Shown: one piece after another, positions 1 to 64,000 of the stretch
How the letters are laid out: the number at the start of each line of letters is the position of its first letter
How positions within the stretch are numbered: the stretch's first letter is position 1
Source: Scyliorhinus canicula
Taxonomy: Eukaryota
Direction: 5' to 3'
Assembly (NCBI RefSeq): GCF_902713615.1
Contig: NC_052158.1
Location: forward strand, 14,876,546-14,940,545
Length of the DNA stretch: 64,000 bases
Notes under the pieces: generated by a model
Databases searched by the model: none
Told to the model about the DNA's origin: nothing
Seen by the model: the letters and a program-made list of their open reading frames with translations, nothing else
Translations under genes and position numbers: made by a program

Positions 1-194
1 GTCTTCTCCTTACATCAGCGTGCTGTCCCAGTACCGTCTCCTCCTCACATCAGCGCGCTGTCCCTGTACTGTCTCCTCCTGACATCAGCGTGCTGTCCCA
101 GTAACGTCTCGTCCTGACGTCAGTGTGCTGTCCCAGTACCGTCTCGTCCTGACGTCAGTGTGCTGTCCCAGTACCATCTCATCCTGACATCAGC
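1..194. repeat. 35-bp minisatellite (gtctcctcctgacatcagcgtgctgtcccagtacc)n, continuing off the window
   Basis: About 5.5 visible units. Confidence 0.9.
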
Positions 195-2504
195 GAAGCA
201 AAAATGTCAGGCATAAAGTTTGAGCAGCATGGATCACGAATGTTGGCCGAATGTGGGTCCCGAAGGATGGCCGGTTGGTAAAAAAGGGTCCCGGGTTAAA
301 AGGTTTGAAAAGCACTGCCGTACTATACCATTTAAATGGGCGCAAAGGTGTCAAGCCAGCGATGCAGACTAGTTTGCAAAGATGTGTGGGGTTTGAGACT
401 TTTTCCTGGTGGCCATCCAAGTCGTGGGCCTCATACTCAGCCCCCCCCCCCCCTCTGTATTTGGAGGGATTTATCGAGGCTTCAAATGTCGACTTATATG
501 CTAACGTCTACTGTACCACTCTCACTTGACCGTCTGTCAAGTTTTCATTGTTAAGAACGTGACTTGTGCAATCCCCTTCACAGTAAAATGCCGAGGTGCT
601 TCACCACTGTTTATCTCTTGCCTTCGCCCTGCATCCTCCCATAGTCAGTCACCCAATACATCCATTCTCATGATACGCTGCCTTCCCCAAGGGGAGTGTA
701 AATAAAGTGAACAGGATTCTACTTGTTTCCCTAGTAGACGATTCTCGACGGCCAAATAGGACAATTTGGTCCATCTCCAATGTTTTTACGATGGATAAAT
801 GAACGTAGTCAAGGAAAATTAGACAAGCCATACTTCTCAACTCCCCTATAATTGCCAAAGCGGCCTGCTCCATCAATCCACCACTGATGTACAGTGTACA
901 CTATCTACGAGATGCACTGCAGCAAATTCACCAAGGCTCCGTAGGCGGCACCTTTCAAACCCACAACCGTTACCATCTAGAAAGACAAGAGCAGGAGACA
1001 TATGGTGACACGCCATTTGCAAGTTCTCCACCAAGATAGGGTGGCACGATGGTTAGCACTGTTGCCTCACGGCACCAAGGACCCGGGTTCGATCCCGGGT
1101 CACTGCCCATGTGCAGTTTTCACATTCTTCCTGTGTTTGCGTGGGTCTCACCCCCATAACACAAAGATGTGCAGGGTAGGTGGATTGGCCACGCTAAATT
1201 GTCCCTTAATTGGAAAAAATTATTGGGTACTCTAAATTTTATTTAAAAGAAGAAAAAACTTCTCCTCCAAGTCTTTCACCACCCTGACTTGGAGATACAC
1301 CATCATTGCTCGGTAAATATCCTGGAAATCCCTCATCACCCCTACATTACAACAGTTCAAGGCAGCAGCTCACCAACACTTTCTCAATGGCAATCAGGGG
1401 TGATATTTGTTAACATCACATGCCTTATGAACATAGAACGGAGGCCATTCGGCCCATTGAGACTGCACCGACCCACTTCCACCCTATCCCCGTAACCCAA
1501 TAACCCCATCTAACCTTTTTGGACATAAGGGCAATTTATCTTGGCCAATCGACCCTAACCTGCACGCCTTATGAACAATTGAAAATTAGAGGGCACAGAC
1601 AGGAACAATGAAACTGCCATAATTGGTTGCACATTGGTCAAGTACTTTTATCCCATTTTATTGTCCAGGATGTGAAATTGTCAAGCACATGACAATGTAT
1701 TTCGAAACACATTTTTACATTAAAAAAGAAAATGCAGGGTGGGGTGTGTTCATGGATGAAATGAACTGCAGAAAAGTGCCACCCGTTGCAGGAGCAGATA
1801 ATGAAGGCAGGTCTCATCCCGTACGCCTTTGCAATTAGTAGTCTCCTCTTCCATGTTGACTGCTGACTACAGCGAGTTTAAAAAGTGCCCCATTTTCGTT
1901 AACCATTTCAAGAGGAGAAACACTACCCTTCCATTTTAAACGGGGTTGAAAGATTTTCCCTTCTCCCGATCACGGATCAGCCATGATCTGACCGACTTGC
2001 AGCCCTGGTTCGAAGGACTCCGACCACCTCTGTGCTCTCCATGATCTAAGATGACTGAGAAACTTTCCAGTATCAGACCGGAGTGAACTTAAAAAAAAAA
2101 AGGAGCAATGCAACTGCCCGCAGTGGCAAGAGCCTGGAACTGAGTCCCACAGGGAACGCTGGAAGCCAATGGCATGGATGCAATTAAGGGGCAGCTCGCT
2201 CAACATTGCAGGGCAGGGAGGGGAGGGGCGGGGGTCACGGTAATAGATTTAGACGAGAAGAGAGGGCAGGAGGCTCCAGGCCACCGGAACAGGCTAACGA
2301 CCGGACATACTTTGTCATCTTTTTCTTTCAATTCATTAAACAGCAATTTGTAGGAATTTGCCAAAGCGCCAGATAGTTGATCAGAGCAGCTAAATTAACC
2401 CCTCGGACAGTCCATTACTTTCCTGCCTCCGTCACGATGTTGGGTGTCAGCCCCCCCCCCCCCCCCCCCTCCCCCTCCCCCCCCGCAAAAAACCTGGGTC
2501 ATCT

Positions 2505-2900
2505 TCCCAGTCAGAAGGCTGTGGGTCCGAGGCCAGATCAGATGCTCGAGTCCCAGGGTGACACTCCCGCTGCCTTACTGAGGGAGTGCCACACCGCCAC
2601 AGGTACTGGCTCTTGGATGAGAAGCCGAATCGAAGCCCCCCCCCCCCCCCCTCCCCCTGCCAAAGTGGATGTAAAAGGTCCCGCAGCATTATTTCTCCTC
2701 GCCCCTGGCCAAATATTTATCCCTCTTTTGAAAAAAAAATGATCTGCTCGCTAATCGGATTATGGGAACTTGCTGTGTGGGAATTAATTGACACGTTACA
2801 ATAGCATTCACACTTCAAAATAAAAACGTCATTGGTTGCAAAGCGCCCGGAGTCTTCCTGAGGGAATGAGAGGTGCTACACAAACGCAGCCGGTCCTCTC
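2505..2900 (+). mobile_element. Old Deu-domain SINE (SacSINE1/AmnSINE-like). Other copies about 17160-17525(-), 22690-23075(+), 29095-29505(-)
   Basis: agtcagaagg..gacactcc..actgagggagtgc..ggatgag..gtggatgtaaaa..cctggccaa.atttatccctc..tgggaacttgctgtg motif series. Confidence 0.7.
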
Positions 2901-3968
2901 TTTGACCTGCGCAGCGGTTTAAGCCACTGTCCACTGCCAGAAACACCGTTAGGTAAGAAGTCACCTATATTACTGACGGCTGTTTCTCGGGAGAGGGCAG
3001 AGCTTTTTTAATTTCTTCAACAAGCCCCGGTGTCACAATTAGCTTCTTGGTTTCGTGTCAGAGGGTGGGAGACAGGAAGTCTGTTAGTGGTCGGTGGTTG
3101 AGATGGAGGGGAAGCCCGTCTTCAAACGCACAAGAGGTGAAATGTGCCCCCAGCGAGAGCCACTGTGGGTTTTCTGTTCCTCGACTGTTGAGAGTTCCAC
3201 AAAGTGCTGAATAGAAAAATAAAAATCCGAGCACTGTAAATAGAGATGGTTCACTTTCAATTGAACCACACCGCCCTTTCGTAATCTACTGTAAAGCCAA
3301 ATCTGTCATATCGAGACTGTCTGGCTGAATGGAAAGTGTGTGCCAGACAGGGAGGGCCAGGCTGGAGGGGTTGGGGTGGATGAGGAGGTAAATTATGGAA
3401 TATTCCAAGTCACTTCATGCATCTTCTCCCCTTACAGCAAACAGAACCAGCAGACATCCTGGAAGCAGGCACAGTTTTGGGCGAGGGTAGCAAGGAGCAG
3501 CCGCTGATAAGGCGCCATTCTGCTTTGTGGGAATTCCACTCTCTCCGTTGGAGTCAATAACTCCAGGCCCGGGGTGGGGGGTACGACCAGGGGGAACGCA
3601 TCTTTCAGCTCACCCTGCCCAGCCCGAGGAGTACGAAGGCAGCCTCACCTCGGCACAGGGAATGGCGTCTTGCCCCTGGAGGGCCTGCAAGTCCCAGTCA
3701 GTCAGCACCCCAAACCAAAGTGCAAACGTGCTCTGGGCGGGTTACGGCAGAGAGGAACGGCAGAGGCTCAGAGGTGTCCTATACCCACCACATGAATACC
3801 AAATCGAGGAGGAAGCAGTTTGAATTTTCTGGAATTAGAGATAGCGTTCTGCAGTCCAAGTTGCACCGGAGAGAAATGATTTTTTTTTTTTTTTAAATGA
3901 AAAGGCACGACCCGCCCTGTCACAATCTCCAGCAACACTCCTCCCTCACTCCCATCGCTCTGAGGAAG

Positions 3969-4108
3969 TTAGGACGCGGAGATGCCTGCGCTGTGGGGAG
4001 GGACCGTCATCGGAGGCAGAAACATGGACTTGAGCTTGGCGGACATGGCCGCTATCTCGGGGTCCTGTCCTTCGTAGGTCTTGATGATTCTCGCAAACTT
4101 CAGCACAC
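3969..4108 (-). CDS. C12orf57: C12orf57 coding exon 3: (G)VLKFARIIKTYEGQDPEIAAMSAKLKSMFLPPMTVPPHSAGISAS*
   Basis: Matches the C10 C-terminus (GVLKFARL.K.YE.QDPEIA...KLK..FLPPMT.PPH). Acceptor ttcaaag. Total CDS 64+177+140=381 nt = 126 aa plus stop. Confidence 0.95.
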
Positions 4109-5304
4109 CTTTGAATGACAAAAAGGAGAAACGGGAAAATAAGCGTCGATGCTCAAAGAGACATGGGGGCAACATGTGCAAGGAACTCAGAAAGCTGGCA
4201 TGCATGCACAGCAGACCATTAGGAAGGCAATAGAATTTGCAGTGCAGAAAGAGGCCATTCAGCCCATCAAGTCTGCACCAGCCCTTGGAAAGAGCACTCT
4301 ACTTGAGCCCACACCTTCACCCTATCCCCTTAAACCACCTAATCTTTTTGGACACTGAGGGCAATTTAGCTTGGCCAATCCACCTAACCTGCACATCTTT
4401 GGACTGTGGGAGGAAACCGGAGCACCCGGAGGAAACCCACGCAGACACAGGGAGAACGTGTAGACTCCGCACAGACAGTGACCCAAGCCAGGAATCGAAC
4501 CTGGGTCCCTGCAGTTGTGAAGTAACTGTGCTAACCACTGTGCTGCAGTGCCGCCAATGTTGGTCTTTAGTGCGAAGGGGTTGGAGCAGACGAATAAGGA
4601 AGGCTTGTCGCGAGTGTACAGGGGTTCGATGAGATCACACCTGGACTGCAGGGTGTAGTCTCGGTCTCCAGATTTAAGGATCTACTTGCATGGGGGGGGG
4701 TGATACAGCTGAGGTTTGGAACTCACTACCCCAGAGTGTTGTGAGTGCTCCACCGTTGAATATATTTAAGGCTGGGACAGGCAGATATTTGCTCTCTCAG
4801 GGAATCAAGGGGAGCGGGCGGCAAATGACATCCAGGCCGAAGATCAGCCACCATCATATTGAATGGCAGAGCAGGCTCCATGGGCCTACTCCTGTTATGT
4901 TCTTACCCAGCCCTTAGTAACACACTTGTGTCTTACACCCCGAGGCTCAACAGCCTGAAGTGCGTGTGCTTCAGGCGGGTCTGGTTCCTCACCGCGTCCT
5001 TAAAGGGTTAAATGAGGATCAGTTTGCACGGGTTCAGCTTGTGCTCCTTTGAGTTGGGGAGGGCGATTTCATCGTAGTTAAAAAGATCCCAAAGGGTCGA
5101 TCAAGAGAAATAATTTCCTCTGACGAGGAGAGTCCTGAACAAGGGGGTAACCAGAGCTGGGGCAGTGTCAGGGGGCACCTCTTTACAAGAGTAACAGACA
5201 ATCACTGGAATGCTATGCTACGTAGTTCAGACAGTCCAATGGTGATTACTGATTTAGTTCCTCGGTTATTGAGTTTTACAACTTCATTACGAGAGGATCT
5301 AACC

Positions 5305-6510
5305 AGTCGTCGCCCCCTGACATTCAACGGCATCATCATCGCTCAATCCTGCACTCTCAAAATCCTGGGAGGGATGGGGGGGGGGGGGGGGGGTTTACCA
5401 TTGACCAGAAACTGAACCGGACTAGTCATATCAATACTTTGGCTACCAGAGCAGGTCAGAGGCCAGGAATCCTACGGCGAGTAACTCACTTCCCGACTCC
5501 CCAAAGCTTGTCCAGCATCTACAAGGTACCAGTCAGGAGTGAGATGGAATACTTTCCACTTGCCTGGATGAGTGCAGCTCCAACAACACTCAATAAGCTC
5601 GACACCATCCAGGACAAAGCAGCCCCGCTTGATTGCTACCCCTTCCACAAACATTCAATCCCTCCATCACTGACAAACTGTAGCAGCCGTGTGTAACATC
5701 TACAAGATGCACTGTAGGGACTCACCAAGGTTCCTAAGGCAGCACCTTCAACAACTGGGGAACAGGACTTCCACGACATGCCCAGGAACAGGAGGACCCC
5801 ACTTAGTCCCTTAAGCCTGTTTCGCTATTCAAGGAGATCATGGCTGATCTGTGCCACAGATCCATCCAACCACCCTCCCCCCCCACTCCCCCCCCCCCCC
5901 CCAGTCCCTATCGCTTCATACACTTACTCAGCAAAAAAGATCTTTTTGAACATTTCTGTTGCTCCCTTTTGCTCTCACAGCCTTTTGCTGCTGAGAAAGT
6001 TCCAGATTGTCCGTCACTCTTGTAAAGAGGTGCCTCCTGACACTGCCCCAGCTCTGGTTACCCCCCTTGTTCAGGACTCCCCTTGTCAGAGGGAATTATT
6101 TCTCTTGATCGACCCTTTGGGATCTTTTTAACAACGATTAAATCACCCTCCCCACGACTGCCACCATCTGGAAGGACAAGGGAACACCACCACCTGGAGG
6201 TTCCCTCCAAGTCACTCACCACCCTCATTTGAAATGAAATGAAAATCGCTTATTGTCCCAAGTAGGCTTCAATGAAGTTACCGTGAAAAGCCCCTAGTCC
6301 CCACATTCCGGCCCCTGTTCAGGGAGGCTGGTACGGGAACTTGGAAACATAGCAGCCATTCCTTCACTGTCGTTGGGTCAAAATGCTGAAGCTCCCTCTC
6401 TAACAGCACAGGGACTGCAGCGGTTCAATGCAGCCGCCCACCACCATCTTGTCAAGAGCAATTAGGGATGGGAAATAAACACTGGCTTAGCCACATCCTG
6501 CGAAAGAATT
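5305..6510 (+). mobile_element. CR1/L2-group LINE 3' fragment with nested insertions, in C12orf57 intron 2
   Basis: LSSIYKVPVRSEMEYFPLAW..KLDTIQDKAA thumb-domain motif. Related pieces at about 850-1420, 27970-28180 and 53130-53430. Confidence 0.7.
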
Positions 6511-7185
6511 TAAATAAATTTCTTTGACCGAGATGTTTCCACTCAAGCCTGAAGACTGGAACATGCCAAGAAATAGGTGGTTGGCTGCTGTTGCCCCACT
6601 TGGGTGACAGGGATTGGAGGTGATTGAAAACGTTCCCCGTCCCTGTCCTTACAATTCCACTAAAATTCATCTCATGGCTCACAACTGACAGTCCACCTAA
6701 AACCTACTATCAGTGCAACTCCTCGGTGGAACGCACCAGCTTAGAGGACAGATTTGGGTTGGGGGGGGGGGGGGGGGGGGGGGGGGGGCTGCGGCTCCAG
6801 TAGTGCAGCTCCTGCTGTGCTCCAGTGTGGAGCTTGGGGAATCAGTGGCGTGTTCTCGAGCGCAGGGAGTGGGTGGGCTCCAGCATCCCACAAGTCCCGA
6901 AAGACGCGCTGTTCGGTGAACTGGACATTCTGAATTCTCCCTCTGTGTACCTGAACAGGCACCGGAATGTGGCAACTAGGGGCTTTTCACAGTAACTTCA
7001 TTGCAGTGTTAATGTAAGCCTACTTGTGACAAAGATTATCATTTTGGGGGTAAGGGGGGTATGCTCCAGTGTGGGGAAGGGGATACCAGCATTGGGGTAA
7101 GTGGGTGGGTGCTCCAGTGTGGGGGAACAGTCTCCAGTGTGGTGGGGGCTCCAGTTAGATTCCAACACGCCACACTAACACTTGC

Positions 7186-7362
7186 CTTCTCCATCATTAC
7201 TGAAGCCGTACGATTTGATAACATCCTGCTGGATCTGGGTTGCCACAGGCAATATAAACTGCAGCATCTTGCCCATGTCGTTACAGGCGTTGTCCCGAGC
7301 CTCCTCCATTCTCATTGCATTATCGGGGGAAGCAAAGGCCTTGATCACTTCAGTTAAAACCA
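7186..7362 (-). CDS. C12orf57: C12orf57 coding exon 2: (V)VLTEVIKAFASPDNAMRMEEARDNACNDMGKMLQFILPVATQIQQDVIKSYGFSNDGE
   Basis: Nearly identical to the recognised C10 core (ARDNACNDMGKMLQF.LPVATQIQQ). Polypyrimidine acceptor ttcctcag. 177 nt, phase 1-1, donor G|gcaagt (GC). Confidence 0.95.
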
Positions 7363-7594
7363 CTGAGGAAAGGAGAGAGAGAGAGAAACAGTGTGAATAT
7401 CACAGAGAGAGAGAGAAAAATAAGAAAAGATGGATGGAAAAGCCACTGGACATCAACTGGACAACATAGAGTGTTCACATTCTTGGACAGAGTTGTCTCT
7501 AAAATTCCAAATTATAACTGAACGTCAAAACGAGACCAAACCCAAGGGCCAGCGTGGAGCCCAGATTCTGGACCATTCTCTCCATTACTGCCCT

Positions 7595-9140
7595 CTCCAC
7601 TCCCTCCATCATCCCTGAGCTCTTCTCGTCTCCCTCAATCATCCCCGGCCTCTCCTCTTCCTCCATCACCACTTACCTCTCCTCCGCTCCCTCCATCCCC
7701 GGCCTCTCCTCTCATCATCCCCGGCCTCTTCTCCTCTCCCTCCATCCCCGACTCTCCTCTCCCCTCCATCCCCGGCCTCTTCGCCGCTCCCTCCATCCCC
7801 GGCATCTCCTCTCCCGTTCATCATCCCCGGCCTCTTCTCCTCTCCCTCCATCCCCGAATCTCCTCTCCCCTCCATCATCCCCAACCTCTCCTTTCCCTCC
7901 ATCTCCGGCCACTCCTCTCCCTCCATCCCCGGCCTCTCCTCTCCCTCCATCCCCGGCCTCTCCCTCCTCTCCATCCCCGGCCTCTCCCTCCCCTCCATCC
8001 CCGGCCTCTCCCTCCAACCCCGGCTCCCCTCTCCCTCCATCCCCGGCCTCTCTTCTCCCTCCATCCCCGGCCTCTCCCCTCCCTCCATCATCCCCGACCT
8101 CTCCTTTCCCTCCATCCCCGGCCACTGCTCTCCCTCCATCCCCGGCCTCTCCTCTCCCTCCATCCCCCGGCCCTCTCCTCTCCCTCCATCCCCGGCCTCT
8201 CCATCCCCGGCCTCTCCTCTCCCTCCATCCCCGGCCTCCCCTCTCCCTCCATCTCCGGCCTCCCCTCTCCCTCCATCTCCGGCCTCCCCTCTCCATCCCC
8301 GGCCTCTCCCTCACCTCCATCCCCGGCCTTTCCTCTCCCTCCATCCCCGGCCTTTCCTCTCCCTCCATCCCCGTCCTCTCCTCTCCCTCCATCCCCGGCC
8401 TCTCCTCCCCTCTCCATCCCGGCCTCTCTCCCCTCTCCATCCCCGGCCTCTCCCTCACCTCCATCCCCGGCCTTTCCTCTCCCTCCATCCCCGGCCTTTC
8501 CTCTCCCTCCATCCCCGGCCTCTCCTCTCCCTCCATCCCAGGCCTCTCCTCTCCCTCCATCCCCCGGCCTCTCCTCTCCCTCCATCCCCCGGCCTCCCCT
8601 CTCCCTCCATCCCCCGGCTCTCCCTCCATCCCTGCCCTCTCCCTCCTCTCCATCCCCGGGCCTCCCCTCCCCCTCCATCCCCGGGCCTCCCCTCCCCCTC
8701 CATCCCCGGGCCTCCCCTCCCCCTCCATCCCGGGCCCTCCCCTCCCCTCCATCCCCGGGCCTCCCTCCCCTCCATCCCCGGGCCTCCCCTCCCCCTCCAT
8801 CCCCGGGCCTCCCCTCCCCCTCCATCCCCGGGCCTCCCTCCCCCTCCATCCCCGGGCCTCCCCTCCCCCTCCATCCCCGGGCCTCCCCTCCCCCTCCATC
8901 CCCGGGCCTCCCCTCTCCCTCCATCCCCGGGCCTCCCCTCTCCCTCCATCCCCGGGCCTCCCCTCTCCCTCCATCCCCGGGCCTCCCCTCTCCCTCCATC
9001 CCCGGGCCTCCCCTCTCCCTCCATCCCCGGGCCTCCCCTCTCCCTCCATCCCCGGGCCTCCCCTCTCCCTCCATCCCCGGGCCTCCCCTCTCCCTCCATC
9101 CCCGGGCCTCCCCTCTCCCTCCATCCCCGGGCCTCTCCTC
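7595..9140. repeat. 24-25-bp polypyrimidine minisatellite (ccccgggcctcccctctccctccat)n filling C12orf57 intron 1
   Basis: Directly visible tandem array that is more homogeneous towards exon 1. Confidence 0.95.
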
Positions 9141-9146
9141 CTTCAC

Positions 9147-9210
9147 CTTTCGCCTGCTCCAGGCTCAGTCCGGCCGGCGGCTGTTGCTGCTGCTGTTGAG
9201 CCGCCGCCAT
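9147..9210 (-). CDS. C12orf57: C12orf57 (protein C10/GRCC10) coding exon 1: MAAAQQQQQQPPAGLSLEQAK, phase-1 end
   Basis: ATG at 9210-9208. The peptide resembles the human C10 N-terminus (..PAALSAEQAK). Donor AAAG|gtgaag, 64 nt, joins exon 2 in frame. Confidence 0.9.
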
Positions 9211-9289
9211 GTCACCGTCTTGGTGCCGGAGAGAAATCCAGCTCCAGGTCCCGGAGCAGCCCGGCCGCCTGGGCCGCAACTCGGAGCGA

Positions 9290-11335
9290 TAGAGGCCGGA
9301 GGAGCAGGCCCGGCAACAGCTCCACCCAGAGGCCGGAGGACCGCACCCGGGAACAGCTCCACCTAGAGGCTGGAGGAGCAGGCCCGGGAACAGCTCCACC
9401 CAGAGGCCGGAGGAGCAGGCCCGGGAACAGCTCCACCCAGAGGTCGGAGTACCGCGCCCGGGAACAGCGCCACCCAGAGGCCGGAGGCCCGCACCCGGGA
9501 ACAGCTCCACCCAGTGGCCGGAGGAGCAGGCCCGGGAACAGCTCCACCCAGAGGTCGGAGTACCGCGCCCGGGAACAGCGCCACCCAGAGGCCGGAGGCC
9601 CGCACCCGGGAACAGCTCCACCCAGAGGCCCGTACCTGGGAACAGCACCACCTAGATGCCGGAGGACCGCACCCGGGAACAGCTCCTCCCGCAGTCGGAG
9701 GACCAATCCCGCAACGAGGAGCCGAGCCGCCCGCAGGTCGGAGGACCGATCCCGCAGCCGCGAACAGCGCCACCATCAGGTCGGAGAACCGGCCCGTCAG
9801 CAGGGAATGGCGCCACCCGCAGGTCGGAGAACCGATCCGTTATCAGGGAACAGCGCCACCCGCAGTCAGAGGACCGATCCCGCAGCTGGGAACAGCGCCT
9901 CCCGCAGGTCGGAGGGACGATCCCGCAGCGGGGAGCAGCGCCGCCCACAGGTCGGAGGACCGATCCTGCAGTGGGGAACAGCGCCACCCGCAGTCGGAGG
10001 ACCGATACCGCAGCCGGAACAGCGCCACCCGCAGTCGCGGGACCGATACCGCAGCCACGAACAGCGCCACCCGCAGTCGGAGGAGCGAGCCCGCAGCCGG
10101 GAACAGCGCCACTCGCAGTCGGAGGACCGATCCCGTAGCCGGAACAGCGCCACCCGCGGGTCGGAGGACCGATCCGTCAGCGGGGAACAACGCCACCCGC
10201 GGGTCGGAGGAGCGATCCTGCAGCGGGGAGCAGCGCCACCCGCAGTCGGAGGACCGATCCCGTAGCCGGAACAGCGCCACCCGCGGGTCGGAGGACCGAT
10301 CCGTCAGAGGGGAACAGCGCCACCCGCAGTCGGAGGATCGATTCTGCAGCGGGGAACAGCGCCACCCGCAGTCGGAGGACCGATTCTGCAGCCGGGAACA
10401 GCGGCACCCGCAGTCGGAGGACCGATCCCGTAGCGGGAACAGCGCCGACCGCGAGTCGGAGGACCGATCTGTCAGCGGGGAACAGCGCCACCCGCGGGTC
10501 AGAGGAGCGATCCTGCAGCGGGGAGCAGCGCCGCCCACAGGTCGGTGGACCGATCCCGCAGCGGGGAACAGCGCCACCCGCACAGCGCCTCCCGCAGGTC
10601 GGAGGACCGCACCCGGGAACAGCACCACCCGGAGGACCACACCCGGGAACAGCACCACCCAGAGGCCGGCGGACCGCACCCAGGAACAGCTCCACCCAGA
10701 GGCTGGAGGAGCGGGCCCACACCCGGGAGCAGCTCCACCCAGAGGTCGGAGGCCCGCAACCGGGAACAACACCACCCAGAGGCCCGCACCCGGGAACAGC
10801 TCCACCCGGAGGCCGGCACCCGGGAGCAGCGCCACCCGCAGTCGGAGGACCGATCCCGCAGCCGGAACAGCGCCGCCCGCAGGTCGGAGGACCGAGCCCA
10901 CAGCCGCAAACAGCGCCGCCCGCAGGTCGGATGACCGATCCTGCAACAAGGAGCAGAGCCGCCCGCAGGTCGGAGGACTGATCCCGCATCCGCGAACAGC
11001 GCCACCATCAGGTCGGAGAACCGACCCGTCAGCAGGGAACCGCGCAGGTCGGAGGACCGAACCCGCAACCGCGAACAGCGCCACCATCAGGTCGGAGGGA
11101 CGATCCCGCAGCCGGGAACAGCGCCGCCCGCAGGTCGGGGGACCGATCCCGCAGCCGGGAACAGCGCCACCATCAGGTCGGAGGGACGATCCCGCAGCCG
11201 GGAACAGCGCCGCCCGCAGGTCGGTGGACCGATCCCGCAGCCTGGAACAGCGCCACCATCAGGTCGGAGGGACGATCCCGCAGCCGGGAACAGCGCCACC
11301 CGCAGGTCGGAGGGACGATCCCGTAGCGGGGAACG
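9290..11335. repeat. CpG-rich compound minisatellite (37-bp and 41-43-bp units, core gggaacagcgccacccgcagtcggaggacc) just upstream of the C12orf57 ATG
   Basis: Unit spacing 37 bp at 9351/9388 and 42 bp at 10021/10063/10105. Confidence 0.95.
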
Positions 11336-11809
11336 GGTGTAGAGGAGGTGTGAATGGCAACAGAATACACTCTAATGTTGGAGTAGTATTTATGGTTCTG
11401 GAATTGTTGACCTCAATGTTGTCAGGTTCCTCAGGGGTGAAGATGAGAAAATGTTCCGGGGGCTTCACCGTCGGTCAATATGAGTGAGTCTCCGTGCCCA
11501 CAAACCGTGTGACAATTCCTGCCACCTGCTGTCCCAGCCTCCGGTTGGCGAGTTCCTGCTTCTCTCTAGTGGAAAACAGCACCTCATCTTCCAATTAGTG
11601 TGAAGAATGTATTCAATGTATCTGATGTAGATTTGATGGGCCAGAAGACCTCCTCCTTCGTTGTAGGGATTCTATGGATTCTATTCAATGTAAAACCCTA
11701 GATTAGGGTGTGTCCAGTGTTTTCCTTTCTTCCATTGATCCATTTTTCCCTCACCATTGTGCCCATTTCCCCCCACTCCACTTGGGTCATCTGTTCCTAG
11801 TTGCCCTTT

Positions 11810-12835
11810 AAGAAGTCTTACAACACCAGGTTAAAGTACAACAGGTTCAGACCATAAGACCATCTATCTCCGTCTCAAACGCACTCAGCGATTTGGCCTC
11901 CACAGCCTTCTGCGGCAAAGAGTTCCACAGATTCACCACCCTCTGGCTGAAGAAATTCCTCCTCATCTCTGTTTTAATCTGAGTCTGATATGATGTCCTC
12001 TGGTTCTAGTTTTTCTGACAAGTGAAAACATCCACTCCACATCCACTCTATCCAGGCCTCGTAGTATCTTGTAAGTTTCAATAAGATTCCCCCCTCATCC
12101 TTCTAAACTCCAACGAGTACAGACCCAGAGTCCTCAACTGTTCCTTATATGACAAGTTCTTCATTCCAGGGATCATTCTTGTGAACGTCCTCTGGACCCT
12201 TTCCAGGGGCCAGCACATCCTTCCTTAGATACGGGGCCCAAAACTGCTCACAATACTCCAAATGGGATCTGACCAGAGCCTTATACAGCCTCAGAAGTAC
12301 ATCCCTGGTCTTGTATTCTCGCCCTCTAGACATGAATGCTACCATTGCATTTGCCTTCTTAACTGCCGACTGAACCTGCACATTAACCTGTAGAGAATCA
12401 TGAACAAGGACTTCCAAGTCCCTTTGTGCTTCTGATTTCTTAAGCATTTCCCCATTTAGAAAATAGTCTATGCCTAAATTCCTCCTTCCAAAGTGCGTAA
12501 CCTCACACTTTTCACATTGTATTTCATTTGCCACTTCATTGCCCACTCTCCTAGCTTGACCAAGTCCTTCTGCAGCTCCCTTGCTTCCTCAATACTACCT
12601 GTCCCTCTACCAATCTTTGTATCATCTGCAAATTTAGCAACAGTGCCTTCAGTTCCTTCTTCCAGATAATTAATGTATATCGTGCAAAGTTGTGGTCCGG
12701 GCATCAGGTGACTCACCAGCTGAAGGAGCTACACTCCGAAAGCTAGTGATCCAAACAAACCTGCTGGACTTTAACCTGGTGTTGTAAGACTTCTTACTGT
12801 GCCCACCCCAGTCCAACGCCGGCATCTCCACGTCA
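11810..12835. mobile_element. Penelope-like element remnant with inverted ends, hosting the CR1 fragment
   Basis: agaagtcttacaacaccaggttaaag at 11811 is inverted as ctttaacctggtgttgtaagacttct at 12769. Flanked by a 12-bp direct repeat tagttgcccttt (11798 and 12836). Contains a hammerhead-like motif. Confidence 0.65.
11850..12702 (-). mobile_element. CR1 LINE 3' fragment (RT C-terminus)
   Basis: AKFADDTK and LVRSHLEYCEQFWAPYLRKD with frameshifts. Confidence 0.88.
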
Positions 12836-14096
12836 TAGTTGCCCTTTGACATACTGCTCACCTTTGTTCTGCCATTCACACAATCTCTTTATGTGGCACT
12901 TCTCAGCCTTAATCTTGGAAAGAGCACCCTACCCATCCCATACCTCTACCCCATCCCCGCATGCAGCAACCCCACCTTTTTGGACACTAAGGGCAATATA
13001 GCATGGCCAATCCACCTAACCTGTACATCTTTGCACTGTGGGAGGAAACCGGAGCACCCGGAGGAAACCCACGCAGACACGGGGAGAAAGTGTATACTCC
13101 GCACAGTGACCCAAGCCGGGAATCGCACCTGGGACCCTGGAGCAGTGAAGCAACTGTGCTAACCACTGTGCTACCAGTATAAATCTGATCCTATTTCCAG
13201 TTGTCTCTACTTTGACAAACAGTCATCCAGACTCTAAACGTTAGCTCCCTTCTCTCCACAGAGGCTGTCAGACCTGCTGTGAGTGTCCAGTATTTTCTGT
13301 TTTTGTTTCAGGTTCCAGTATCTGCAATAATTTGCTTTTATTATCATTGTGTTAGGGTTTGTATATATGTGCTGCAGTAATATTTTTAAAACAGAAAATA
13401 CTGGACAATCTCAGCATGTCGGAAAGCATCTGTGGAGAGAGAAGCAAGCTAACATTTCGAGTTTGCATGACTCTTCGTCAAATATTTTTCCAGGGCAGCC
13501 CGGTGGCGCAGCGGCTAGCACTGCTGCCTCACAGCGCCGAGGTCCCAGGTTTGATCGCGGCTCTGGGTCACTGCTCATGTGGAGTTTGCACATTCTCCCC
13601 GTGTTTGCTTGGTTTTGCCCCCACAAACCAAAGATGTGCAGAGTAGGTGCATTCGCCACACTAATTTGCCCCTTAATTAGAAAAAATGAATTGGGTACTT
13701 ACAATTTATTTTTAAATATTTTTTTCAAATGCTGGTTTAAAAGACATCTAGGCTTTGTGGCTACAAAAGGGGCAATTAAGATGTCGTCAACATGAGATCA
13801 TCTTTTTTAAAAAACCTTTTGGTGTTTAGAGGGAGACCTTTTTTGAAAATTTACTTTTTTCCAATTAAGGGGCAATTTAACGTGGCAAATCCACTTACCC
13901 TGTAAATCTTTGGGTTGTGGGCGTGAAACCTACGCAGACACGGGGAGAATATGCAAACTCCACACAGACAGTGACCCGGAGCCGCGATCGAACTTGGGTT
14001 CTCAGTGCCGTCGGCAGCAGTGCTAACCACTGCGCCATTGTGCCGGCCTGCTTACAAGGAGGCCTAATGGTTTTTTGGTATGGTTTCTGGGGAATA

Positions 14097-14446
14097 GATA
14101 GAACATAGAACATAGAACAGTACAGCACAGAACAGGCCCTTCGGCCCTCAATGTTGTGCCGAGCCATGATCACCCTATTCAAACCCACGTATCCACCCTA
14201 TACCCGTAACCCAACAACCCCCCCCTTAACCTTACTTTTATTAGGACACTACGGGCAATTTAGCATGGCCAATCCACCTAACCCGCACACCTTTGGGCTG
14301 TGGGAGGAAACCGGAGCACCCGGAGGAAACCCACGCACACACGGGGAGGACGTGCAGACTCCACACAGACAGTGACCCAGCCGGGAATTGAACCTGGGAC
14401 CCTGGAGCTGTGAAGCATTTATGCTAACAACCATGCTACCCTGCTG
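14097..14446 (-). mobile_element. V-SINE/HE1-type tRNA-derived SINE, long form with (TTCTATG)n tail (representative copy)
   Basis: A box tggttagc, B box ggttcaattcc, V-domain gtgtggagtctgcac..gggtttcctccgggtgctccggtttcctcccaca. Other long copies at about 4228, 12915, 20278, 21505, 23975, 26680, 27660, 32668, 34890, 36626 and 49515. Confidence 0.9.
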
Positions 14447-14457
14447 CTTAGAGACAT

Positions 14458-14631
14458 GGGGCTGGATTCTCCGCTTTCGTTGCGCAGACAGCAAACCCAC
14501 ACCCGGGAATTTCCCAAGGGCGGGGGGGCTTCCCACAATGGGAAACCCCATTGGCCGGCTGGCGAGAGGGAGAATCCCATCGGGGCACGCCGCACTAGAA
14601 AATGAGAGCGGCGGAATAGAGGATCCCACCC
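14458..14631. mobile_element. Short palindromic MITE (second copy about 18397-18583, partial near 56331)
   Basis: gggctggattctc..gaggatcccaccc termini and a shared core atgggaaaccccattggccg with the 18.4-kb copy. Confidence 0.62.
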
Positions 14632-15344
14632 ATTGTGTTTAAACTGAAGCAATTAGGTGATGCGATTAGAGTGGGATGAAAATTATGTAATTAATGGGAG
14701 GAGCGGGTCTGCGGTAGGTCTCTGGCAGGCACAGTCTTTGCTTAGATTTGGATGTGAACAGACAACAGCTTCTGCAAAATGCTGTCAGGCTAAGTGGCAT
14801 TCTCACACAGACAAGAATGTTTCCTGAAACCTTTCTCTCCAAGTGGTTTAAAAAAAAAATTCTATCCAAGTGTACAGCAGGTAACCCTGTGTTTACTAAT
14901 TGTATTTAAAAACGTTTTTTGACCTGTGATGGATTTTGCTTGATTGGAGATAAAGAAGACATTATTTAGAAGTTAAAGTGGTTCTTTTTATTATTAAGCA
15001 TTAACTGGTAATTGTACGCTGTATTTCTGTGACGTGAGGATAGCATTGATCCTGCGTTAATTATAAAGTTTGTTTTAATACACCATACCCTTATTTGTGC
15101 CTGGAAGCACTCCTCGAGCAAAGTGTCCTTTCCTCACAGTCTCACAAATTCAAGAAACGGTATCGGGGTTTCTATCCGGTACACTAACAAATGTTGTGGT
15201 CTGTTCTAGGATCATGATATTCGGCACTTTCATCCTGGACTTAACGTAGAAGTTCAACAACTTCAGACCGTGAACTCTCCACCATTTCAATTTATTTTCC
15301 ACTCCCCAAATCCCCCCCCTCCCAAAGTGTCAGCCTGTACCTAA

Positions 15345-15669
15345 TGTGGTGAATGTGATTCACACTATATATAGTTGCCAATATCACTCCATGTATATAT
15401 GTTCGTTATCTACCCATTGTAAGTGTAGTTGCACTATCCGACCACCAGGGGGAGTCACTCTGGGAGTACGCGAGAGTTTGTACTAGGCTCCTCCCTTAGC
15501 TCAACCCAGGACTCCTCCCCCTGGGACTGATGTATGAAGATCAGTGCCTTAGAGCCAGCCTGCCATTTCACCTGAAGTTCAACGACGAATAGGCTGGCTC
15601 TATTGTAAGTGTATTAAAGCCTCTGTTCAGATCCAGCTACACGTGTTCGCTGAATTGATGGTTCCATCA
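15345..15669 (+). mobile_element. Solo LTR related to 27247-27529
   Basis: Starts tgtggtgaatg, ends gaattgatggttccatca, contains attaaa. TSD is degraded. Confidence 0.7.
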
Positions 15670-15692
15670 CCTTGTTCCCATGTTTTGTTTTC

Positions 15693-15910
15693 AGGGCAGC
15701 ACGGTGGCGCAGTGGGTTAGCCCTGCTGCCTCACGGCGCCGAGGTCCCAGGTTCGATCCCGGCTCTGTGTCACTGTCCGTGTGGAGTTTGCACATTCTCC
15801 CCGTGTTTGCGTGGGTTTCGCCCCCACAACCCAAAAGATGTGCAGAGTAGGTGGATTGGCCACGCTAAATTGCCCCTTAATTGGAAAAAATGAATTGGGT
15901 ACTCTAAAAT
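15693..15910 (+). mobile_element. V-SINE/HE1-type SINE, short form ending ttaattggaaaaaatgaattgggtactctaaa (representative copy)
   Basis: Same tRNA head with an internally deleted V domain. Other copies at about 1040, 13493, 13855, 23085, 30555, 44800, 47400, 49831, 50455, 50960, 54155 and 55064. Confidence 0.9.
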
Positions 15911-16610
15911 GTTTTTAAAAGTTTTGTTTTCAGAGGGCGCTGACCTTTGTTTTGCTGTTCACACATTCTGCTATCTGACCTGCATGCCGCTGTTAACACC
16001 TTCTTTAGTCTTTAACGTTATTATTAACACCCTTTTCTCTTGTGTCCATTTAATCTTTGTCAAATTTATCCTGGGCTCCAACCTCATCTATTTGTTTCAC
16101 CTGTTCCACCTCCCTGCTCTTCAACAGTGTAATTCCCATCACATTCCATGGGTTACGGGTATAGGGTGGATACGTGGGTTTGAGTAGGGTGATCATTGCT
16201 TGGCACAACATCGAGGGCCGAAGGGCCTGTTCTGTGCTGTACTGTTCTATGTCTATTCCCAACTCTCTTCAACTCTGAAATATTTCTCTCTACCCAGACG
16301 CTGCCAGAGCTGCTGCGTTTATCCAGCATTTCCAATTTTTATTTCAGAATTCAAGCATCCGCAGTATTTTGTTTTTCTTTTTTAACTGTAGCGAGTGGCG
16401 AGGACCTGGAGCCTACTGCCTACAAAGGTGGTGGAAACCGAGACAATTAATGATTTCAAAAGGAAACTAGATGGGCATTTGAGGATAGAGTGGTGGGGTT
16501 GGAGTTAGTAGGACTCCTCAATGGAGAGCTGGCATGGACTTGATGGGCTGAATGGTCCCCATCTGTAGGGAATGACTCTATGACGCTTCATGGCTCGAAA
16601 AAGGAATTAT

Positions 16611-16616
16611 TTTATT
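16611..16616 (-). terminator. Candidate polyadenylation signal (AATAAA) of the Ig receptor gene
   Basis: tttatt on the + strand, about 500 nt downstream of the predicted stop, at the edge of unique sequence. Confidence 0.55.
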
Positions 16617-17116
16617 AAAGTTTAAAATGTTCTACAAGCAGTCAAGTCAAACCACTGCTTCTGAAGGTCTACCGAGTCCTTGCATCAGACCAGTTGGATT
16701 GATTGCCGCATTCTGGGGCAGCGATTCTTAAGGGAATGCACCCCCCACCCCACCGATAAGAATGAACATGGGCACTTAAGACATAGGAAATGGAATGAAG
16801 AGGGTTGTTGCAGTACTGGGTCAGAAAATAAGCATTGTACATTTCATTCAACAAGGAAAACAAGTTTAGAAAAAAGGCCCAACAATAATAGTGCAAAGAG
16901 CAGGCCAACTTTTCCCATGAAGCCTTAGCGGATAATCATTACGGCAAAGTTGAAGATATTGGAGGCTTTGTGTTAAATCGGGTTGAAGAACCAAAATAAA
17001 ACATTTGCAACAAAGGCCCAAGGGTTTGATCTATCGTTGGCGTCTGTATTCCTGAGTGATGTCCTGGATTCTCGCCGGAGGAGGACGATGCTAGGTTGGA
17101 TCTTTGACCTGCGAGT

Positions 17117-17125
17117 TCATGGTTC
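17117..17125 (-). CDS. Ig receptor terminal exon coding part: EP*, followed by about 0.5 kb of 3' UTR
   Basis: Very strong acceptor tttctttttttttcag, phase 0 gives GAA CCA TGA. Followed by repeat-free sequence and an AATAAA at 16616-16611. Confidence 0.65.
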   Translation of the reverse strand, partial: EP

Positions 17126-18028
17126 CTGAAAAAAAAGAAATGGTGAAATGACTGGAATTTATTTGGCCACCTTTCACGACCACCGGATGCCCCATTACGC
17201 TTTACAGCCAATCAAGAACTCTGAAGTGCGGCCAATGTTGTGATGTAGGGAACCATTTGTGCGCAACAAGCCCCCACAGACAGCAATATGACAATGAGTA
17301 GCTGTGGTGGCGATGGGTGAGGGATAAATATTGGACCGGGAAATCCTCCCCACCTTTCCTCACCCTGGACTTCTTCAAAATAGCAGCGTGCCATCTTTAA
17401 CATCTAGCCCAGAGGGTCTTGGCGTAAGGTCGCATTTGTCTTATGTACTCAAGGCCCGAAAGGAGGACTTGACCACATGATCTTCCAACCCAGAGTTGTG
17501 AGTGTAACCCACTGAGCCCAGGATGACATGGTTAAAACAGGGACGGGATGGGAATAAAGTGATTGGATTGAAGAAAGGCATCTTTACGGTGACTCAAATG
17601 GAACTGGAGCTGAATGGAGGCCACCTTGGTCAATCGCCAATGATTTGCTCGAGCGCCGGCCCTTGGCTGAAACCAGTTGGTTTTGGCCGGTACGCGCACA
17701 CTGTGGAACAGCACAACGGTTGGAGGTTTCTGAGGCGCATCCTGGACTTCGCATCCATCGGAAAATCACGGCTGCCGTGATCGAGGGAGAGGAAAATGGA
17801 ACAGTGGAGACGTTCAACCTGCCCAATGATCTTTCTCGGTATCATCAGCAATGGGCTATGATCCATAAACAGAGGGCCAGAGATCAGGACAACAAAATCA
17901 TGGACTCTGAATGGGGGGGGCAGTCGTTAACAAGAATGCTGATACCAACTCAATCTCAAAAAAAGACACTGGGAACTAGAAAGTAAATAAAATGTTCACC
18001 AATCATATTGTGAATTAAAAGGACCTAC

Positions 18029-18110
18029 CTCTCTGATATCTTTTTCCACCAAGTGAGGGACAATTCCTGGATCCAAAGCATTCTCCTCCTCTAAATCCTC
18101 CAACGGTTTC
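18029..18110 (-). CDS. Ig receptor exon 9, acidic cytoplasmic tail: (K)KPLEDLEEENALDPGIVPHLVEKDIRE
   Basis: Acceptor gtttgttaag, donor GAG|gtaggt, 82 nt. Phase-2 start matches the TM exon. Acidic like ALCAM and RAGE tails. Confidence 0.8.
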
Positions 18111-18607
18111 CTTAACAAACAGACATTAGCTAAGCTTCATGATAAAAGGATGCCTCATTATCAGCTGGTCAAGGTAGAAAGCAGTTGAGTTACACCAGGC
18201 TCTATCTGTGTTGAGTTACATGCAAGGCCTCAGGCTCCATCCCGTGTCTGTGCTGAGCTACCCAAGGTTTTGATCAGGCTTCATCTGGCGCTAAGTTATA
18301 CATAGCAAGACCTAAGGCTCCATCCTAAATCTATGCTAAGTTACAGACAAGGCTTCAGGCTCCATACTGACCTGTGCTGAGGTACACATAACAAGCTGCA
18401 GGATTCTCCGCCAGCGGGGTCCTCTGCTTTGCCGCAGCACACCCTCGCCCGTGGGTTTCCCGGTGGTGTGGGATGGCCACGATGGGAAACCCCATTGGCC
18501 GACTGCCGGAATAGAGAATCCCACTGCTGTCAGGGGTGTGCCGTGCCAGAAAACAGGGCTGGTGGGACGGAGAATCCCACGCCTTTGGGAAATACCCGGG
18601 TGTGGAT

Positions 18608-19875
18608 CAGTGCTGCACTATTGTACGATCAGTACTAAGGGAGAGCTGCACTGTCAGAGGGTCAGTACTGAGGGAGTGCTGCACTGTCAGAGGGTCAGTA
18701 CTGAGGGAGTGCTGCACTGTCAGAGGGTCAGTGCTGAGGGAGCGCTGCACTGTCAGAGGGTCAGTACTGTGGGAGTGCTGCACTGTCAGAGGGTCAGTAC
18801 TGAGGGAGTGCTGCACTGTCAGAGGGTCAGTTCTGTGGGAGTGCTGCACTGTCAGAGGGTCAGTACTGAGGGAGTGCTGCACTGTCAGAGGGTCAGTACT
18901 GAGGGAGCGCTGCACTGTCAGAGGGTCAGTACTGAGGGAGTGCTGCACTGTCAGAGGGTCAGTACTGAGGGAGTGCTGCACTATTGTACGATCAGTACTA
19001 AGGGAGAGCTGCACTGTCAGAGAGTCAGTACTGAGGGAGTGCTGCACTGTCAGACGGTCAGTACTGAGGGAGTGCTGCACTATTGTACGATCAGTACTAA
19101 GGGAGAGCTGCACTGTCAGAGGGTCAGTACTGAGGGAGTGCTGCACTGTCAGAGGGTCAGTACTGAGGGAGTGCTGCACTGTCAGAGGGTCAGTACTGTG
19201 GGAGTGCTGCACTGTCAGAGGATCAGTACCGAGGGAGTGCTGCACTGTCAGAGGGTCAGTACTGAGGGAGTGCTGCACTGTCAGAGGGTCAGTACTGTGG
19301 GAGTGCTGCACTGTCAGAGGGTCAGTACTGAGGAGTGCTGCACTGTCAGAGGGTCAGTACTGGTGGGAGTGCTGCACTGTCAGAGGGTTCAGTACTGGAG
19401 GGAGTGCTGCACTGTCAGAGGGTCAGTACTGAGGGAGTGCTGCACTGTCAGAGGGTCAGTACTGAGGGAGTGCTGCACTGTCAGAGGGTCAGTACTGAGG
19501 GAGTTCTGCACTGTCAGAGAGTCAGTACTGAGGGAGCACCGCACTGTCAGAGGGTCAGTACTGAGGGAGTGCTGCACTGTCAGAGGGTCAGTACTGAGGG
19601 AGTGCTGCACTGTCAGAGAGTCAGTACTGAGGGAGAGCTGCACTGTCAGAGGGTCAGTACTGAGGGAGTGCTGCACTGTCAGAGGGTCAGTACTGAGGGA
19701 ATGCTGAACTGTCAGAGTCAGTACTGAGGGAGTGCTGCACTGTCAGAGGGTCAGTACTGAGGGAGTGCTGCACTGTTAGCGGGTCAGCACTGAGGGAGTG
19801 CTGCACTGTCAGAGGGTCAGTACTGAGGGAGTGCTGCACTGTCAGAGGGTCAGTACTGAGGGAGAGCTGCACTGT
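18608..19875 (+). repeat. 33-bp minisatellite (cagtactgagggagtgctgcactgtcagagggt)n
   Basis: About 38 units. The 11-aa periodic ORFs are a by-product. Confidence 0.95.
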
Positions 19876-21871
19876 TTCTGTGCGGTGCTCTGACTCCCTT
19901 GTCAGCCATGAATCTATCTAACTGAGCTTTAGAAATATTCATTGACCCTGTCTCCACCGCTCTCTGGGGAAGAGAAGTCCTCAGATAGCTCTCTGAGGGA
20001 AAATAATTCTCTTCATCTCCATCTAAATGAGAGACCCCTTATTTTTAAACCGTGTACCCTAGCTGTCATCTCTCCACATGGGGAAACATCTTTTCAGCCC
20101 ACCCCTCAGTCAAGTCTCCTCAGACTCTTGTACATTTCAATACGATCACCTCCCATTCTTCTATAACCCTAATGAACACAGGCCCAACCTGCCCAAGCTT
20201 TGCTTATAAGACAACCCCTTTATTCCAGTGATCAGTTCAGTGAACCTTCTCTGTACCGAATTTAATGCAATGATCTGGGGCAGCACGGCAACTCGGTGGT
20301 TAGCACATTTGCTGCACAGTTCCAGGGTCCCAGGTTCGATTCCCGGCTGGGTCACTGTCTGTGTGGAGTCTGCACGTTCTCCCCGTGTGTGCGTGGGTTT
20401 CCTCCGGGTGCTCCAGTTTCCTCCCACAGTCCAAAGATGTGCAGGTTAGATGAAGTGGCCATGATAAATTGCCCCTTAGTGTCCAATAAAGGTTAGGTGT
20501 GGTTACTGGGTTTACGGGGGTAAGGTGGAGGTATGGGCTTGGGTGGGATGCTCTTTCCAAGGGCCGGTGAAGACTCGATGGGCCAAATGGCCTCCTTGCA
20601 CTGTAAATTCTATGATGATTCTATGATGTCCTACCTTAAATATGGAGACCAAAACTGTACCCAGTACTCCAGATGTGGGGGTTCGAAGAGAGGAAAGAGA
20701 GATAGGAAGGCGGAATTCCAGAGCTTCGAGCCTCGGGAGCTGAAGGAACGTCCTCCGGTGATAGAACCGTGAAAGCCATGGATGCTCAAGAGGCCATTAT
20801 TGGAGGAGCGCAGAGAACTCGGAGGGCTGTAGCGACTGCTCAGAGGAGGTTACAGAGATGGCGATGGGGGTCAGGGCATGAGGGGCTTTTGAAGGCCAGG
20901 TTGAGAATTTCAAATCCGCCTACCCTGCACATCTTTTGGGTTGTGGGGGTGAGACCCACACAGACCCGGGGAGAATATGCAAACTCCACACGGACAGCGA
21001 CCCAGGGCCGGGATCGAACCCGGCTCACACCTCAAGAATGAATTTTTAAAAAAAGGAATTTTGAACCGGTAAGCCACCATGTGGAGAGTAGTTGAGGAGA
21101 TCGGCCTGGAATCAATTAAGAAGATATTGGTTAAGTATGTGTGAGAAAGGGGGGGCCAAAGGATAGACTACTGAAAGGGTAAGATGCGGAAGCTTGTGTG
21201 GAGCACAAACATGGAGCAGTCGGGCCAAATGGCCTGCTTCTGTGCTGTAAATTCTCTGTCATTCCGCACCAGCTTCAGGATGGGGGAAGTCACATTATTT
21301 CCTGGGTAAATCATAGTAATCAGAATTTGCAGTGCAGAAGGAGGCCATCCGGCCCGTCGAGTCTGCACCGGCTCTTGGAAAGAGCACCCTACCCAAGGTC
21401 TACACCTCCACCCTATCCCCATAACCCAGAAACACCACCCAACACTAAGGGCAATTTTGGACACTAAGGGGCAATTTATCATGGCCAATCCACCTAACCT
21501 GCACATAGAACATAGAACATAGAACAGTACAGCACAGAACAGGCCCTTCGGCCCTCGATGTTGTGCCGAGCAATGATCACTCTACTCAAACCCACGTATC
21601 CACCCTATACCCGTAATCCAACAACTCCCCCCTTAACCTTACTATTACACTACGGGCAATTTATCATGGCCAATCCACCTAACCCGCACATCTTTGGACT
21701 GTGGGAGGAAACCGGAGTACCCGGAGGAATCCCACGCACACACGGGGAGAACGTACAGACTCTGCACAGACAGTGACCCAGCCGGGAATCGAACATGGAA
21801 CCCTGGAGCTGTGAAGCAATTGTGCTAACCACTATGCTACCGTGTTGCCCAAATGCGAAAGGTCGACTCAC

Positions 21872-22001
21872 TTCTCTGTCTTCTTCCTGTGGTAGCACAT
21901 GTAGTATGCTATGGTAGTGGAGAAAGCCACCAACATTAACGTCACTATGATTCCAATAACCATGCCAGCCCTCTTCAGCGACTTGGACTTTCCATGATGA
22001 T
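21872..22001 (-). CDS. Ig receptor exon 8, transmembrane: (D)HHGKSKSLKRAGMVIGIIVTLMLVAFSTTIAYYMCYHRKKTE
   Basis: Translated by hand. About 24-aa hydrophobic segment followed by a basic stop-transfer sequence RKK. Acceptor ttgcttgcag, donor AA|gtgagt, 130 nt, phase 1-2. Confidence 0.92.
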
Positions 22002-24313
22002 CTGCAAGCAATAATATCGAGCTGTAACAGTACACCCATGGAGGAGGTCAGCGGGAAATAAACATACAGATAAAATTCTTTCCCTTGCCGTTAAATTACT
22101 CCATGGCCTCCCTTCCCGTACCAGCCTCCCCGAACAGGCGGCGGAATGTGGCGACTAGGGGCTTTTCACAGTAACTTCACTTGAAGCCTACTCGTGATAA
22201 TAAACGATTTTCATTTCATTTCTTCACGGGCCCTTTGACCTGCTTCAGTCTTAAACCCCGGAGGAACAGGATGAACTTGCCAGCCCCTTCCGGCTTGCAG
22301 GTAGGTTCACCCTCTCTGTTAAAATGGCAGAGGGGGGGAATGTCACGTGACTGCCTTAAACACTCGTCTGCCAATCTCACTCCGGTTGTAGAATTAACAC
22401 GTGGGTAAGATTGAATCAGACTGTGGGCATCCTCCTGACGGGTTTCATACCTGTGGAGTGGCTTTCTTCGGCGAACACTGAAATGAAAGTTAAGAAAGCA
22501 AAATGAGAAAATGTTGAGGCAAAATCGTTCCCCCCCCCCCCCCCCCCCCCCCCCCCCGCTCCCTCCCCGCATTTAGGAGCTGATTTACTTTAGTTCTTGA
22601 GTCGTTGGTGACACTCGGGCAGGGAATGCCACAGTGACCAGGGAATGTTTAACCCACTCTTCTTACCCCACTCTTACCAAAGAGTGCCAGCTGTGGCCTA
22701 GTGGATAGTACTGCCAGCTCTGAACCGACTCCAGTACATAACCTAGGCTGATACCCCACCGCTGAGAGGGAGTGCTGTCCCCACATGCTCTCTCGGGCAG
22801 GTGTAAGTGGTCCCATAGCACTATCTCGAGGGAGAGCAGGCGGGGTGGGGATGTTCGACCCTAAGCCCTGCCCAATATCTATCCCTTCACCAACCCCACT
22901 GAAGCACCATCTGTTCCATAATTAATTGCGGCTCGTGGGATCCTGCTGTGCACAAATTGGCTGTTGTTCAGCTTACACGGTAAAAGTGACTCCGCTTAAA
23001 AAAACAATCCGGCTGTAAAGTGCTTTGGCACTGCCTGGCATTGTGAAAGGGGTGTATAGAAATGCAAGCTCTGCAATTTTTTCCCCCCATTTAAGGTGCA
23101 ATTTAGCGTGGCCAATCCACCGACTCTGCACATCTTTCACGCAGACATGGGAAAAATGTGCAAACTCCACACGGACAGTGATGTGGGGCCGGGATCGAAC
23201 CCGGGTCCTTGCCGCCAAGAGACAGCAGTGCTAACCATTGCGCCACCATGCCACCCGTTCTGTTTTATTTATCCAGTGACTCTTTGTCTCCAGTTTGTCT
23301 GTCTCCAGAAGGAGCTGTCTATCGCAGGTACCTTTACCTCACTCAGTTAGTCGTTGCCTCCCATGCGAATGCCAGCAGGCTATTCGACTAGGTGGGCATC
23401 ATGGTCCAGCCCGACCTTGTCCTCAACCCCCACCCAATCTCACACATGCCAACATTCCAGCCAGAGTCACTTGCACAGGGAATCCTGGTCCTGAATCCCA
23501 CCACCGTTCCCAAATCCCTCCTCTCCTACAATGCAGAGGTGTTCTACTGCCTTATTCGTTCCTCAGCTCACGTTGCGGAAGTCTTACAGCATCTGACAGT
23601 AGGTTTCCACACTTGGGCCACAAGGGGTCTCAGTAAAGATGGTGTTGAATACCTTCAACCAAGCCATCAATAATGCCACTAGGATGTTGAACTAGGGTGC
23701 TCTTTCAGAGGGTCGGTGCAAATTCAATGGGCTGAATGGCCTCTTTCTGCACTGTAGAAATTCTATGATTCTATGACAGCAGGCAGAGGATGTCATGATC
23801 ACTCTATCTTTCAGCACTGTGTCCCCGCCTGGGCCCTGAAACACACTTGCAGCATGGGAATCACTAAATTTACACGCGTTCTGAGCGGAACTGATTTGAT
23901 TGCAACACCAACGGATTATTCCTCACTCAATGGCGGATCAAGCATCCAGCAGTTCTTCAATGAACATTAGATATGGGGAGGCATGGCGGCACATTGGTCA
24001 GCCCGGTTTGATTCTGACCTTGGAGTTGACTGTCTCAGTGGAGTTTGCACTTTCTCCCCGTGCCTGCGTGGGTTTCCTCCGGGTGCTCCGGTTTGCTCCC
24101 ACAGTCCAAAGATGTGCAGGTTAGGTGGATTGGCCATGCAAAATTGCCTCTTAGTATCCAACGGTTAGGTGGAGTTACGGGGCTAGAACGGGTGGGGTGG
24201 GGTGGGGTGGGGGGAGTGGTGGGCCTAGTTAGAGTGCACTTTCGAAGGGGCGGTGCAGACTCAATGGGCCGAATGGCCTTCTTCTGCACTGTAGGGATTC
24301 TATGATATCTTAC

Positions 24314-24349
24314 CTCCTGGTCCATTTAACTCATTGTTATCTTCTCTTG
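24314..24349 (-). CDS. Ig receptor exon 7, 36-nt stalk: (A)REDNNELNGPG
   Basis: Strong acceptor tttctttctgtattcctccag and donor GAG|gtaaga, symmetric phase 1-1, located between the last Ig exon and the TM exon. Confidence 0.8.
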
Positions 24350-24789
24350 CTGGAGGAATACAGAAAGAAACCAATTGAATCAGAAAACTGCGAGTAATAA
24401 CATATCTGTTACAGTACATTTGTTGGCAGTCTGACAACACCTTGTTTTTGAAATTCTCACATTCATCTTCAAGCCCTGCCATAGCCTCGTCCCTTCCTCT
24501 CTCTCTCTGTGACCGCTTCTAACCCTCCGGGATATCTGTGCTGCTCCAATCCCGGCCCCTTGAGCACTCCCAATTCGGTGGCCGTGCTTTTGGTTGGCTG
24601 GGGTCTGAGCTCTGGAATTCGCTCCATGATCCTCGCTGCCCATTTCTCTCCTCCACAATCGTCTCCTTAAAACCTAACCCCCTTGACAAAGCTTTAGCTC
24701 GCCTGACCCTCCATCACCTTATGTGGGTCGTAGTCCAATTCCGCTTGCTAACTCTCCTGTGAAGCACCCTTGGATGGTTCACTGCATTA

Positions 24790-25630
24790 AGGCAAGGACA
24801 TAAGAAATAGGAGCGGGAGTAGAGCCTAGACTGGGGCTGGTTTAGCACAGTGGGCTAAACAGTTGGCTTGCAATGCAGAACAAGGCCAGCAGCGCGGGTT
24901 CAATTCCCGTACCGGGACTGGAATGTGGTGACGAGGGGCTTTTCACAGTAACTTCATTGAAGCCCACTTGTGACAATAAGTGATTATTATTATTATGCCT
25001 GTTGAGCCTACTCCGCCATTCTATATGATCACGGCCGATCCTGGCTTCAACACCACTTCCCCGCCAACTCCCCGTATCCCGTAATTCCCCGAGAGACCAA
25101 TATCTGTTCGTCCCAGCTTTAAATGTATCCAACCCCGGAGTACCGGCAACTCCCTGGGGTAGAAAATTCCAAAGATCCACAACCTTTAGGAAAAACCTTC
25201 TTCTCATCTCATCACAAAAGATCGGCTCCTTAAATCCTGAAACTCTGTGTCGTTCCTCCCCCCCCACCCCACCCCCCCCACCCTTCCCCCCCACCCCACC
25301 CCCCCACCCCACCCCCAACATGTTCTAGACTCCCCGACCAGCAGAAACAAAACTCTCAGTGCCCACTTCAAAATCACATAGGTTTCAATGAGATCGCCTC
25401 TCATTCTTCCAAACTCCAGCAAATACAGGCCCAATTTACCCAATCTTTCATAAAGCAACCCCCCCCCCCCCCCCCGTCATCCCAGGGACCAGTTTCATGA
25501 ACCTTCCCTGTACCTCCTCCAATACACAGGGTTCCAGATACGGCCTCATGACCAAAGCCCTACACAATTGTGGCAAGACTTCATTACTCCTGCACTCCAA
25601 TTCCTCCTTGTAATAAAGGGCCAACATACA
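24790..25630 (-). mobile_element. Degraded CR1 3' fragment with a nested short SINE
   Basis: YERLGKLGLYLLEFGRMRGDLIETY motif and VVDLWNFLPQ. Confidence 0.75.
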
Positions 25631-26393
25631 ATGCCAAGTGCAGGCCGCTGTGGTTTAGCCATTTACATTAGGTTGGTGACGACGGGGTTTAGCTGCCCTA
25701 CCCATCGATGACATTGGGGGGCTCACCATCAAAATAGCCGTGCCCACAGCGGTGTCCTGAAGTAGATCTACCCATTCCTGGGGACGCCAGGCCAATCCTG
25801 CAGGCACCAACCCACAGTAGGAAGTTGGACAATCTTTAGTTCCATGGTGATGCCTCCCATTGCTGTCTGTGGGAGCTTGCTGTGCACAATTTTCCTTTCC
25901 TGCGCTGTTTCCTGCATTGCAACAATCGTCAGACTTGGGATATCCAGAGGTTTTTAAAAATCTATTCTTTCTGTGGGCAAGGCTAGCGTTTGTTGCCCGG
26001 CCCTAACTGCCCTTGAACTGAGTGGCTTGTTGGGGCCACTTCGGAGGGGCAGCTAAGAGTCAGCCGCGTTTGCTGCGGGGCTGGGGGGGTCACATGTAGG
26101 CCTGACCAGCTAAGGACGGCAGATTTCCTTCCCTGAAGGGACTTTGTGAAGCAGATGCATTTTCGACGATAGTAGGCATGGTCACCGCTACTGAGATTCG
26201 CTTCCAGGTTCAGTCCTCGAATTTACATTCCACCAGCAGACGTGGTGGGATTCGAACCTCATGACCCCCGGCGCATGAGCCAGGTGAAAAACCACTACCA
26301 CTACGCCACCAGTCTCCCCCACCCCTTCCCCCGAAAGAGCATGATGTAAATGCCCCTACTGTTGCAGTCTATGTCCAGGAGGGAAAGGCCTAC

Positions 26394-26526
26394 CTCTCAC
26401 TTGAATGGCCACGCTAGCTGATTTGGCGTTGAAGTCGAAGTCAAAGACAGTGCACTGGTACTCTCCTTCGTCCTGCTTCGTCACCGCCTGCAGCGTGTAC
26501 TGGGCCGAGTCGCTGAACTGTATTCC
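26394..26526 (-). CDS. Ig receptor exon 6: GIQFSDSAQYTLQAVTKQDEGEYQCTVFDFDFNAKSASVAIQVR
   Basis: Canonical Ig motif L..V...D.G.Y.C. Acceptor tctcag, donor G|gtaggc, 133 nt, phase 0-1. Confidence 0.93.
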
Positions 26527-27246
26527 CTGAGATTCAGATCCAGTAGTTAGTGTAGCACTGACAACAGGACTCTTTAAGCACTGTGTGTGTGTGTGTGGTG
26601 GGGGGGGGGGTGTGGAGGGGGGGGGGGGGAGGGGGGGGGGGGGCGGAGCAGGAGACACTGGGGTAATCTAACTCTCCTGGTAGAACATAGAACAGTACAG
26701 CACAGAACAGGCCCTTCGGCCCTCAATGTTGTGCCGAGCCATGATCACCCTACTCAAACCCACGTATCCACCCTATACCCGTAACCCAACAACCCCCCCC
26801 CTTAACCTTACTTTTATTAGGACACTACGGGCAATTTAGCATGGCCAATCCACCTAATCCGCACATCTTTGGACTGTGGGAGGAAACCGGAGCACCCGGA
26901 GGAAACCCACGCACACAGGGGGAGGACGTGCAGACTCCACACAGACAGTGACCCAGCCGGGAATCGAACCTGGGACCCTGGAGCTGTGAAGCATTTATGC
27001 TAACCACCATGCTACCCTGCTGCCCCTGGTAGGAATAGAGTGAAATGAGGAGTGGGTTTAAGTACACAATTGGAGTGGGGGGGGGGGAGAAAATCCGACC
27101 CCAGCCCATACGTGAACAATTACCAAACCAGGCGGCATGAATTAAAAATAAGACCGCAACGCGGCCCCCCCCCTCCTTCCCCCCCCCCCCCCCCCCACCC
27201 CCCCCCCCCCCCCCCCCCCCCCGCAGTACTGTTCCCCTTGTGGTTT

Positions 27247-27529
27247 TGTGGTGAATGCATAATGCATAATTCACACTGTGTATCACTGTGTCCCTGTGGG
27301 CTCCGTCTGTGAGCCGTTGCGTGGCTCTGCCCCCAGGGGGAGATGAGGAGCTTGCACAGGGCTCCACCCTTGGCTCCGCCCATGGCCCCTCCCACTACTG
27401 GAAGTATAAAGTGCTGCGGTCTTGTGAGTCTGCCCTCAGTTCTTCTGGTCGCAGGCAGGCTCAGTTGTAAGTCTATTGAAGCCACGGTTTACTTCCTCTC
27501 GTGTGTTGAGCGAATTGATGGTCACATCA
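27247..27529 (+). mobile_element. Solo LTR
   Basis: TG...CA termini, perfect 5-bp TSD GGTTT, internal TATAAA. Termini shared with 15345-15669. Confidence 0.8.
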
Positions 27530-28925
27530 GGTTTAGTTTTATTTTGTTCCTTTACGGGATGTGGGCGTCGCTTGTTAGGCCCAAAAGTTATCGCCCATCC
27601 CTAGTTGCCCTCCAGAAGGTGGTGATGAGCTGCCTTCTTGAACCGCTGCAGTCATAGAGTCCCTGCAGTGCCCATAGAGTTTGAACCGACCCTTCGAAAG
27701 AACACCCCACCCAGGCCCACACCCCCAATCCCCGTAACCCTATCCTAAGCTTTGGGCACTTAAGGGGCAATTTTAGCACGGCCAATCCATTTGGCCTACA
27801 CATCTTCGGACTGTGGGAGGAAACCGGAACACCCGGAGAAAACCCACGCAGACGCGGGGGGAAGAACATGCAGACTCCACACGGGCAGTCACCCAAGGTC
27901 AAAATCAAACCTGGGACCTTGGAGCTGTGAGGCAGCAGTGCTAACCACTGTGCCATCGTGCCACCATGCAGTGTAGCTACACCCACAGTGCTGTTGTTTC
28001 CAGGGTTTTGATGAAGGAACAGTGATGTATTTCCAAGTCAGGATGGTGAGTGGCTTGGAGGGGAACCTCCAGGTGGTAGGGTTCCCAGGTATCTGCTGCC
28101 CTTGTCCCTCTAGATGGCAGTGGTCGTGGGTTTGTAAGGTGCTGCCGAGTTGGGGAGGGATCATGGAGGGGATGCGGAATCAATAACCTAACTCCTGCCA
28201 GAGGGGCGTGGGTTCAGCTCAGGTGCCCATTTTACACCCTGCCCGGTTTTGTGAAGGGTGAGCTGGGGGAGGTGGGACTGGAGTATAAACTGGTGTAGGC
28301 CGCGTTCCTGCTGGGTGGGAGAGGGGGTGGGGGGGGGGGGGGGTCGAGCTACAGCACATGGGTCAAAAGCTGACCGGAAACTCCTCGTTCCCACCAATAA
28401 GCCGAGCGTTGACCCTGCAGGTTGACACCAGCAGAAAGATATAACCAGTGACACCACCACCTGCGTTACAAAAAGCAACAGGTTATTGCTACTCCACTGA
28501 TGGCGGGCTGGTGAAACAGCAATCCTATGATTTCTGAAAGGAATTGGTTGGGTAGTTGTGGAAAATAAACCTGCAGAGCCACGGGGATACAGGGGGGTGG
28601 GGCGAATGGGACTGACTGATTGTTCGATTCAGACCCAGTGAGAAGATGATGGGCTGAATGGTCTCCTTCTGTACTTGGAATGACTCTGACGTTCTGTGAC
28701 TCCACAGGTGCAGCTTTGTGCGCTCTAAGTGTGTTGCCTGAGGAGCCAATCTGTGGGATCGAAGCCAGAATCTCCCTTAAACATACTCCACAACCACCAG
28801 AGGGGACTATTCGCTTGCTTCGATACCGGGAAAACAGGAATCCTACCCAGACACTTGAAGAAACGTCGATCAGCTTCATTCGGCAGGGATCAATATCACC
28901 CAGCCATTGGGTTGTTGCAACTTAC

Positions 28926-29053
28926 GTCTTTTTCCCACATATATTTTTCTGGTGGAAGGTTGGTGTCAGCAGTACAATTCAGGGTGATGGTGTCACCTTC
29001 TCGTATCACGTCGTTGAGTGGGCCCACTTCTATTGTAACGCCTTCTATTGGAT
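28926..29053 (-). CDS. Ig receptor exon 5: (Y)PIEGVTIEVGPLNDVIREGDTITLNCTADTNLPPEKYMWEKD
   Basis: Acceptor ttcccgtgtacag, donor GAC|gtaagt, 128 nt, phase 1-0. Resembles ALCAM YPTEQVTIQV..IKEGDNITLKC and ends W.KD like RAGE. Confidence 0.93.
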
Positions 29054-29589
29054 CTGTACACGGGAAAGAGGGAAAACAGATATTGCTTAGAAAGGAAGAT
29101 TTCCATTTGTGTAGCACCTTTCAGCACCTCAGGACACTCCCAAAAATGCTTGACTGCCAATGAAGTGCCTTTGAAGCATCGTCGCTGCTGTGATTATTAT
29201 AGGCATCAATTTATGCACAGGAAGATCCCACAAACAACAATGTGATCATCGCCAGAAAATCTGTTTTTCTTCTGTTTTGCTGGCATTTGTTGAGGGATAG
29301 CGAATGCCAGGGAGAACTACCCTGGAATGGTGGCCACGGATCTTAATGCCCACCTGGGAGGGTAGTCGGGTCCCCCGGTTTAACAACTCATCCAAAAGGT
29401 GGCACCTCTGACAATGCAATAGTCCCTCAGTCCTGCACTGGTAATGCTGGTCTGGGCTTTGCTCTCAAACCTCTGGAGTGGCACTTGAACCGGTGACCTT
29501 CTGGCTCGTCACACGGCAGGGCAGGTAGCATGGACCCTTTAAGGGGGCGACCTTTCCCGACCAGGTGACCCGCTCGGGAGTGCTTGAAC

Positions 29590-30125
29590 TCGGGCCAATG
29601 GGGGAAAAGTGCGAGGCCCTGGACAATCATCCAGCTTGTTAGTCCATTTTGACCCAGACCAACAGATACTTTTAACATGTGATGCTCCACCCTGTGGGAT
29701 AGAGACAGTCCACCCACAAGATGCAGGCCCATTGACTTTGCCTCCCGAACACTCACTGGAGCAGAACGAAAATATGTACAGATTGAAAAAGAGGGCCTAG
29801 CTGTGGTACCTGGCGTTAAAGAATTCCATCATAACCGACCATATGGCATTATTGGGGTTCCTCCACAAGGATAAACCAACTCCACTCATTGCTTTGGCAA
29901 GGGTGCAGCGATGGACTTTGGCATTGGCAACCTCCAGCTATATTTTTCAACATCGACCGGGGACTCAGATCTCCGATGCTGATGCTCTGAGTTGACTCCA
30001 ACTTCCCCCAAGCCTGGCACCGCTTTCGTGCCTCAAGATAATGTCCTGGCGTTAAATTCTCTGGATACCATCAGGAACTGGACTCAACGTGATATGGTCC
30101 TCTTGAAGGTAAACAAATGGCTGGC
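29590..30125 (+). mobile_element. Gypsy LTR-retrotransposon pol remnant (RNase H)
   Basis: LVHFDP..ILLTCDA, then across frameshifts FASRTL..AERKYVQIEKEGLAVV, TDH, ARVQRW, HRPG..ADALS. Confidence 0.82.
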
Positions 30126-31016
30126 ATCACAATAAGCCGGAGGGTGGCACGGTGGCACAGTGGTTAGCACTGCTGCATCACAACGCCAAGGACACAATTT
30201 CAATTCTGGCCTTGAGTGACTGTGTGGAGTTTCCTCCGGGTGCTCCGGTTTCCTCCCACAGTCCAAACATGTGCAGGTTATGTGGGGTTATGGGATGAGA
30301 GGGGAATAGAGTGAGGAAGTGAGTCTCGGTCAGGTGCTCTTTCGATCGCTGGTGAACGGGTAGCAATTAGGAAATACTATTTGGCGTTTAGGGGATATTA
30401 AAAAGAACAAAGCATGGAATCACATCAACAGAAAAACAGACTGTTCAGCCCAACCTGTTATTTAAGCTCTATGTGAACCTCTTCCCACCCCTTTTCATGT
30501 CACCCTGTCACCTTCTATTCCTTTATCCCTTTGGTATTTATCAAGAGTCCCCCTTTAAAAAATAAATTTGGAGTACCCAATCATTTTTTTTCCCGCAAAA
30601 GGGGCAATTTAGCGTGGCCAATCCACTTACCCTGCACATCTTTGGGTTATGAGGGTGAAAGCCACGTAGACACGGGGAGACTGTGCAAACTCCACACGGA
30701 CAGTGACCTGGGACCTCAGCGCCATGTCGTCCACTGCGCCACCCTGCCGCCCAAGGTTCCCCTTAATTGAATCTCTGCGTATTATTTTCAGAGTGGGGGG
30801 ACAAACCCAGAATCATCCGTTGTGAGGGAGAACGCAGTCTTGAAATTTTACACATCCTCCAAACTAACAAGATCAGGAGGAAACCCATTCACCAGTCCAG
30901 AACCGTGCATCCTGCAGCCCATGGCACTCCCCTTTTTCCAGATTTGGTGCAAATTAACATTTTTGTTCCCCCCAGTGTTTCTCCAAATCAGCTCAGGCAC
31001 TTTTCTTTTAATATTG

Positions 31017-31617
31017 TGTCATGTAAGTGTACCTTTAAGAAATGGGTGTTTATCAAATAGCTGTAGTGGATGTACCTTTAAGAATTGGGTGTTTATCAAA
31101 TAGCTGCAGTGATGTCAGAGTGTGGGTGGAGCTGGGCTGTCTGTCTGCTTTTACATTCGTTTTTGAGCTGGCAGCTACAGTGTGTGTTTGGTTTCGTTTT
31201 CAGAGTTGGAGCTGCATCCAGCCAAACACGGTGTCATTTTGATCTCTCTGCATGAAAAGAATGTCTTCAGATCACTTGCTAATTTAAAAGTGATAACTGC
31301 TCTCAGTAGAGAATTTAAACCTGCTGTTAAAGAGAGTGTTTGCCTTATGGATGTTGCTAAGAAAGATTAAGGGTTTCTTATAGAGTGCTGTGTTCATTGT
31401 GGGGGAGTATTTGAGTTGATAGTTGCGAAGATGTTTACTGTGTGTTTATAAAATGTTAACTGGATTCATAGAATAAATATTTTTAGTTTTAAAAGTACTT
31501 TATATATCTGTTGCATTACACCTCTAGAGAGTCACCATAACCAACATCTATTAAACGTTGTGGGTCAGGTGCACTCCATGATACACTTTGGGGTTCTCTA
31601 AACACTGGCCCATAATA
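31017..31617 (+). mobile_element. Solo LTR-like element
   Basis: tgtcatg...cataata termini, imperfect 4-bp TSD (attg/aatg), internal duplication of tgtacctttaagaa.tgggtgtttatcaaatagctg, AATAAA. Confidence 0.55.
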
Positions 31618-32289
31618 AATGAGAAGTGTTTTGCCTTGGGCAGCAAGTTGATCTGTTTTAATCTGTGATCGCCATGGCAGTCTTCAGCCAAAGTCTTATT
31701 TTTAAGACAATGTGACACCGGCGTCAGTTTGTTCGAAAGAAGTACTGCAGGGAAGGGATGAATTGCCTGTCGCAGAAGACAGACACACAATGTAAGGTAA
31801 CAGGCCCACCCTGAAATACCCTTCAGCCTCTGTTAACGGCACCTAGCTGTTTGTCAAACATTTTCCATGGCCCGACCGCCTCGGCCACTTGATCCAATGC
31901 CTAATTCGTCTGTCGATCATTCTGCGCGAAGATGTTTCGCTCCAGCCCTGAAGATTGCGAGGCGCTCAAGCCCCCAGGATTGAAGAATTAATTAGATTAG
32001 AAGGGCATCAATGAACATTGATTTCAACGTACTGAATGTACAAGGTGGAAGAGGGATGGTATGTGTGGTAATTTAGAGGAATAAGCGGTTGGGTCCCGAG
32101 GAGGAGTGATGATAGAAATATTGAGACGGTGAAACCAGGTTTAAGGCCACCAAGAAATCACCCCTTCCACATTTAGAAAAATTCCATGTCACCATGTTTC
32201 TTCAACATTCTGTGTTTAATATATAATTGGTTGCAAATATTCTTTCTGTTAGCTTTCACTCTTAATAGTCACTTCATAACAAACACATC

Positions 32290-35200
32290 CCTCCCCATAG
32301 AGACAGTAGACCAATCAACACCAACCCCCCCCCCCCCCATAGAGACAATAGACCAATCAACACCAAATACCCCCCCCCCCCCCATAGAGACAATAGACCA
32401 ATCAACACCAACCCCCCCCCCATAGAGACAATAGACCAATCAACACCAAATACACCCCATAGAGACAATAGACCAATCAACACCACATACACCCCCCACA
32501 TAGAGACAATGGACCAATCAACACCAAATACCTCCTATAGAGACAATGGACCAATCAACACCAAATACCTCCTATAGAGACAATGGACCAATCAACACCA
32601 AATACCCCCTATAGAGACAATGGACCAATCAACACTAAATACCCCTCCCCATAGAGACAATGAAACAATCATCGAATTTACAGTACAGAAGGAAGCCATT
32701 TGGCCCATCGAGTCTGCACCGGCCCTTGGTAAGAGCACCCTCCAGAGCCCATACCTCCACCCTATCCCCACACCTTCACCCTATCCCCGTTAACCAACCT
32801 AACCTTTTTTGGACACTAAGGCAATTTAGCGTGGCCAATCCACCTAACCTGCACATCTTTGGACTGTAGGAGAAAACCGGAGCACCCGGAGGAAACCCAC
32901 GCAGACACAGGGAGAACGTGCAGACTCCGCACAGTTACCCAAGCCGGGAATTGAACCTGGGACCCTGGAGCAGTGAAGCAACTGTGCTATCCAATGTGCT
33001 ATCGTGCTGCCCCCAGTGTGCTACCGTGCTGCCATCACCACCCCGCTGAGACAGTGAACCAATCAACGCCAAATACACCTCCCCAAAGACAATAGACCAA
33101 TTAACACCAAATACCCCCCATAGAGAGACTAGACCAATCAACACTAATTACCCCCCATAGAGACAATAGACCAATCAACACCAAATACCCTCCCCCATAG
33201 AGACAATGGACCAATCAACACTAAATACACCCCCATAGAGACAATGGACCAATCAACACTAAATACACCCCCCCCATAGAGACAATGGACCAATCAACAC
33301 CAAATACCCCCCTAGAGACAATGGACCAATTAACACCAACCCTCCCCCCATAGAGACAATGGACCAATCAACACCAAATACCCCCCCCCATAGAGAGAAT
33401 AGACCAATCAACACCAAATACCCCCCATAGAGACAATGGACCAATTAACACCAAAAACCAGCATAGAGACAACAGACCAATCAATACCAAATACCCCCCC
33501 CCCATAGAGACAATGGGCCAATCAACACCAAATACACCCCCCACAGAGACAGTGGACCAATCTACACCAAATACACCCCCCCATAGAGAGAATAGACCAA
33601 TCAATACCAAATACCCCCCCCCCCCATAGAGACAATAGGCCAATCAACACCAAATACACCCCCCCCCACACAGTGGACCAATCAACACCAAATACACCCC
33701 CCCCCCACAGAGACAGTGGACCAATCAACACCAAATACACCCCCCCCCATAGAGAGAATAGACCAATCAACACCAAATTCCCCCCCCATAGAGAGAATAG
33801 ACCAATCAACACCAAATACCCCCCCCCATTGAGACAATGGACCAATCAACACCAAATACCTCCCATAGAGAGAATAGACCAATCAACACCAAATACCCCC
33901 CCCCATAGAGACAATGGGCCAATCAACACCAAATACACCCCCCCACGGAGACAGTGGACCAATCAACACCAAATACCCCCCCCCCATAGAGACAATGGGC
34001 CAATCAACACCAAATACACCCCCCCACAGAGAGAATAGACCAATCAACACCAAATACCCCCCCCCATAGAGACAATGGACCAATCAACACCAAATACACC
34101 CCTCCACAGAGACAGTGGACCAATCAACACCAAATACCCCCCCCCATAGAGACAATAGGCCAATCAACACCAAATACACCCCCCCCCCATAGACAATAGG
34201 CCAATCAACACCAAATACACCCCCCCCCATAGACAATAGACCAATCAACACCAAATACCTCCCATAGAGAGAATAGACCAATCAACACCAAATACCCCCC
34301 CCCATAGAGACAATGGACCAATCAACACCAAATACCCCCCCCCCATAGAGACTATGGACCAATCAACACTAAATACCCCTTCCCCATAGAGACAATGGGC
34401 CAATGAACACCAAATACCCCCCCCCCACAGAGACAGTGGACCAATCTACACCAAATACACCCCCCCCCATAGAGAGAATAGACCAATCAACACCAAATAC
34501 CCCCCCCCCATAGAGACAATGGACCAATCAACACCAAATACCCCCCCCCCATAGAGACAGTGGACCAATCAACACCAAATACCCCCCCCCATAGAGACAA
34601 TAGGCCAATCAACACCAAATACCCCCCCCCCCACAGAGACAGTGGACCAATCAACACCAAATACACCCCCCCATAGAGAGAATAGACCAATCAACACCAA
34701 ATACCCCCCATAGAGACAATGGACCAATCAACACCAAATACCCCCCCCCCCCCATAGAGACAATGGGCCAATCAACACTAAATACCCCCCCCCCCCATTG
34801 AGACAATGGACCAATCAACACCAAATACACCCCGCATAGAGACAATGGACCAATCAACACCAAATACCCCCCATAGAGACAATGGAACAATCATAGAATT
34901 TACAGTGCAGAAGGAAGCCATTCGGCCCATCGAGTCTGCACCAGCCTTTGGAAAGAGCACCCTATCTAAGCCCATACCTCCACCCTATCTCCACACCTCC
35001 ATCCTACCCCCATTAGCCTACCTAATCTTTTTGAACACTAAGGGCCATTTAGCATAGCCAATCCACTTAACCTGCACATCTTTGGACTGTGGGAGGAAAC
35101 TGGATCACCCAGAAAAAACCCACGCAGTCACGGGGAGAATGTGCAGACTCCAACAGTGACCCAAGCCGGGAATCGAACCTGGGACCCTGGAGCTGTGAAG

Positions 35201-35500
35201 CAACAGTGCTAACCACTGTGCTGCCGTATTGTGCTGCCGTGCTGCCACCACCTCCTCCCCACAGAGACAGTGAACCAATCAACAACCAAGCACCCCCATC
35301 GAGACAATGGACCAATCAACAACTAAGCACCCCCATTGAGACAATGGACCAATTAAAAACCTAACACTCCCCCATGGAGGTAACGGACCAATCAACAACC
35401 TAACACGCCCATTCAGACAATGGACCAATCAATAAGCAAACACTCCCATAGACACAATGGATCAATCAACTACAAATATCTCCCTAAGAGGCAATGGACC
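32290..35500. repeat. Roughly 38-42-bp minisatellite (catagagacaatggaccaatcaacaccaaatacccccc)n with two embedded SINEs
   Basis: Directly visible. The variable poly-C tract sets the unit length. Confidence 0.95.
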
Positions 35501-35576
35501 AATCTTCTCAGGAGTGGGAAATACTGTGCTTTGAAAGCAGATTGCCACTCCCTTATGCTACTTCAACCAAAACACT

Positions 35577-36033
35577 GGGCGCGATTCTCTGTTTGCGGGA
35601 CAGAGTGTCCGCGCTGTCGTGAACGCCGTTGCGTTTCACGACAGCGTGCAATGGGCACGGGCAGTAGCGATTCTAGCCCGTACAGGGGGCCAGCACAGTG
35701 CTGGAGCAATTCACCCCACTCCAGCCTCACTTCCTGGTGCCAACCCGTACATGCGCGGTGGCCTTACTGAACGCTCCGGCCTCGACACAACATGGCGTGG
35801 GGGTTCAGGGGCACCAGGTGTGGACGGCGCCGGCGGGACTCTGCTTTCTCCGCGCGGTCGCTCGGCCCATCTGGGCCGGAATATCGGCGGCCCGCGACCA
35901 GCGCCCCGCCAAACGCGGCAGTGCAAATGGCGCCGATTCTCCGCACCTCGGATAATCGCGCACCGGCGTCGGGGCAGCGTGGCGCGGTTGCGCCGATTCT
36001 CCGGCCTGGCACGGGGCTGGGAGAATCGCGCCC
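35577..36033. mobile_element. GC-rich MITE (PIF/Harbinger-like TIRs)
   Basis: Perfect 13-bp TIR gggcgcgattctc / gagaatcgcgccc, no coding capacity. Confidence 0.8.
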
Positions 36034-36275
36034 CCTGTGTCTCCTGTTCTGGATAAATACAACACGTTGTCACCTTCCCCCTTCCCACTGCATCTCTGAA
36101 CAAGTGTAACAGAGAATGAAGGAAGAGACGGGAGTATGGAGACAAAATTTTCACACAATGTTGTCCAATAACCTGAGGGGGGGGGAAACAGGGTGGGTGA
36201 TGGTTAAAGATATAATCTCCCCCAAAATGGTAGCAATATGAAAGGCTTCAAAGAGAGTTAAGAGTCAATACTTAC

Positions 36276-36452
36276 AATACACGTCAATCGTGATGGTATC
36301 AGATCTCTGCGCCTCATTTTGGGAAGGATAAAACACTTCACAAAAGAACCTGGCATTCATGTCATTCTTTCTTGCTGTATAATATAATGTTGACTCGATT
36401 GTGAGAAGCCTGGTATTTTGGTCCTTCGTGATATGATTTTGGATGTGCGTGT
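36276..36452 (-). CDS. Ig receptor exon 4: (D)THIQNHITKDQNTRLLTIESTLYYTARKNDMNARFFCEVFYPSQNEAQRSDTITIDVY
   Basis: Not in the ORF track, translated by hand. Acceptor atttctag, donor T|gtaagt, 177 nt, phase 1-1. D..A.F.C F-strand motif like MCAM/ALCAM D2. Confidence 0.92.
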
Positions 36453-38388
36453 CTAGAAATATACAGGTACAACAGTCAAGAAAGAGGAAAGCATAAATAC
36501 GCAGAAGGAACTATCTTTGTGTCATGAAAGGAACAATCAATTCTCAAACATTTCTCTCCTGAGATTTGTATTCCAACTTAATAAAATATCATTGTTTTTA
36601 AAAAGAGCAATACCAAATAAAAATGGGGCAGCACGGCAGCATTGTGGATAACACAATGGCTTAACAGCTCCAGGGTCCCAAGTTCAATTTCACTGTCTGT
36701 GTGGAGTCTGCACATCCTCCCCGTGTGTGCGTGGGTTTCCTCTGGGTGCTCCGGTTTCCTCCCACAGTCCAAAGATCTGCAGGTTAGGTGGATTGGCCAT
36801 GATAAATTGCCCTTAGTGTCCAAAATTTCCCTTAGTTGAGTGGGGTTACTGGGTTACTGGGTATGGGGATAGGGTGGAGGTGTTAACCTTGGGTAGGGTG
36901 CTCTTTCCAGGAGCCGTTGCAGACTCGATGGGCCGAATGGCCTCCTTCTGCAAAGAACAAAAAGAAGCAGAAAGGAAGGAATGCAGCCAAGCGATGCAGG
37001 CCTATTACAGAGTTTATAATACCACAAGCACAATCCACATCAATATCCAGTTCTACAACAAATAATCAAGAAGCAAGAAACAATGCTCATGGTGATGATA
37101 CAATGACATGCGAGTTACAAGGACAGAGAAGAGCTACTTTGAATGTAGAGACAAATACAAGTGCATCCATTACTAATCAACCCAGGCCCAATATTTCTTC
37201 TGGCTTCCTTGTTCCGCTATCTGTACTGCCTGTAGTTGCAACATCTGAACACATAGCTTCAACTAGTGACAGGGAATCAGATATTCCTTCAAGCATAAAC
37301 GACTTGGTTTCTGAAGCACATCCTGTAAATGAACCTACGCAAGAAAATGAAAGATCAATTACTGGAATCTTCCAATATCCATCACGAGCAAAGCTAAAAC
37401 AGTTTTTTGCTGAACATCCACTTCAGCCACTTGATGATCTGCTATTTGATGCTCGTTTGTATGAGATGAAAATTATGAATGACTCAGTCCCAAGAAAATG
37501 GCTAACATATAACAAAGAAAATAGATGCTTATATTGTTCATACTACTTAGCCTTTGAGTTTCCCAACACTTGTAATCCATCACCCTTTGTATGTGGCTTT
37601 AGTGACTACAGGCGTATTAGCCAGAGCTTCACTTTATATGAATCGACAACAACACATGTCAGAAATGCTCAGCAATATATCAGTGTGGTTAATGATGGCA
37701 CATCAGATAAATTTTTTGCAGCATCACTAATTAAAAGGAAAGAAGTATTGAAGCAGAGAAGTATTGTCATGAGGATTATAGACATTATAAATATGTTAGG
37801 CAAGCAAGCACTTCCTTTTCAAGGTCACAGAAATGAATCGGCCTACACTCTAAATAATGAGGTTCTGAATCATGGCAATTTTTTAGCTACAGTGCAGTTG
37901 ATGGCAAAATATGACCCCATTATGGCAGCTCACGTTTCTGCAGTGCAAAACAAGTCTAAACAAAGAATCAAACGATTATAGCAACAAGGAAAGGCTCAAA
38001 GTAAAGGCCGACATGGACTTGTTACATACCTGAGTAAAACAACTATAAACATGTTAATCAAAATTATGAAGAATATGATACAAGAAAGAATTAGTCATGA
38101 AGTTTCTCAAGCAAAATATTATTCTATTCAGGTTGATTCAACACAAGATAATTCATCCATCGATCAGTTTAGCATTATTATTCGGTATGTGCTTAAAGGT
38201 ATTATCTGTGAGCGATTACTTTCAGTTGTGCCAAGTAATGATGGTACAGGACAGGGACTTTTTTATCTATTGATTGAAACATTACAGCATAGAACATAGA
38301 ACATAGAACATAGAACGATACAGCGCAGTACAGGCCCTTCGGCCCTCGATGTTGCACCGACATGGAAAAAATCTAAAGGCCATCTAAC

Positions 38389-41014
38389 CTACACTATGCC
38401 CTTATCATCCATATGCTTATCCAATAAACTTTTAAATGCCCCCAATGTTGGCGAGTTCACTACTGTTGCAGGTAGGGCATTCCACGGCCTCACCACTCTT
38501 TGCGTAAAAAACCCACCTCTGACCTCTGTCCTATATCTATTACCCCTCAATTTAAGGCTATGTCCCCTCGTGCTAGCCACCTCCATCCGCGGGAGAAGGC
38601 TCTCGCTGTCCACCCTATCTAACCCTCTGATCATTTTGTATGCCTCTATTAAGTCACCTCTTAACCTTCTTCTCTCTAACGAAAACAACCTCAAGTCCAT
38701 CAGCCTTTCCTCATAAGATTTTCCCTCCATACCAGGCAACATCCTGGTAAATCTCCTCTGCACCCGTTCCAAAGCTTCCACGTCCTTCCTATAATGAGGC
38801 GACCAGAACTGTACGCAATACTCCAAATGCGGCCGTACTAGAGTTTTGTACAACTGCAACATGACCTCATGGCTCCGGAACTCAATCCCTCTACCAATAA
38901 AGGCCAACACACCATAGGCCTTCTTCACAACCCTATCAACCTGGGTGGCAACTTTCAGGGATCTAAGTACATGGACACCGAGATCCCTCTGCTCATCCAC
39001 ACTACCAAGAATTTTACCATTAGCCAAATATTCCGCATTTCTGTTATTCTTTCCAAAGTGAATCACCTCACACTTCTCCACATTAAACTCCATTTGCCAC
39101 CTCTCAGCCCAGCTCTGCAGCTTATCTATGTCCCTCTGTAACCTGCAACATCCTTCCGCACTGTCTACAACTCCACCGACTTTAGTGTCATCAGCAAATT
39201 TACTCACCCATCCTTCCGCGCCTTCCTTTCTCAAAGAACTCGATAAGGTTTGTGAGGCATGACCTACCCTTCACAAAACCATGCTGACTGTCCCTAATCA
39301 TATTATTCCTATCTAGGTGATTATAAATCGTATCTTTTATAATCCTCTCCAAGACTTTACCCACCACAGACGTTAGGCTCACCGGCCTATAGTTACCGGG
39401 GTTATCTCTACTCCCCTTCTTGAACAAAGGGACCACATTTGCTATCCTCCAGTCCTCTGGCACTATTCCTGTAGCCAACGATGACCTAAAAATCAAAGCC
39501 AAAGGCTCAGCAATCTCTTCCCTGGCTTCCCAGAGAATCCTAGGATAAATCCCATCCGGCCCCGGGGACTTATCTATTTTCACCTTGTCCAGAATTGCCA
39601 ACACTTCTTCCCTACGCACCTCAATGCCATCTATTCTAATAGCCTGGGTCTCAGCATTCTCCTCTAAAATATTATCTTTTTCTTGAGTGAATACTGACGA
39701 AAAGTATTCATTTAGTATCTCGCTTATCTCCTCAGCCTCCACACACAACTTCCCACCACTGTCCTTGACTGGCCCTACTCTTACCCTAGTCATTCTTTTA
39801 TTCCTGACATACCTATAGAAAGCTTTTGGGTTTTCCTTGATCCTACCTGCCAAAGACTTCTCATGTCCCCTCCTTGCTCGTCTCAGCTCTCTCTTTAGAT
39901 CCTTCCTCGCTTCCTTGTAACTATCAAGCGCCCCAACTGAAACTTCACGCCTCATCTTCACATAGGCCTCCTTCTTCCTCTTAACAAGAGATTCCACTTC
40001 TTTGGTAAACCACGGTTCCCTCGCTCGACCCCTTCCTCCCTGCCTGACTGGTACGTACTTATCAAGAACATGCAATAGCTGTTCCTTGAACAAGCTCCAC
40101 ATATCCAGTGTGCCCAACCCTTGCAGCCTACTTCTCCAACCAACACATCCTAAGTCATGTCTAATGGCATCATAATTGCCCTTCCCCCAGCTATAACTCT
40201 TGCCCTGCGGGGTATACTTATCCCTTTCCATCACTAACGTAAAGGTCACCGAATTGTGGTCACTGTTTCCAAAGTGCTCACCTACCTCCAGATCTAACAC
40301 CTGGCCTGGTTCATTACCCAAAACCAAATCCAATGTGGCCTCGCCTCTTGTTGGCCTGTCAACATATTGTGTCAGGAAACCCTCCTGCACACATTGTACA
40401 AAGAACGACCCATCTAATGTACTCGAACTATATCTTTTCCAGTCAATATTTGGAAAGTTAAAGTCTCCCATAACAACTACCCTGTTACTTTCGCTCTTTT
40501 CCAGAATCATCTTCGCCATCCTTTCCTCTACATCCCTAGAACTATTAGGTGGCCTATAGAAAACTCCCAACAGGGTGACCTCTCCTTTCCTGTTTCTAAC
40601 CTCAGCCCATACTACCTCGGAAGAAGAGTCCCCATCTAGCATCCTTTCCGCCACCGTAATACTGTCCTTGACTAGCAGCGCCACACCTCCCCCTCTTTTG
40701 CCCCCTTCTCTGAGCTTACTAAAACACCTAAACCCCGGAACCTGCAACAACCATTCCTGTCCCTGCTCTATCCATGTCTCTGAAATGGCCACAACATCGA
40801 AGTCCCAGGTACCAACCCATGCTGCCAGTTCCCCTACCTTATTTCGTATACTCCTGGCATTGAAGTAGACACACTTCAAACCACCTACCTGTACACTGGC
40901 ACCCTCCTGCGAAGTCAAATCTGTGCTCCTGACCGCTATACTCTCAATCTCCCGTACCCCAAAACTACAATCCAGGTTCCCATGCCCCTGCTGAATTAGT
41001 TTAAACCCCCCCAA
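38389..41014 (-). pseudogene. CR1 ORF2 (AP endonuclease plus reverse transcriptase), split by a deletion near 39228
   Basis: NARS, ISETW, YRPP, MGDFN, LDLV, SDH (APE); SPGPDG, NYRPVSLTS, QHGF, SCLTNL, then a jump to SKFADDTK and VRPHLEYCVQFWSP. The DFSKAFD and GVPQGS motifs are absent. Confidence 0.92.
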
Positions 41015-41634
41015 AGAGCACTAACAAATCTCCCCCCCAGGATATTGGTGCCCCTCAGGTTCAGGTGTAGACCATCCTGTCTATAGAGGTCCCACCTTCC
41101 CCAGAAAGAGCCCCAGTTATCCAGAAATCTGAATCCCTCCCGCCTGCACCATCCCTGTAGCCACGTGTTTAATTGCTCTCTCTCCCTATTCCTCATCTCA
41201 CTATCACGTGGCACGGGCAACAACCCAGAGATAACAACTCTGTTTGTTCTCGCTCTGAGCTTCCATCCTAGCTCCCTAAAGGCCTGCCTGACATCCTTGT
41301 CCCCTTTCCTACCTATGTCGTTAGTGCCAATGTGGACTACGACTTGGGGCTGCTCCCCCTCCCCCTTAAGGACCCGGAAAACACGATCCGAGACATCACG
41401 TACCCTTGCACCTGGGAGGCAACATACCAAACGTGAGTCTCTCTCGCTCCCACAAAATCTCCTATCTGTGCCCCTGACTATTGAGTCCCCAATTACTAAT
41501 GTTCTACTCCTTTCCCCCCTTCCCTTCTGAGCAACAGGGACAGACTCCGTGCCAGAGGCCCGTACCCCATGGCTTACCCCTGGTAAGTCGTCCCCCCCAC
41601 AAGTATCCAAAACGGTATACTTGTTACTCAGGGA
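40996..41634 (-). pseudogene. CR1 ORF1 C-terminal SGNH/GDSL esterase domain
   Basis: Motifs VIGDSIVRG, CLPGARV, HIGTNDIG, DGLHLN. Confidence 0.9.
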
Positions 41635-44600
41635 AATCTTAATTTTGACCCCCAAAAATGTTTATCTGATAGCACAGATGGCGCTGCAAGCTACCATGGC
41701 CAGTATAATGGTTTACAAAGTAAAATTGCTGATATGGCTGATCAACATGTTCATATATGGTGCTATGCCCATGTCTTGAATTTGGTGATAACTGAAACAA
41801 CAAAATGTTGTGTGCCTGCAATTTCTTTTTTCAATTTGCTCCAGAATATAGCAACTTTTGTGAAAGCATCATACAAGAGAATGGCTGTATGGATAGAAGT
41901 TGTTGGAAAACATCTAGGACAAGAAAAAATGAAACGATTAAAGCTAATTGGTGAGACCAGATGGTCAGGAAAATCCAATGCAGCAACAACTATATTTGGA
42001 CGTTTTGATGATGCCGCTGCCAGTACTTTCGTAAATCTATTGACATGCTTATCAATGATACAAGATTCAGAAAACAAATTGATGCAAAAACAAAACATGA
42101 AGCAAATGTTTTACTTCAAAGTCTTCTAAAGTTTGAAACCATATTGACAGCATTTACTTACTTGTATATATTTGAAACTACAACCCCGTTATCAAGTTAT
42201 CTACAGACAAGTGGTTTAGATATGTTCACTGCATGGAGTTTGGTAGATTCAGCTACAACAAAGTTGAAGGAACAGACAAGAACATTTGATAACGTTCACA
42301 GCAAGGCTTTGGAATTTGTAAATAAATGTAATGACAGGATTTCACAGATGAATATGGATGAAAATCAAACATTGGAAATTGATGCGTTGGAAACAGCATT
42401 GCCAGTTAAGAGGCAGAGGAAGAAGAAAAGAATGGCAGATGAGCTTATTGATGATGAAAGGAATTCCTCAGATTCTCTAGCTGCTTTTCAAGTAAATGTG
42501 TTTAACCTAATAATGGATCGCATTGTCCAGTCACTAGAATCATGCTTTGTACAACACAAACAGTTGTATAAAGATTTGTCCTGCTTGGACCCAGCAAAGT
42601 TTAAAACTATTGCAGAGAAGGGCCTTGAAGATGAAGCATTGGAAGGTATTATTAAGCTGTTTCCACAAATCAGCAAAGATCAAGTAATATTGGAATTGTT
42701 TTCTTTTGCTTCAAACTTTGATGTATTAAAGCTATTGCTTAATGATGGTGAGAATATGGATTCCAGTTGCAACAATTGTAAAATTTGCAGCACTTGCCCA
42801 TCATGTGTACTAAAAATTCTGGCATCCAACAGACTTCATGACAAGGCATATGATAACCTTTATGAACTTTATAAAATCATCTGAACACTATCAGTTACTC
42901 ACGTCCAATATGAGAGGACATTTTCAAAGCTAAAGATCATAAAGACAAGGTTAAGAAATTCGCTATCTGAGAAGAATTTGGAATCATACATGTTGCTATC
43001 CATTGAAAAGGAATTGTTAGATGAATTGGGTGCAGAAGCAATTATTGGCAGATTCGCACAATCATCTAGCGAACACAAACGATTGCTCTTAATATAGTGG
43101 ACTGCATGCAATGCTCTATTGTGCTTTTGAACTATCTTAATGTGTAAATTTTGCAGTAAACTATTTAAAAATATCAACCAATTACTTAAAATTTAAAAAA
43201 ATAAATAAATAATTCTATTATAACATTCTGTATCTACATTTGGTATCTACTGTCAGTAATACGTACAGTACATGTACACTGTAATTACTACGAAATACAC
43301 ATTTTTTCCACAAAAATTTTAATTGTACCCTTTTTTCCACATGTATTTTTTGAAAATTTAATTTATTCGTTATGAAAATTAAATGATAGCATTGTAGTTG
43401 TGGGTGGGCCCCCTTTGTCTCCTGGCAACCACTATTTTTAGACCCAGTCCGCCACTGGTACAGGGGTATTACTGTAATACCTATATATACAATATAATAC
43501 AACAGTGGTGACTACCACAGAATTGAAATCTGAAACCTTCCCTCCTACACCAGCTGTTTAGCCACGGGTTCAGCTGTTTCTAGCTTCAGAAGCATGTGGC
43601 ACAGGGAGTAATCCTAAGATTCCAGTTGGGGCTGCTCCAAGTCAGCTGCACTCTTTGTAAACTCCCGGCTCCACCCGCATTCTTTGAGAAAATGTAGGAA
43701 ATGAAAGGAGCATCTCGCTCCCTCCTCAACAAACTCGCTTAGTCACCAAACTCCCATTACAGCACTCTAATGCTTCTTGAAGTCAGCAATCCTGTGCAAA
43801 ATGATGTGCAATATGGTCATGTCTGATTTTCTACTTTAACTTAAGGCATATGCAGAGAGCGCAGGAGTCTGGTGTTGAAATGGAAGATCAGCCATGGTTA
43901 TATTGAATGGCAGAGCAGGCTCGAAGGACAGAATGGCCTACTTTAGTTCCTATTTTCTATGTTTCCATGTAACTCCACTTTCCTGCCCACTCCTCATATC
44001 CCTTGAGTCGCTGAGAAACCAAATATATGTTTATCTCAGTCTTAAATGCATTCAACAATGCAGACGTTACAACACTCCTGGAGAATTCCAAAGATACACA
44101 ACCCTTTGAACAAGGAAATTCATCCTCATCTCAATCCTAAATGATCGATCCCTTATCCTGCGACTGTTTCCCTGTTATTTAGATTCTCCGGTGGAAACAA
44201 CCACTTAGTGTCTGCCCTGTCAAACCCCACCACAATGTGATTCTCCAGGTGTGGTCTTGCTAAATCCCTGGAGATTGCAGCAAGACCTTCATATTCTTGG
44301 ATACCAATTCCCTTGCAATAAAGGCCAACATGGCAATTGCTGCCCTAATTCCTTCCTGTCCCCAAAGGCTAACTTGTTAATAATAATAATCTAATAATCT
44401 TTATTATTGTCACAAGGAGGCTTACATTAATAAGAAAATCCCCTAATCGCCATACTCCGGCACCTGTTTGGATACACTGAAGGAGAATTCAGGACGTCAA
44501 AATAACCGAACAGCACATCTTTCGGGACTTGTGGGAGGAAACTGGAGCACCCGGAGGAAACCCACGCAGACACGGGGAGAAGGTGCAGACTCCGCACAGA

Positions 44601-45164
44601 TAGTGATCCATGCGGGAATCAAACCTGGGACTCTGGCGCTGCGAAGCAACAGTGCTAACCACTGTGCTACCATGTCGTCCTTCTGAACATTAGACGTTAC
44701 GTGGCTTCAAAAAAATATTCTGCTTTTCTATTCTTACCATTAAAGTGAATAATCTCACACTGCCCCATATCATTTTCTTTTTTCTTTTCTTACAATTAGT
44801 GCACCCAAATCTTTTTTTCCCAATTAAGGGCAATTTAGCGTGGCCAATCCACTTAACCTGCTCATCTTTGGTTTGGGGAGTGGAGGGGGGGACAGTGAGA
44901 CCCACGTAAACACAGGGAAAATGTGCAAATTCCACACAGACAGTGACTCGGGTCCAGGGTCGAACCCAGGTCCTTGGCACCGTGAGGCATCAGTGCTAAT
45001 CATTACGCCACCGTGCTGCCCCTTCACTGTCCCACATCATACTCCACTTGTCAACTTGCTGCCCACCCACTTAATCTGCATATATCACTTTGCAGCCTCT
45101 CTGTGTTCTCCTCACAGCTTACATTCCCACCTAGGTTTTTAGCACCAGCAAATTTAGATACTTT

Positions 45165-45628
45165 GGGCGAAATTCTCCGACCCCCAGCAGGGTCACCCGG
45201 GAATTGGTTTGAATCATCTCTGGTGGCGGCGGGATCGGCAGCGCGAGTGGGCCCCCTGGGTCCTGGGGGGGCGCAGGGCGATCGGACCCTGGGGGGGTGC
45301 CCCCATGGTGGCCAGGCCCGCGATCGGTGCCCACTGATCGGCGGGAAGGCCAGTGCCGTGGGGGCACTGTTTCTCGTCTGCCGCCGCCACGGCCTCCGCC
45401 ATGGCGGAGGCAGAAGAGAATCCCCCAGCGCGCATGCGCGAACCGGAGAAGGCCTTTCGGCCAGCCCCGGCGCCTGGCGGTGGGCCTGAAAGGCCGCTGG
45501 TGCCGGTTTTGGCGCCAGTCAGCGTGGTGCCAACCGCTCCGGCGCGGGCCTAGCCCCCACTGGAGTGGTTGGCGCCACTCCCCTACGCCGGGACCCCCCG
45601 CCCCGCCGGGTAGGGGAGAATGCCGCCC
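45165..45628. mobile_element. GC-rich MITE of the same TIR type, inserted in a CR1 remnant
   Basis: gggcgaaattctcc / ggagaatgccgccc termini. Confidence 0.72.
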
Positions 45629-45669
45629 ATTATCTCTGTATCTTTATCTTAAACAGGAAAACGAGGTCG

Positions 45670-47390
45670 TTTTAAATGATCTGTATTTTCAGATTTGGAA
45701 ATTAAAAATACAGTATAAGTTTAAGTGAGTTTAATTATGCCAGAAAGGGTTATATTTATATTAAACAAAGGTGCTTGCATATAGGGGATTTTGGGTTTCA
45801 TTTCAAACTATGCCTGCATTGTGATTAGAGACATTTACGGTATGAAGACAAACAGGGCGTAAAGAAAGGTTAGGCTGTTGCTGAGCAACCAGGGGCCTCT
45901 TTAAATTAGAAAGTCCTTTTAGGTTTAATGTTAAGTTGGGCCCAGTAGTAGTTGGAACCCAGGTAACTGGAGAGGAAGCAGCTCTCATAGAAAACTTCCA
46001 GAAGCAGAGAGGCAGAACCATGGAGAAAGGGCAAGAAAGCAAGCCCCAGAAGCTAAAGAATAGATAGTTCTAGAAATAAGGGAATAAAAAGAGAAGTCCA
46101 AGGAACAAGTCAAAGGGACAAAAGGAACTGGAATTTGAACAAGATACTGTTCACTAAAGCCAAAGAAAGTACCAGAAAATGTGCCCTGAATTAAGGAGAC
46201 AGCTTGGGTAACCAGTTTTAAAGTGGAGAAGCCAGATATCTGAAGTAATCGCTGACACCTTAATCCAGCCTGTGAAACAGTGGTGTTGCCGAATACCTAG
46301 GAGATTGTGTGGAAGCTTGAATGCATGTGGTGATCAATGGCAAAGGGATACTGAAAGGAGAGATTGAAATCCTGGAAGCGGATCCATGGTGATTGTATCC
46401 GAGAGAAAGCATTGTTTGGGAGTTTAGAAGATATGTCTTTTTGAGAGTGGAGTTTGGAAACACTCATGTGGAAATCAGAGTTCCAGTGAGACCAGTGGGC
46501 TCCCAGTGTGATGAGCATATGGGGGGATGTAATGAGAACTCCCCAAATGTTGTATCGGGCATCCTCCACTTGGTTTCAGAGTGGGTGTGCACCTGACCAG
46601 AGTTGGCCTGGTGGTTTACAGGGACTGGTCACTTGCTGAGAACATTATAGTATAAAATATATTTTATAACTTGTGTTATCCTTGAAGATCTGTGTACATC
46701 TGTGAAGACATGGTGGGGTGAAGGAGTATTGTGTTCTAGTCAATCTTTTCATGTTTAATAAATGTTTTATTAATTTTTAAAAGCTAATTGGCTGCCCCAT
46801 GACTCTGTTCATTTACATTTGTGAAACAGAAGTAAAAGTTGGTCTATTAAACCTGGATTACAATCTGGGACCTGTGGTGGTGTGCATCACTGTAAATACA
46901 CAAGGGGTTAATGTAAATACATGTAGACTAGCTAGACACTAGAGGGAGCACCAGAGACATCACACACACACACTCAACCAATACATCAGTTAGATAGGGC
47001 ACGGCCAATGGGCATTCACGATACACACAGTGGTGAGACGACCACAGGAGGGCATTACACCAACCCATATATAAAGGACGCCACGCACATGATCTGCCTC
47101 TTTCCAGTGGAGACAGTCAGTGAGTAGAGACACAGGGTTGATTTGATATCACTCCCACCACGTGGATTGTAGCAGACTGGTTAGTCAATCTGAGTAGCTA
47201 TAGTAGGATGAGCAGTAGTGTCGAACCCAAGTTATAGAAGTGTATGTAGTTTAATAAACGTGTTGAAGTTATCTCCACGTCTGATCCTTCCTTTGTCAAG
47301 TGCACCACAAGGAAGCTGTTTATGCTACACCTAGAGCATAACAAGACAGGACCTTTCCATCCAGTAGTAAAATAAGCTGGTATTGTAACA
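45670..47390 (+). mobile_element. Long LTR-like element (left boundary uncertain)
   Basis: Purine-rich body, AATAAA near 46757, ends ...tgtaaca just after the nested LTR. Confidence 0.45.
46873..47348 (+). mobile_element. Solo LTR nested in a longer LTR-like element
   Basis: TG...CA termini, perfect 5-bp TSD GGACC, TATA (atatataaa) and AATAAA inside. Confidence 0.85.
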
Positions 47391-50300
47391 GTCTAAGTCA
47401 TTTAAAAAAAAAAATTATTAGATTACCCAATTTATTTTTTCCAATTAAGGGGCAGTTTAGCGAATCCAATCCACCTGCCCTGCACATCTTTGGGCTATGG
47501 GGGCGAAACCCACGCAAACATGGGCAGAATGTGCAAACTCCACACAGTCAGTGACCAGAGCCAGGATCGAACCTGGGACCTCGCCGCCGTGAGGCAGCAG
47601 GGCTAACCACTGCACCACCGTGCTGCCTCTCAGTCTAAGTCATTAATATAGATTGCAAATAGCTGAGGCATCAGCATTGTTCCTTGCAGCACTCCACTAG
47701 CATGCTAACCTGAAAATGTCCCATTTATTCCTACTCTCTCTCTCTCTGCTTCCTGTCCATTAATTAATCTTGGATCAATGCTAATTGGCCAATGCCCCCA
47801 ACTCCATAAGTCCTTTTCCTCCATTTGAGACTTTTGTGCAGGATCTTATTGAATGCCATTTGGAAATCTCTAAGAATCCTACATCTACTGCCCCCCCCCC
47901 CCCCCTTCCCCCTTCCCCCGCGCATTGTTATCTTATCCCTTATAAGATAGATTCTGTAACTTGAGTCATCCTTAAATATTTGTGTGTATATCTGTGAAAA
48001 TGTAGGTGGAGAGCTCGGAAGTGATGGTCCATCATCTGTCTTCAATTGAATCCCAGTTCTCTAACTGTCAGGGTCATATTTGGAATTCCCATTCCTTGGA
48101 TTATCACTAGTCCAACAATACAACTGCCACTGTGTTCCTAGTTGATTAAGAGTTAACCGATGCCTTGGGTTGGCACCTGGTAGTCATCATAGTCATCACT
48201 AACTTTTGGCATTCCACGTTTAAAATCACAGGAATTTGGGTGATCTGATACTGCAACCCCAGAAGTATATCCTAATCAACATTCCTCACATAGTTCAGGG
48301 AAGGTGTGTCAGATACTAGATACATAACACACAAGTCATATCACAGCAAGACTCTCCTCTTCTCGACTGTTCCCTCTAGCTGCCTACCTACCCTGCTAGC
48401 GAAGGTTATTGTACTGTGGTTGTTTCCAACCACCCAGAGGCAGAAGGAACAGAATATGCAGAAGGACTTGAGTTCAACAGTCAGTTTGAGAAATAGAGAC
48501 AAAAAGTCTAGAAATAACGGTCTTAGATCAGTATCAGGGGGCCATCATGTTGTCAGATTATCGTTTAAAAAAACCCAACTGGTTTTACTCTTGTCCTTGA
48601 TTCGCCGAATGGCTCTTTCAACCAGCCTGTCACATGTGTGGTGGGGCTGGACCATCTCCTGTGTGCTATTGTCCAACAATTCTAATTTGCCACCCTTACT
48701 CGTCGATCTGGTCCGTATGTGACTCCACTCCCACATCGATGTGGTTGATTCTTACCTGATTTAAGGTCAGGAGCAGGAGGCTCGGAGGGGATTTGTGGAA
48801 AAACCTTTTTGCCCAGAGGGTGGTGGGAATATGGAACTCACTGCCTGAAAGGGTGGTAGAGGTGGGAAGCCTCACAACGCTTTAGAAGCATTCAGATGAG
48901 CACTGGAAGTGCCGGTAAATGGGATGAGAATAGATATGTGGGTGATGGCCACGTTCCTAGCTGATTACGGCCAAAGGACCTCTTTCTGTGCTGTAAAACT
49001 CTATGCTCTCTGAACTGGCCTTTCTGATCAACGCTCCCTCTTATTTTCTTTGAGGTTTGCCCGCTTGTGCGTTGCACTGTGCCATCCCGTTAGAATGGCT
49101 GGGAGACCACACAGCCGTGAAAAGGGACCGTCGCCAGCATGGGGCCCCCTCGCTTGTAGCAAACCTATATATAAAGAATTATCAGCAGTGTGGGGGCGGG
49201 TTCGAGATGAACACATCCCATCACCAGTTCCTCACGGAAACTCTGGGCAATGGTGCCCCCATGCCCAGAATGAATTAAATATAAAGTGGTTGAGCCTTGC
49301 CGGGGTAGGGTTCTGTAAGCGACAGTCTTGACCATGAGTCACTGACTGATCCATTGTAACGAGGAGCGAGGGTGAAATTAATAAAACATCAGCACCTACC
49401 GTCTTGTTCACTTGGTGCTCACTTTGCAATTAGGAGGGGGTCTCATACCCCGCTCTCCCCTGCCCTTTGCCTCTCACCATCTCCGCAGCCCGGGAACCTT
49501 TAGACCAAACCTTTAGTCCAAAGATGTGCGGGTTAGGCGGATTGGCCATGCTAAATTGCCCGTAGTGTAAGGTTAATGGGGGATTGTTGGGTTACGGGTA
49601 TACGGGTTACGTGGGTTTAAAGTAGGGTGATCATTGTTCGGCACAACATTGAGGGCCGAAGGGCCTGTTCTGTGCTGTACTGTTCTATGTTCTATTAAAT
49701 GTCACACCCTCCCTCACCTAATTTACCACTGGCCTTTGCTGGTTACATTTACCCTCGGTAGACTTGAGCCCACTGAAAGCTCTGATGCTGCCCTTACTTA
49801 TCTTAACTCGCGCTCAAACCCCCATTCACGGGGCGGCACGGTGGCGCAGTGGGTAGCACTGCTGACTGACCAGGACCCAGGTTCGATCATGGTCCCGGGT
49901 CACTGTCCGTGTGGAGTTTGCACATTCTCCCCGAGTCTGCGTAGGTTTCACCCCCCCACAACCCAAAAAGATGCGCAGGTTAGGTGGATTGGCCACGCAG
50001 AATTGCCCCTTAATTGGAAGAAAAGAATTGGATATTCAAAATTAATAAATAAATAAATAATAAAATAAAAATAAACTCCCGTTCACACATCATTCCCCGT
50101 GCTCGCTGATCGATCAACTCCTCCAATTTAAAATGCTCATCCTTGTGTCACCTCCTTGTTCTCTCCCACCCTCCCCCCCCCCCCCCCCCCCCCCTCCCAC
50201 CCCTCTCCCCCCTGCCCACCTCCTCTGAAACCTCCCCATCCCCAGAACCCTCCGGGAAGTCTGGGCTTCTCCAATACTGCCTTCCGGAGTAGGCCCGGTT

Positions 50301-51263
50301 TTAATCATTCCACCACTGGTGGCTATGCCTTTAGCTGCCTGAGGATCTACGTTCCGATTCCCCCACAGAACCTCCCTGCAGACTAAGTTTTTAAAAATTA
50401 CTTCATGGAATGCGATTTGAATCCACCATCTCATACTGCCCATCTTTTTTCTACACATTTTAGAGTACCCAATTCATTTTTTCCAATTAAGGGGCAATTT
50501 AGCGTGGCCAATCCACCTCGCTGCACATCTTTGGGTTGTGGGGGTGAAACCCACGCAAACACGGGGAGAATGTGCAAACTCCACACGGACAGTGACCCAG
50601 AGCCGGGATCGAACCTGGGACCTCGGTGCCGTGAGGCTGCAGTGCTAACCCACTGCGTCACTGTGCTGCCTCTTATATTGCCCATCTTGAGAAATTAGCA
50701 GCGAACTGCAATTGATAATAGCTTCATGGCACCGAGACTAGCTTTTAATGTGACATCTATTCATTAATTGAATTAAAATTGCACTTGCTGCCACAATAGG
50801 ATTTGAACGCCTTTCGCCGGAGAATGAATGCGGACCACAGGAGTATTAGTCCGATGATGCTGCCACTCGGCTCCCCAGTGCTCCTCAGGATCTATCTATT
50901 TGACTCTGAGTGTTCGCTGATGTGGCTTTTGATGTTGAGGGTTAACTGCAAGACAGGTTGGCATGGTGGCACAGTGGTTAGCATTGCTGCCTACAGCACT
51001 GAGGACCCGGGTTCGAATCCCGGCTCAGGGTCACTGTCAGTGTGGATTTTCCACATTCTCCCTGTGTCTGCGTGGGTTTCACCCCCGCAACCTAAAGATG
51101 TGCAGGATAGGTGGATTGGTCATGCTAAAGTGCCCCTCAATTGGAAAATAAAAACCTCCAAACTATAAAAATGTTGCAAATATTCGGCAGGGTTCTTGAC
51201 GAGAGGTCACCGACCCGACAATGTGAGGCTCCCCTCCCCTTCTTCGCAGGACCCGGCGAGCGA

Positions 51264-51304
<41 letters not shown>

Positions 51305-52867
51305 AACCTCCTGCTTTTATTTCAGATTTCCAGCAGCCCAGGGTTTGCTGGAGTTGCATCGCTGCCAAACCCTGATGTGTTGCACCCTGGTGTAAAGTGG
51401 ACCACCTGGCCATTGCTGTTTGTGGGATCTTGCCAGGCGTCAACCGAGCTTGCCGCCTTTCTGGCATTGCAGCGCGGACTTTGGAGAGTTGGCCGGAGAG
51501 CACATTGGGACTATTTTCTGGGGCGGTGAAAGGTGCCGTGCAAATTCCTCAGGAAAACCTTGGGAACATTTAACCACATGGAAGGGCTCGACACTCCAGC
51601 TGGAGTTCATTCCATCGAGGTAGCCAAGGCACATTACTAAAATGCAGTGAGCAGAATCAGACACTGGGGCGCTCTTTTAACCAGAACAGCTAATTGAGTG
51701 ATGTTGACTGATGACATTAAGGAGGCTGAGGTGTAAAACTTTCTACAGAAATAAAACACTTGGATTGATATGGAATCGCCAGATAGTGAGTCACTGCGGA
51801 GCTCCTCTCACGTGGGTGTGAGACAGGTCCGCACAACACACACCAGAGATGACAGGCCTGAACTCACACTGCAGCCGGATAAAGTTACTGAGGGAACTAA
51901 AACCGGGTAGGCCGCTGCCGCCTCCTCGGCCAGCCACTCCAATCACCGGCACAAGAACATCTGCCCCCTCGATCATCGGCAGGCTCTGTGCCACGAGTAG
52001 AGTCTCCCCCCCCAATCTCACCTGTCAGGTTGAAATCGATGGGCCACACGGGTGGGCAGTCGCTCAATAACAATTCGAAGCCTCTCAGAATGGAAGAAAT
52101 AAGGGGCAGGAGTAGGCCGCTCGACCTTCTCAAGCCTGATACGCATTTCGACAAGATAATGGCTGATCCTCTGATCTCAATTCCACTTGCTTGCAGGATT
52201 CCCCATGCCCCTTCATTCGCTTAGTGCCCAAGAACCTATCAATCTCAGCCTGGAACATTCTCAATGACTGGGCATCCTCAACACAGTGGAGTAGAGAGTT
52301 TCAAAGATCCTCCAGGTGGAAAAATGTCTCCTCCTCTCAGCCCTAAATGGGCCGACACTCATCGTCAGTCTATGCCCCGACGTTCGAAGGCTCTCCAGCC
52401 CAAGGGGGGATCAGCCTCCCCCTCCATCCAGGCCTCTCAGAATTCTCTTCCCTCGGCATTGAGGCGAATGGTACTCACTCAGCGACCGACCTTCAGGTTA
52501 TGCGACTGGGGACCAACAATGGTGGAGGAATATGAGCTCACGTCCCCCCCTGGGCAACTCGAGAATTGAGTCTGAGGCAAAGCAATCCTGGAAATGGTCA
52601 GGTTTTAAGCAATGTGGTGAAAGAGGAAAGAGAGACGTGGGATAACTGCAGAGAGGGATTTCTAGAGACCAGGGCGCAGGCAACTAAAAATGCAGCCACC
52701 GATGGCGGAACGATCAAAATCAGGGGGTGCTCAGGTGGCAGATTTGGAAACGCTGCCAATATCTTGGAATTTTGAGGGGCTGGAGGAGATGACAGAGATA
52801 GGGAGGGGACAAGGCCTTGGGAGGCGTTTGAAAGGGGAAGGTAGTGCTTGTTCAGCCAGTTTCTCAC

Positions 52868-52955
52868 CATTGCCATTCGGTTGTAGCACTTTCCCATTCT
52901 TGTACCAGGTAACATTGGGGATGGGATAGCTGTCCATCACGACACACTTTCCAAT
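52868..52955 (-). CDS. Ig receptor exon 3: IGKCVVMDSYPIPNVTWYKNGKVLQPNGN
   Basis: Acceptor tcttctctgcag, donor G|gtgaga, 88 nt, phase 0-1. Aligns with ALCAM LGDCISEDSYPDGNITWYRNGKVLHP (B-strand Cys, C-strand Trp). Confidence 0.93.
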
Positions 52956-54457
52956 CTGCAGAGAAGAGATGCAAAGTTGAAACCAAGTCCAGGAGAAGGT
53001 AATAAGGACCCTGTTTGGGCTCACGTGGGGCTCATTAAGGTGAAGGCTGTTGGCTGAGGGGATTGGGGAACATTTCAGCCGGTGGGACTGTAAAATCAGC
53101 ACCGTCGGATCGATTTCCTGATTAATCGACATTTATTGCCCATCCCTAATTGCCCCTTCAGGAGGTGGTGGTGAGGCATCTTCTTGAATCCGCCGCAGTC
53201 CCTGTGGTGTCGTGTCACCTATAGTGCCATTAGGGAGGGAGTTCCAGGGTTTTGACCCAGCGACAGTGAAGGAACGGCCAATATATTTCCAAGTAAGGAT
53301 GGTGAGTGACTTGGAAGGGGGACTAGCAGAAGGCGTTATTTACAAGTATCTACTGCCCTTATCCTTCCAGGTGATTAAGGTCACAGGGTTGGAAGGCACT
53401 GAACAGCTTTGTTGAGTTCCTGCAGGGCATCTTGTGTGGGTGCACCGGGCAGAGGGAGCAGATGGTTCATTTCAAAGAAAAGTACCATTGGGTGCGTAAC
53501 ACAACGGCTGGTCAATAATCCATCACTGCCTATTTTTCCACCTATCCAGGTTAAACTGTATCCCCCCCAACTCCCACCACCTCTGTAGGCATCCTGGGTC
53601 TGGCAATAGGAGGGAGCAGGTGCCCAGGATAGTCCATCAGTGACCTCTGTGTGGGTCTGTCGTGGCGGGATTCGAACCCAAGCTTCCCCCCCCAGGGGTC
53701 AACAGACGATACCAGCAGGCCACTGCCTCCTGGTGAGGTCAGCCCATTGGCATTCAGTGGGCAAGTGGTGGTCAAATACTCCTTGAGCAGTTGGTGCCTC
53801 TGGTCCATGGTAACATGATTGGACAACCCTTTCAGAGCTATCAATCTTAATCGATTGGTCTACAATAGATATAGAGGCGATAAGGAGAACCCCACTGATA
53901 AAGAACATCGGTCCAAGGTTTTCTATTCCACCCAAGCCACACTTGCCCTATATCAAATCTCAAAGCACGTATATTACACCCCAAAATATTCTTTTCTCTG
54001 AGAGAAGTTCCCCTAATTTGCCTTTGAATGAAGCACCGCAAACTTATTCTGCTGTCTCCCCGGGCAATCTGTTCCACCTCCCTGATGTTTTTGCCCTCTT
54101 CCAAAGAGATGCTCCCTCCCATCCTGTGACATGGCAGCATAATGGGCAGGTTGGGGGCAGCACGGTGGAGCAGTGGGTTAGCCCTGCTGCCTCACGGCGC
54201 CGAGGTCCCAGGTTCGATCCCGGCTCTGGGTCACTGTCTGTGTGGAGTTTGCACATTCTCCCCGTGTTTGCGTGGGTTTCGCCCCCACAACCCAAAGATG
54301 GGCAGGGTAGGTGGATTGGCCACACTAAATTGCCCCTTAATTGGAAAAAATGAATTGGATAGTCTAAATTTAAAAAAAAATAATGGGCAGGTTGGAGCTG
54401 GGGCGGGATTTCATCATCACAAATAGAATCTTAAACCAGCGGTTCTGCAAACATTAC

Positions 54458-54522
54458 CTCAGAACGTGTGTCAACAGTAATTGTCATGTAGTTTGCTGTC
54501 AACTCAGGTTTGGCTGGCCGCT
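54458..54522 (-). CDS. Ig receptor exon 2: (E)RPAKPELTANYMTITVDTRSE, start of first Ig domain
   Basis: Acceptor ttcattttcag, donor GAG|gtaatg, 65 nt, phase 1-0. P.KPE motif as in ALCAM KQPSKPEI and RAGE IPGKPEI. Confidence 0.88.
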
Positions 54523-54564
54523 CTGAAAATGAACATAGTTATGTTAGCTCTTGGCAGCACATAG

Positions 54565-54813
54565 TGTTAACATGTACGAGATGCTGTGGTATGAAGAGGC
54601 AAGAGTTCAGCTCCTTTTTCACCAACACACCTTTAATGGTTCAAACTCACTCTGCACAGGACTCTACAGATCATCACAAGCTCCAGAGTCCACCTGAAGC
54701 CCCTTTACATATCAGTGTCAATCATTGAACACTTAACATAAATGAGACAATCTTTGAACACTTAACATAAATGAGACAACTAATTGCAATGTCTCTTAAC
54801 CCATTACTTAACA
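54565..54813 (-). mobile_element. Short solo LTR
   Basis: tgttaa...ttaaca inverted termini, near-perfect 5-bp TSD catag/cacag. Confidence 0.6.
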
Positions 54814-56409
54814 CACAGTCTGTCACAGTTACCCATCATGCTTCCAATGTGTTATAGATAACAAAAAACTGATAGTAGATGCTATATCTGTCTGTCTATC
54901 TCATCTATCAATCTTTTATTCTATCAAACAACTGATTGATCAATCCATGAATTGATCATTGTATTAGCTGCTCTGTTTATTTGTCTGTCTATCTGCCCTT
55001 CTATCTATCTTATCTTTCAATTTATCACTCTATTAATCAAATTATTCATCTATCCATTAATTGGGGGCAGCACGGTGGCGCAGTGGTTAGCACTGAAGTC
55101 TCACGGCGCCGAGGTCCCAAGTTTGATCCTGACTCTGGGTCACTGTCCGTGTGGAATTTGCATATTCTTCCCATGTGTGTGTGTGGGTTTTACCCCCAAA
55201 ACCCAAAAGATGTGCAGGGTAGGTGGATTGGCCACGCTACATTGCCCCTTAATTGGAACAAATGAATTGGGTACTCTAAATTTCAAAAAAGATCTATCCA
55301 TCAATTGATCATTACACCAAATGGTTTGTTTATTCGTCTGTCCATCCGCCTACCATTCCGTCCATCTATCTATCTGCTGTAAGTTGCTTAGCCTAGCTTT
55401 GAAATGATTACTGAGATGTCGGTGTGTTCAACTGGCTCATTTTATACAACTGAACTATGTACAGCTGTCCATGATCAGGGGGCAGAATTCTAGGTTTTCC
55501 CCACTGGGTTTGCAAGTGAGGAGATGGAGGGGGGTGGGGGTGGGGAGATTGAACATTTCACAAGTAGATTTCTCGCTGGGTTGCCACCCACCTGAACCTC
55601 TCTGAAATCCTAGGCCCAGGTTGTCCCACCCATCCTTGCTGCAGTGGCCAAGTATTGACCACTTAACAACTGTGTCCTGCCCGGTCCCAGTTTTCAATCA
55701 TTGATCTCCCCGTGGAACCCATTGAGTCCGGGTTCCCCAGGTAGGGGGAGACGGAAGTCAAATACCTGGGGCTCGTTAGGAGCAACGGATAAAAGCAGGC
55801 CCAACTCAGGGCCTCGTGTAACAAGTCCTCCCAGCTAGGATTGCTACTGAGAGTGAGGGGCAGCATTACACAGACGATTGTAAATATGTAAATCAATCCT
55901 TCTTTGCTTACTGCAGCTTTCCTCTGAGTTATTAGAATATTCTGATCCCCAAACTCTAGGTTCCTTTTTAATAATCTAATAGTAAACATAATTGTTGTCA
56001 CAAGTAGGCTTACATTAACACTGCAATGAAGTTACTGTGAAAATCCCCCAGTTGCCATATTCTGGCACCTATTCGAGTACACAGAGGGAGAATTCAGAAT
56101 GTGCAAATTACCTAACAGCACGTCTTTCGGGACTTGTGGGAGGAAACCCACGCAGACATGGGGAGAACGTGCAGACTCTGCACAGACAATGGCCCAAGCC
56201 GGGAATCGAAACCAGGTACCTGGCGCTGTGAAGCAACAGTGCTAACTACTGTGCAACTGTACCACCATGGGATAATAAAGTTTAGAGGAAAAATGACAAT
56301 ATTTGTATGAATAAAACAGAGAAAGAGAGAGGGTGGGATTAACCGTTCCGCCAGCCGTGTTTTCCTGAGCGCCGCGTTCCTCGCCGGCAGCAGGATTCTC
56401 TGTTCCCGC

Positions 56410-56650
56410 TACAGAGATACGGTACAGAGATGTGCTACAGAGATATGGTACAGATACGGTACAGAGATGTGCCACAGAGATATGGTACAGATACGGCACA
56501 GAGGTACGGTACAGATACGACAGAGAGATGTGCTACTGAGATACGGTACAGATACGGTACAGAGATGTGCTACAGAGATATGGTACAGATATGTCACAGA
56601 GATACAGTACAGATACGGCACAGATATGGAACAGAGATTTGGTACAGCGG
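56410..56650. repeat. Low-complexity (acagagatacggt/acagagatgtgct) repeat
   Basis: Directly visible 11-13-bp units. Confidence 0.85.
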
Positions 56651-56762
56651 CACAGGTCACAGGTGACCATGAAGGGTAGGATCCTTGTAACATCCCAATA
56701 TGCTCACTGCTGCCCGTTAAGGAGGGAGTCCCGTTGTTCAGTGACATGGCTAACACTTAATT

Positions 56763-57410
56763 GACCTCCCAAGTGAATATCCCTCCTTTTTCGGGACAAT
56801 CCTCCAAAGTGACTATCCCTCCTTTCCCAGGATCCCTCCAAAGTGACAATCCATCCTTTCCCGGGATCCCTCCAAAGTGACAATCCATCCTTTCCCGGGA
56901 TCCCTCCAAAGTGACTATCCCTCCTTTCCCAGGATCCCTCCAAAGTGACTATCCATCCTTACCCGGGATCCCTCCAAAGTGACTATCCATCCTTTCCCGG
57001 GATCCCTCCAAAGTGACAATCCATCCTTTCCCAGGATCCCTCCAAAGTGGCTTTCCATCCTTTCCCGTGATCCCTCCAAAGTGACTATCCATCCTTTCCC
57101 AGGATCCCTCCAAAGTGACTATTTATCCTTTCCCAGGATCCCTCCAAAGTGACAATCCATCCTTTCCCGGGATCCCACCATAGTGACTATTCCTCCTTTC
57201 CCAGGATCCCTCCAAAGTGACTATCCATCCTTTCCCGGGATCCCTCCAAAGTGGCTTTCCATCCTTTCCCGGGATCCCACCATAGTGACTATCCATCCTT
57301 TCCCAGGATCCCTCCAAAGTGACTATCCATCCTTTCCCAGGATCCCTCCATAGTGACTATCCATCCTTACCCGGGATCCCTCCAAAGTGACAATTCTTCC
57401 TTTCCCGGGG
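56763..57410. repeat. 34-bp minisatellite (ggatccctccaaagtgactatccatcctttcccg)n
   Basis: Spacing 34 bp (56831/56865), about 19 units. Confidence 0.95.
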
Positions 57411-58191
57411 TAACCAAGGGACAGATAGTCTCGCCAGCTCTGCCCATAATCCCAGGAATGAAAAACTCGAGGTGTTTGGATGAGGGGAAGGCGGAGGAGA
57501 GTCAGAGCGAGACAGTGAAACCCTGGGCATGCAGGTCACATTCCTGCTGTCAGCAACTCTCCCAGCCAGGGCTGACTCAAAAGGAGCAGTGGAAACTTTC
57601 CAGACTGTTTGTGAAGTGTTTCTCTCTGCGGTGCATGTGGGCTGCTGGTGGGAGATATCAGCGCGCAATCTGTGCCTTGGCGTGAGCTTTCCTTTCTTCC
57701 AATTCCTCCTGCAGGCTGATGGCAGCAGATTGTGCCTGACTCACGGTCAGTCATAACAGGCCTGTCTGCCTCTGGGTGACAACAGGCGCCATCCCAGACC
57801 CGCTTGGCTGTGGGAGGGTGAGGTGCGGCAATTGTGTTTGTTTTACACCGACTGATTCCCATCTCACTGCCATCTACTGATCTGGTTATCTGCGAATAAC
57901 TTGCACAGAAAGGATCCTCCTCCGCCTGCAACCCAACAAGGGCTGAATTCAGGGGGTTGGGCACTCACTTCACAGCCACGGCTTCAGGTTTCACCCAGGC
58001 AAGCCAGCACAGGTTGGTTCTTTCCTGTAGTGCAAGAGAAGCAGCAGCCGATTCGCACACTGGAGGCTCCTGTGTAGAGCAGCATTTCATTAACTGGACA
58101 ATGGGATTATGACCGAGACAGGCAAAATTCCCCCGCTCTCCCGGGAATCACACAGTGTCCCCGCCCCCCACACAGGCACACCCCTTATTGC

Positions 58192-60680
58192 CCCTCTGAC
58201 AGAGCAGCACTCCCACAGTACTGACCCTCTGACAGTGCAGCTCTCCCTCAGTACTGACCCACTGACATTGCAGCACTCCCTCAGTACTGACCCTCTGACA
58301 GTGCAGCACTCCCTCAGTACTGACCCTCTGACAGTGCAGCACTCCCTCAGTACTGACCCTCTGACATTGCAGCACTCCCTCAGTACTGACCCTCTGACAG
58401 TGCAGCACTCCCTCAGTACTGACCCTCTGACAGTGCAGCTCTCCCTCAGTACTGACCCTCTGACAGTGCAGCACTCCCTCAGTACTGACCCTCTGACAGT
58501 GCAGCACTCCCTCAGTACTGACCCTCTGACATTGCAGCACTCCCTCAGTACTGACCCTCTGACAGTGCAGCTCTCCCTCAGTACTGACCCTCTGACAGTG
58601 CAGCTCTCCCTCAGTACTGACCCTCTGACAGTGCAGCTCTCCCTCAGTACTGACCCTCTGACAGTGCAGCACTCCCTCAGTACTGACCCTCTGACAGTGC
58701 AGCACTCCCTCAGTGCTGACCCTCTGACAGTGCAGCACTCCCTCAGTACTGACCCTCTGACAGTGCAGCACTCCCTCAGTACTGACCCTCTGACAGTGCA
58801 GCACTCCCTCAGTGCTGACCCTCTGACAGTGCAGCACTCCCTCAGTGCTGACCCTCTGACAGTGCAGCTCTCCCTCAGTACTGACCCTCTGACAGTGCAG
58901 CACTCCCTCTGTACTGACCCTCTGACAGTGCAACACTCCCTCAGTACTGACCCTCTGACTCTGCAGCTCTCCCTCAGTACTGACCCTCTGACTGTGCAGC
59001 GCTCCCTCAGTTCTGACCCTCTGACAGTGCAGCACTCCCTCAGTACTGACCCTCTGACAGTGCAGCACTCCCTTAGTACTGACCCTCTAACAGTCCAGCA
59101 CTCCCCCAGTACTGACCCTCTGACAGTGCAGCACTCCCTCAGTGCTGACCCTCTGACAGTGCAGCACTTACTGATCCCCTGACAGTGCAGCACTCCCCCA
59201 GCCCTGACACTGAAAGTCCAGCAGTCCTTCAGCATTGAACCCTTGACAGTGTGGCACTCCCTGTACTGCCCCTCCGACAGTGCAGCTCTCCCTCAGTACT
59301 GATCCTCTGACAGTGCGGCACTGCCTATGTACTGACCCTCTGACAGTGCAGCACTCCCTCAGTACTGACCCTCTGACAGTGCAGCATTCCCTTAGTACTG
59401 ACTTTCTGACGGTGCAGAACTCCCTCAGTACTGACCCTCTGACAGTGCAGCACTCCCCCAGTACTGACCCTCTGACAGTGCAGCACTCCCTCAGTGCTGA
59501 CCCTCTGACAGTGCAGCACTCCCTCAGTACTGATCCCCTGACAGTGCAGCACTCCCCCAGCCCTGACACTCTGAAAGTCCAGCAGTCCTTCAGCATTGAA
59601 CCCCTGACAGTGTGGCACTCCCTGTACTGCCCCTCCGACAGTGCAGCTCTCCCTCAGTACTGACCCTCTGACAGTGAAGCACTCCCTCAGTGCTTACCCT
59701 CTGACAGTGCAGCACTCCCTCAGTACTGATCCCCTGACAGTACAGCACTCCCCCAGCCCTGACACTCTGAAAGTCCAGCAGTCCTTCAGCATTGAACCCC
59801 TGACAGTGTGGCACTCCCTGTACTGCCCCTCCGACAGTGCAGCTCTCCCTCAGTACTGACCCTCTGAGAGTGCAGCTCTCCCTCAGTACTGACCCTCTGA
59901 CGGTGCAGGACTCCCTCAGTACTGACCCTCTGACGGTGCAGGACTCCCTCAGTACTGACCCTCTGACGGTGCAGGACTCCCTCAGTACTGACCCTCTGAC
60001 AGTGCAACACTCCCTCAGTACTGACCCTCTGACTCTGCAGCTCTCCCTCAGTACTGACCCTCTGACTGTGCAGCGCTCCCTCAGTTCTGACCCTCTGACA
60101 GTGCAGCACTCCCTCAGTACTGACCCTCTGACAGTGCAACACTCCGTCAGTACTGACCCTCTGACAGTGCAGCGCTCCCTCAGTACTGACCCTCTGACAG
60201 TGCCGCACTCCCTCAGTACTGACCCTCTGACAGTGCCACACTCCCTCAGTACTGACCTTCTGACAGTGCGGCACTCCCTCAGTACTGTCCCTCTGACAGT
60301 GCAGCACTCCCTCAGTACTGACCCTCTGACAGCGCAGCGCTCCCTCAGTACTGACCCTCTGACAGTGCCGCACTCCCTCAGTACTGACCCTCTGACAGTG
60401 CCACACTCCCTCAGTACTGACCTTCTGACAGTGCCGCACTCCCTCAGTACTGACCCTCTGACAGTGCAGCATTCCCTCAGTACTGACCCTCTGACATTGC
60501 AGCATTCCCTCAGTACTGACCCATCTGACATTGCAGCATTCCCTCAGTACTGACCCATCTGACATTGCAGCACTCCCTCAGTACTGACCCTCTGACAGTG
60601 CAGCACTCCCTCAGTACTGACCCTCTGACATTGCAGTGCTCCCTCAGTACTGACCCTCTGACTGTGCAGTCCGCCCTCAC
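58192..60680 (-). repeat. Same 33-bp minisatellite in the opposite orientation, with a higher-order insert repeated three times
   Basis: About 70 units. Insert cagccctgacactctgaaagtccagcagtccttcagcattgaac at about 59199, 59558 and 59754. Confidence 0.95.
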
Positions 60681-60899
60681 TACTGCACGTTATTCCCCTC
60701 CAACGACACATTAGTTAAAAGGCTCTTTGCCATTTGGAATTCACACCTGTCAGGCAAATGATCTGAACCCAAATCCTGACAGCAATTGACAAGTTCGAGC
60801 ATAAAGCAATCTTGCTCTGAAAGGACTTTAAAAGAAACAATCCTGGGAGAGAGAGGTAGGGAACTCCGTACTCTAACCATGTCTGAAATCCTCACCCTC

Positions 60900-61410
60900 G
60901 TGATTAAAACCTAACTGTAACCAAATACGAAATCTTATCCCAATTTTGACCCTATCTTGAATCGTAGCCGTAACAATGACCATTAACTGAGTCCTAACCA
61001 CAGCCACAATGTAACCCTATTCCTAATTTCATCCCGTAACATGACCCAAACTCCAATCACAATTGAACACAGGCTCACACCCTATCGCGAACCCTAACCC
61101 GAAACACGAACCCTTACCCTATCCTAAACTGAACCATAACGCAAGCCTTACCAGTATCTCTAACCCTCTCCCTTACCCTCAGACTAAACAAACCTCTCAC
61201 CATAGCCAAGACCTGAACCCCATTCCCAACTCTAATCTTGTCCCCCAATTGGCCCCGAATCTTATTCCTAGCTCCAGCTATAACCCTAACCCTAATGCCA
61301 ACCTTAGCCTTAACCGTAACGTAGACATATCTCTATCCCTAACTCTAATTCCAGCCATGAACCTGAGTGATTCCTAACCCTCGCCCTGCTCCCAACCCCT
61401 ATCCCTGTAC
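60900..61410. repeat. Degenerate (CCCTAA)n-like hexamer repeat in intron 1 of the Ig gene
   Basis: Recurrent ccctaa/cctaac/ccttaa/ccgtaa hexamers. Confidence 0.65.
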
Positions 61411-61495
61411 ATGACCCTGAATCCTCGGAGCTTAGGAACTCCAGGATAAATAAGATCAACTTTGCTGTGAGGAAGGATGAAGTGGGAGTACTTAC

Positions 61496-61565
61496 CATGC
61501 GGGGAGACAACGTGAGCATAAGCTGAGAGAAGGAGTGCACAGGTCAGAGCAGAAGCTATGGCCAT
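61496..61565 (-). CDS. ALCAM/MCAM/BCAM/AGER-family Ig receptor exon 1, signal peptide MAIASALTCALLLSAYAHVVSPH
   Basis: Good Kozak context (agcATGG), hydrophobic leader, 70 nt ending in phase 1 at a strong donor G|gtaagt, the typical IgSF leader exon. Confidence 0.8.
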
Positions 61566-62219
61566 GCTGAGCGGATACTGAGCAACTGAAGATGTGTTTA
61601 CTGTGTATTGCCGATTGCAGTTCAACAAGATCACTTCTCTTCTGGGTTGGGAACTCCTACAAGCTGCAGCAATCGGCAGTGGAGCTTCGAGCAAAAGTTA
61701 ACCCTTTCCCAGCTGGCTCACTCACTGAATCAACCCCCTGCCTCCTCGGCCAGCAACACGTCATTGACCAATTTAAAAATACTTCACCATTCAGGCCTCC
61801 ATATGATACTAAGCATGGAGAAGCCGCAGAGAAGGCGATTGCAGATCTGAGAGTTTATCATGGTGGCGAAGGATTGGACAGGCTGGGGATATTTTCTCCA
61901 GGAAGGGAATTACGGGGGTGAAGCACTGGCCCAGAACACTGGGAGGAACTCCCTTGCTCCCCTTCAATACGGTGTTGCGGGGTCATTTCCGATGCGGCAA
62001 CACATCTGACAGTGCAGCTCTCCCTCAGTGGGCAGAAACAGCGGGGAGGGGCTCATTGAATGGCTCTTTAAAAAAAAGGGAGCAATTTTAATCTAGCTCG
62101 CTGGGCAGGTACCCGTGGTGGGGGTGGGGGGTGGGGGGTGGTGTTCAGGTGGAATACTAGGTTGACAGACTTGCCCATATTACTCACCACCGACTTCAAT
62201 TTTTTTTGGGGGGGGGGAA

Positions 62220-64000
62220 ATATTTTATTAAGGCATTTATAATTTTAACATTTTAAACAAAGAGATCCACCAAACAAACAAAAACATAAACATCTTCCCC
62301 CCAAACCTATACCCTGACTACCATGGTCCATGTAACTACTCCATCTCACAGTTCTCCATTAGTTTTCCTAACCATATTCATCACTCCCATGCCTCCCCCT
62401 CCAACCCCCGCCCAACCACCCCACTCCCATCTCCCCTGCTGATGGTCAATTTTCCTTGAAGAAGTCGCTGAACGGCTGCCACCTCCGAGCGGACCCCTGT
62501 AATGAACCCCTTAAGGCGAATTTGATTTTCTCCAGCCTAAGAAACCCGGCCATGTCGCTGACCCAAACCCCGACTTCGGAGGCTCCGAGTCTCTCCATCC
62601 CAGCAGAATCCGTCTCCGGGCCACCGGGGAGGCAAAGGCCTAAACGTCGGCCTCTCTTCCCCCCTGGGGTCCCGGATCTTCCGACACTCCAAAGCTCCCT
62701 CCCACCACCTTAAACGACATCTCCCTCAGTCTCCTCTCCTGCCCCTTTGCCTGGATTGCAAAAACTTAGCTCTGGCCCATATTCAATTTATAACCTGAGA
62801 ACTGGCCAAATTCCTCCAGTGTCTCCATAATTCCTACAATCCTCCTCAACAGGTCTGTAGTGTAAAGGAGCAAATCGCCCGCATAGGGCGAGACTCTGTG
62901 CTCCACCCCACCCCTCTTTATCAGCGGCAAACGTTCAATGTTCGCAGTGCCATTGCCAAAGGCTCTATGGCCAGGGCAAACTGTAGTGGGGAGAGTGGAC
63001 ACCCCTATCTCGTCCCCCAATACCGGCTGAAATATTCCAATCACATCCGATTCATCCTTACATTTGCCAACGGTGCCTGATATAGCAACCGACCCAATCC
63101 ACAAATCCCTGCCCAAACCCAAACCTTCCCAGGACCTCCCATAGATATTTCCACTCCACCCGATCAAAGGCCTTTTCTGCATCCATGGCCGCCACCACCT
63201 CAACCACACGTCCCGCCGCAGCATCATTATTACGTTAAGGAGCCGTCTAATGTTGGACGGCAGGTAACAAATCCCATCGGGTCCTCCCCTATTACCCCCG
63301 GAACACAGTCCTCTATCCCCGTGGTCAAGATCTTTGCCAGCAATTTTGCATCCACATTTAGCAGGGAGATTGGCCTATACGACCCACAGCTTTCCGGATC
63401 TTTATCCCGTTTCAAAACAAGGGAAATCGATGCCTGCGATAACGTCGGGGGAAGCACTCCCAATTCTTTTGACTCATTAAAAGCCTTGACCAAAAGCGGC
63501 CCCAACAGCCAGGAAACTACTTATAGAACTCCACCGGGTATCCGTCTGGCCCCCGGGCTTTGCCCGATTGCATCGCCCCCACCCCCTCTATAACCTCCCC
63601 GAGTCCAATTGGGACTCCAAGATCCTCCACCACCTCCTCATCTATCCTTGGGAACTCCAGCACCTCCCCCAAAATCACTTCATCCCCTCCTCCCCGGCTG
63701 GGGATTCCGATTTATACAATTTACTGTAAAACTCCCAAAACACATCATTCACCCCTGCTGGGTCCAGAAACCACCTTCCCTCCTGTATCCCTCACTTTCC
63801 CAATCTCTCTTGCCACCTCCTGTTTCCTCAGCTGATGGGCCAGCATCCTGCTAGCTTTTCCCCCAAATTCATACACCTCCGTTACCCTCCTCAGCTGTCC
63901 CTCCGCCTTAACCACCGACTTCAATAGTCCAATTGGACAGAGGAGGATTAGAAGAAGTGGTACACCCAATCTTTCTACAGAAGAACAGCATGGGCTTGAT
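62220..64000 (-). mobile_element. Degraded L1/Tx1-clade LINE ORF2 (RT region) and 3' end, running off the window
   Basis: Frameshifted pieces SQASISLVLKRDKDPESCGSYRPISLLNVDAKLLAKIL, YAGDLLLY, FGQFSGYKLN, EFGGKASRMLAHQLRKQ. Confidence 0.88.

What the first reader, a model, noticed from the sequence alone, without database searches (positions are those of the whole stretch)
3969..61565. ALCAM/RAGE-family gene directly upstream of C12orf57: possible missing paralogue
Seen: both genes are in tandem on the minus strand, about 8 kb apart. Established: human C12orf57 lies at 12p13.31 between ATN1 and PTPN6, near CD4/LAG3, and no ALCAM-family gene is there. ALCAM is at 3q13, MCAM at 11q23, BCAM at 19q13 and AGER in the MHC class III region. 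Inference: this may be a genome-duplication paralogue retained in cartilaginous fish and lost or relocated in mammals. That would bear on the origin of AGER and on proposed links between 12p13 and the MHC.
Basis: partly seen in the sequence, partly recalled or inferred. Interest (0 to 1): 0.7.

Follow-up and report, generated by a model that had tools for sequence, protein, structure and literature searches.

The report
RAGE-like gene in the catshark MHC
The two neighbouring genes are real and stay neighbours in many sharks and rays, but they lie inside the shark MHC and not in a 12p13-like region. The immunoglobulin gene is therefore most likely the shark counterpart of the mammalian receptor RAGE (AGER), which the literature says exists only in mammals.

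Summary
On the minus strand of this Scyliorhinus canicula window, an 11-exon ALCAM/RAGE-family gene (XP_038671907.1, "CD166 antigen-like", 61565-17117) ends 7.9 kb upstream of a three-exon C12orf57/grcc10 gene (9210-3969).

The tandem pair is not an assembly quirk. It is also found in white shark, horn shark, bamboo shark, sawfish and an electric ray. It is broken in skates and is not seen within 10 kb in stingrays.

Published gene tables (Verissimo 2023, supplement) place the pair in the elasmobranch MHC, in the order PHF1, grcc10, CD166-like, then RPS18 and C4, with PBX2/NOTCH4 on the other side. In reedfish, grcc10 also sits between DAXX and PHF1. In quail, as in human, it sits between ATN1 and PTPN6. 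So C12orf57 changed neighbourhood. The locus is 6p21-like, not 12p13-like.

Orthologues in other elasmobranchs are about 410 aa with V-C1-C2 domains, like RAGE. Their V domain matches only RAGE V among solved structures. Identity to ALCAM, MCAM, BCAM and AGER is 23-30% each, so this is no recent duplicate.

My best reading is an elasmobranch AGER counterpart, at about 0.6. I could build no tree. The scan had already noted this gene on this same window.

The parts
61496..61565 (-). Ig gene exon 1: ATG and signal peptide (MAIASALTCALLLSAYAHVVSPH)
   Evidence: Exact match to P0055 residues 1-23. Splice-aware mapping with a GT donor.
54458..54522 (-). Ig gene exon 2: start of the first Ig domain, equivalent to ALCAM D2 / RAGE C1
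   Evidence: In orthologues the V-domain exons lie between exon 1 and this exon. tblastn found none in the window.
52868..52955 (-). Ig gene exon 3: IGKCVVMDSYPIPNVTWYKNGKVLQPNGN
   Evidence: Best PDB hit is CD166 residues 153-180; RAGE residues 121-162 are also hit. Mapping.
36276..36452 (-). Ig gene exon 4: rest of the first Ig domain
   Evidence: 100% tblastn match to P0055 residues 75-133. Mapping.
28926..29053 (-). Ig gene exon 5: first half of the C2 domain (ALCAM D3 / RAGE C2 equivalent)
   Evidence: Matches PDB CD166 residues 243-283 at E 1e-7..
26394..26526 (-). Ig gene exon 6: second half of the C2 domain (DEGEYQC motif)
24314..24349 (-). Ig gene exon 7: stalk
22451..22477 (-). Ig gene exon 8: stalk (27 nt)
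21872..22001 (-). Ig gene exon 9: transmembrane helix and basic juxtamembrane stretch
   Evidence: In the model of the Mustelus orthologue, residues 358-389 form a helix. The letters running past the E10 end of an RNA contig are the reverse complement of the end of this exon.
18029..18110 (-). Ig gene exon 10: acidic cytoplasmic tail
   Evidence: Covered by RNA reads and by an RNA contig.
16740..17125 (-). Ig gene exon 11: last 2 codons, stop codon (CDS ends at 17117) and 3'UTR
   Evidence: The 18028/17124 junction is seen in two raw RNA runs and in one 1292-nt contig of depth 204. Coverage ends near 16740.
9147..9210 (-). C12orf57/grcc10 exon 1: MAAAQQQQQQPPAGLSLEQAK
   Evidence: The annotated P_C10 gene starts here.
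7186..7362 (-). C12orf57/grcc10 exon 2, with a GC donor (GC-AG intron)
   Evidence: It finds protein C10 of vertebrates at 80-89% identity.
3969..4108 (-). C12orf57/grcc10 exon 3 with the stop codon
7592..11334 (.). GC-rich minisatellites (units of 25/50, 37/111 and 43 bp). They cover C10 intron 1, its promoter and part of the intergenic gap. A 608-aa plus-strand gene model lies inside them.
   Evidence: That model has no Pfam hit and is probably an ORF made by the repeats.

Best explanation
The window is a piece of the catshark MHC region (chromosome NC_052158.1, about 14.88-14.94 Mb).

It carries a type I membrane protein of the ALCAM/MCAM/BCAM/RAGE family immediately upstream of grcc10 (C12orf57), which in turn lies upstream of PHF1. 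This three-gene order is ancestral for elasmobranchs.

In other sharks and rays the Ig gene encodes about 410 residues: signal peptide, V domain, C1-like domain, C2 domain, short stalk, one transmembrane helix and a short acidic tail. This is the RAGE layout, not the five-domain ALCAM layout. I take it to be the elasmobranch counterpart, and most likely the orthologue, of AGER. If so, RAGE would be an old MHC-resident gene of jawed vertebrates and not a mammalian invention.

In the two Scyliorhinus species the V-domain exons are missing, so the catshark protein (314 aa) has only the C1-like and C2 domains. It is transcribed and spliced.

What is shown: gene structure, family, expression, adjacency and MHC position.

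What is inferred: orthology to AGER; function as an adhesion or pattern-recognition receptor; and that C12orf57 reached ATN1-PTPN6 later, either by moving or by differential loss of duplicates.
For: Structure and species.

Family:
- The profile of 13 elasmobranch proteins scores 225 bits against CD166, 150 against RAGE V-C1-C2 and 69 against BCAM D1-D2.
- The protein atlas lists BCAM, ALCAM, MCAM and AGER clusters, all at 0.97-0.98.

RAGE layout:
- Orthologues are 407-446 aa, with V-set, C2-set_2/C1-set and Ig_3 domains.
- The Foldseek top three Swiss-Prot hits are mouse, rat and human AGER, aligned end to end.
- The V domain alone hits only RAGE V chains at E<=1e-4.
- In the V-domain profile search, RAGE V is the best whole-domain match. 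ALCAM and BCAM D1 are not among the 60 listed.

MHC position, from supplement file 1 of PMC10751288:
- Sawfish: FKBPL, CUTA, SYNGAP, ZBTB22, phf1, grcc10, CD166-like, then rps18, C4, MHC-Ib, BRD2, B2M and RXRB. PBX2/NOTCH4 lie 2 Mb to the other side.
- Catshark and white shark have the same core.
- The gene after C10 in the bamboo shark fused model has a Tudor domain that matches PHF1 best.

An AGER-like gene exists outside mammals: reedfish has one annotated between rnf5 and slc44a4. NCBI names the skate proteins AGER or AGER-like.

Expression.
Against: No phylogeny could be built, so orthology rests on position, architecture and domain similarity.

Domains 2 and 3 resemble human ALCAM more than human RAGE (80 vs 46 bits; exon hits). 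Fast evolution of mammalian AGER could explain this, but I did not show that.

In elasmobranchs the gene is not next to RNF5, PBX2 or SLC44A4. It lies 1.7-13 Mb from them in white shark.

No orthologue from chimaera or any bony vertebrate was recovered by my two searches. Those searches depend on shared words and may simply have missed them.

The names given by NCBI are automatic.
Confidence: 0.6

Rival explanations
1. It is a distinct, ancient fifth member of the ALCAM/MCAM/BCAM/AGER family that resides in the MHC. Cartilaginous fish retained it and bony vertebrates lost it. Mammalian AGER and the reedfish AGER-like gene next to RNF5 would then be a different gene.
For: In reedfish the AGER-like gene is at rnf5 (63.06 Mb), with no Ig gene between daxx and grcc10 (71.9 Mb). 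In sharks the gene is at grcc10 and not at rnf5. Identity to all four known members is about equal at 23-30%.
Against: The stored part of the gene tables names no second AGER-, CD166- or MUC18-like gene on the sawfish MHC chromosome. One gene moved by rearrangement within the MHC therefore explains both positions. The layout and the V domain are RAGE-like.
Confidence: 0.25
2. It is an elasmobranch-specific, shortened duplicate of ALCAM (or MCAM or BCAM) that landed in the MHC.
For: Human CD166 is the best single PDB match for the whole profile and for domains 2 and 3. NCBI calls most copies 'CD166 antigen-like'.
Against: Identity to CD166 of human, chicken and fishes is only 26-30%, no higher than expected between old paralogues. 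The gene is shared by sharks and rays. Its V domain does not match ALCAM D1 at the thresholds where it matches RAGE V.
Confidence: 0.08
3. One reading: the locus is the shark equivalent of human 12p13.31, and the Ig gene is a whole-genome-duplication paralogue that mammals lost from 12p13.
For: C12orf57 lies at 12p13.31 in human (established knowledge). It lies between Atrophin-1 and an SH2-phosphatase gene in quail.
Against: The shark neighbours are PHF1, ZBTB22, SYNGAP1, CUTA, FKBPL, RPS18 and C4, all of which are 6p21.3 genes in human. No ATN1 or PTPN6 lies next to grcc10 in the sawfish, catshark, white shark or reedfish tables.
Confidence: 0.05

Closest known systems
AGER / RAGE (human 6p21.32, MHC class III)
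   Same: It has three Ig domains (V, C1-like, C2), one transmembrane helix and a short acidic tail, about 410 aa in elasmobranch orthologues against 404 aa in human RAGE. It lies in the MHC. Its V domain is closest to RAGE V among solved structures. The Foldseek top hits are AGER, aligned end to end.
   Different: Identity is only 23-25%. The gene is next to grcc10 and PHF1, not next to RNF5 and PBX2. The catshark copy lacks the V domain that binds ligands in RAGE. No ligand data exist.
ALCAM / CD166 (human 3q13)
   Same: It gives the highest sequence scores overall and for domains 2 and 3 (225 bits; 80 bits). Identity is 28-30% over D1-D3.
   Different: ALCAM has five Ig domains and is not in the MHC. 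ALCAM D1 is not matched by the shark V domain at the thresholds used.
MCAM / MUC18 and BCAM / Lutheran
   Same: They belong to the same family. Identity is 25-27% over the first three domains. NCBI names the Hypanus copy and one Mobula isoform 'MUC18-like'.
   Different: They have five Ig domains and long cytoplasmic tails, and lie at 11q23 and 19q13. PDB scores are lower (BCAM D1-D2 69 bits).
C12orf57 / GRCC10 (protein C10)
   Same: It has three exons and 126 aa. Exon 2 is 80-89% identical to protein C10 of birds, reptiles, mammals, bichirs and rays. It carries the Pfam family P_C10.
   Different: In elasmobranchs and reedfish its neighbours are MHC genes (PHF1, DAXX). In quail and human they are ATN1 and PTPN6.

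Membership tests
ALCAM/MCAM/BCAM/RAGE group of Ig-superfamily receptors | Significant, colinear sequence similarity across consecutive Ig domains to family members, above other Ig proteins | tested here: met
   CD166 at 1.1e-65 and RAGE at 6.6e-43 are the two best PDB matches of the profile. In the Foldseek Swiss-Prot search, ranks 1-18 are only AGER, CD166, MUC18 and BCAM.
ALCAM/MCAM/BCAM/RAGE group of Ig-superfamily receptors | Type I membrane topology: signal peptide, Ig ectodomain, single transmembrane helix, cytoplasmic tail | tested here: met
   Signal-like N terminus, transmembrane exon 9, and a predicted helix at residues 358-389 of the Mustelus orthologue.
AGER / RAGE | Three-domain ectodomain V-C1-C2 (not five domains), total about 400 aa | tested here: met
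   Met in orthologues of 407-446 aa with V-set, C2-set_2/C1-set and Ig_3 domains. Not met by the catshark protein itself, which has two domains and no V.
AGER / RAGE | Location in the MHC region | tested here: met
   Gene tables for sawfish, catshark and white shark. The neighbour's Tudor domain matches PHF1 best.
AGER / RAGE | Immediate neighbours RNF5 and PBX2 | tested here: not met
   The neighbours are grcc10/phf1 on one side and TRIM-like or uncharacterised genes on the other. In white shark, rnf5 is at 114.2 Mb and PBX2 at 96.8 Mb, against the gene at 100.9 Mb.
AGER / RAGE | Groups with AGER in a phylogeny to the exclusion of ALCAM, MCAM and BCAM | not tested
Only similarity scores are available, and they are mixed.
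AGER / RAGE | Binds AGEs, HMGB1 and S100 proteins through the V-C1 unit | not testable with these tools
   This needs binding assays.
Protein C10 (C12orf57, Pfam P_C10) | About 125-aa protein matching PF14974 over its length | tested here: met
   A 126-aa product is assembled from three exons. The annotated gene has a P_C10 hit. All 182 candidates of the search were C10 proteins carrying PF14974.

The most novel reading that the evidence does not exclude
RAGE is not a mammalian invention. Its orthologue was already an MHC-resident gene in the common ancestor of jawed vertebrates and survives in sharks and rays beside grcc10 and PHF1, with the ligand-binding V domain lost in catsharks. C12orf57 was itself ancestrally MHC-linked and reached ATN1-PTPN6 (12p13) only on the line to amniotes. 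That would be a concrete single-gene link between 6p21 and 12p13.
Probability: 0.5. Interest if true: 0.7.

Novelty: new member of a known kind. Interest (0 to 1): 0.55.

Why it matters
The RAGE field still cites the claim that AGER exists only in mammals (PMC3903589, and later reviews found). A RAGE-layout gene inside the shark MHC, together with an annotated AGER-like gene beside RNF5 in reedfish, would move its origin back by more than 400 million years. It would also make RAGE part of the ancestral MHC gene set.

It would give non-mammalian models for RAGE function. The catshark copy would be a natural V-less form.

Separately, grcc10/C12orf57 is MHC-linked in cartilaginous fish and in a basal ray-finned fish, but sits between ATN1 and PTPN6 in amniotes. 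That makes it a clean marker for testing proposed exchanges between the MHC and 12p13.

None of this is stated in the papers I could search. The raw gene order is already in a published supplementary table and in NCBI annotation, so the novelty lies in the interpretation and not in the data.

Tried and rejected
- The whole-library representative search used one 52-aa exon. It found the window's own protein, but otherwise only large multi-Ig and CD22-like proteins.
- Two word-indexed homologue searches, one with P0055 and one with the 13-sequence profile, returned only elasmobranch proteins. I could therefore build no family tree and found no chimaera or bony-vertebrate orthologue.
- tblastn of six orthologous V domains against the window found nothing credible anywhere. 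That includes the 7-kb intron 1, which is full of 33- and 34-bp minisatellites.
- The Foldseek search of AFDB clusters added nothing beyond the Swiss-Prot search.
I laid the part beside it instead. As a result the exon 1 to exon 2 junction was not examined.
- The look-up for the Thamnophis C10 protein found no record.
- Stingray and reedfish C10 loci came back without DNA and with no neighbour within 10 kb.
- The main text of PMC10751288 does not mention PHF1, AGER, C12orf57 or CD166. Only its supplement does.
- I rejected the idea that the plus-strand 608-aa model at about 9209-11326 is a real gene. It lies wholly in GC-rich minisatellites and has no Pfam hit.
Full report
**What is in the window.** The window has no N runs and comes from Scyliorhinus canicula. 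An exon-sized query (window 28899-29054, minus strand) found a 314-aa protein at 100% identity in the representative library. That protein is XP_038671907.1, "CD166 antigen-like", on a 163-Mb chromosome.

tblastn and a splice-aware mapping place it on 11 minus-strand exons, all GT-AG:
- 61565-61496: signal peptide.
- 54522-54458, 52955-52868 and 36452-36276: first Ig domain.
- 29053-28926 and 26526-26394: second Ig domain.
- 24349-24314 and 22477-22451: stalk.
- 22001-21872: transmembrane helix.
- 18110-18029 and 17125-17117: acidic tail.

C12orf57/grcc10 lies downstream on the same strand. Its exons are 9210-9147, 7362-7186 (with a GC donor) and 4108-3969, giving 126 aa. The public annotation at the same place lists a 126-aa P_C10 gene.

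The gap from the Ig stop codon to the C10 ATG is 7.9 kb.

RNA evidence: two raw RNA runs and a 1292-nt transcript contig (depth 204) show the last Ig intron removed (18028/17124) and a 3' end near 16740. The letters that run past the contig's E10 end are the reverse complement of the end of exon 9.

**Family.**
- Single exons hit human CD166 best in the PDB, with RAGE also listed.
- A profile of 13 elasmobranch proteins (A1) scores 225 bits on CD166 D1-D3, 150 on RAGE V-C1-C2 and 69 on BCAM D1-D2. These are the family's solved members, and the first two lead the list.
- The protein atlas returns BCAM, ALCAM, MCAM and AGER clusters, all at 0.97-0.98.
- A structure model of the Mustelus orthologue has pLDDT of about 70-94 through the three Ig domains. 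Searched against Swiss-Prot models, ranks 1-18 are only AGER, CD166, MUC18 and BCAM.
- Identities are AGER 23-25%, CD166 26-30%, MUC18 27% and BCAM 25-26%.

Roughly equal, low identity to all four argues against a recent copy of any one of them.

**Architecture.** Orthologues exist in at least 15 elasmobranchs. Most are 407-446 aa and carry an extra N-terminal V-set domain, so the layout is V, C1-like, C2, transmembrane helix and short acidic tail. This is the RAGE layout, not the five-domain layout of ALCAM, MCAM and BCAM.

The three best Foldseek hits are mouse, rat and human AGER, aligned from the signal-peptide end to the tail.

By domain:
- The V domain alone matches only RAGE V chains at E<=1e-4.
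- In a V-domain profile search, RAGE V is the best whole-domain match. ALCAM and BCAM D1 are absent from the 60 listed.
- Domain 2 is closer to ALCAM D2 (80 bits) than to RAGE C1 (46 bits).

The sequence signal is thus mixed. The V domain and the layout point to RAGE. The inner domains point to the slowly evolving ALCAM.

NCBI's pipeline names the Amblyraja protein AGER and the Rhinoraja one AGER-like.

**The catshark copy lacks the V domain.** Exon 1 encodes the same signal peptide as the orthologues, and exon 2 starts at the V/C1 boundary. Six orthologous V domains find nothing in the window. Intron 1 carries 34-bp and 33-bp minisatellites. The independent S. torazame models also lack the V domain. 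I did not see the exon 1 to exon 2 junction in RNA.

**Is the adjacency conserved?** Yes, widely.
- Horn shark: a 423-aa Ig gene ends 4.8 kb upstream of C10 on the same strand.
- Electric ray Narcine: the gap is 2.3 kb.
- Bamboo shark: an old fused gene model runs from the Ig gene into C10 exon 2 and on into a Tudor domain.
- White shark and sawfish: the two genes are consecutive entries on the same strand in published gene tables.

The adjacency is broken in skates. In Amblyraja a TRIM gene follows the Ig gene, and tblastn with C10 exon 2 found no C10 sequence in that locus. In Rhinoraja two inverted C10 copies lie about 0.9 Mb from the Ig gene on the same chromosome. In stingrays no Ig gene lies within 10 kb of C10.

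**Where the locus is.** Supplement file 1 of Verissimo et al. 2023 (PMC10751288) lists whole MHC chromosomes.
- Sawfish: the order is FKBPL, CUTA, SYNGAP, ZBTB22, phf1, grcc10, "CD166 antigen-like". RPS18 follows 0.7 Mb on, and C4, MHC-Ib genes, BRD2, B2M, COL11A2 and RXRB lie beyond it. PBX2 and NOTCH4 lie 2 Mb to the other side.
- Catshark NC_052158.1: grcc10 is at 14,880,425-14,885,884. A plus-strand model comes next. LOC119975977 is at 14,893,137-14,938,248, which matches this window's gene in span and order. AIF1 and PRRC2 lie 0.8-1 Mb away, rps18 is 0.18 Mb away and notch4 is at 17.55 Mb.
- White shark: the core is the same.
- Bamboo shark: the Tudor domain after C10 matches PHF1 (90 bits) better than PHF19 (69) or MTF2 (65).
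- Reedfish: grcc10 lies between daxx and phf1, and an "AGER-like" gene lies between rnf5 and slc44a4 on the same chromosome.
- Quail: C10 lies between an Atrophin-1 family gene and an SH2-SH2-phosphatase gene. This is the human ATN1-C12orf57-PTPN6 order.

So the shark locus corresponds to human 6p21.3, where AGER lies. C12orf57 is the gene whose neighbourhood differs between fishes and amniotes.

**Best reading and rivals.**
- About 0.6: the gene is the elasmobranch counterpart of AGER. RAGE would then be an old MHC gene, contrary to the claim that it exists only in mammals (PMC3903589; still repeated).
- About 0.25: it is a separate old MHC-linked family member that bony vertebrates lost.
- About 0.08: it is an elasmobranch duplicate of ALCAM.

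The weak point is that I have no tree.

How C12orf57 reached 12p13 is open. It could have moved, or duplicate copies could have been lost reciprocally. The paper's linked MHCpara-9/12/14 scenario, with PHF19 at 9q33, makes reciprocal loss conceivable.

**Prior notes of the scan.** Two first-reader notes on this same window describe the gene as a compact RAGE-like receptor and note the missing V domain. Both agree with what I found.

Noticed in passing
window 54523-61495 (intron 1 of the Ig gene): The V-domain exons present in other elasmobranch orthologues are absent. The intron holds a 34-bp minisatellite (56765-57409) and a 33-bp one (58192-60685). The S. torazame models lack the V domain too, so the loss looks shared by the genus.
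   Followed up: partly
window 18629-19875 and 58192-60685: The same 33-bp minisatellite unit occurs in two introns of the gene in opposite orientation (38 and 76 copies). It creates long false ORFs on both strands.
   Followed up: no
window 9209-11326 (+): The public annotation has a 608-aa plus-strand gene with no Pfam hit. It lies wholly inside GC-rich minisatellites between the two genes and overlaps the C10 start. It is probably an artefact of the repeats.
   Followed up: partly
window 7184-7186: C12orf57 intron 2 has a GC donor (GC-AG intron).
   Followed up: no
window 36917-42884 (+) and 38389-41655 (-): Intron 3 of the Ig gene holds a LINE with endonuclease and reverse-transcriptase domains on the minus strand. 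It is inserted between long plus-strand ORFs that have no Pfam hit. My guess that these ORFs are a DNA transposase was not confirmed.
   Followed up: partly
L005 9989-10366 (Dermochelys coriacea CM019950.2): The leatherback turtle 'protein C10-like' is a single intronless ORF 7.5 kb from a PBX homeobox gene. It looks like a retrocopy. Its position beside a PBX gene, as AGER is beside PBX2 in human, may be chance.
   Followed up: partly
L003/L004 (Rhinoraja longicauda CM130181.1, 20.61-20.64 Mb): There are two identical 89-aa C10-like genes in inverted orientation about 8 kb apart. This is a skate-specific inverted duplication at the place where the Ig-C10 adjacency is broken.
   Followed up: no
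P0152 (S. torazame) and L001 55960-57379 (Amblyraja): TRIM genes (RING, B-box, PRY/SPRY) flank the Ig gene. One is fused upstream of it in an old cloudy catshark model and one lies 8.6 kb downstream in the skate. This fits the many TRIM39-like genes in the sawfish MHC table.
   Followed up: partly
supplement of PMC10751288, reedfish NC_041394.2 63.06-63.10 Mb: [quoted passage not shown] This is the position AGER holds beside RNF5 in human, and it conflicts with the published claim that AGER is confined to mammals.
   Followed up: no

Follow-up and report, generated by a model that had tools for sequence, protein, structure and literature searches.

Within a 64,000-nucleotide stretch of the Scyliorhinus canicula genome (contig NC_052158.1, positions 14,876,546 to 14,940,545, hereafter the window), the minus strand carries between positions 61565 and 17117 a gene for a compact membrane receptor with only two immunoglobulin (Ig) domains. 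The question raised by this catshark locus is whether such a receptor belongs to the lineage of AGER, which encodes RAGE, or is a truncated paralogue related to ALCAM. AGER is held to be restricted to mammals (Sessa et al. 2014, PMC3903589), a statement still cited up to 2025-2026. A survey of the literature on AGER outside mammals, covering the coelacanth, sharks and the MHC class III region, yielded nothing beyond that same article.

The gene is composed of eleven exons. The initial annotation had joined ten of them, all of which are found at the reported lengths with AG acceptors and GT donors, and splicing of the window sequence confirms that their join keeps the frame and encodes 305 residues. 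The set was incomplete, however, as a 27-nt stalk exon (22477-22451) had been overlooked. The eleven-exon splice product is identical, residue for residue, to XP_038671907.1 ("CD166 antigen-like", 314 aa, Scyliorhinus canicula), a RefSeq model that is itself a computational prediction; any suggestion of an undescribed gene is thus set aside. The 305-residue product would correspond to a predicted in-frame skipping of the 27-nt exon. The ten-exon observation itself is confirmed as real and stands well above chance, since orthologue matches are found in many species and the exons are more conserved than the introns.

All exons lie on the minus strand. Exon 1 (61496-61565, 70 nt) provides the start codon and the signal peptide and ends with a phase-1 donor (ATG...CATG/gtaagt); its product shares 75% identity with residues 1-20 of the Mustelus orthologue. 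Exon 2 (54458-54522, 65 nt, ttttcag/.../gtaatg) encodes the first strand of the domain termed D2 and matches positions 1-21 of the D2 HMM. The D2 segment with the first Cys is found in exon 3 (52868-52955, 88 nt), which scores 26.6 bits against Pfam C2-set_2 and 39 bits against the D2 HMM. The second half of D2, with the second Cys, is encoded by exon 4 (36276-36452, 177 nt), also recognised as Pfam C2-set_2; its product is 100% identical to residues 76-133 of XP_038671907.1 and weakly matches BCAM D2 and ALCAM D2. Domain D3 is split between exon 5 (28926-29053, 128 nt), the top PDB match of which is ALCAM residues 245-283 (E 1.5e-8), and exon 6 (26394-26526, 133 nt; Pfam ig 24.5 bits, D3 HMM 60.6 bits). 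The stalk is formed by exon 7 (24314-24349, 36 nt, cctccag/.../gtaaga), identical at 36/36 positions in S. torazame, and by exon 8 (22451-22477, 27 nt, ...tttcag/.../gtatga), which lies between the 36-nt and 130-nt exons. Exon 8 is required for the exact match to XP_038671907.1, is conserved at 25/27 positions in S. torazame, and its peptide is found in most orthologues. The transmembrane (TM) helix and a basic juxtamembrane stretch are contributed by exon 9 (21872-22001, 130 nt), and the orthologue alignment shows this TM segment to be strongly conserved from coelacanth to sharks. Exon 10 (18029-18110, 82 nt), included in the exact XP_038671907.1 match, encodes the acidic cytoplasmic tail with a motif kept among elasmobranchs, and exon 11 (17117-17125, 9 nt, ttttttcag/GAACCATGA) adds the final two codons and the stop.

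The gene encodes a 314-aa membrane protein of type I, made of signal peptide, D2, D3, stalk, TM segment and tail. D2 is a C2-set Ig domain, the flexible stalk spans ~30 residues and the acidic tail is short (about 30-40 residues). Pfam detects C2-set_2 at residues 29-120 and Ig_2/Ig_3 at 141-219. In the AlphaFold model both Ig domains are predicted with confidence (pLDDT 88-96), residues 252-284 form a TM helix, and stalk and tail are disordered. The intact Cys pairs (C49/C112 and C160/C201) and the sequons NVT (59) and NCT (159) reported initially are all present in the protein, and a third sequon, NDT (74), spans the exon 3/4 joint. Membership in the ALCAM/MCAM/BCAM/AGER group is borne out by a CD80-like C2-set D2 followed by an Ig D3, and by top sequence and fold matches that all fall in this group. 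Foldseek retrieves RAGE, ALCAM, MCAM and BCAM as top matches of the catshark model, with RAGE first; mammalian RAGE also ranks first for the coelacanth orthologue, the alignment being end to end for both models. An ESM Atlas feature search does not discriminate among the four families, as it places the clusters of BCAM, ALCAM, MCAM and AGER alike at 0.97-0.98.

At least 14 other elasmobranchs possess a one-to-one orthologue, with lengths of 409-446 aa, and a coelacanth protein of 421 aa adds to these. The full-length orthologues possess a V domain, two Ig domains, a stalk, a TM segment and a tail, which is the layout of RAGE; V-C1-C2-stalk-TM-acidic tail is complete in the other elasmobranchs and the coelacanth, and the catshark gene has all of it but V. 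The gene tree agrees with the species phylogeny, and its Scyliorhinus branch does not exceed that of Mustelus in length. Database names vary, NCBI using AGER for the coelacanth and two skate proteins and MUC18-like for one ray orthologue. The AGER label on some orthologues stems from automatic annotation. An exhaustive search with the 58-aa exon 4 returned 8 matches, 4 of them clade members; a profile search with the orthologue alignment recovered two clade members only, and the coelacanth query only itself. No amphibian, sauropsid or ray-finned fish orthologue was recovered by these weak, word-based searches. A distant match to the Mustelus query, P0027, is a multi-Ig protein with 21% identity and no family resemblance, and was dropped.

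None of the 17 orthologue models that were aligned or placed in the tree contains D4 or D5, the two further Ig domains of five-domain relatives. In the catshark, D3 passes directly into the short stalk exons, followed by the TM exon and the short acidic tail, as first described. The gap at 24350-26393, in which D4/D5 exons had been reported missing, indeed holds no Ig-like ORF, and HMM and ORF searches from exon 6 to the TM exon reveal no Ig-like exon or ORF. Because the full-length orthologues all share the V-Ig-Ig-stalk-TM-tail layout, the absence of D4 and D5 is ancient and not an assembly defect. The RAGE-like passage from D3 to stalk proposed in the initial annotation therefore stands, but two separate events account for the two-Ig compactness. 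On an old three-Ig architecture of elasmobranchs and coelacanth, a recent, Scyliorhinus-specific loss of the V exons is superimposed.

The site of this loss would be intron 1 (54523-61495, minus strand), which in the skate orthologue houses two V-domain exons and here none. In S. canicula, the interval that starts 10 kb before the ATG and runs through to the stop codon contains no V-domain exon. The V-domain HMM gives nothing above 10.5 bits in the window or the 10 kb upstream. As positive controls, D2 and D3 are recovered in the window by their own HMMs at 39-75 bits, and the V HMM reaches 94.6 and 40.5 bits at the skate locus. A tblastn search with the Mustelus V domain likewise finds no match in the window. 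The S. torazame intron is collinear with S. canicula intron 1 and equally V-negative, an absence that covers the intron apart from a 1.6-kb assembly gap where exon 1 is expected; the S. torazame gene model (P0010) fuses a TRIM gene straight onto exon 2. The V-domain exons were probably deleted from intron 1 in the Scyliorhinus lineage, later than its separation from that of Mustelus and earlier than the divergence of S. canicula and S. torazame. As the flanking introns are both of phase 1, the leader would now splice in frame onto D2, with good splice sites. Such a deletion in the catshark orthologue of a three-Ig receptor is the best explanation of the locus, and a probable one.

It is very unlikely that a V domain persists but was missed or collapsed in both catshark assemblies, the 314-aa model then being an artefact. 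Intron 1 does contain collapsible repeats, as a tandem-repeat search locates a 2.5-kb minisatellite of 33-bp units (58192-60685) and an array of 34-bp repeats (56765-57409), and the N gap of S. torazame falls at the corresponding site. However, the S. canicula window contains no N, two independent assemblies, one from each species, match collinearly over the intron and are V-free, and the V-less protein is the sole S. canicula protein among the matches to the full-length Mustelus query; the in-frame leader-to-D2 splice argues in the same direction. Decay after the loss, leaving a transcribed but functionless pseudogene, is likewise very improbable, even though the lost V domain carries the main binding function in both RAGE and ALCAM and dN, compared over the three parts, peaks in the now N-terminal D2 (0.050; dN/dS 0.30). 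In both S. canicula and S. torazame the frame is open and each of the ten exons recovered (2-11) is intact and free of gaps; identity between the two species is 95.7% in exons against 90.0% in the flanking introns. The dN/dS ratio is 0.24 overall and 0.05 in D3, with a dS of 0.11 that equals the intron divergence, and the Scyliorhinus branch displays no acceleration relative to Mustelus. Exons 1 and 5 are found in many RNA runs, as judged from the word content of their contigs: 34-46% of the words sampled from 61400-61760 are present, which fits exon 1 and a 5'UTR, and 22% of those of 28800-29200, about the share of exon 5. With an open frame in both catsharks, the low dN/dS and these traces in RNA-run contigs, the V-less gene looks functional.

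Whether the three-Ig clade descends with AGER or from elsewhere is a more balanced matter. A separate, old paralogue of ALCAM, MCAM and BCAM that lost D4-D5 independently, with AGER arising later as in Sessa et al. and the catshark protein a doubly truncated ALCAM-like adhesion molecule, is a substantial possibility, if somewhat short of an even one. The similarity of the retained Ig domains speaks for it: as noted initially, they are nearer ALCAM, D2-D3 scoring 146.9 bits against ALCAM and 75.5 against RAGE C1-C2, with identities of 35-38% and 20-24%, respectively, and the other elasmobranchs show the same tendency. ALCAM (PDB 5a2f; Q13740, P42292) has the highest sequence similarity of all, and its residues 127-328 superimpose on catshark D2-D3 with a TM-score of 0.51. 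MCAM/MUC18 and BCAM/Lutheran, of the same superfamily, share 27-32% identity over D2-D3 and are less similar to the catshark protein than ALCAM. The elasmobranch whole-length profile scores 232 bits with ALCAM and 163 with RAGE, and the TM/tail region of the clade profile aligns to the TM and tail of ALCAM (20.5 bits). Compared with the human sequence, the TM and tail are presumably not recognisably RAGE-like. Finally, the weak searches described above brought up no amphibian, sauropsid or ray-finned fish member, and the literature confines AGER to mammals (PMC3903589). Sessa et al. (PMC3903589) describe a common gene organisation of RAGE and ALCAM in the cytoplasmic part.

Architecture and the V domain point the other way. 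ALCAM has five Ig domains and 583 aa, whereas the catshark gene and its orthologues lack D4 and D5; MCAM and BCAM also possess five Ig domains, with long cytoplasmic tails, and the V-V-C2-C2-C2 arrangement of these three families is not found in the catshark gene. The clade layout is instead identical to that of RAGE (human Q15109; PDB 4lp5, 4p2y), with V, two Ig domains, stalk, TM, acidic tail and a length of about 400-420 aa, and in the Foldseek alignment catshark residues 24-301 pair with RAGE 119-404 (C1-C2-TM-tail). A profile restricted to the V domain of the orthologues reaches 59-60 bits with human RAGE V, twice the 27 bits of the poorly matching ALCAM V1; the clade V aligns to RAGE V almost without gaps, and RAGE V is its closest match among solved V domains with a full-length alignment. 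The clade profile gives 126 bits with RAGE V-C1 against 75 with BCAM D1-D2, and the coelacanth member matches RAGE best in sequence (141 bits, against 122 for ALCAM) as in fold. If mammalian RAGE evolved fast, a greater similarity to ALCAM would follow in any case. A quartet built on bit scores (shark, coelacanth, RAGE, ALCAM) was rejected as evidence, bit scores being non-additive and the rates very unequal. RAGE nevertheless differs from the catshark protein by the low C1-C2 identity of 20-28% and from the clade by its V domain. The human RAGE V is strongly basic and has acidic ligands, among them AGEs, S100 proteins and HMGB1, while the clade V domains have net charges of -7 to +3 and pI values of 4.7-9.2, and are not of this strongly basic type.

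The genomic neighbourhood bears on both readings. In mammals, PBX2 and RNF5 border AGER on either side within the MHC class III region (PMC3903589), and neither of the two is found among the immediate neighbours of the locus, over a flank of ~10 kb, in keeping with a separate paralogue. In three sharks, C12orf57/C10 is the next gene downstream, and TRIM genes flank the locus in S. torazame and skate; gene calls are absent from the 10 kb upstream in S. canicula, and the Hypanus flanks hold no neighbour genes. In Chiloscyllium, a PHF1-type gene adjoins the C10 neighbour, the scaffold terminating at the PHF1 Tudor exon. Human PHF1 maps to 6p21.32, near the MHC. The PHF1-type gene beside C10 thus suggests a linkage to the MHC paralogon, and not to the ALCAM, MCAM or BCAM regions. 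Two recent articles on the amphibian MHC mention neither AGER nor PHF1. Given the affinity of the orthologues' V domain to RAGE, the best matches of the coelacanth protein and the PHF1 linkage, the balance tilts slightly towards the three-Ig clade being the non-mammalian counterpart of AGER. Its AGER orthology is plausible but unproven. The fuller proposal, in which the clade is a true AGER orthologue, RAGE goes back to the jawed-vertebrate ancestor with its MHC-paralogon linkage, and the catshark gene is an expressed and constrained V knockout, has about an even chance of being correct.

Under the favoured V-exon deletion, the catshark protein would still arrive at the cell surface and would be unable to make the contacts of a distal V domain, namely RAGE ligand binding and ALCAM trans adhesion. 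Purely by inference, it may act through D2-D3 and the TM/tail region, by lateral (cis) association or by binding of a membrane-proximal partner. An N-truncated RAGE isoform exists in humans and the V-less catshark protein resembles it; the catshark loss is genomic, in contrast to a splice variant. The catshark protein might therefore be viewed as a natural counterpart of N-truncated RAGE or of delta-N ALCAM.

The gene as such was already known, being in RefSeq, and some of its orthologues already bear the AGER name. If orthology is confirmed, the origin of the RAGE lineage would move back by more than 400 million years, and non-mammalian models would become available. The neutral-to-acidic V domains of the clade suggest an ancestral role other than the charge-driven capture of acidic ligands known from mammals. 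The catshark locus constitutes a natural experiment, in which V has been deleted and the remainder is constrained, which speaks for an independent function of D2-D3, the TM helix and the tail.

The S. canicula receptor gene codes for a signal peptide followed by two Ig domains, from which a flexible stalk leads to a TM helix and a short acidic tail. In a library of 1.84 billion representatives, the 58-residue translation of its 177-nt exon matches one protein at 100% identity, P0001 (XP_038671907.1, "CD166 antigen-like"), a 314-residue Scyliorhinus canicula protein encoded at 14.88-14.95 Mb of the chromosome record LR744042.1, with a CDS range equivalent to positions 61565-17117 of the window. 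The window contains no N and has a G+C content of 50%. Rebuilding the exon chain from the exon lengths in the initial annotation located all ten proposed minus-strand exons complete with their AG acceptors and GT donors, and these splice in frame into the 305-residue product described there. A stalk micro-exon of 27 nt (22477-22451) had been overlooked, however; it possesses good splice sites and adds nine stalk residues found in the public protein, and the eleven-exon splice product is exactly P0001. Both cysteine pairs are intact as reported (positions 49/112 and 160/201), and the sequons NVT and NCT are accompanied by NDT. Pfam places C2-set_2 at residues 29-120 and Ig_2/Ig_3 at 141-219. 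In the AlphaFold model, based on an input alignment of 15 orthologues, both Ig domains are confident, the stalk and the tail are disordered, and residues 252-284 form a TM helix.

Searches with the full-length Mustelus orthologue (P0002) reveal orthologues in sharks and rays, namely in Heptranchias, Carcharodon, Pristiophorus, Stegostoma, Hemiscyllium, Heterodontus, Chiloscyllium, Pristis, Amblyraja, Rhinoraja, Narcine, Mobula, and Hypanus. Full-length elasmobranch members are 409-446 residues long, and the search with the 58-residue translation adds a coelacanth member of 421 residues (XP_006013436.1). Every full-length member harbors V, D2, and D3 domains and a stalk, followed by a TM segment that is strongly conserved and a short tail in which an acidic motif is conserved. 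Their NCBI names vary between CD166-like and MUC18-like, the coelacanth, Amblyraja, and Rhinoraja members being termed "advanced glycosylation end product-specific receptor". In a maximum-likelihood analysis, the tree of 17 members matches the species tree, with Scyliorhinus and Mustelus together and the rays monophyletic; the members are therefore one-to-one orthologues. D4 and D5, the further Ig domains of ALCAM, MCAM, and BCAM, are absent from all members recovered, and in the part of the window from exon 6 to the TM exon, domain HMMs and Pfam detect no Ig-like ORF. The direct passage from D3 into stalk, TM segment, and tail noted initially is real, and this layout is old and not an assembly defect.

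Comparison with its orthologues shows that the catshark protein is devoid of the N-terminal V domain, which accounts for its having only two Ig domains. Using tblastn, the Mustelus protein locates every other exon in the window, including the leader at 75% identity, while Mustelus residues 22-127 (the V region) find no match. A V-domain HMM built from 12 orthologues does not exceed 10.5 bits in the window, with its best match located inside a minisatellite, compared with 39-75 bits for the D2 and D3 HMMs; on the skate locus, it identifies two V exons (94.6 and 40.5 bits) between the leader and D2. The 10 kb preceding the catshark ATG are V-negative too. The independent assembly of S. torazame, collinear with S. 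canicula in the upstream region and intron 1, is V-negative as well; its sole unassembled piece is a 1.6-kb gap at the expected position of exon 1, for which the matching S. canicula sequence is complete and devoid of V. An old S. torazame model joins an upstream TRIM gene straight to exon 2. As V is missing in both catsharks and present in Mustelus, the loss occurred after the split from Mustelus and before that of the two catsharks. Both flanking introns are in phase 1, hence the preserved reading frame. Intron 1 now consists largely of tandem repeats, with a 33-bp array (58192-60685) and a 34-bp array (56765-57409); that these arrays contributed to the deletion is speculation.

The gene contains two arrays of the 33-bp minisatellite family in opposite orientation, one of 76 copies in intron 1 and one of 38 copies in the intron preceding the 82-nt exon (18629-19875). 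Both arrays are also found in S. torazame, and they give rise to long ORFs on both strands that are spurious. The intron separating exons 4 and 5 harbors a 1.9-kb array of 40-bp units (33037-34893) and smaller related arrays of 37-bp units (32293-32671 and 35257-35504). A LINE lies on the minus strand of the 16-kb intron 3 (38392-41655); its ORF1 carries a GDSL-esterase domain and is followed by an endonuclease of the apurinic type and by a reverse transcriptase that is spread over two ORFs, suggesting a frameshift. Plus-strand ORFs of 354, 131, and 279 residues (36917-37981 and 41734-42884) look like one element broken by this LINE; none of them matches a Pfam family at E 0.001, and they may derive from a hAT-type transposase.

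The remainder of the gene is under constraint. Exons 2-11 of S. torazame could be retrieved with neither gaps nor stops, the two catsharks being 95.7% identical in exons and 90.0% in 2.8 kb of flanking intron. Nei-Gojobori analysis of this pair gives an overall dN/dS of 0.24 (dS 0.11), with values of 0.30 for D2, 0.32 for stalk, TM, and tail, and 0.05 for D3, the most constrained of the retained parts. In the tree of 17 members, Scyliorhinus does not have a longer branch than Mustelus. Of the words sampled from 28800-29200, a stretch of which exon 5 makes up about a quarter, 22% occur in contigs from public RNA-labelled runs; for 61400-61760 the share is 34-46%, which fits exon 1 with a 5'UTR of ~100 nt; DNA-like runs contain 50-94% of the words of these stretches. 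Such shares, which are word counts in contigs, fit a spliced, expressed mRNA.

Whether this three-Ig clade represents the AGER (RAGE) lineage or a shortened ALCAM-like paralogue has to be judged from indirect and mixed evidence, which tips slightly towards AGER. The V domain speaks for AGER: a V-only profile of the clade scores 59-60 bits against human RAGE (V, full domain) and 27 bits against human ALCAM (V1), the clade profile aligns to RAGE V with hardly any gaps, and the V-only matches do not include BCAM. The coelacanth protein also prefers human RAGE (141 bits) over ALCAM (122 bits). In Foldseek searches of Swiss-Prot, four mammalian RAGE proteins come on top for both the coelacanth and catshark models, with alignments running from the first retained domain via the TM helix into the tail, and a search of the PDB yields the same ranking, RAGE first. 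Other comparisons point the other way. D2-D3 are 35-38% identical to ALCAM versus 20-24% to RAGE, and human ALCAM outscores human RAGE with the catshark protein (D2-D3; 146.9 versus 75.5 bits), the Mustelus protein (167 versus 117 bits), and the whole-length clade profile (232 versus 163 bits). The resemblance of the Ig residues to ALCAM initially perceived thus holds for the retained domains, and it was perceived because catsharks lost exactly the most RAGE-like one. It is not decisive, since a slowly evolving orthologue of the fast-evolving RAGE would also resemble the slowly evolving ALCAM more. Also against AGER, the V domains of the clade have net charges of -7 to +3, while that of human RAGE is strongly basic.

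PBX2 and RNF5 are not immediate neighbours of the locus, which counts against AGER. On a Chiloscyllium scaffold, in its favor, the receptor gene is followed by C10 (C12orf57) and then by a Tudor domain closest to human PHF1 (89 bits, versus 70 for PHF19 and 66 for MTF2); PHF1 is located at human 6p21.32, near the MHC. TRIM genes (RING, B-box, PRY/SPRY) flanking the receptor in the skate Amblyraja radiata (L001 55960-57379) and in S. torazame (L002 1-1249 and 10001 onward) were also counted for AGER. In the window, the C10 orthologue lies on the minus strand (7117-9210), ~8 kb downstream of the receptor gene, and one of its exons (7306-7181) shares 97.6% identity with the C10 portion of a fused Chiloscyllium model. 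The receptor-then-C10 order is also found in S. torazame and Heptranchias, and Chiloscyllium has the PHF1-type gene next. G+C-rich, dense tandem arrays of 25/50-, 37/111-, and 43-bp units surround the C10 gene start (7592-11334); a 608-residue gene-caller product on them (L003 60240-62357), matching no Pfam family, is probably spurious.

The RAGE V domain binds most ligands, and that of ALCAM mediates trans adhesion and CD6 binding. The catshark protein would be a cell-surface receptor deprived of this distal domain; with V lost and D3 most constrained, it is expected to function via lateral association or via a partner of its membrane-proximal domains. Such a mode of action would have parallels in the N-truncated RAGE isoform and in ALCAM truncated at its amino terminus, which disturbs ALCAM clustering.

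Sessa et al. (2014, PMC3903589) concluded that RAGE, ALCAM, MCAM, and BCAM descend from one ancestor and have exon boundaries in common, that RAGE and ALCAM also have the organisation of their cytoplasmic part in common, and that Ager first arose in mammals, between Rnf5 and Pbx2. This mammalian origin is still cited in 2025-2026 papers, and our literature search found no paper describing a non-mammalian AGER. The catshark gene was already in RefSeq, and automatic annotation had given the AGER name to some orthologues. What is new is the reading that cartilaginous fishes and the coelacanth have a conserved clade with RAGE layout, whose V domain is RAGE-like, together with a lineage-specific genomic loss of V in catsharks, where the rest of the gene is still constrained.

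What the first reader, a model, noticed from the sequence alone, without database searches (positions are those of the whole stretch)
54523..61495. The N-terminal V domain appears to be absent
Seen: the leader exon (phase 1) joins the 65-nt P.KPE exon in frame (..VSPH-E-RPAKPEL). I found no Ig-V-like exons in the 7-kb intron, which is mostly minisatellites and SINEs. Established: the V domain is the main ligand-binding domain in ALCAM (CD6, homophilic binding) and RAGE (AGE, S100, HMGB1). Inference: a genomically fixed V-less two-domain receptor would have different ligands or act as a modulator. Caveat: a collapsed assembly in the 58.2-60.7 kb array could hide exons.
Basis: partly seen in the sequence, partly recalled or inferred. 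Interest (0 to 1): 0.75.

Follow-up and report, generated by a model that had tools for sequence, protein, structure and literature searches.

The report
Catshark RAGE-like receptor lacking V domain
In the small-spotted catshark assembly, a cell-surface receptor gene of the RAGE/ALCAM family has no exons for its outermost, ligand-binding V domain, although every other shark and ray checked has them; no sequencing reads could be examined here, so the loss is likely but not proven.

Summary
On the minus strand, a leader exon (61565-61496) ends in phase 1. It joins in frame to a 65-nt exon (54522-54458) that begins the second-type Ig domain, the equivalent of RAGE C1 or ALCAM D2. The resulting 314-aa protein is identical to RefSeq XP_038671907.1 ("CD166 antigen-like", Scyliorhinus canicula).

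Orthologues in Mustelus, 13 further sharks and rays, and the coelacanth "AGER" are mostly 407-446 aa. They carry a roughly 105-aa V-set domain between the same leader and the same P-x-K-P-E motif.

A profile built from those V domains finds nothing in the 6973-nt intron, in 104 kb around the gene, or anywhere in the 4.2-Gb assembly. The other exons are found easily, and only at this locus. Both S. torazame gene models also lack the V domain.

The remaining protein evolves no faster than in Mustelus, which keeps its V domain.

Most likely the V exons were lost in the Scyliorhinus lineage. That leaves a hard-wired equivalent of the human "N-truncated RAGE" isoform.

Not tested: read support for the exon junction, expression, long-read coverage of the 2.5-kb minisatellite, and function.

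Interest is moderate.

The parts
61496..61565 (-). Leader (signal-peptide) exon, coding part of 70 nt, encoding MAIASALTCALLLSAYAHVVSPH plus the first base of the next codon. It ends in phase 1. The donor is CATG|gtaagt.
   Evidence: It is 75% identical over 20 residues to the leader of the Mustelus orthologue. It forms the N-terminus of XP_038671907.1.
54523..61495 (-). Intron 1, 6973 nt. This is where orthologues would carry the two V-domain exons. No V-like coding sequence is present.
   Evidence: tblastn. Unfiltered profile search, best 5.1 and 13.3 bits, against 53-109 bits for true V halves. No N in the window.
58192..60685 (+). Minisatellite of 33 nt x 76 copies inside intron 1. A second array of the same unit lies inverted at 18629-19849.
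   Evidence: Its translation (..RVSTEGVLHCQ..) gives the weak 10-13-bit V-profile scores. The array at 19 kb gives similar scores.
56765..57409 (.). Minisatellite of 34 nt x 19 copies in intron 1. A smaller 37/98-nt array lies at 56415-56647.
54458..54522 (-). Exon 2, 65 nt, encoding (E)RPAKPELTANYMTITVDTRSE. It starts the first Ig domain, the equivalent of RAGE C1 / ALCAM D2.
   Evidence: It aligns to ALCAM residues from 127 and to RAGE from about 97.
52868..52955 (-). Exon 3, 88 nt, encoding IGKCVVMDSYPIPNVTWYKNGKVLQPNGN. It carries the B-strand Cys and the Trp of the first Ig domain.
   Evidence: Pfam C2-set_2 positions 19-41, E 6e-6.
36276..36452 (-). Exon 4, 177 nt, the second half of the first Ig domain (..RFFCEVFYPSQ..).
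   Evidence: Pfam C2-set_2 positions 47-87. Used as the query that recovered the RefSeq protein.
28926..29053 (-). Exon 5, 128 nt, the first half of the membrane-proximal Ig domain.
26394..26526 (-). Exon 6, 133 nt, the second half of the membrane-proximal Ig domain (..DEGEYQCTVFDFDFN..).
24314..24349 (-). Exon 7, 36 nt, stalk (AREDNNELNGPG).
22451..22477 (-). Exon 8, 27 nt, stalk (VFAEESHST).
21872..22001 (-). Exon 9, 130 nt, the transmembrane helix and the start of the tail.
   Evidence: AlphaFold2 helix at residues 251-283.
18029..18110 (-). Exon 10, 82 nt, the acidic cytoplasmic tail (KPLEDLEEENALDPG..). A last short exon encoding EP-stop was not mapped.

Best explanation
This is the single catshark orthologue of an elasmobranch V-C1-C2 receptor of the RAGE/ALCAM/MCAM/BCAM family. 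The two exons that encode the N-terminal V domain have been lost from the germline in the Scyliorhinus lineage.

Ig-superfamily exons are phase 1 at both ends, so the leader exon splices straight to the 65-nt exon that opens the next domain, and the frame is kept. The product is a type I membrane protein: signal peptide, C1-type (C2-set_2) Ig domain, membrane-proximal Ig domain, short stalk, one transmembrane helix and a short acidic tail. This is the architecture of the human splice isoform 'N-truncated RAGE' (residues 124-404), but here it is written into the genome.

Shown:
- the exon structure and the in-frame join
- identity to the RefSeq model
- orthology
- presence of the V domain in relatives
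- absence of any V exon from the assembly
- two well-folded Ig domains
- no excess substitution compared with Mustelus

Inferred:
- The deletion is real and shared by the genus.
- The mRNA is made.
- The protein has lost the ancestral V-mediated binding. It therefore acts, if at all, through C1/C2, for example by self-association, by binding C1-type ligands, or as a ligand-blind partner or decoy.
For: - Gene model. Ten mapped exons plus one unmapped terminal exon sum to 945 nt, which equals XP_038671907.1.
- Orthologues. They run leader - about 105-aa V-set domain - (K)xPxKPE. Examples are Mustelus asterias XP_078061611.1 (420 aa) and proteins of Heptranchias, Pristiophorus, Stegostoma, Hemiscyllium, Pristis, Amblyraja, Narcine, Mobula, Hypanus and Rhinoraja, plus the coelacanth 'AGER'.
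- Pfam. V-set scores 40 bits in Mustelus and stays below the cut-off in the catshark.
- Whole-genome search. The Mustelus V domain gives a best E of 2. A 13-sequence V profile gives a best E of 0.003, with all hits at unrelated Ig genes.
- Positive control. Mustelus residues 129-420 find five exons, only at this locus, with E from 1e-5 to 7e-14.
- Local unfiltered profile search over 104 kb. The best scores are 9.3 and 13.3 bits, against 53-109 bits for true V halves left out of the profile.
- Tree. Scyliorhinus is sister to Mustelus. Its branch is 0.24, against 0.31 for Mustelus. Changes at near-invariant sites number 9 of 98, against 9 of 94 in Mustelus.
- S. torazame. Its proteins are 93.8% identical to the catshark protein. 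Both have an intact frame from ERPAKPEL onward and no V domain.
- Fold. The AlphaFold2 model has two Ig domains with block-mean pLDDT mostly 83-96. Its best structural matches are the human RAGE VC1C2 crystal structures.
Against: - No read-level evidence. The junction, expression and coverage of the 2.5-kb minisatellite are therefore unverified.
- Only one S. canicula assembly was examined, so a deletion polymorphism or a collapse between two arrays is not excluded.
- The S. torazame evidence is indirect. One model is a TRIM chimera. The other is an N-truncated 208-aa model whose start (MPRFFCEV) fits a 1-nt frameshift in exon 4, which would point to decay.
- No transcript-derived fragments of the N-terminal part exist in the protein collection.
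- The differences between the two catsharks concentrate in the newly exposed C1 domain (12 of 18, p = 0.012). This could reflect relaxed constraint as well as adaptation.
Confidence: 0.6

Rival explanations
1. Decaying gene. The loss of the V exons is real, but it disabled the receptor. What remains is an open-framed relic drifting towards a pseudogene, and it has no V-independent function.
For: The S. torazame RefSeq model has only 208 aa and starts MPRFFCEV. The other S. torazame model reads ..DMNARFFCEV.. at that place. This fits a one-base insertion in exon 4 followed by a restart at an out-of-frame ATG; that is an inference from the protein sequences only. Twelve of the 18 differences between the two catsharks fall in C1. 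No transcript-derived fragments were found in the protein collection.
Against: The frame is intact over about 290 codons in S. canicula and in the older S. torazame assembly. All four Ig cysteines and the Trp are kept. The number of hits at near-invariant positions is no higher than in Mustelus, which keeps its V domain. The branch length is not inflated. The C2 domain shows 1 change in 87 residues between the two species. The supposed frameshift could be a homopolymer error in a long-read assembly.
Confidence: 0.22
2. Assembly or haplotype artefact. The V exons exist in S. canicula but are missing from this assembly. They could have been dropped by a collapse between two copies of the 33-nt array, or they could be present only on the other haplotype.
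For: Intron 1 holds a 2.5-kb array of a dispersed 33-nt minisatellite. No read evidence could be obtained. Only the primary assembly was searched.
Against: The window has no N. No V exon lies on any of the 646 contigs, unplaced ones included. The RefSeq pipeline produced one isoform, and it lacks the V domain. Neither model from two independent S. torazame assemblies has a V domain. From general knowledge rather than a test here, a 2.5-kb array is short compared with the long reads used for assemblies of this kind.
Confidence: 0.13
3. Wrong first exon. The 61.5-kb exon is not the true or only leader, and transcripts start elsewhere, with V exons outside the region examined.
For: The older S. 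torazame annotation joins exons of the upstream TRIM gene to the 65-nt exon.
Against: The catshark leader is orthologous to the Mustelus leader, with 15 of 20 residues identical. It has a strong donor in the right phase. No V exon was found in the 40 kb up to the TRIM gene or anywhere in the genome. The TRIM fusion has no signal peptide and looks like an annotation merge.
Confidence: 0.05

Closest known systems
Human N-truncated RAGE (N-RAGE, residues 124-404), a splice isoform of AGER
   Same: The same domain content: C1-type Ig, C2 Ig, transmembrane helix and acidic tail, with no V domain (PMC8268101). The catshark protein begins at the equivalent of RAGE residue about 120. The best fold matches are RAGE VC1C2 crystal structures.
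   Different: In humans it is a minor isoform made alongside full-length RAGE. In the catshark assembly it is the only form the gene can encode. [quoted passage not shown]
Mustelus asterias XP_078061611.1 and other elasmobranch 'CD166 antigen-like' or 'AGER' proteins (407-446 aa)
   Same: One-to-one orthologues. They share the leader, the P-x-K-P-E start of domain 2, the C2 domain, the stalk, the transmembrane helix and the tail. Identity over the shared part is 55-69%.
   Different: They carry a V-set domain of about 105 aa, encoded by two exons, between the leader and domain 2. The catshark does not.
ALCAM (CD166), PDB 5a2f
   Same: The best sequence match among solved structures. The catshark protein aligns to ALCAM D2-D3 with E 7e-42, and the D2 domain superposes at 1.6 A with 37% identity.
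   Different: ALCAM has five Ig domains (V-V-C2-C2-C2). By established knowledge it binds CD6 and itself through its N-terminal V domain. The shark family has three domains, and the catshark two.
RefSeq XP_038671907.1 'CD166 antigen-like [Scyliorhinus canicula]'
   Different: It is an automatic model with a generic name. No paper in the library searched describes it or the missing domain.

Membership tests
RAGE/ALCAM/MCAM/BCAM family of Ig-superfamily adhesion receptors | N-terminal V-set domain that carries the main ligand-binding site | tested here: not met
   No V-set match above the Pfam cut-off in the catshark protein (19.7 bits against a cut-off of 26, and that match lies in the C2 domain). 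Mustelus scores 40.4 bits. No V exon in the locus or the genome.
RAGE/ALCAM/MCAM/BCAM family of Ig-superfamily adhesion receptors | Second domain of the C2-set_2 type (PF08205) that opens with a P-x-K-P-E/x motif | tested here: met
   PF08205 at residues 29-120, E 8e-17. It aligns with ALCAM D2, RAGE C1 and BCAM D2.
RAGE/ALCAM/MCAM/BCAM family of Ig-superfamily adhesion receptors | Membrane-proximal Ig domain or domains, a single transmembrane helix and a short cytoplasmic tail | tested here: met
   Ig_2/Ig_3 at residues 141-219. AlphaFold2 helix at 251-283 and a tail of about 30 residues.
RAGE/ALCAM/MCAM/BCAM family of Ig-superfamily adhesion receptors | Significant sequence and fold similarity to solved family members | tested here: met
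   ALCAM E 7e-42, RAGE E 4e-20, BCAM E 5e-10. Foldseek top hits are RAGE VC1C2, E about 1e-17.
RAGE/ALCAM/MCAM/BCAM family of Ig-superfamily adhesion receptors | Shared exon-intron boundaries, with Ig domains split over phase-1 exons | tested here: inconclusive
   The catshark domains are split into exons of 65+88+177 nt and 128+133 nt, with phase-1 outer boundaries. Sessa et al. report boundaries conserved among the four human genes (PMC3903589). I did not align the human gene structures. My recollection that AGER has 65- and 88-nt exons is from memory only.
AGER (RAGE) orthologue | Three-domain V-C1-C2 ectodomain | tested here: not met
   Met by the orthologues in other elasmobranchs and in the coelacanth. 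Not met by the catshark protein, which is C1-C2 only.
AGER (RAGE) orthologue | Closest similarity to mammalian RAGE rather than to ALCAM, MCAM or BCAM | tested here: inconclusive
   By sequence, the shark proteins hit ALCAM better than RAGE (167 against 117 bits). The coelacanth protein hits RAGE better (141 against 122 bits). By fold, the catshark model hits RAGE first. No tree with the human paralogues was built, because my last protein search returned only the query.
AGER (RAGE) orthologue | Position in the MHC class III region | not tested
   The neighbours seen here are a TRIM gene upstream and a C12orf57/P_C10 gene downstream. These were not compared with the MHC.

The most novel reading that the evidence does not exclude
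Catsharks of the genus Scyliorhinus carry, as their only copy, a V-less RAGE-type receptor that is expressed and kept by selection. This would be a natural knock-out of the ligand-binding V domain. It would show that the C1-C2-TM-tail module has a function of its own, such as C1-mediated ligand binding, self-association, or ligand-independent signalling or decoy activity. The faster change in C1 would then mark adaptation of the newly exposed domain.
Probability: 0.3. Interest if true: 0.6.

Novelty: new variant of a known kind. Interest (0 to 1): 0.4.

Why it matters
In RAGE and ALCAM the V domain is taken to be where nearly all ligand binding happens. What the V-less human RAGE isoform does is unresolved. 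A species in which the whole gene has been reduced to that form, with a close relative (Mustelus) that keeps the full form, offers a natural comparison for testing what C1-C2 can do alone.

The finding also adds to the evidence that RAGE-architecture genes exist well outside mammals, contrary to a 2014 survey (PMC3903589). That point belongs to the family as a whole, not to this finding.

If the gene is simply decaying, it is an ordinary lineage-specific loss.

Tried and rejected
No junction, expression or coverage evidence could therefore be obtained. From then on I used no letters of 54226-54267 as a query, and I left 54200-54300 out of later scans.
- The two sequencing-run searches found only small-share holders guessed to be RNA. 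This is not evidence of expression.
- The look-up of encoding contigs found no record for the catshark protein and gave no DNA for Mustelus, S. torazame (both assemblies) or Chiloscyllium. Intron 1 could therefore not be compared between species.
- The search for homologous proteins with catshark residues 1-120, meant to catch transcript fragments that carry or lack the V domain, found nothing. The search with the coelacanth protein returned only the query, because my cut-off was too strict.
- Regular-expression scans for Ig hallmarks in the upstream 40 kb were too noisy to use.
- I considered whether the 33-nt minisatellite is a relic of the V-domain F strand, because RVSTEGVLHCQ resembles VEDEGLFKCQ. 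I rejected this. The same unit forms a second, inverted array at 18.6-19.85 kb that gives similar profile scores.
- Heterodontus isoform X2 (325 aa) looked like a V-skipping isoform. In fact it starts inside the V domain.
Full report
**What is in the sequence**

The gene lies on the minus strand.
- The leader reads ATGGCCATAGCT...CCGCATG followed by gtaagt. Its coding part is 61565-61496 and it ends after the first base of a codon.
- The next coding exon follows ttcattttcag at 54522 and runs 65 nt to 54458, with donor gtaatg.
- I mapped the remaining exons at 52955-52868 (88 nt), 36452-36276 (177), 29053-28926 (128), 26526-26394 (133), 24349-24314 (36), 22477-22451 (27), 22001-21872 (130, transmembrane) and 18110-18029 (82).
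- With a last short exon that I did not map, these sum to 945 nt.

**The model is already public**

I searched the 58-residue translation of exon 4 against 1.84 billion representative proteins. This returned a 314-aa protein at 100% identity, with the exon at residues 76-133. It is RefSeq XP_038671907.1, "CD166 antigen-like [Scyliorhinus canicula]". The window is G000:C13:14876546-14940545.

**What the protein is**

- Pfam finds C2-set_2 at residues 29-120 and Ig_2/Ig_3 at 141-219. No V-set match passes the cut-off.
- Among solved structures, the best sequence match is ALCAM domains 2-3 (E 7e-42). RAGE C1-C2 follows at E 4e-20. The alignments begin at ALCAM residue 127 and at RAGE residue about 97.
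- An AlphaFold2 model has two confident Ig domains and a helix at 251-283.
- The best Foldseek matches to that model are the human RAGE VC1C2 crystal structures, E about 1e-17.

The first domain of the catshark protein is therefore the equivalent of the second domain of its relatives.

**The V domain is ancestral**

- The same search returned a 420-aa protein from Mustelus asterias (XP_078061611.1) and the coelacanth "AGER" (XP_006013436.1, 421 aa).
- A search with the Mustelus protein gave orthologues of mostly 407-446 aa with a V-set domain. They come from Heptranchias, Pristiophorus, Stegostoma, Hemiscyllium, Chiloscyllium, Pristis, Amblyraja, Narcine, Mobula, Rhinoraja and Hypanus; the Carcharodon model is 383 aa.
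- In the alignment these run leader - about 105 residues of V domain - (K)xPxKPE. The catshark runs leader - E - RPAKPE.
- The Carcharodon model, which lacks the first half of the V domain, places the internal V intron after ..W-L-L. The V domain is therefore encoded by two exons of about 37 and 68 codons.
- A maximum-likelihood tree of the shared part follows the species tree, with Scyliorhinus sister to Mustelus.

**No V exon in the assembly**

- tblastn of three V-bearing proteins against the window plus 40 kb upstream found every other exon. It found nothing for the V domain.
- The Mustelus V domain searched against the whole 4.2-Gb genome gave a best E of 2.
- A profile of 13 V domains gave a best E of 0.003, with all hits in unrelated Ig genes on other chromosomes or far away on C13.
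- As a control, Mustelus residues 129-420 found five exons, only at this locus, with E from 1e-5 to 7e-14.
- An unfiltered hmmsearch of every open stretch of 8 or more codons in 104 kb gave at most 9.3 bits for the first V half and 13.3 bits for the second.
- True V halves left out of the profile score 53-109 bits, the coelacanth included.
- The 10-13-bit hits come from the translation of a 33-nt minisatellite. The second, inverted array of the same unit at 18.6-19.85 kb scores similarly.

**The intron**

Intron 1 is 6973 nt and the window has no N. Arrays at 56415-56647, 56765-57409 and 58192-60685 make up about 48% of it. SINE-like sequence lies at about 55.0-56.4 kb.

**The sister species**

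S. torazame has two gene models.
- The older one (GCB70815.1, 577 aa) is a chimera of a TRIM protein and ERPAKPELIGNYMTITVGTHSE.. onward, with no V domain. In S. canicula that TRIM gene lies 39-42 kb upstream on the same strand, so the fusion is an annotation merge.
- The RefSeq model from the newer assembly has 208 aa and starts MPRFFCEV. The older model reads DMNARFFCEV at that place. An extra C in ..AATGCCAGG.. would shift the frame and give ATG-CCC-AGG-TTC. This is my inference from the proteins only. It may be a real lesion or a homopolymer error.
- The coding span there is 18.5 kb and is followed by a P_C10 gene, as in the window.

**Constraint**

- The two catshark proteins are 93.8% identical over the shared part.
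- The Scyliorhinus lineage changed 9 of 98 positions that are near-invariant in the other species. Mustelus changed 9 of 94.
- Branch lengths are 0.24 for Scyliorhinus and 0.31 for Mustelus.
- Of the 18 differences between the catsharks, 12 lie in C1, 1 in C2 and 5 elsewhere (Fisher p = 0.012).

**What could not be done**

- No DNA of other sharks could be fetched.
- No transcript fragments were found in the protein collection.

Junction usage, expression, array coverage and fixation therefore remain untested.

**Literature**

[quoted passage not shown] Sessa et al. 2014 reported RAGE only in mammals and placed it with ALCAM, MCAM and BCAM (PMC3903589). I found no paper on this gene in sharks.

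**Verdict**

The most likely reading is a real loss of the two V exons in the Scyliorhinus lineage, leaving an in-frame C1-C2 receptor (0.6). The rivals are a decaying gene (0.22), an assembly or haplotype artefact (0.13) and a wrong first exon (0.05).

Noticed in passing
window 18629-19849 (-) and 58192-60653 (+): Two arrays of the same 33-nt minisatellite (CCCTCTGACAGTGCAGCACTCCCTCAGTACTGA) lie in opposite orientation 38 kb apart inside one gene. Inverted repeats like these could promote rearrangement.
   Followed up: partly
G000:C13, 39-42 kb beyond the window end (window-equivalent 100143-103826, minus strand; loci L004-L005): A TRIM-type gene (RING, B-box) lies upstream on the same strand, 95% identical to the N-terminal part of S. 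torazame GCB70815.1. That record is therefore a fusion of two genes.
   Followed up: partly
window 36276-36452 (exon 4), compared with S. torazame XP_072331570.1: The 208-aa S. torazame RefSeq protein starts MPRFFCEV where the older S. torazame model reads ..DMNARFFCEV... This fits a one-base insertion in exon 4 of the newer S. torazame assembly, which could be a real frameshift or a homopolymer error.
   Followed up: no
protein residues 25-134 (exons 2-4; window 54522-36276): Twelve of the 18 amino-acid differences between S. canicula and S. torazame fall in the C1-type domain, and only one in the C2 domain (Fisher p = 0.012).
   Followed up: partly
window about 7178-7399 (-) and about 3972-4298 (-): Open frames that look like exons of a C12orf57/C10 (Pfam P_C10) gene lie downstream on the same strand. 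The same neighbour follows the gene in S. torazame.
   Followed up: partly
window 39203-41020 (-), 38392-39270 (-) and 62769-63999 (-): Long reverse-transcriptase-like open frames that look like LINE elements lie in intron 3 and just upstream of the leader exon.
   Followed up: no
window about 7600-11300: A stretch of very high G+C (up to 72%) with long low-complexity open frames in several frames lies between the receptor gene and the C12orf57-like gene.
   Followed up: no
orthologue proteins P0012 (Carcharodon) and P0016 (Heterodontus isoform X2): The Carcharodon model lacks the first V half-domain, and the Heterodontus X2 model starts inside the V domain. Either the 5' ends of this gene are variable or they are poorly annotated in several sharks.
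   Followed up: no
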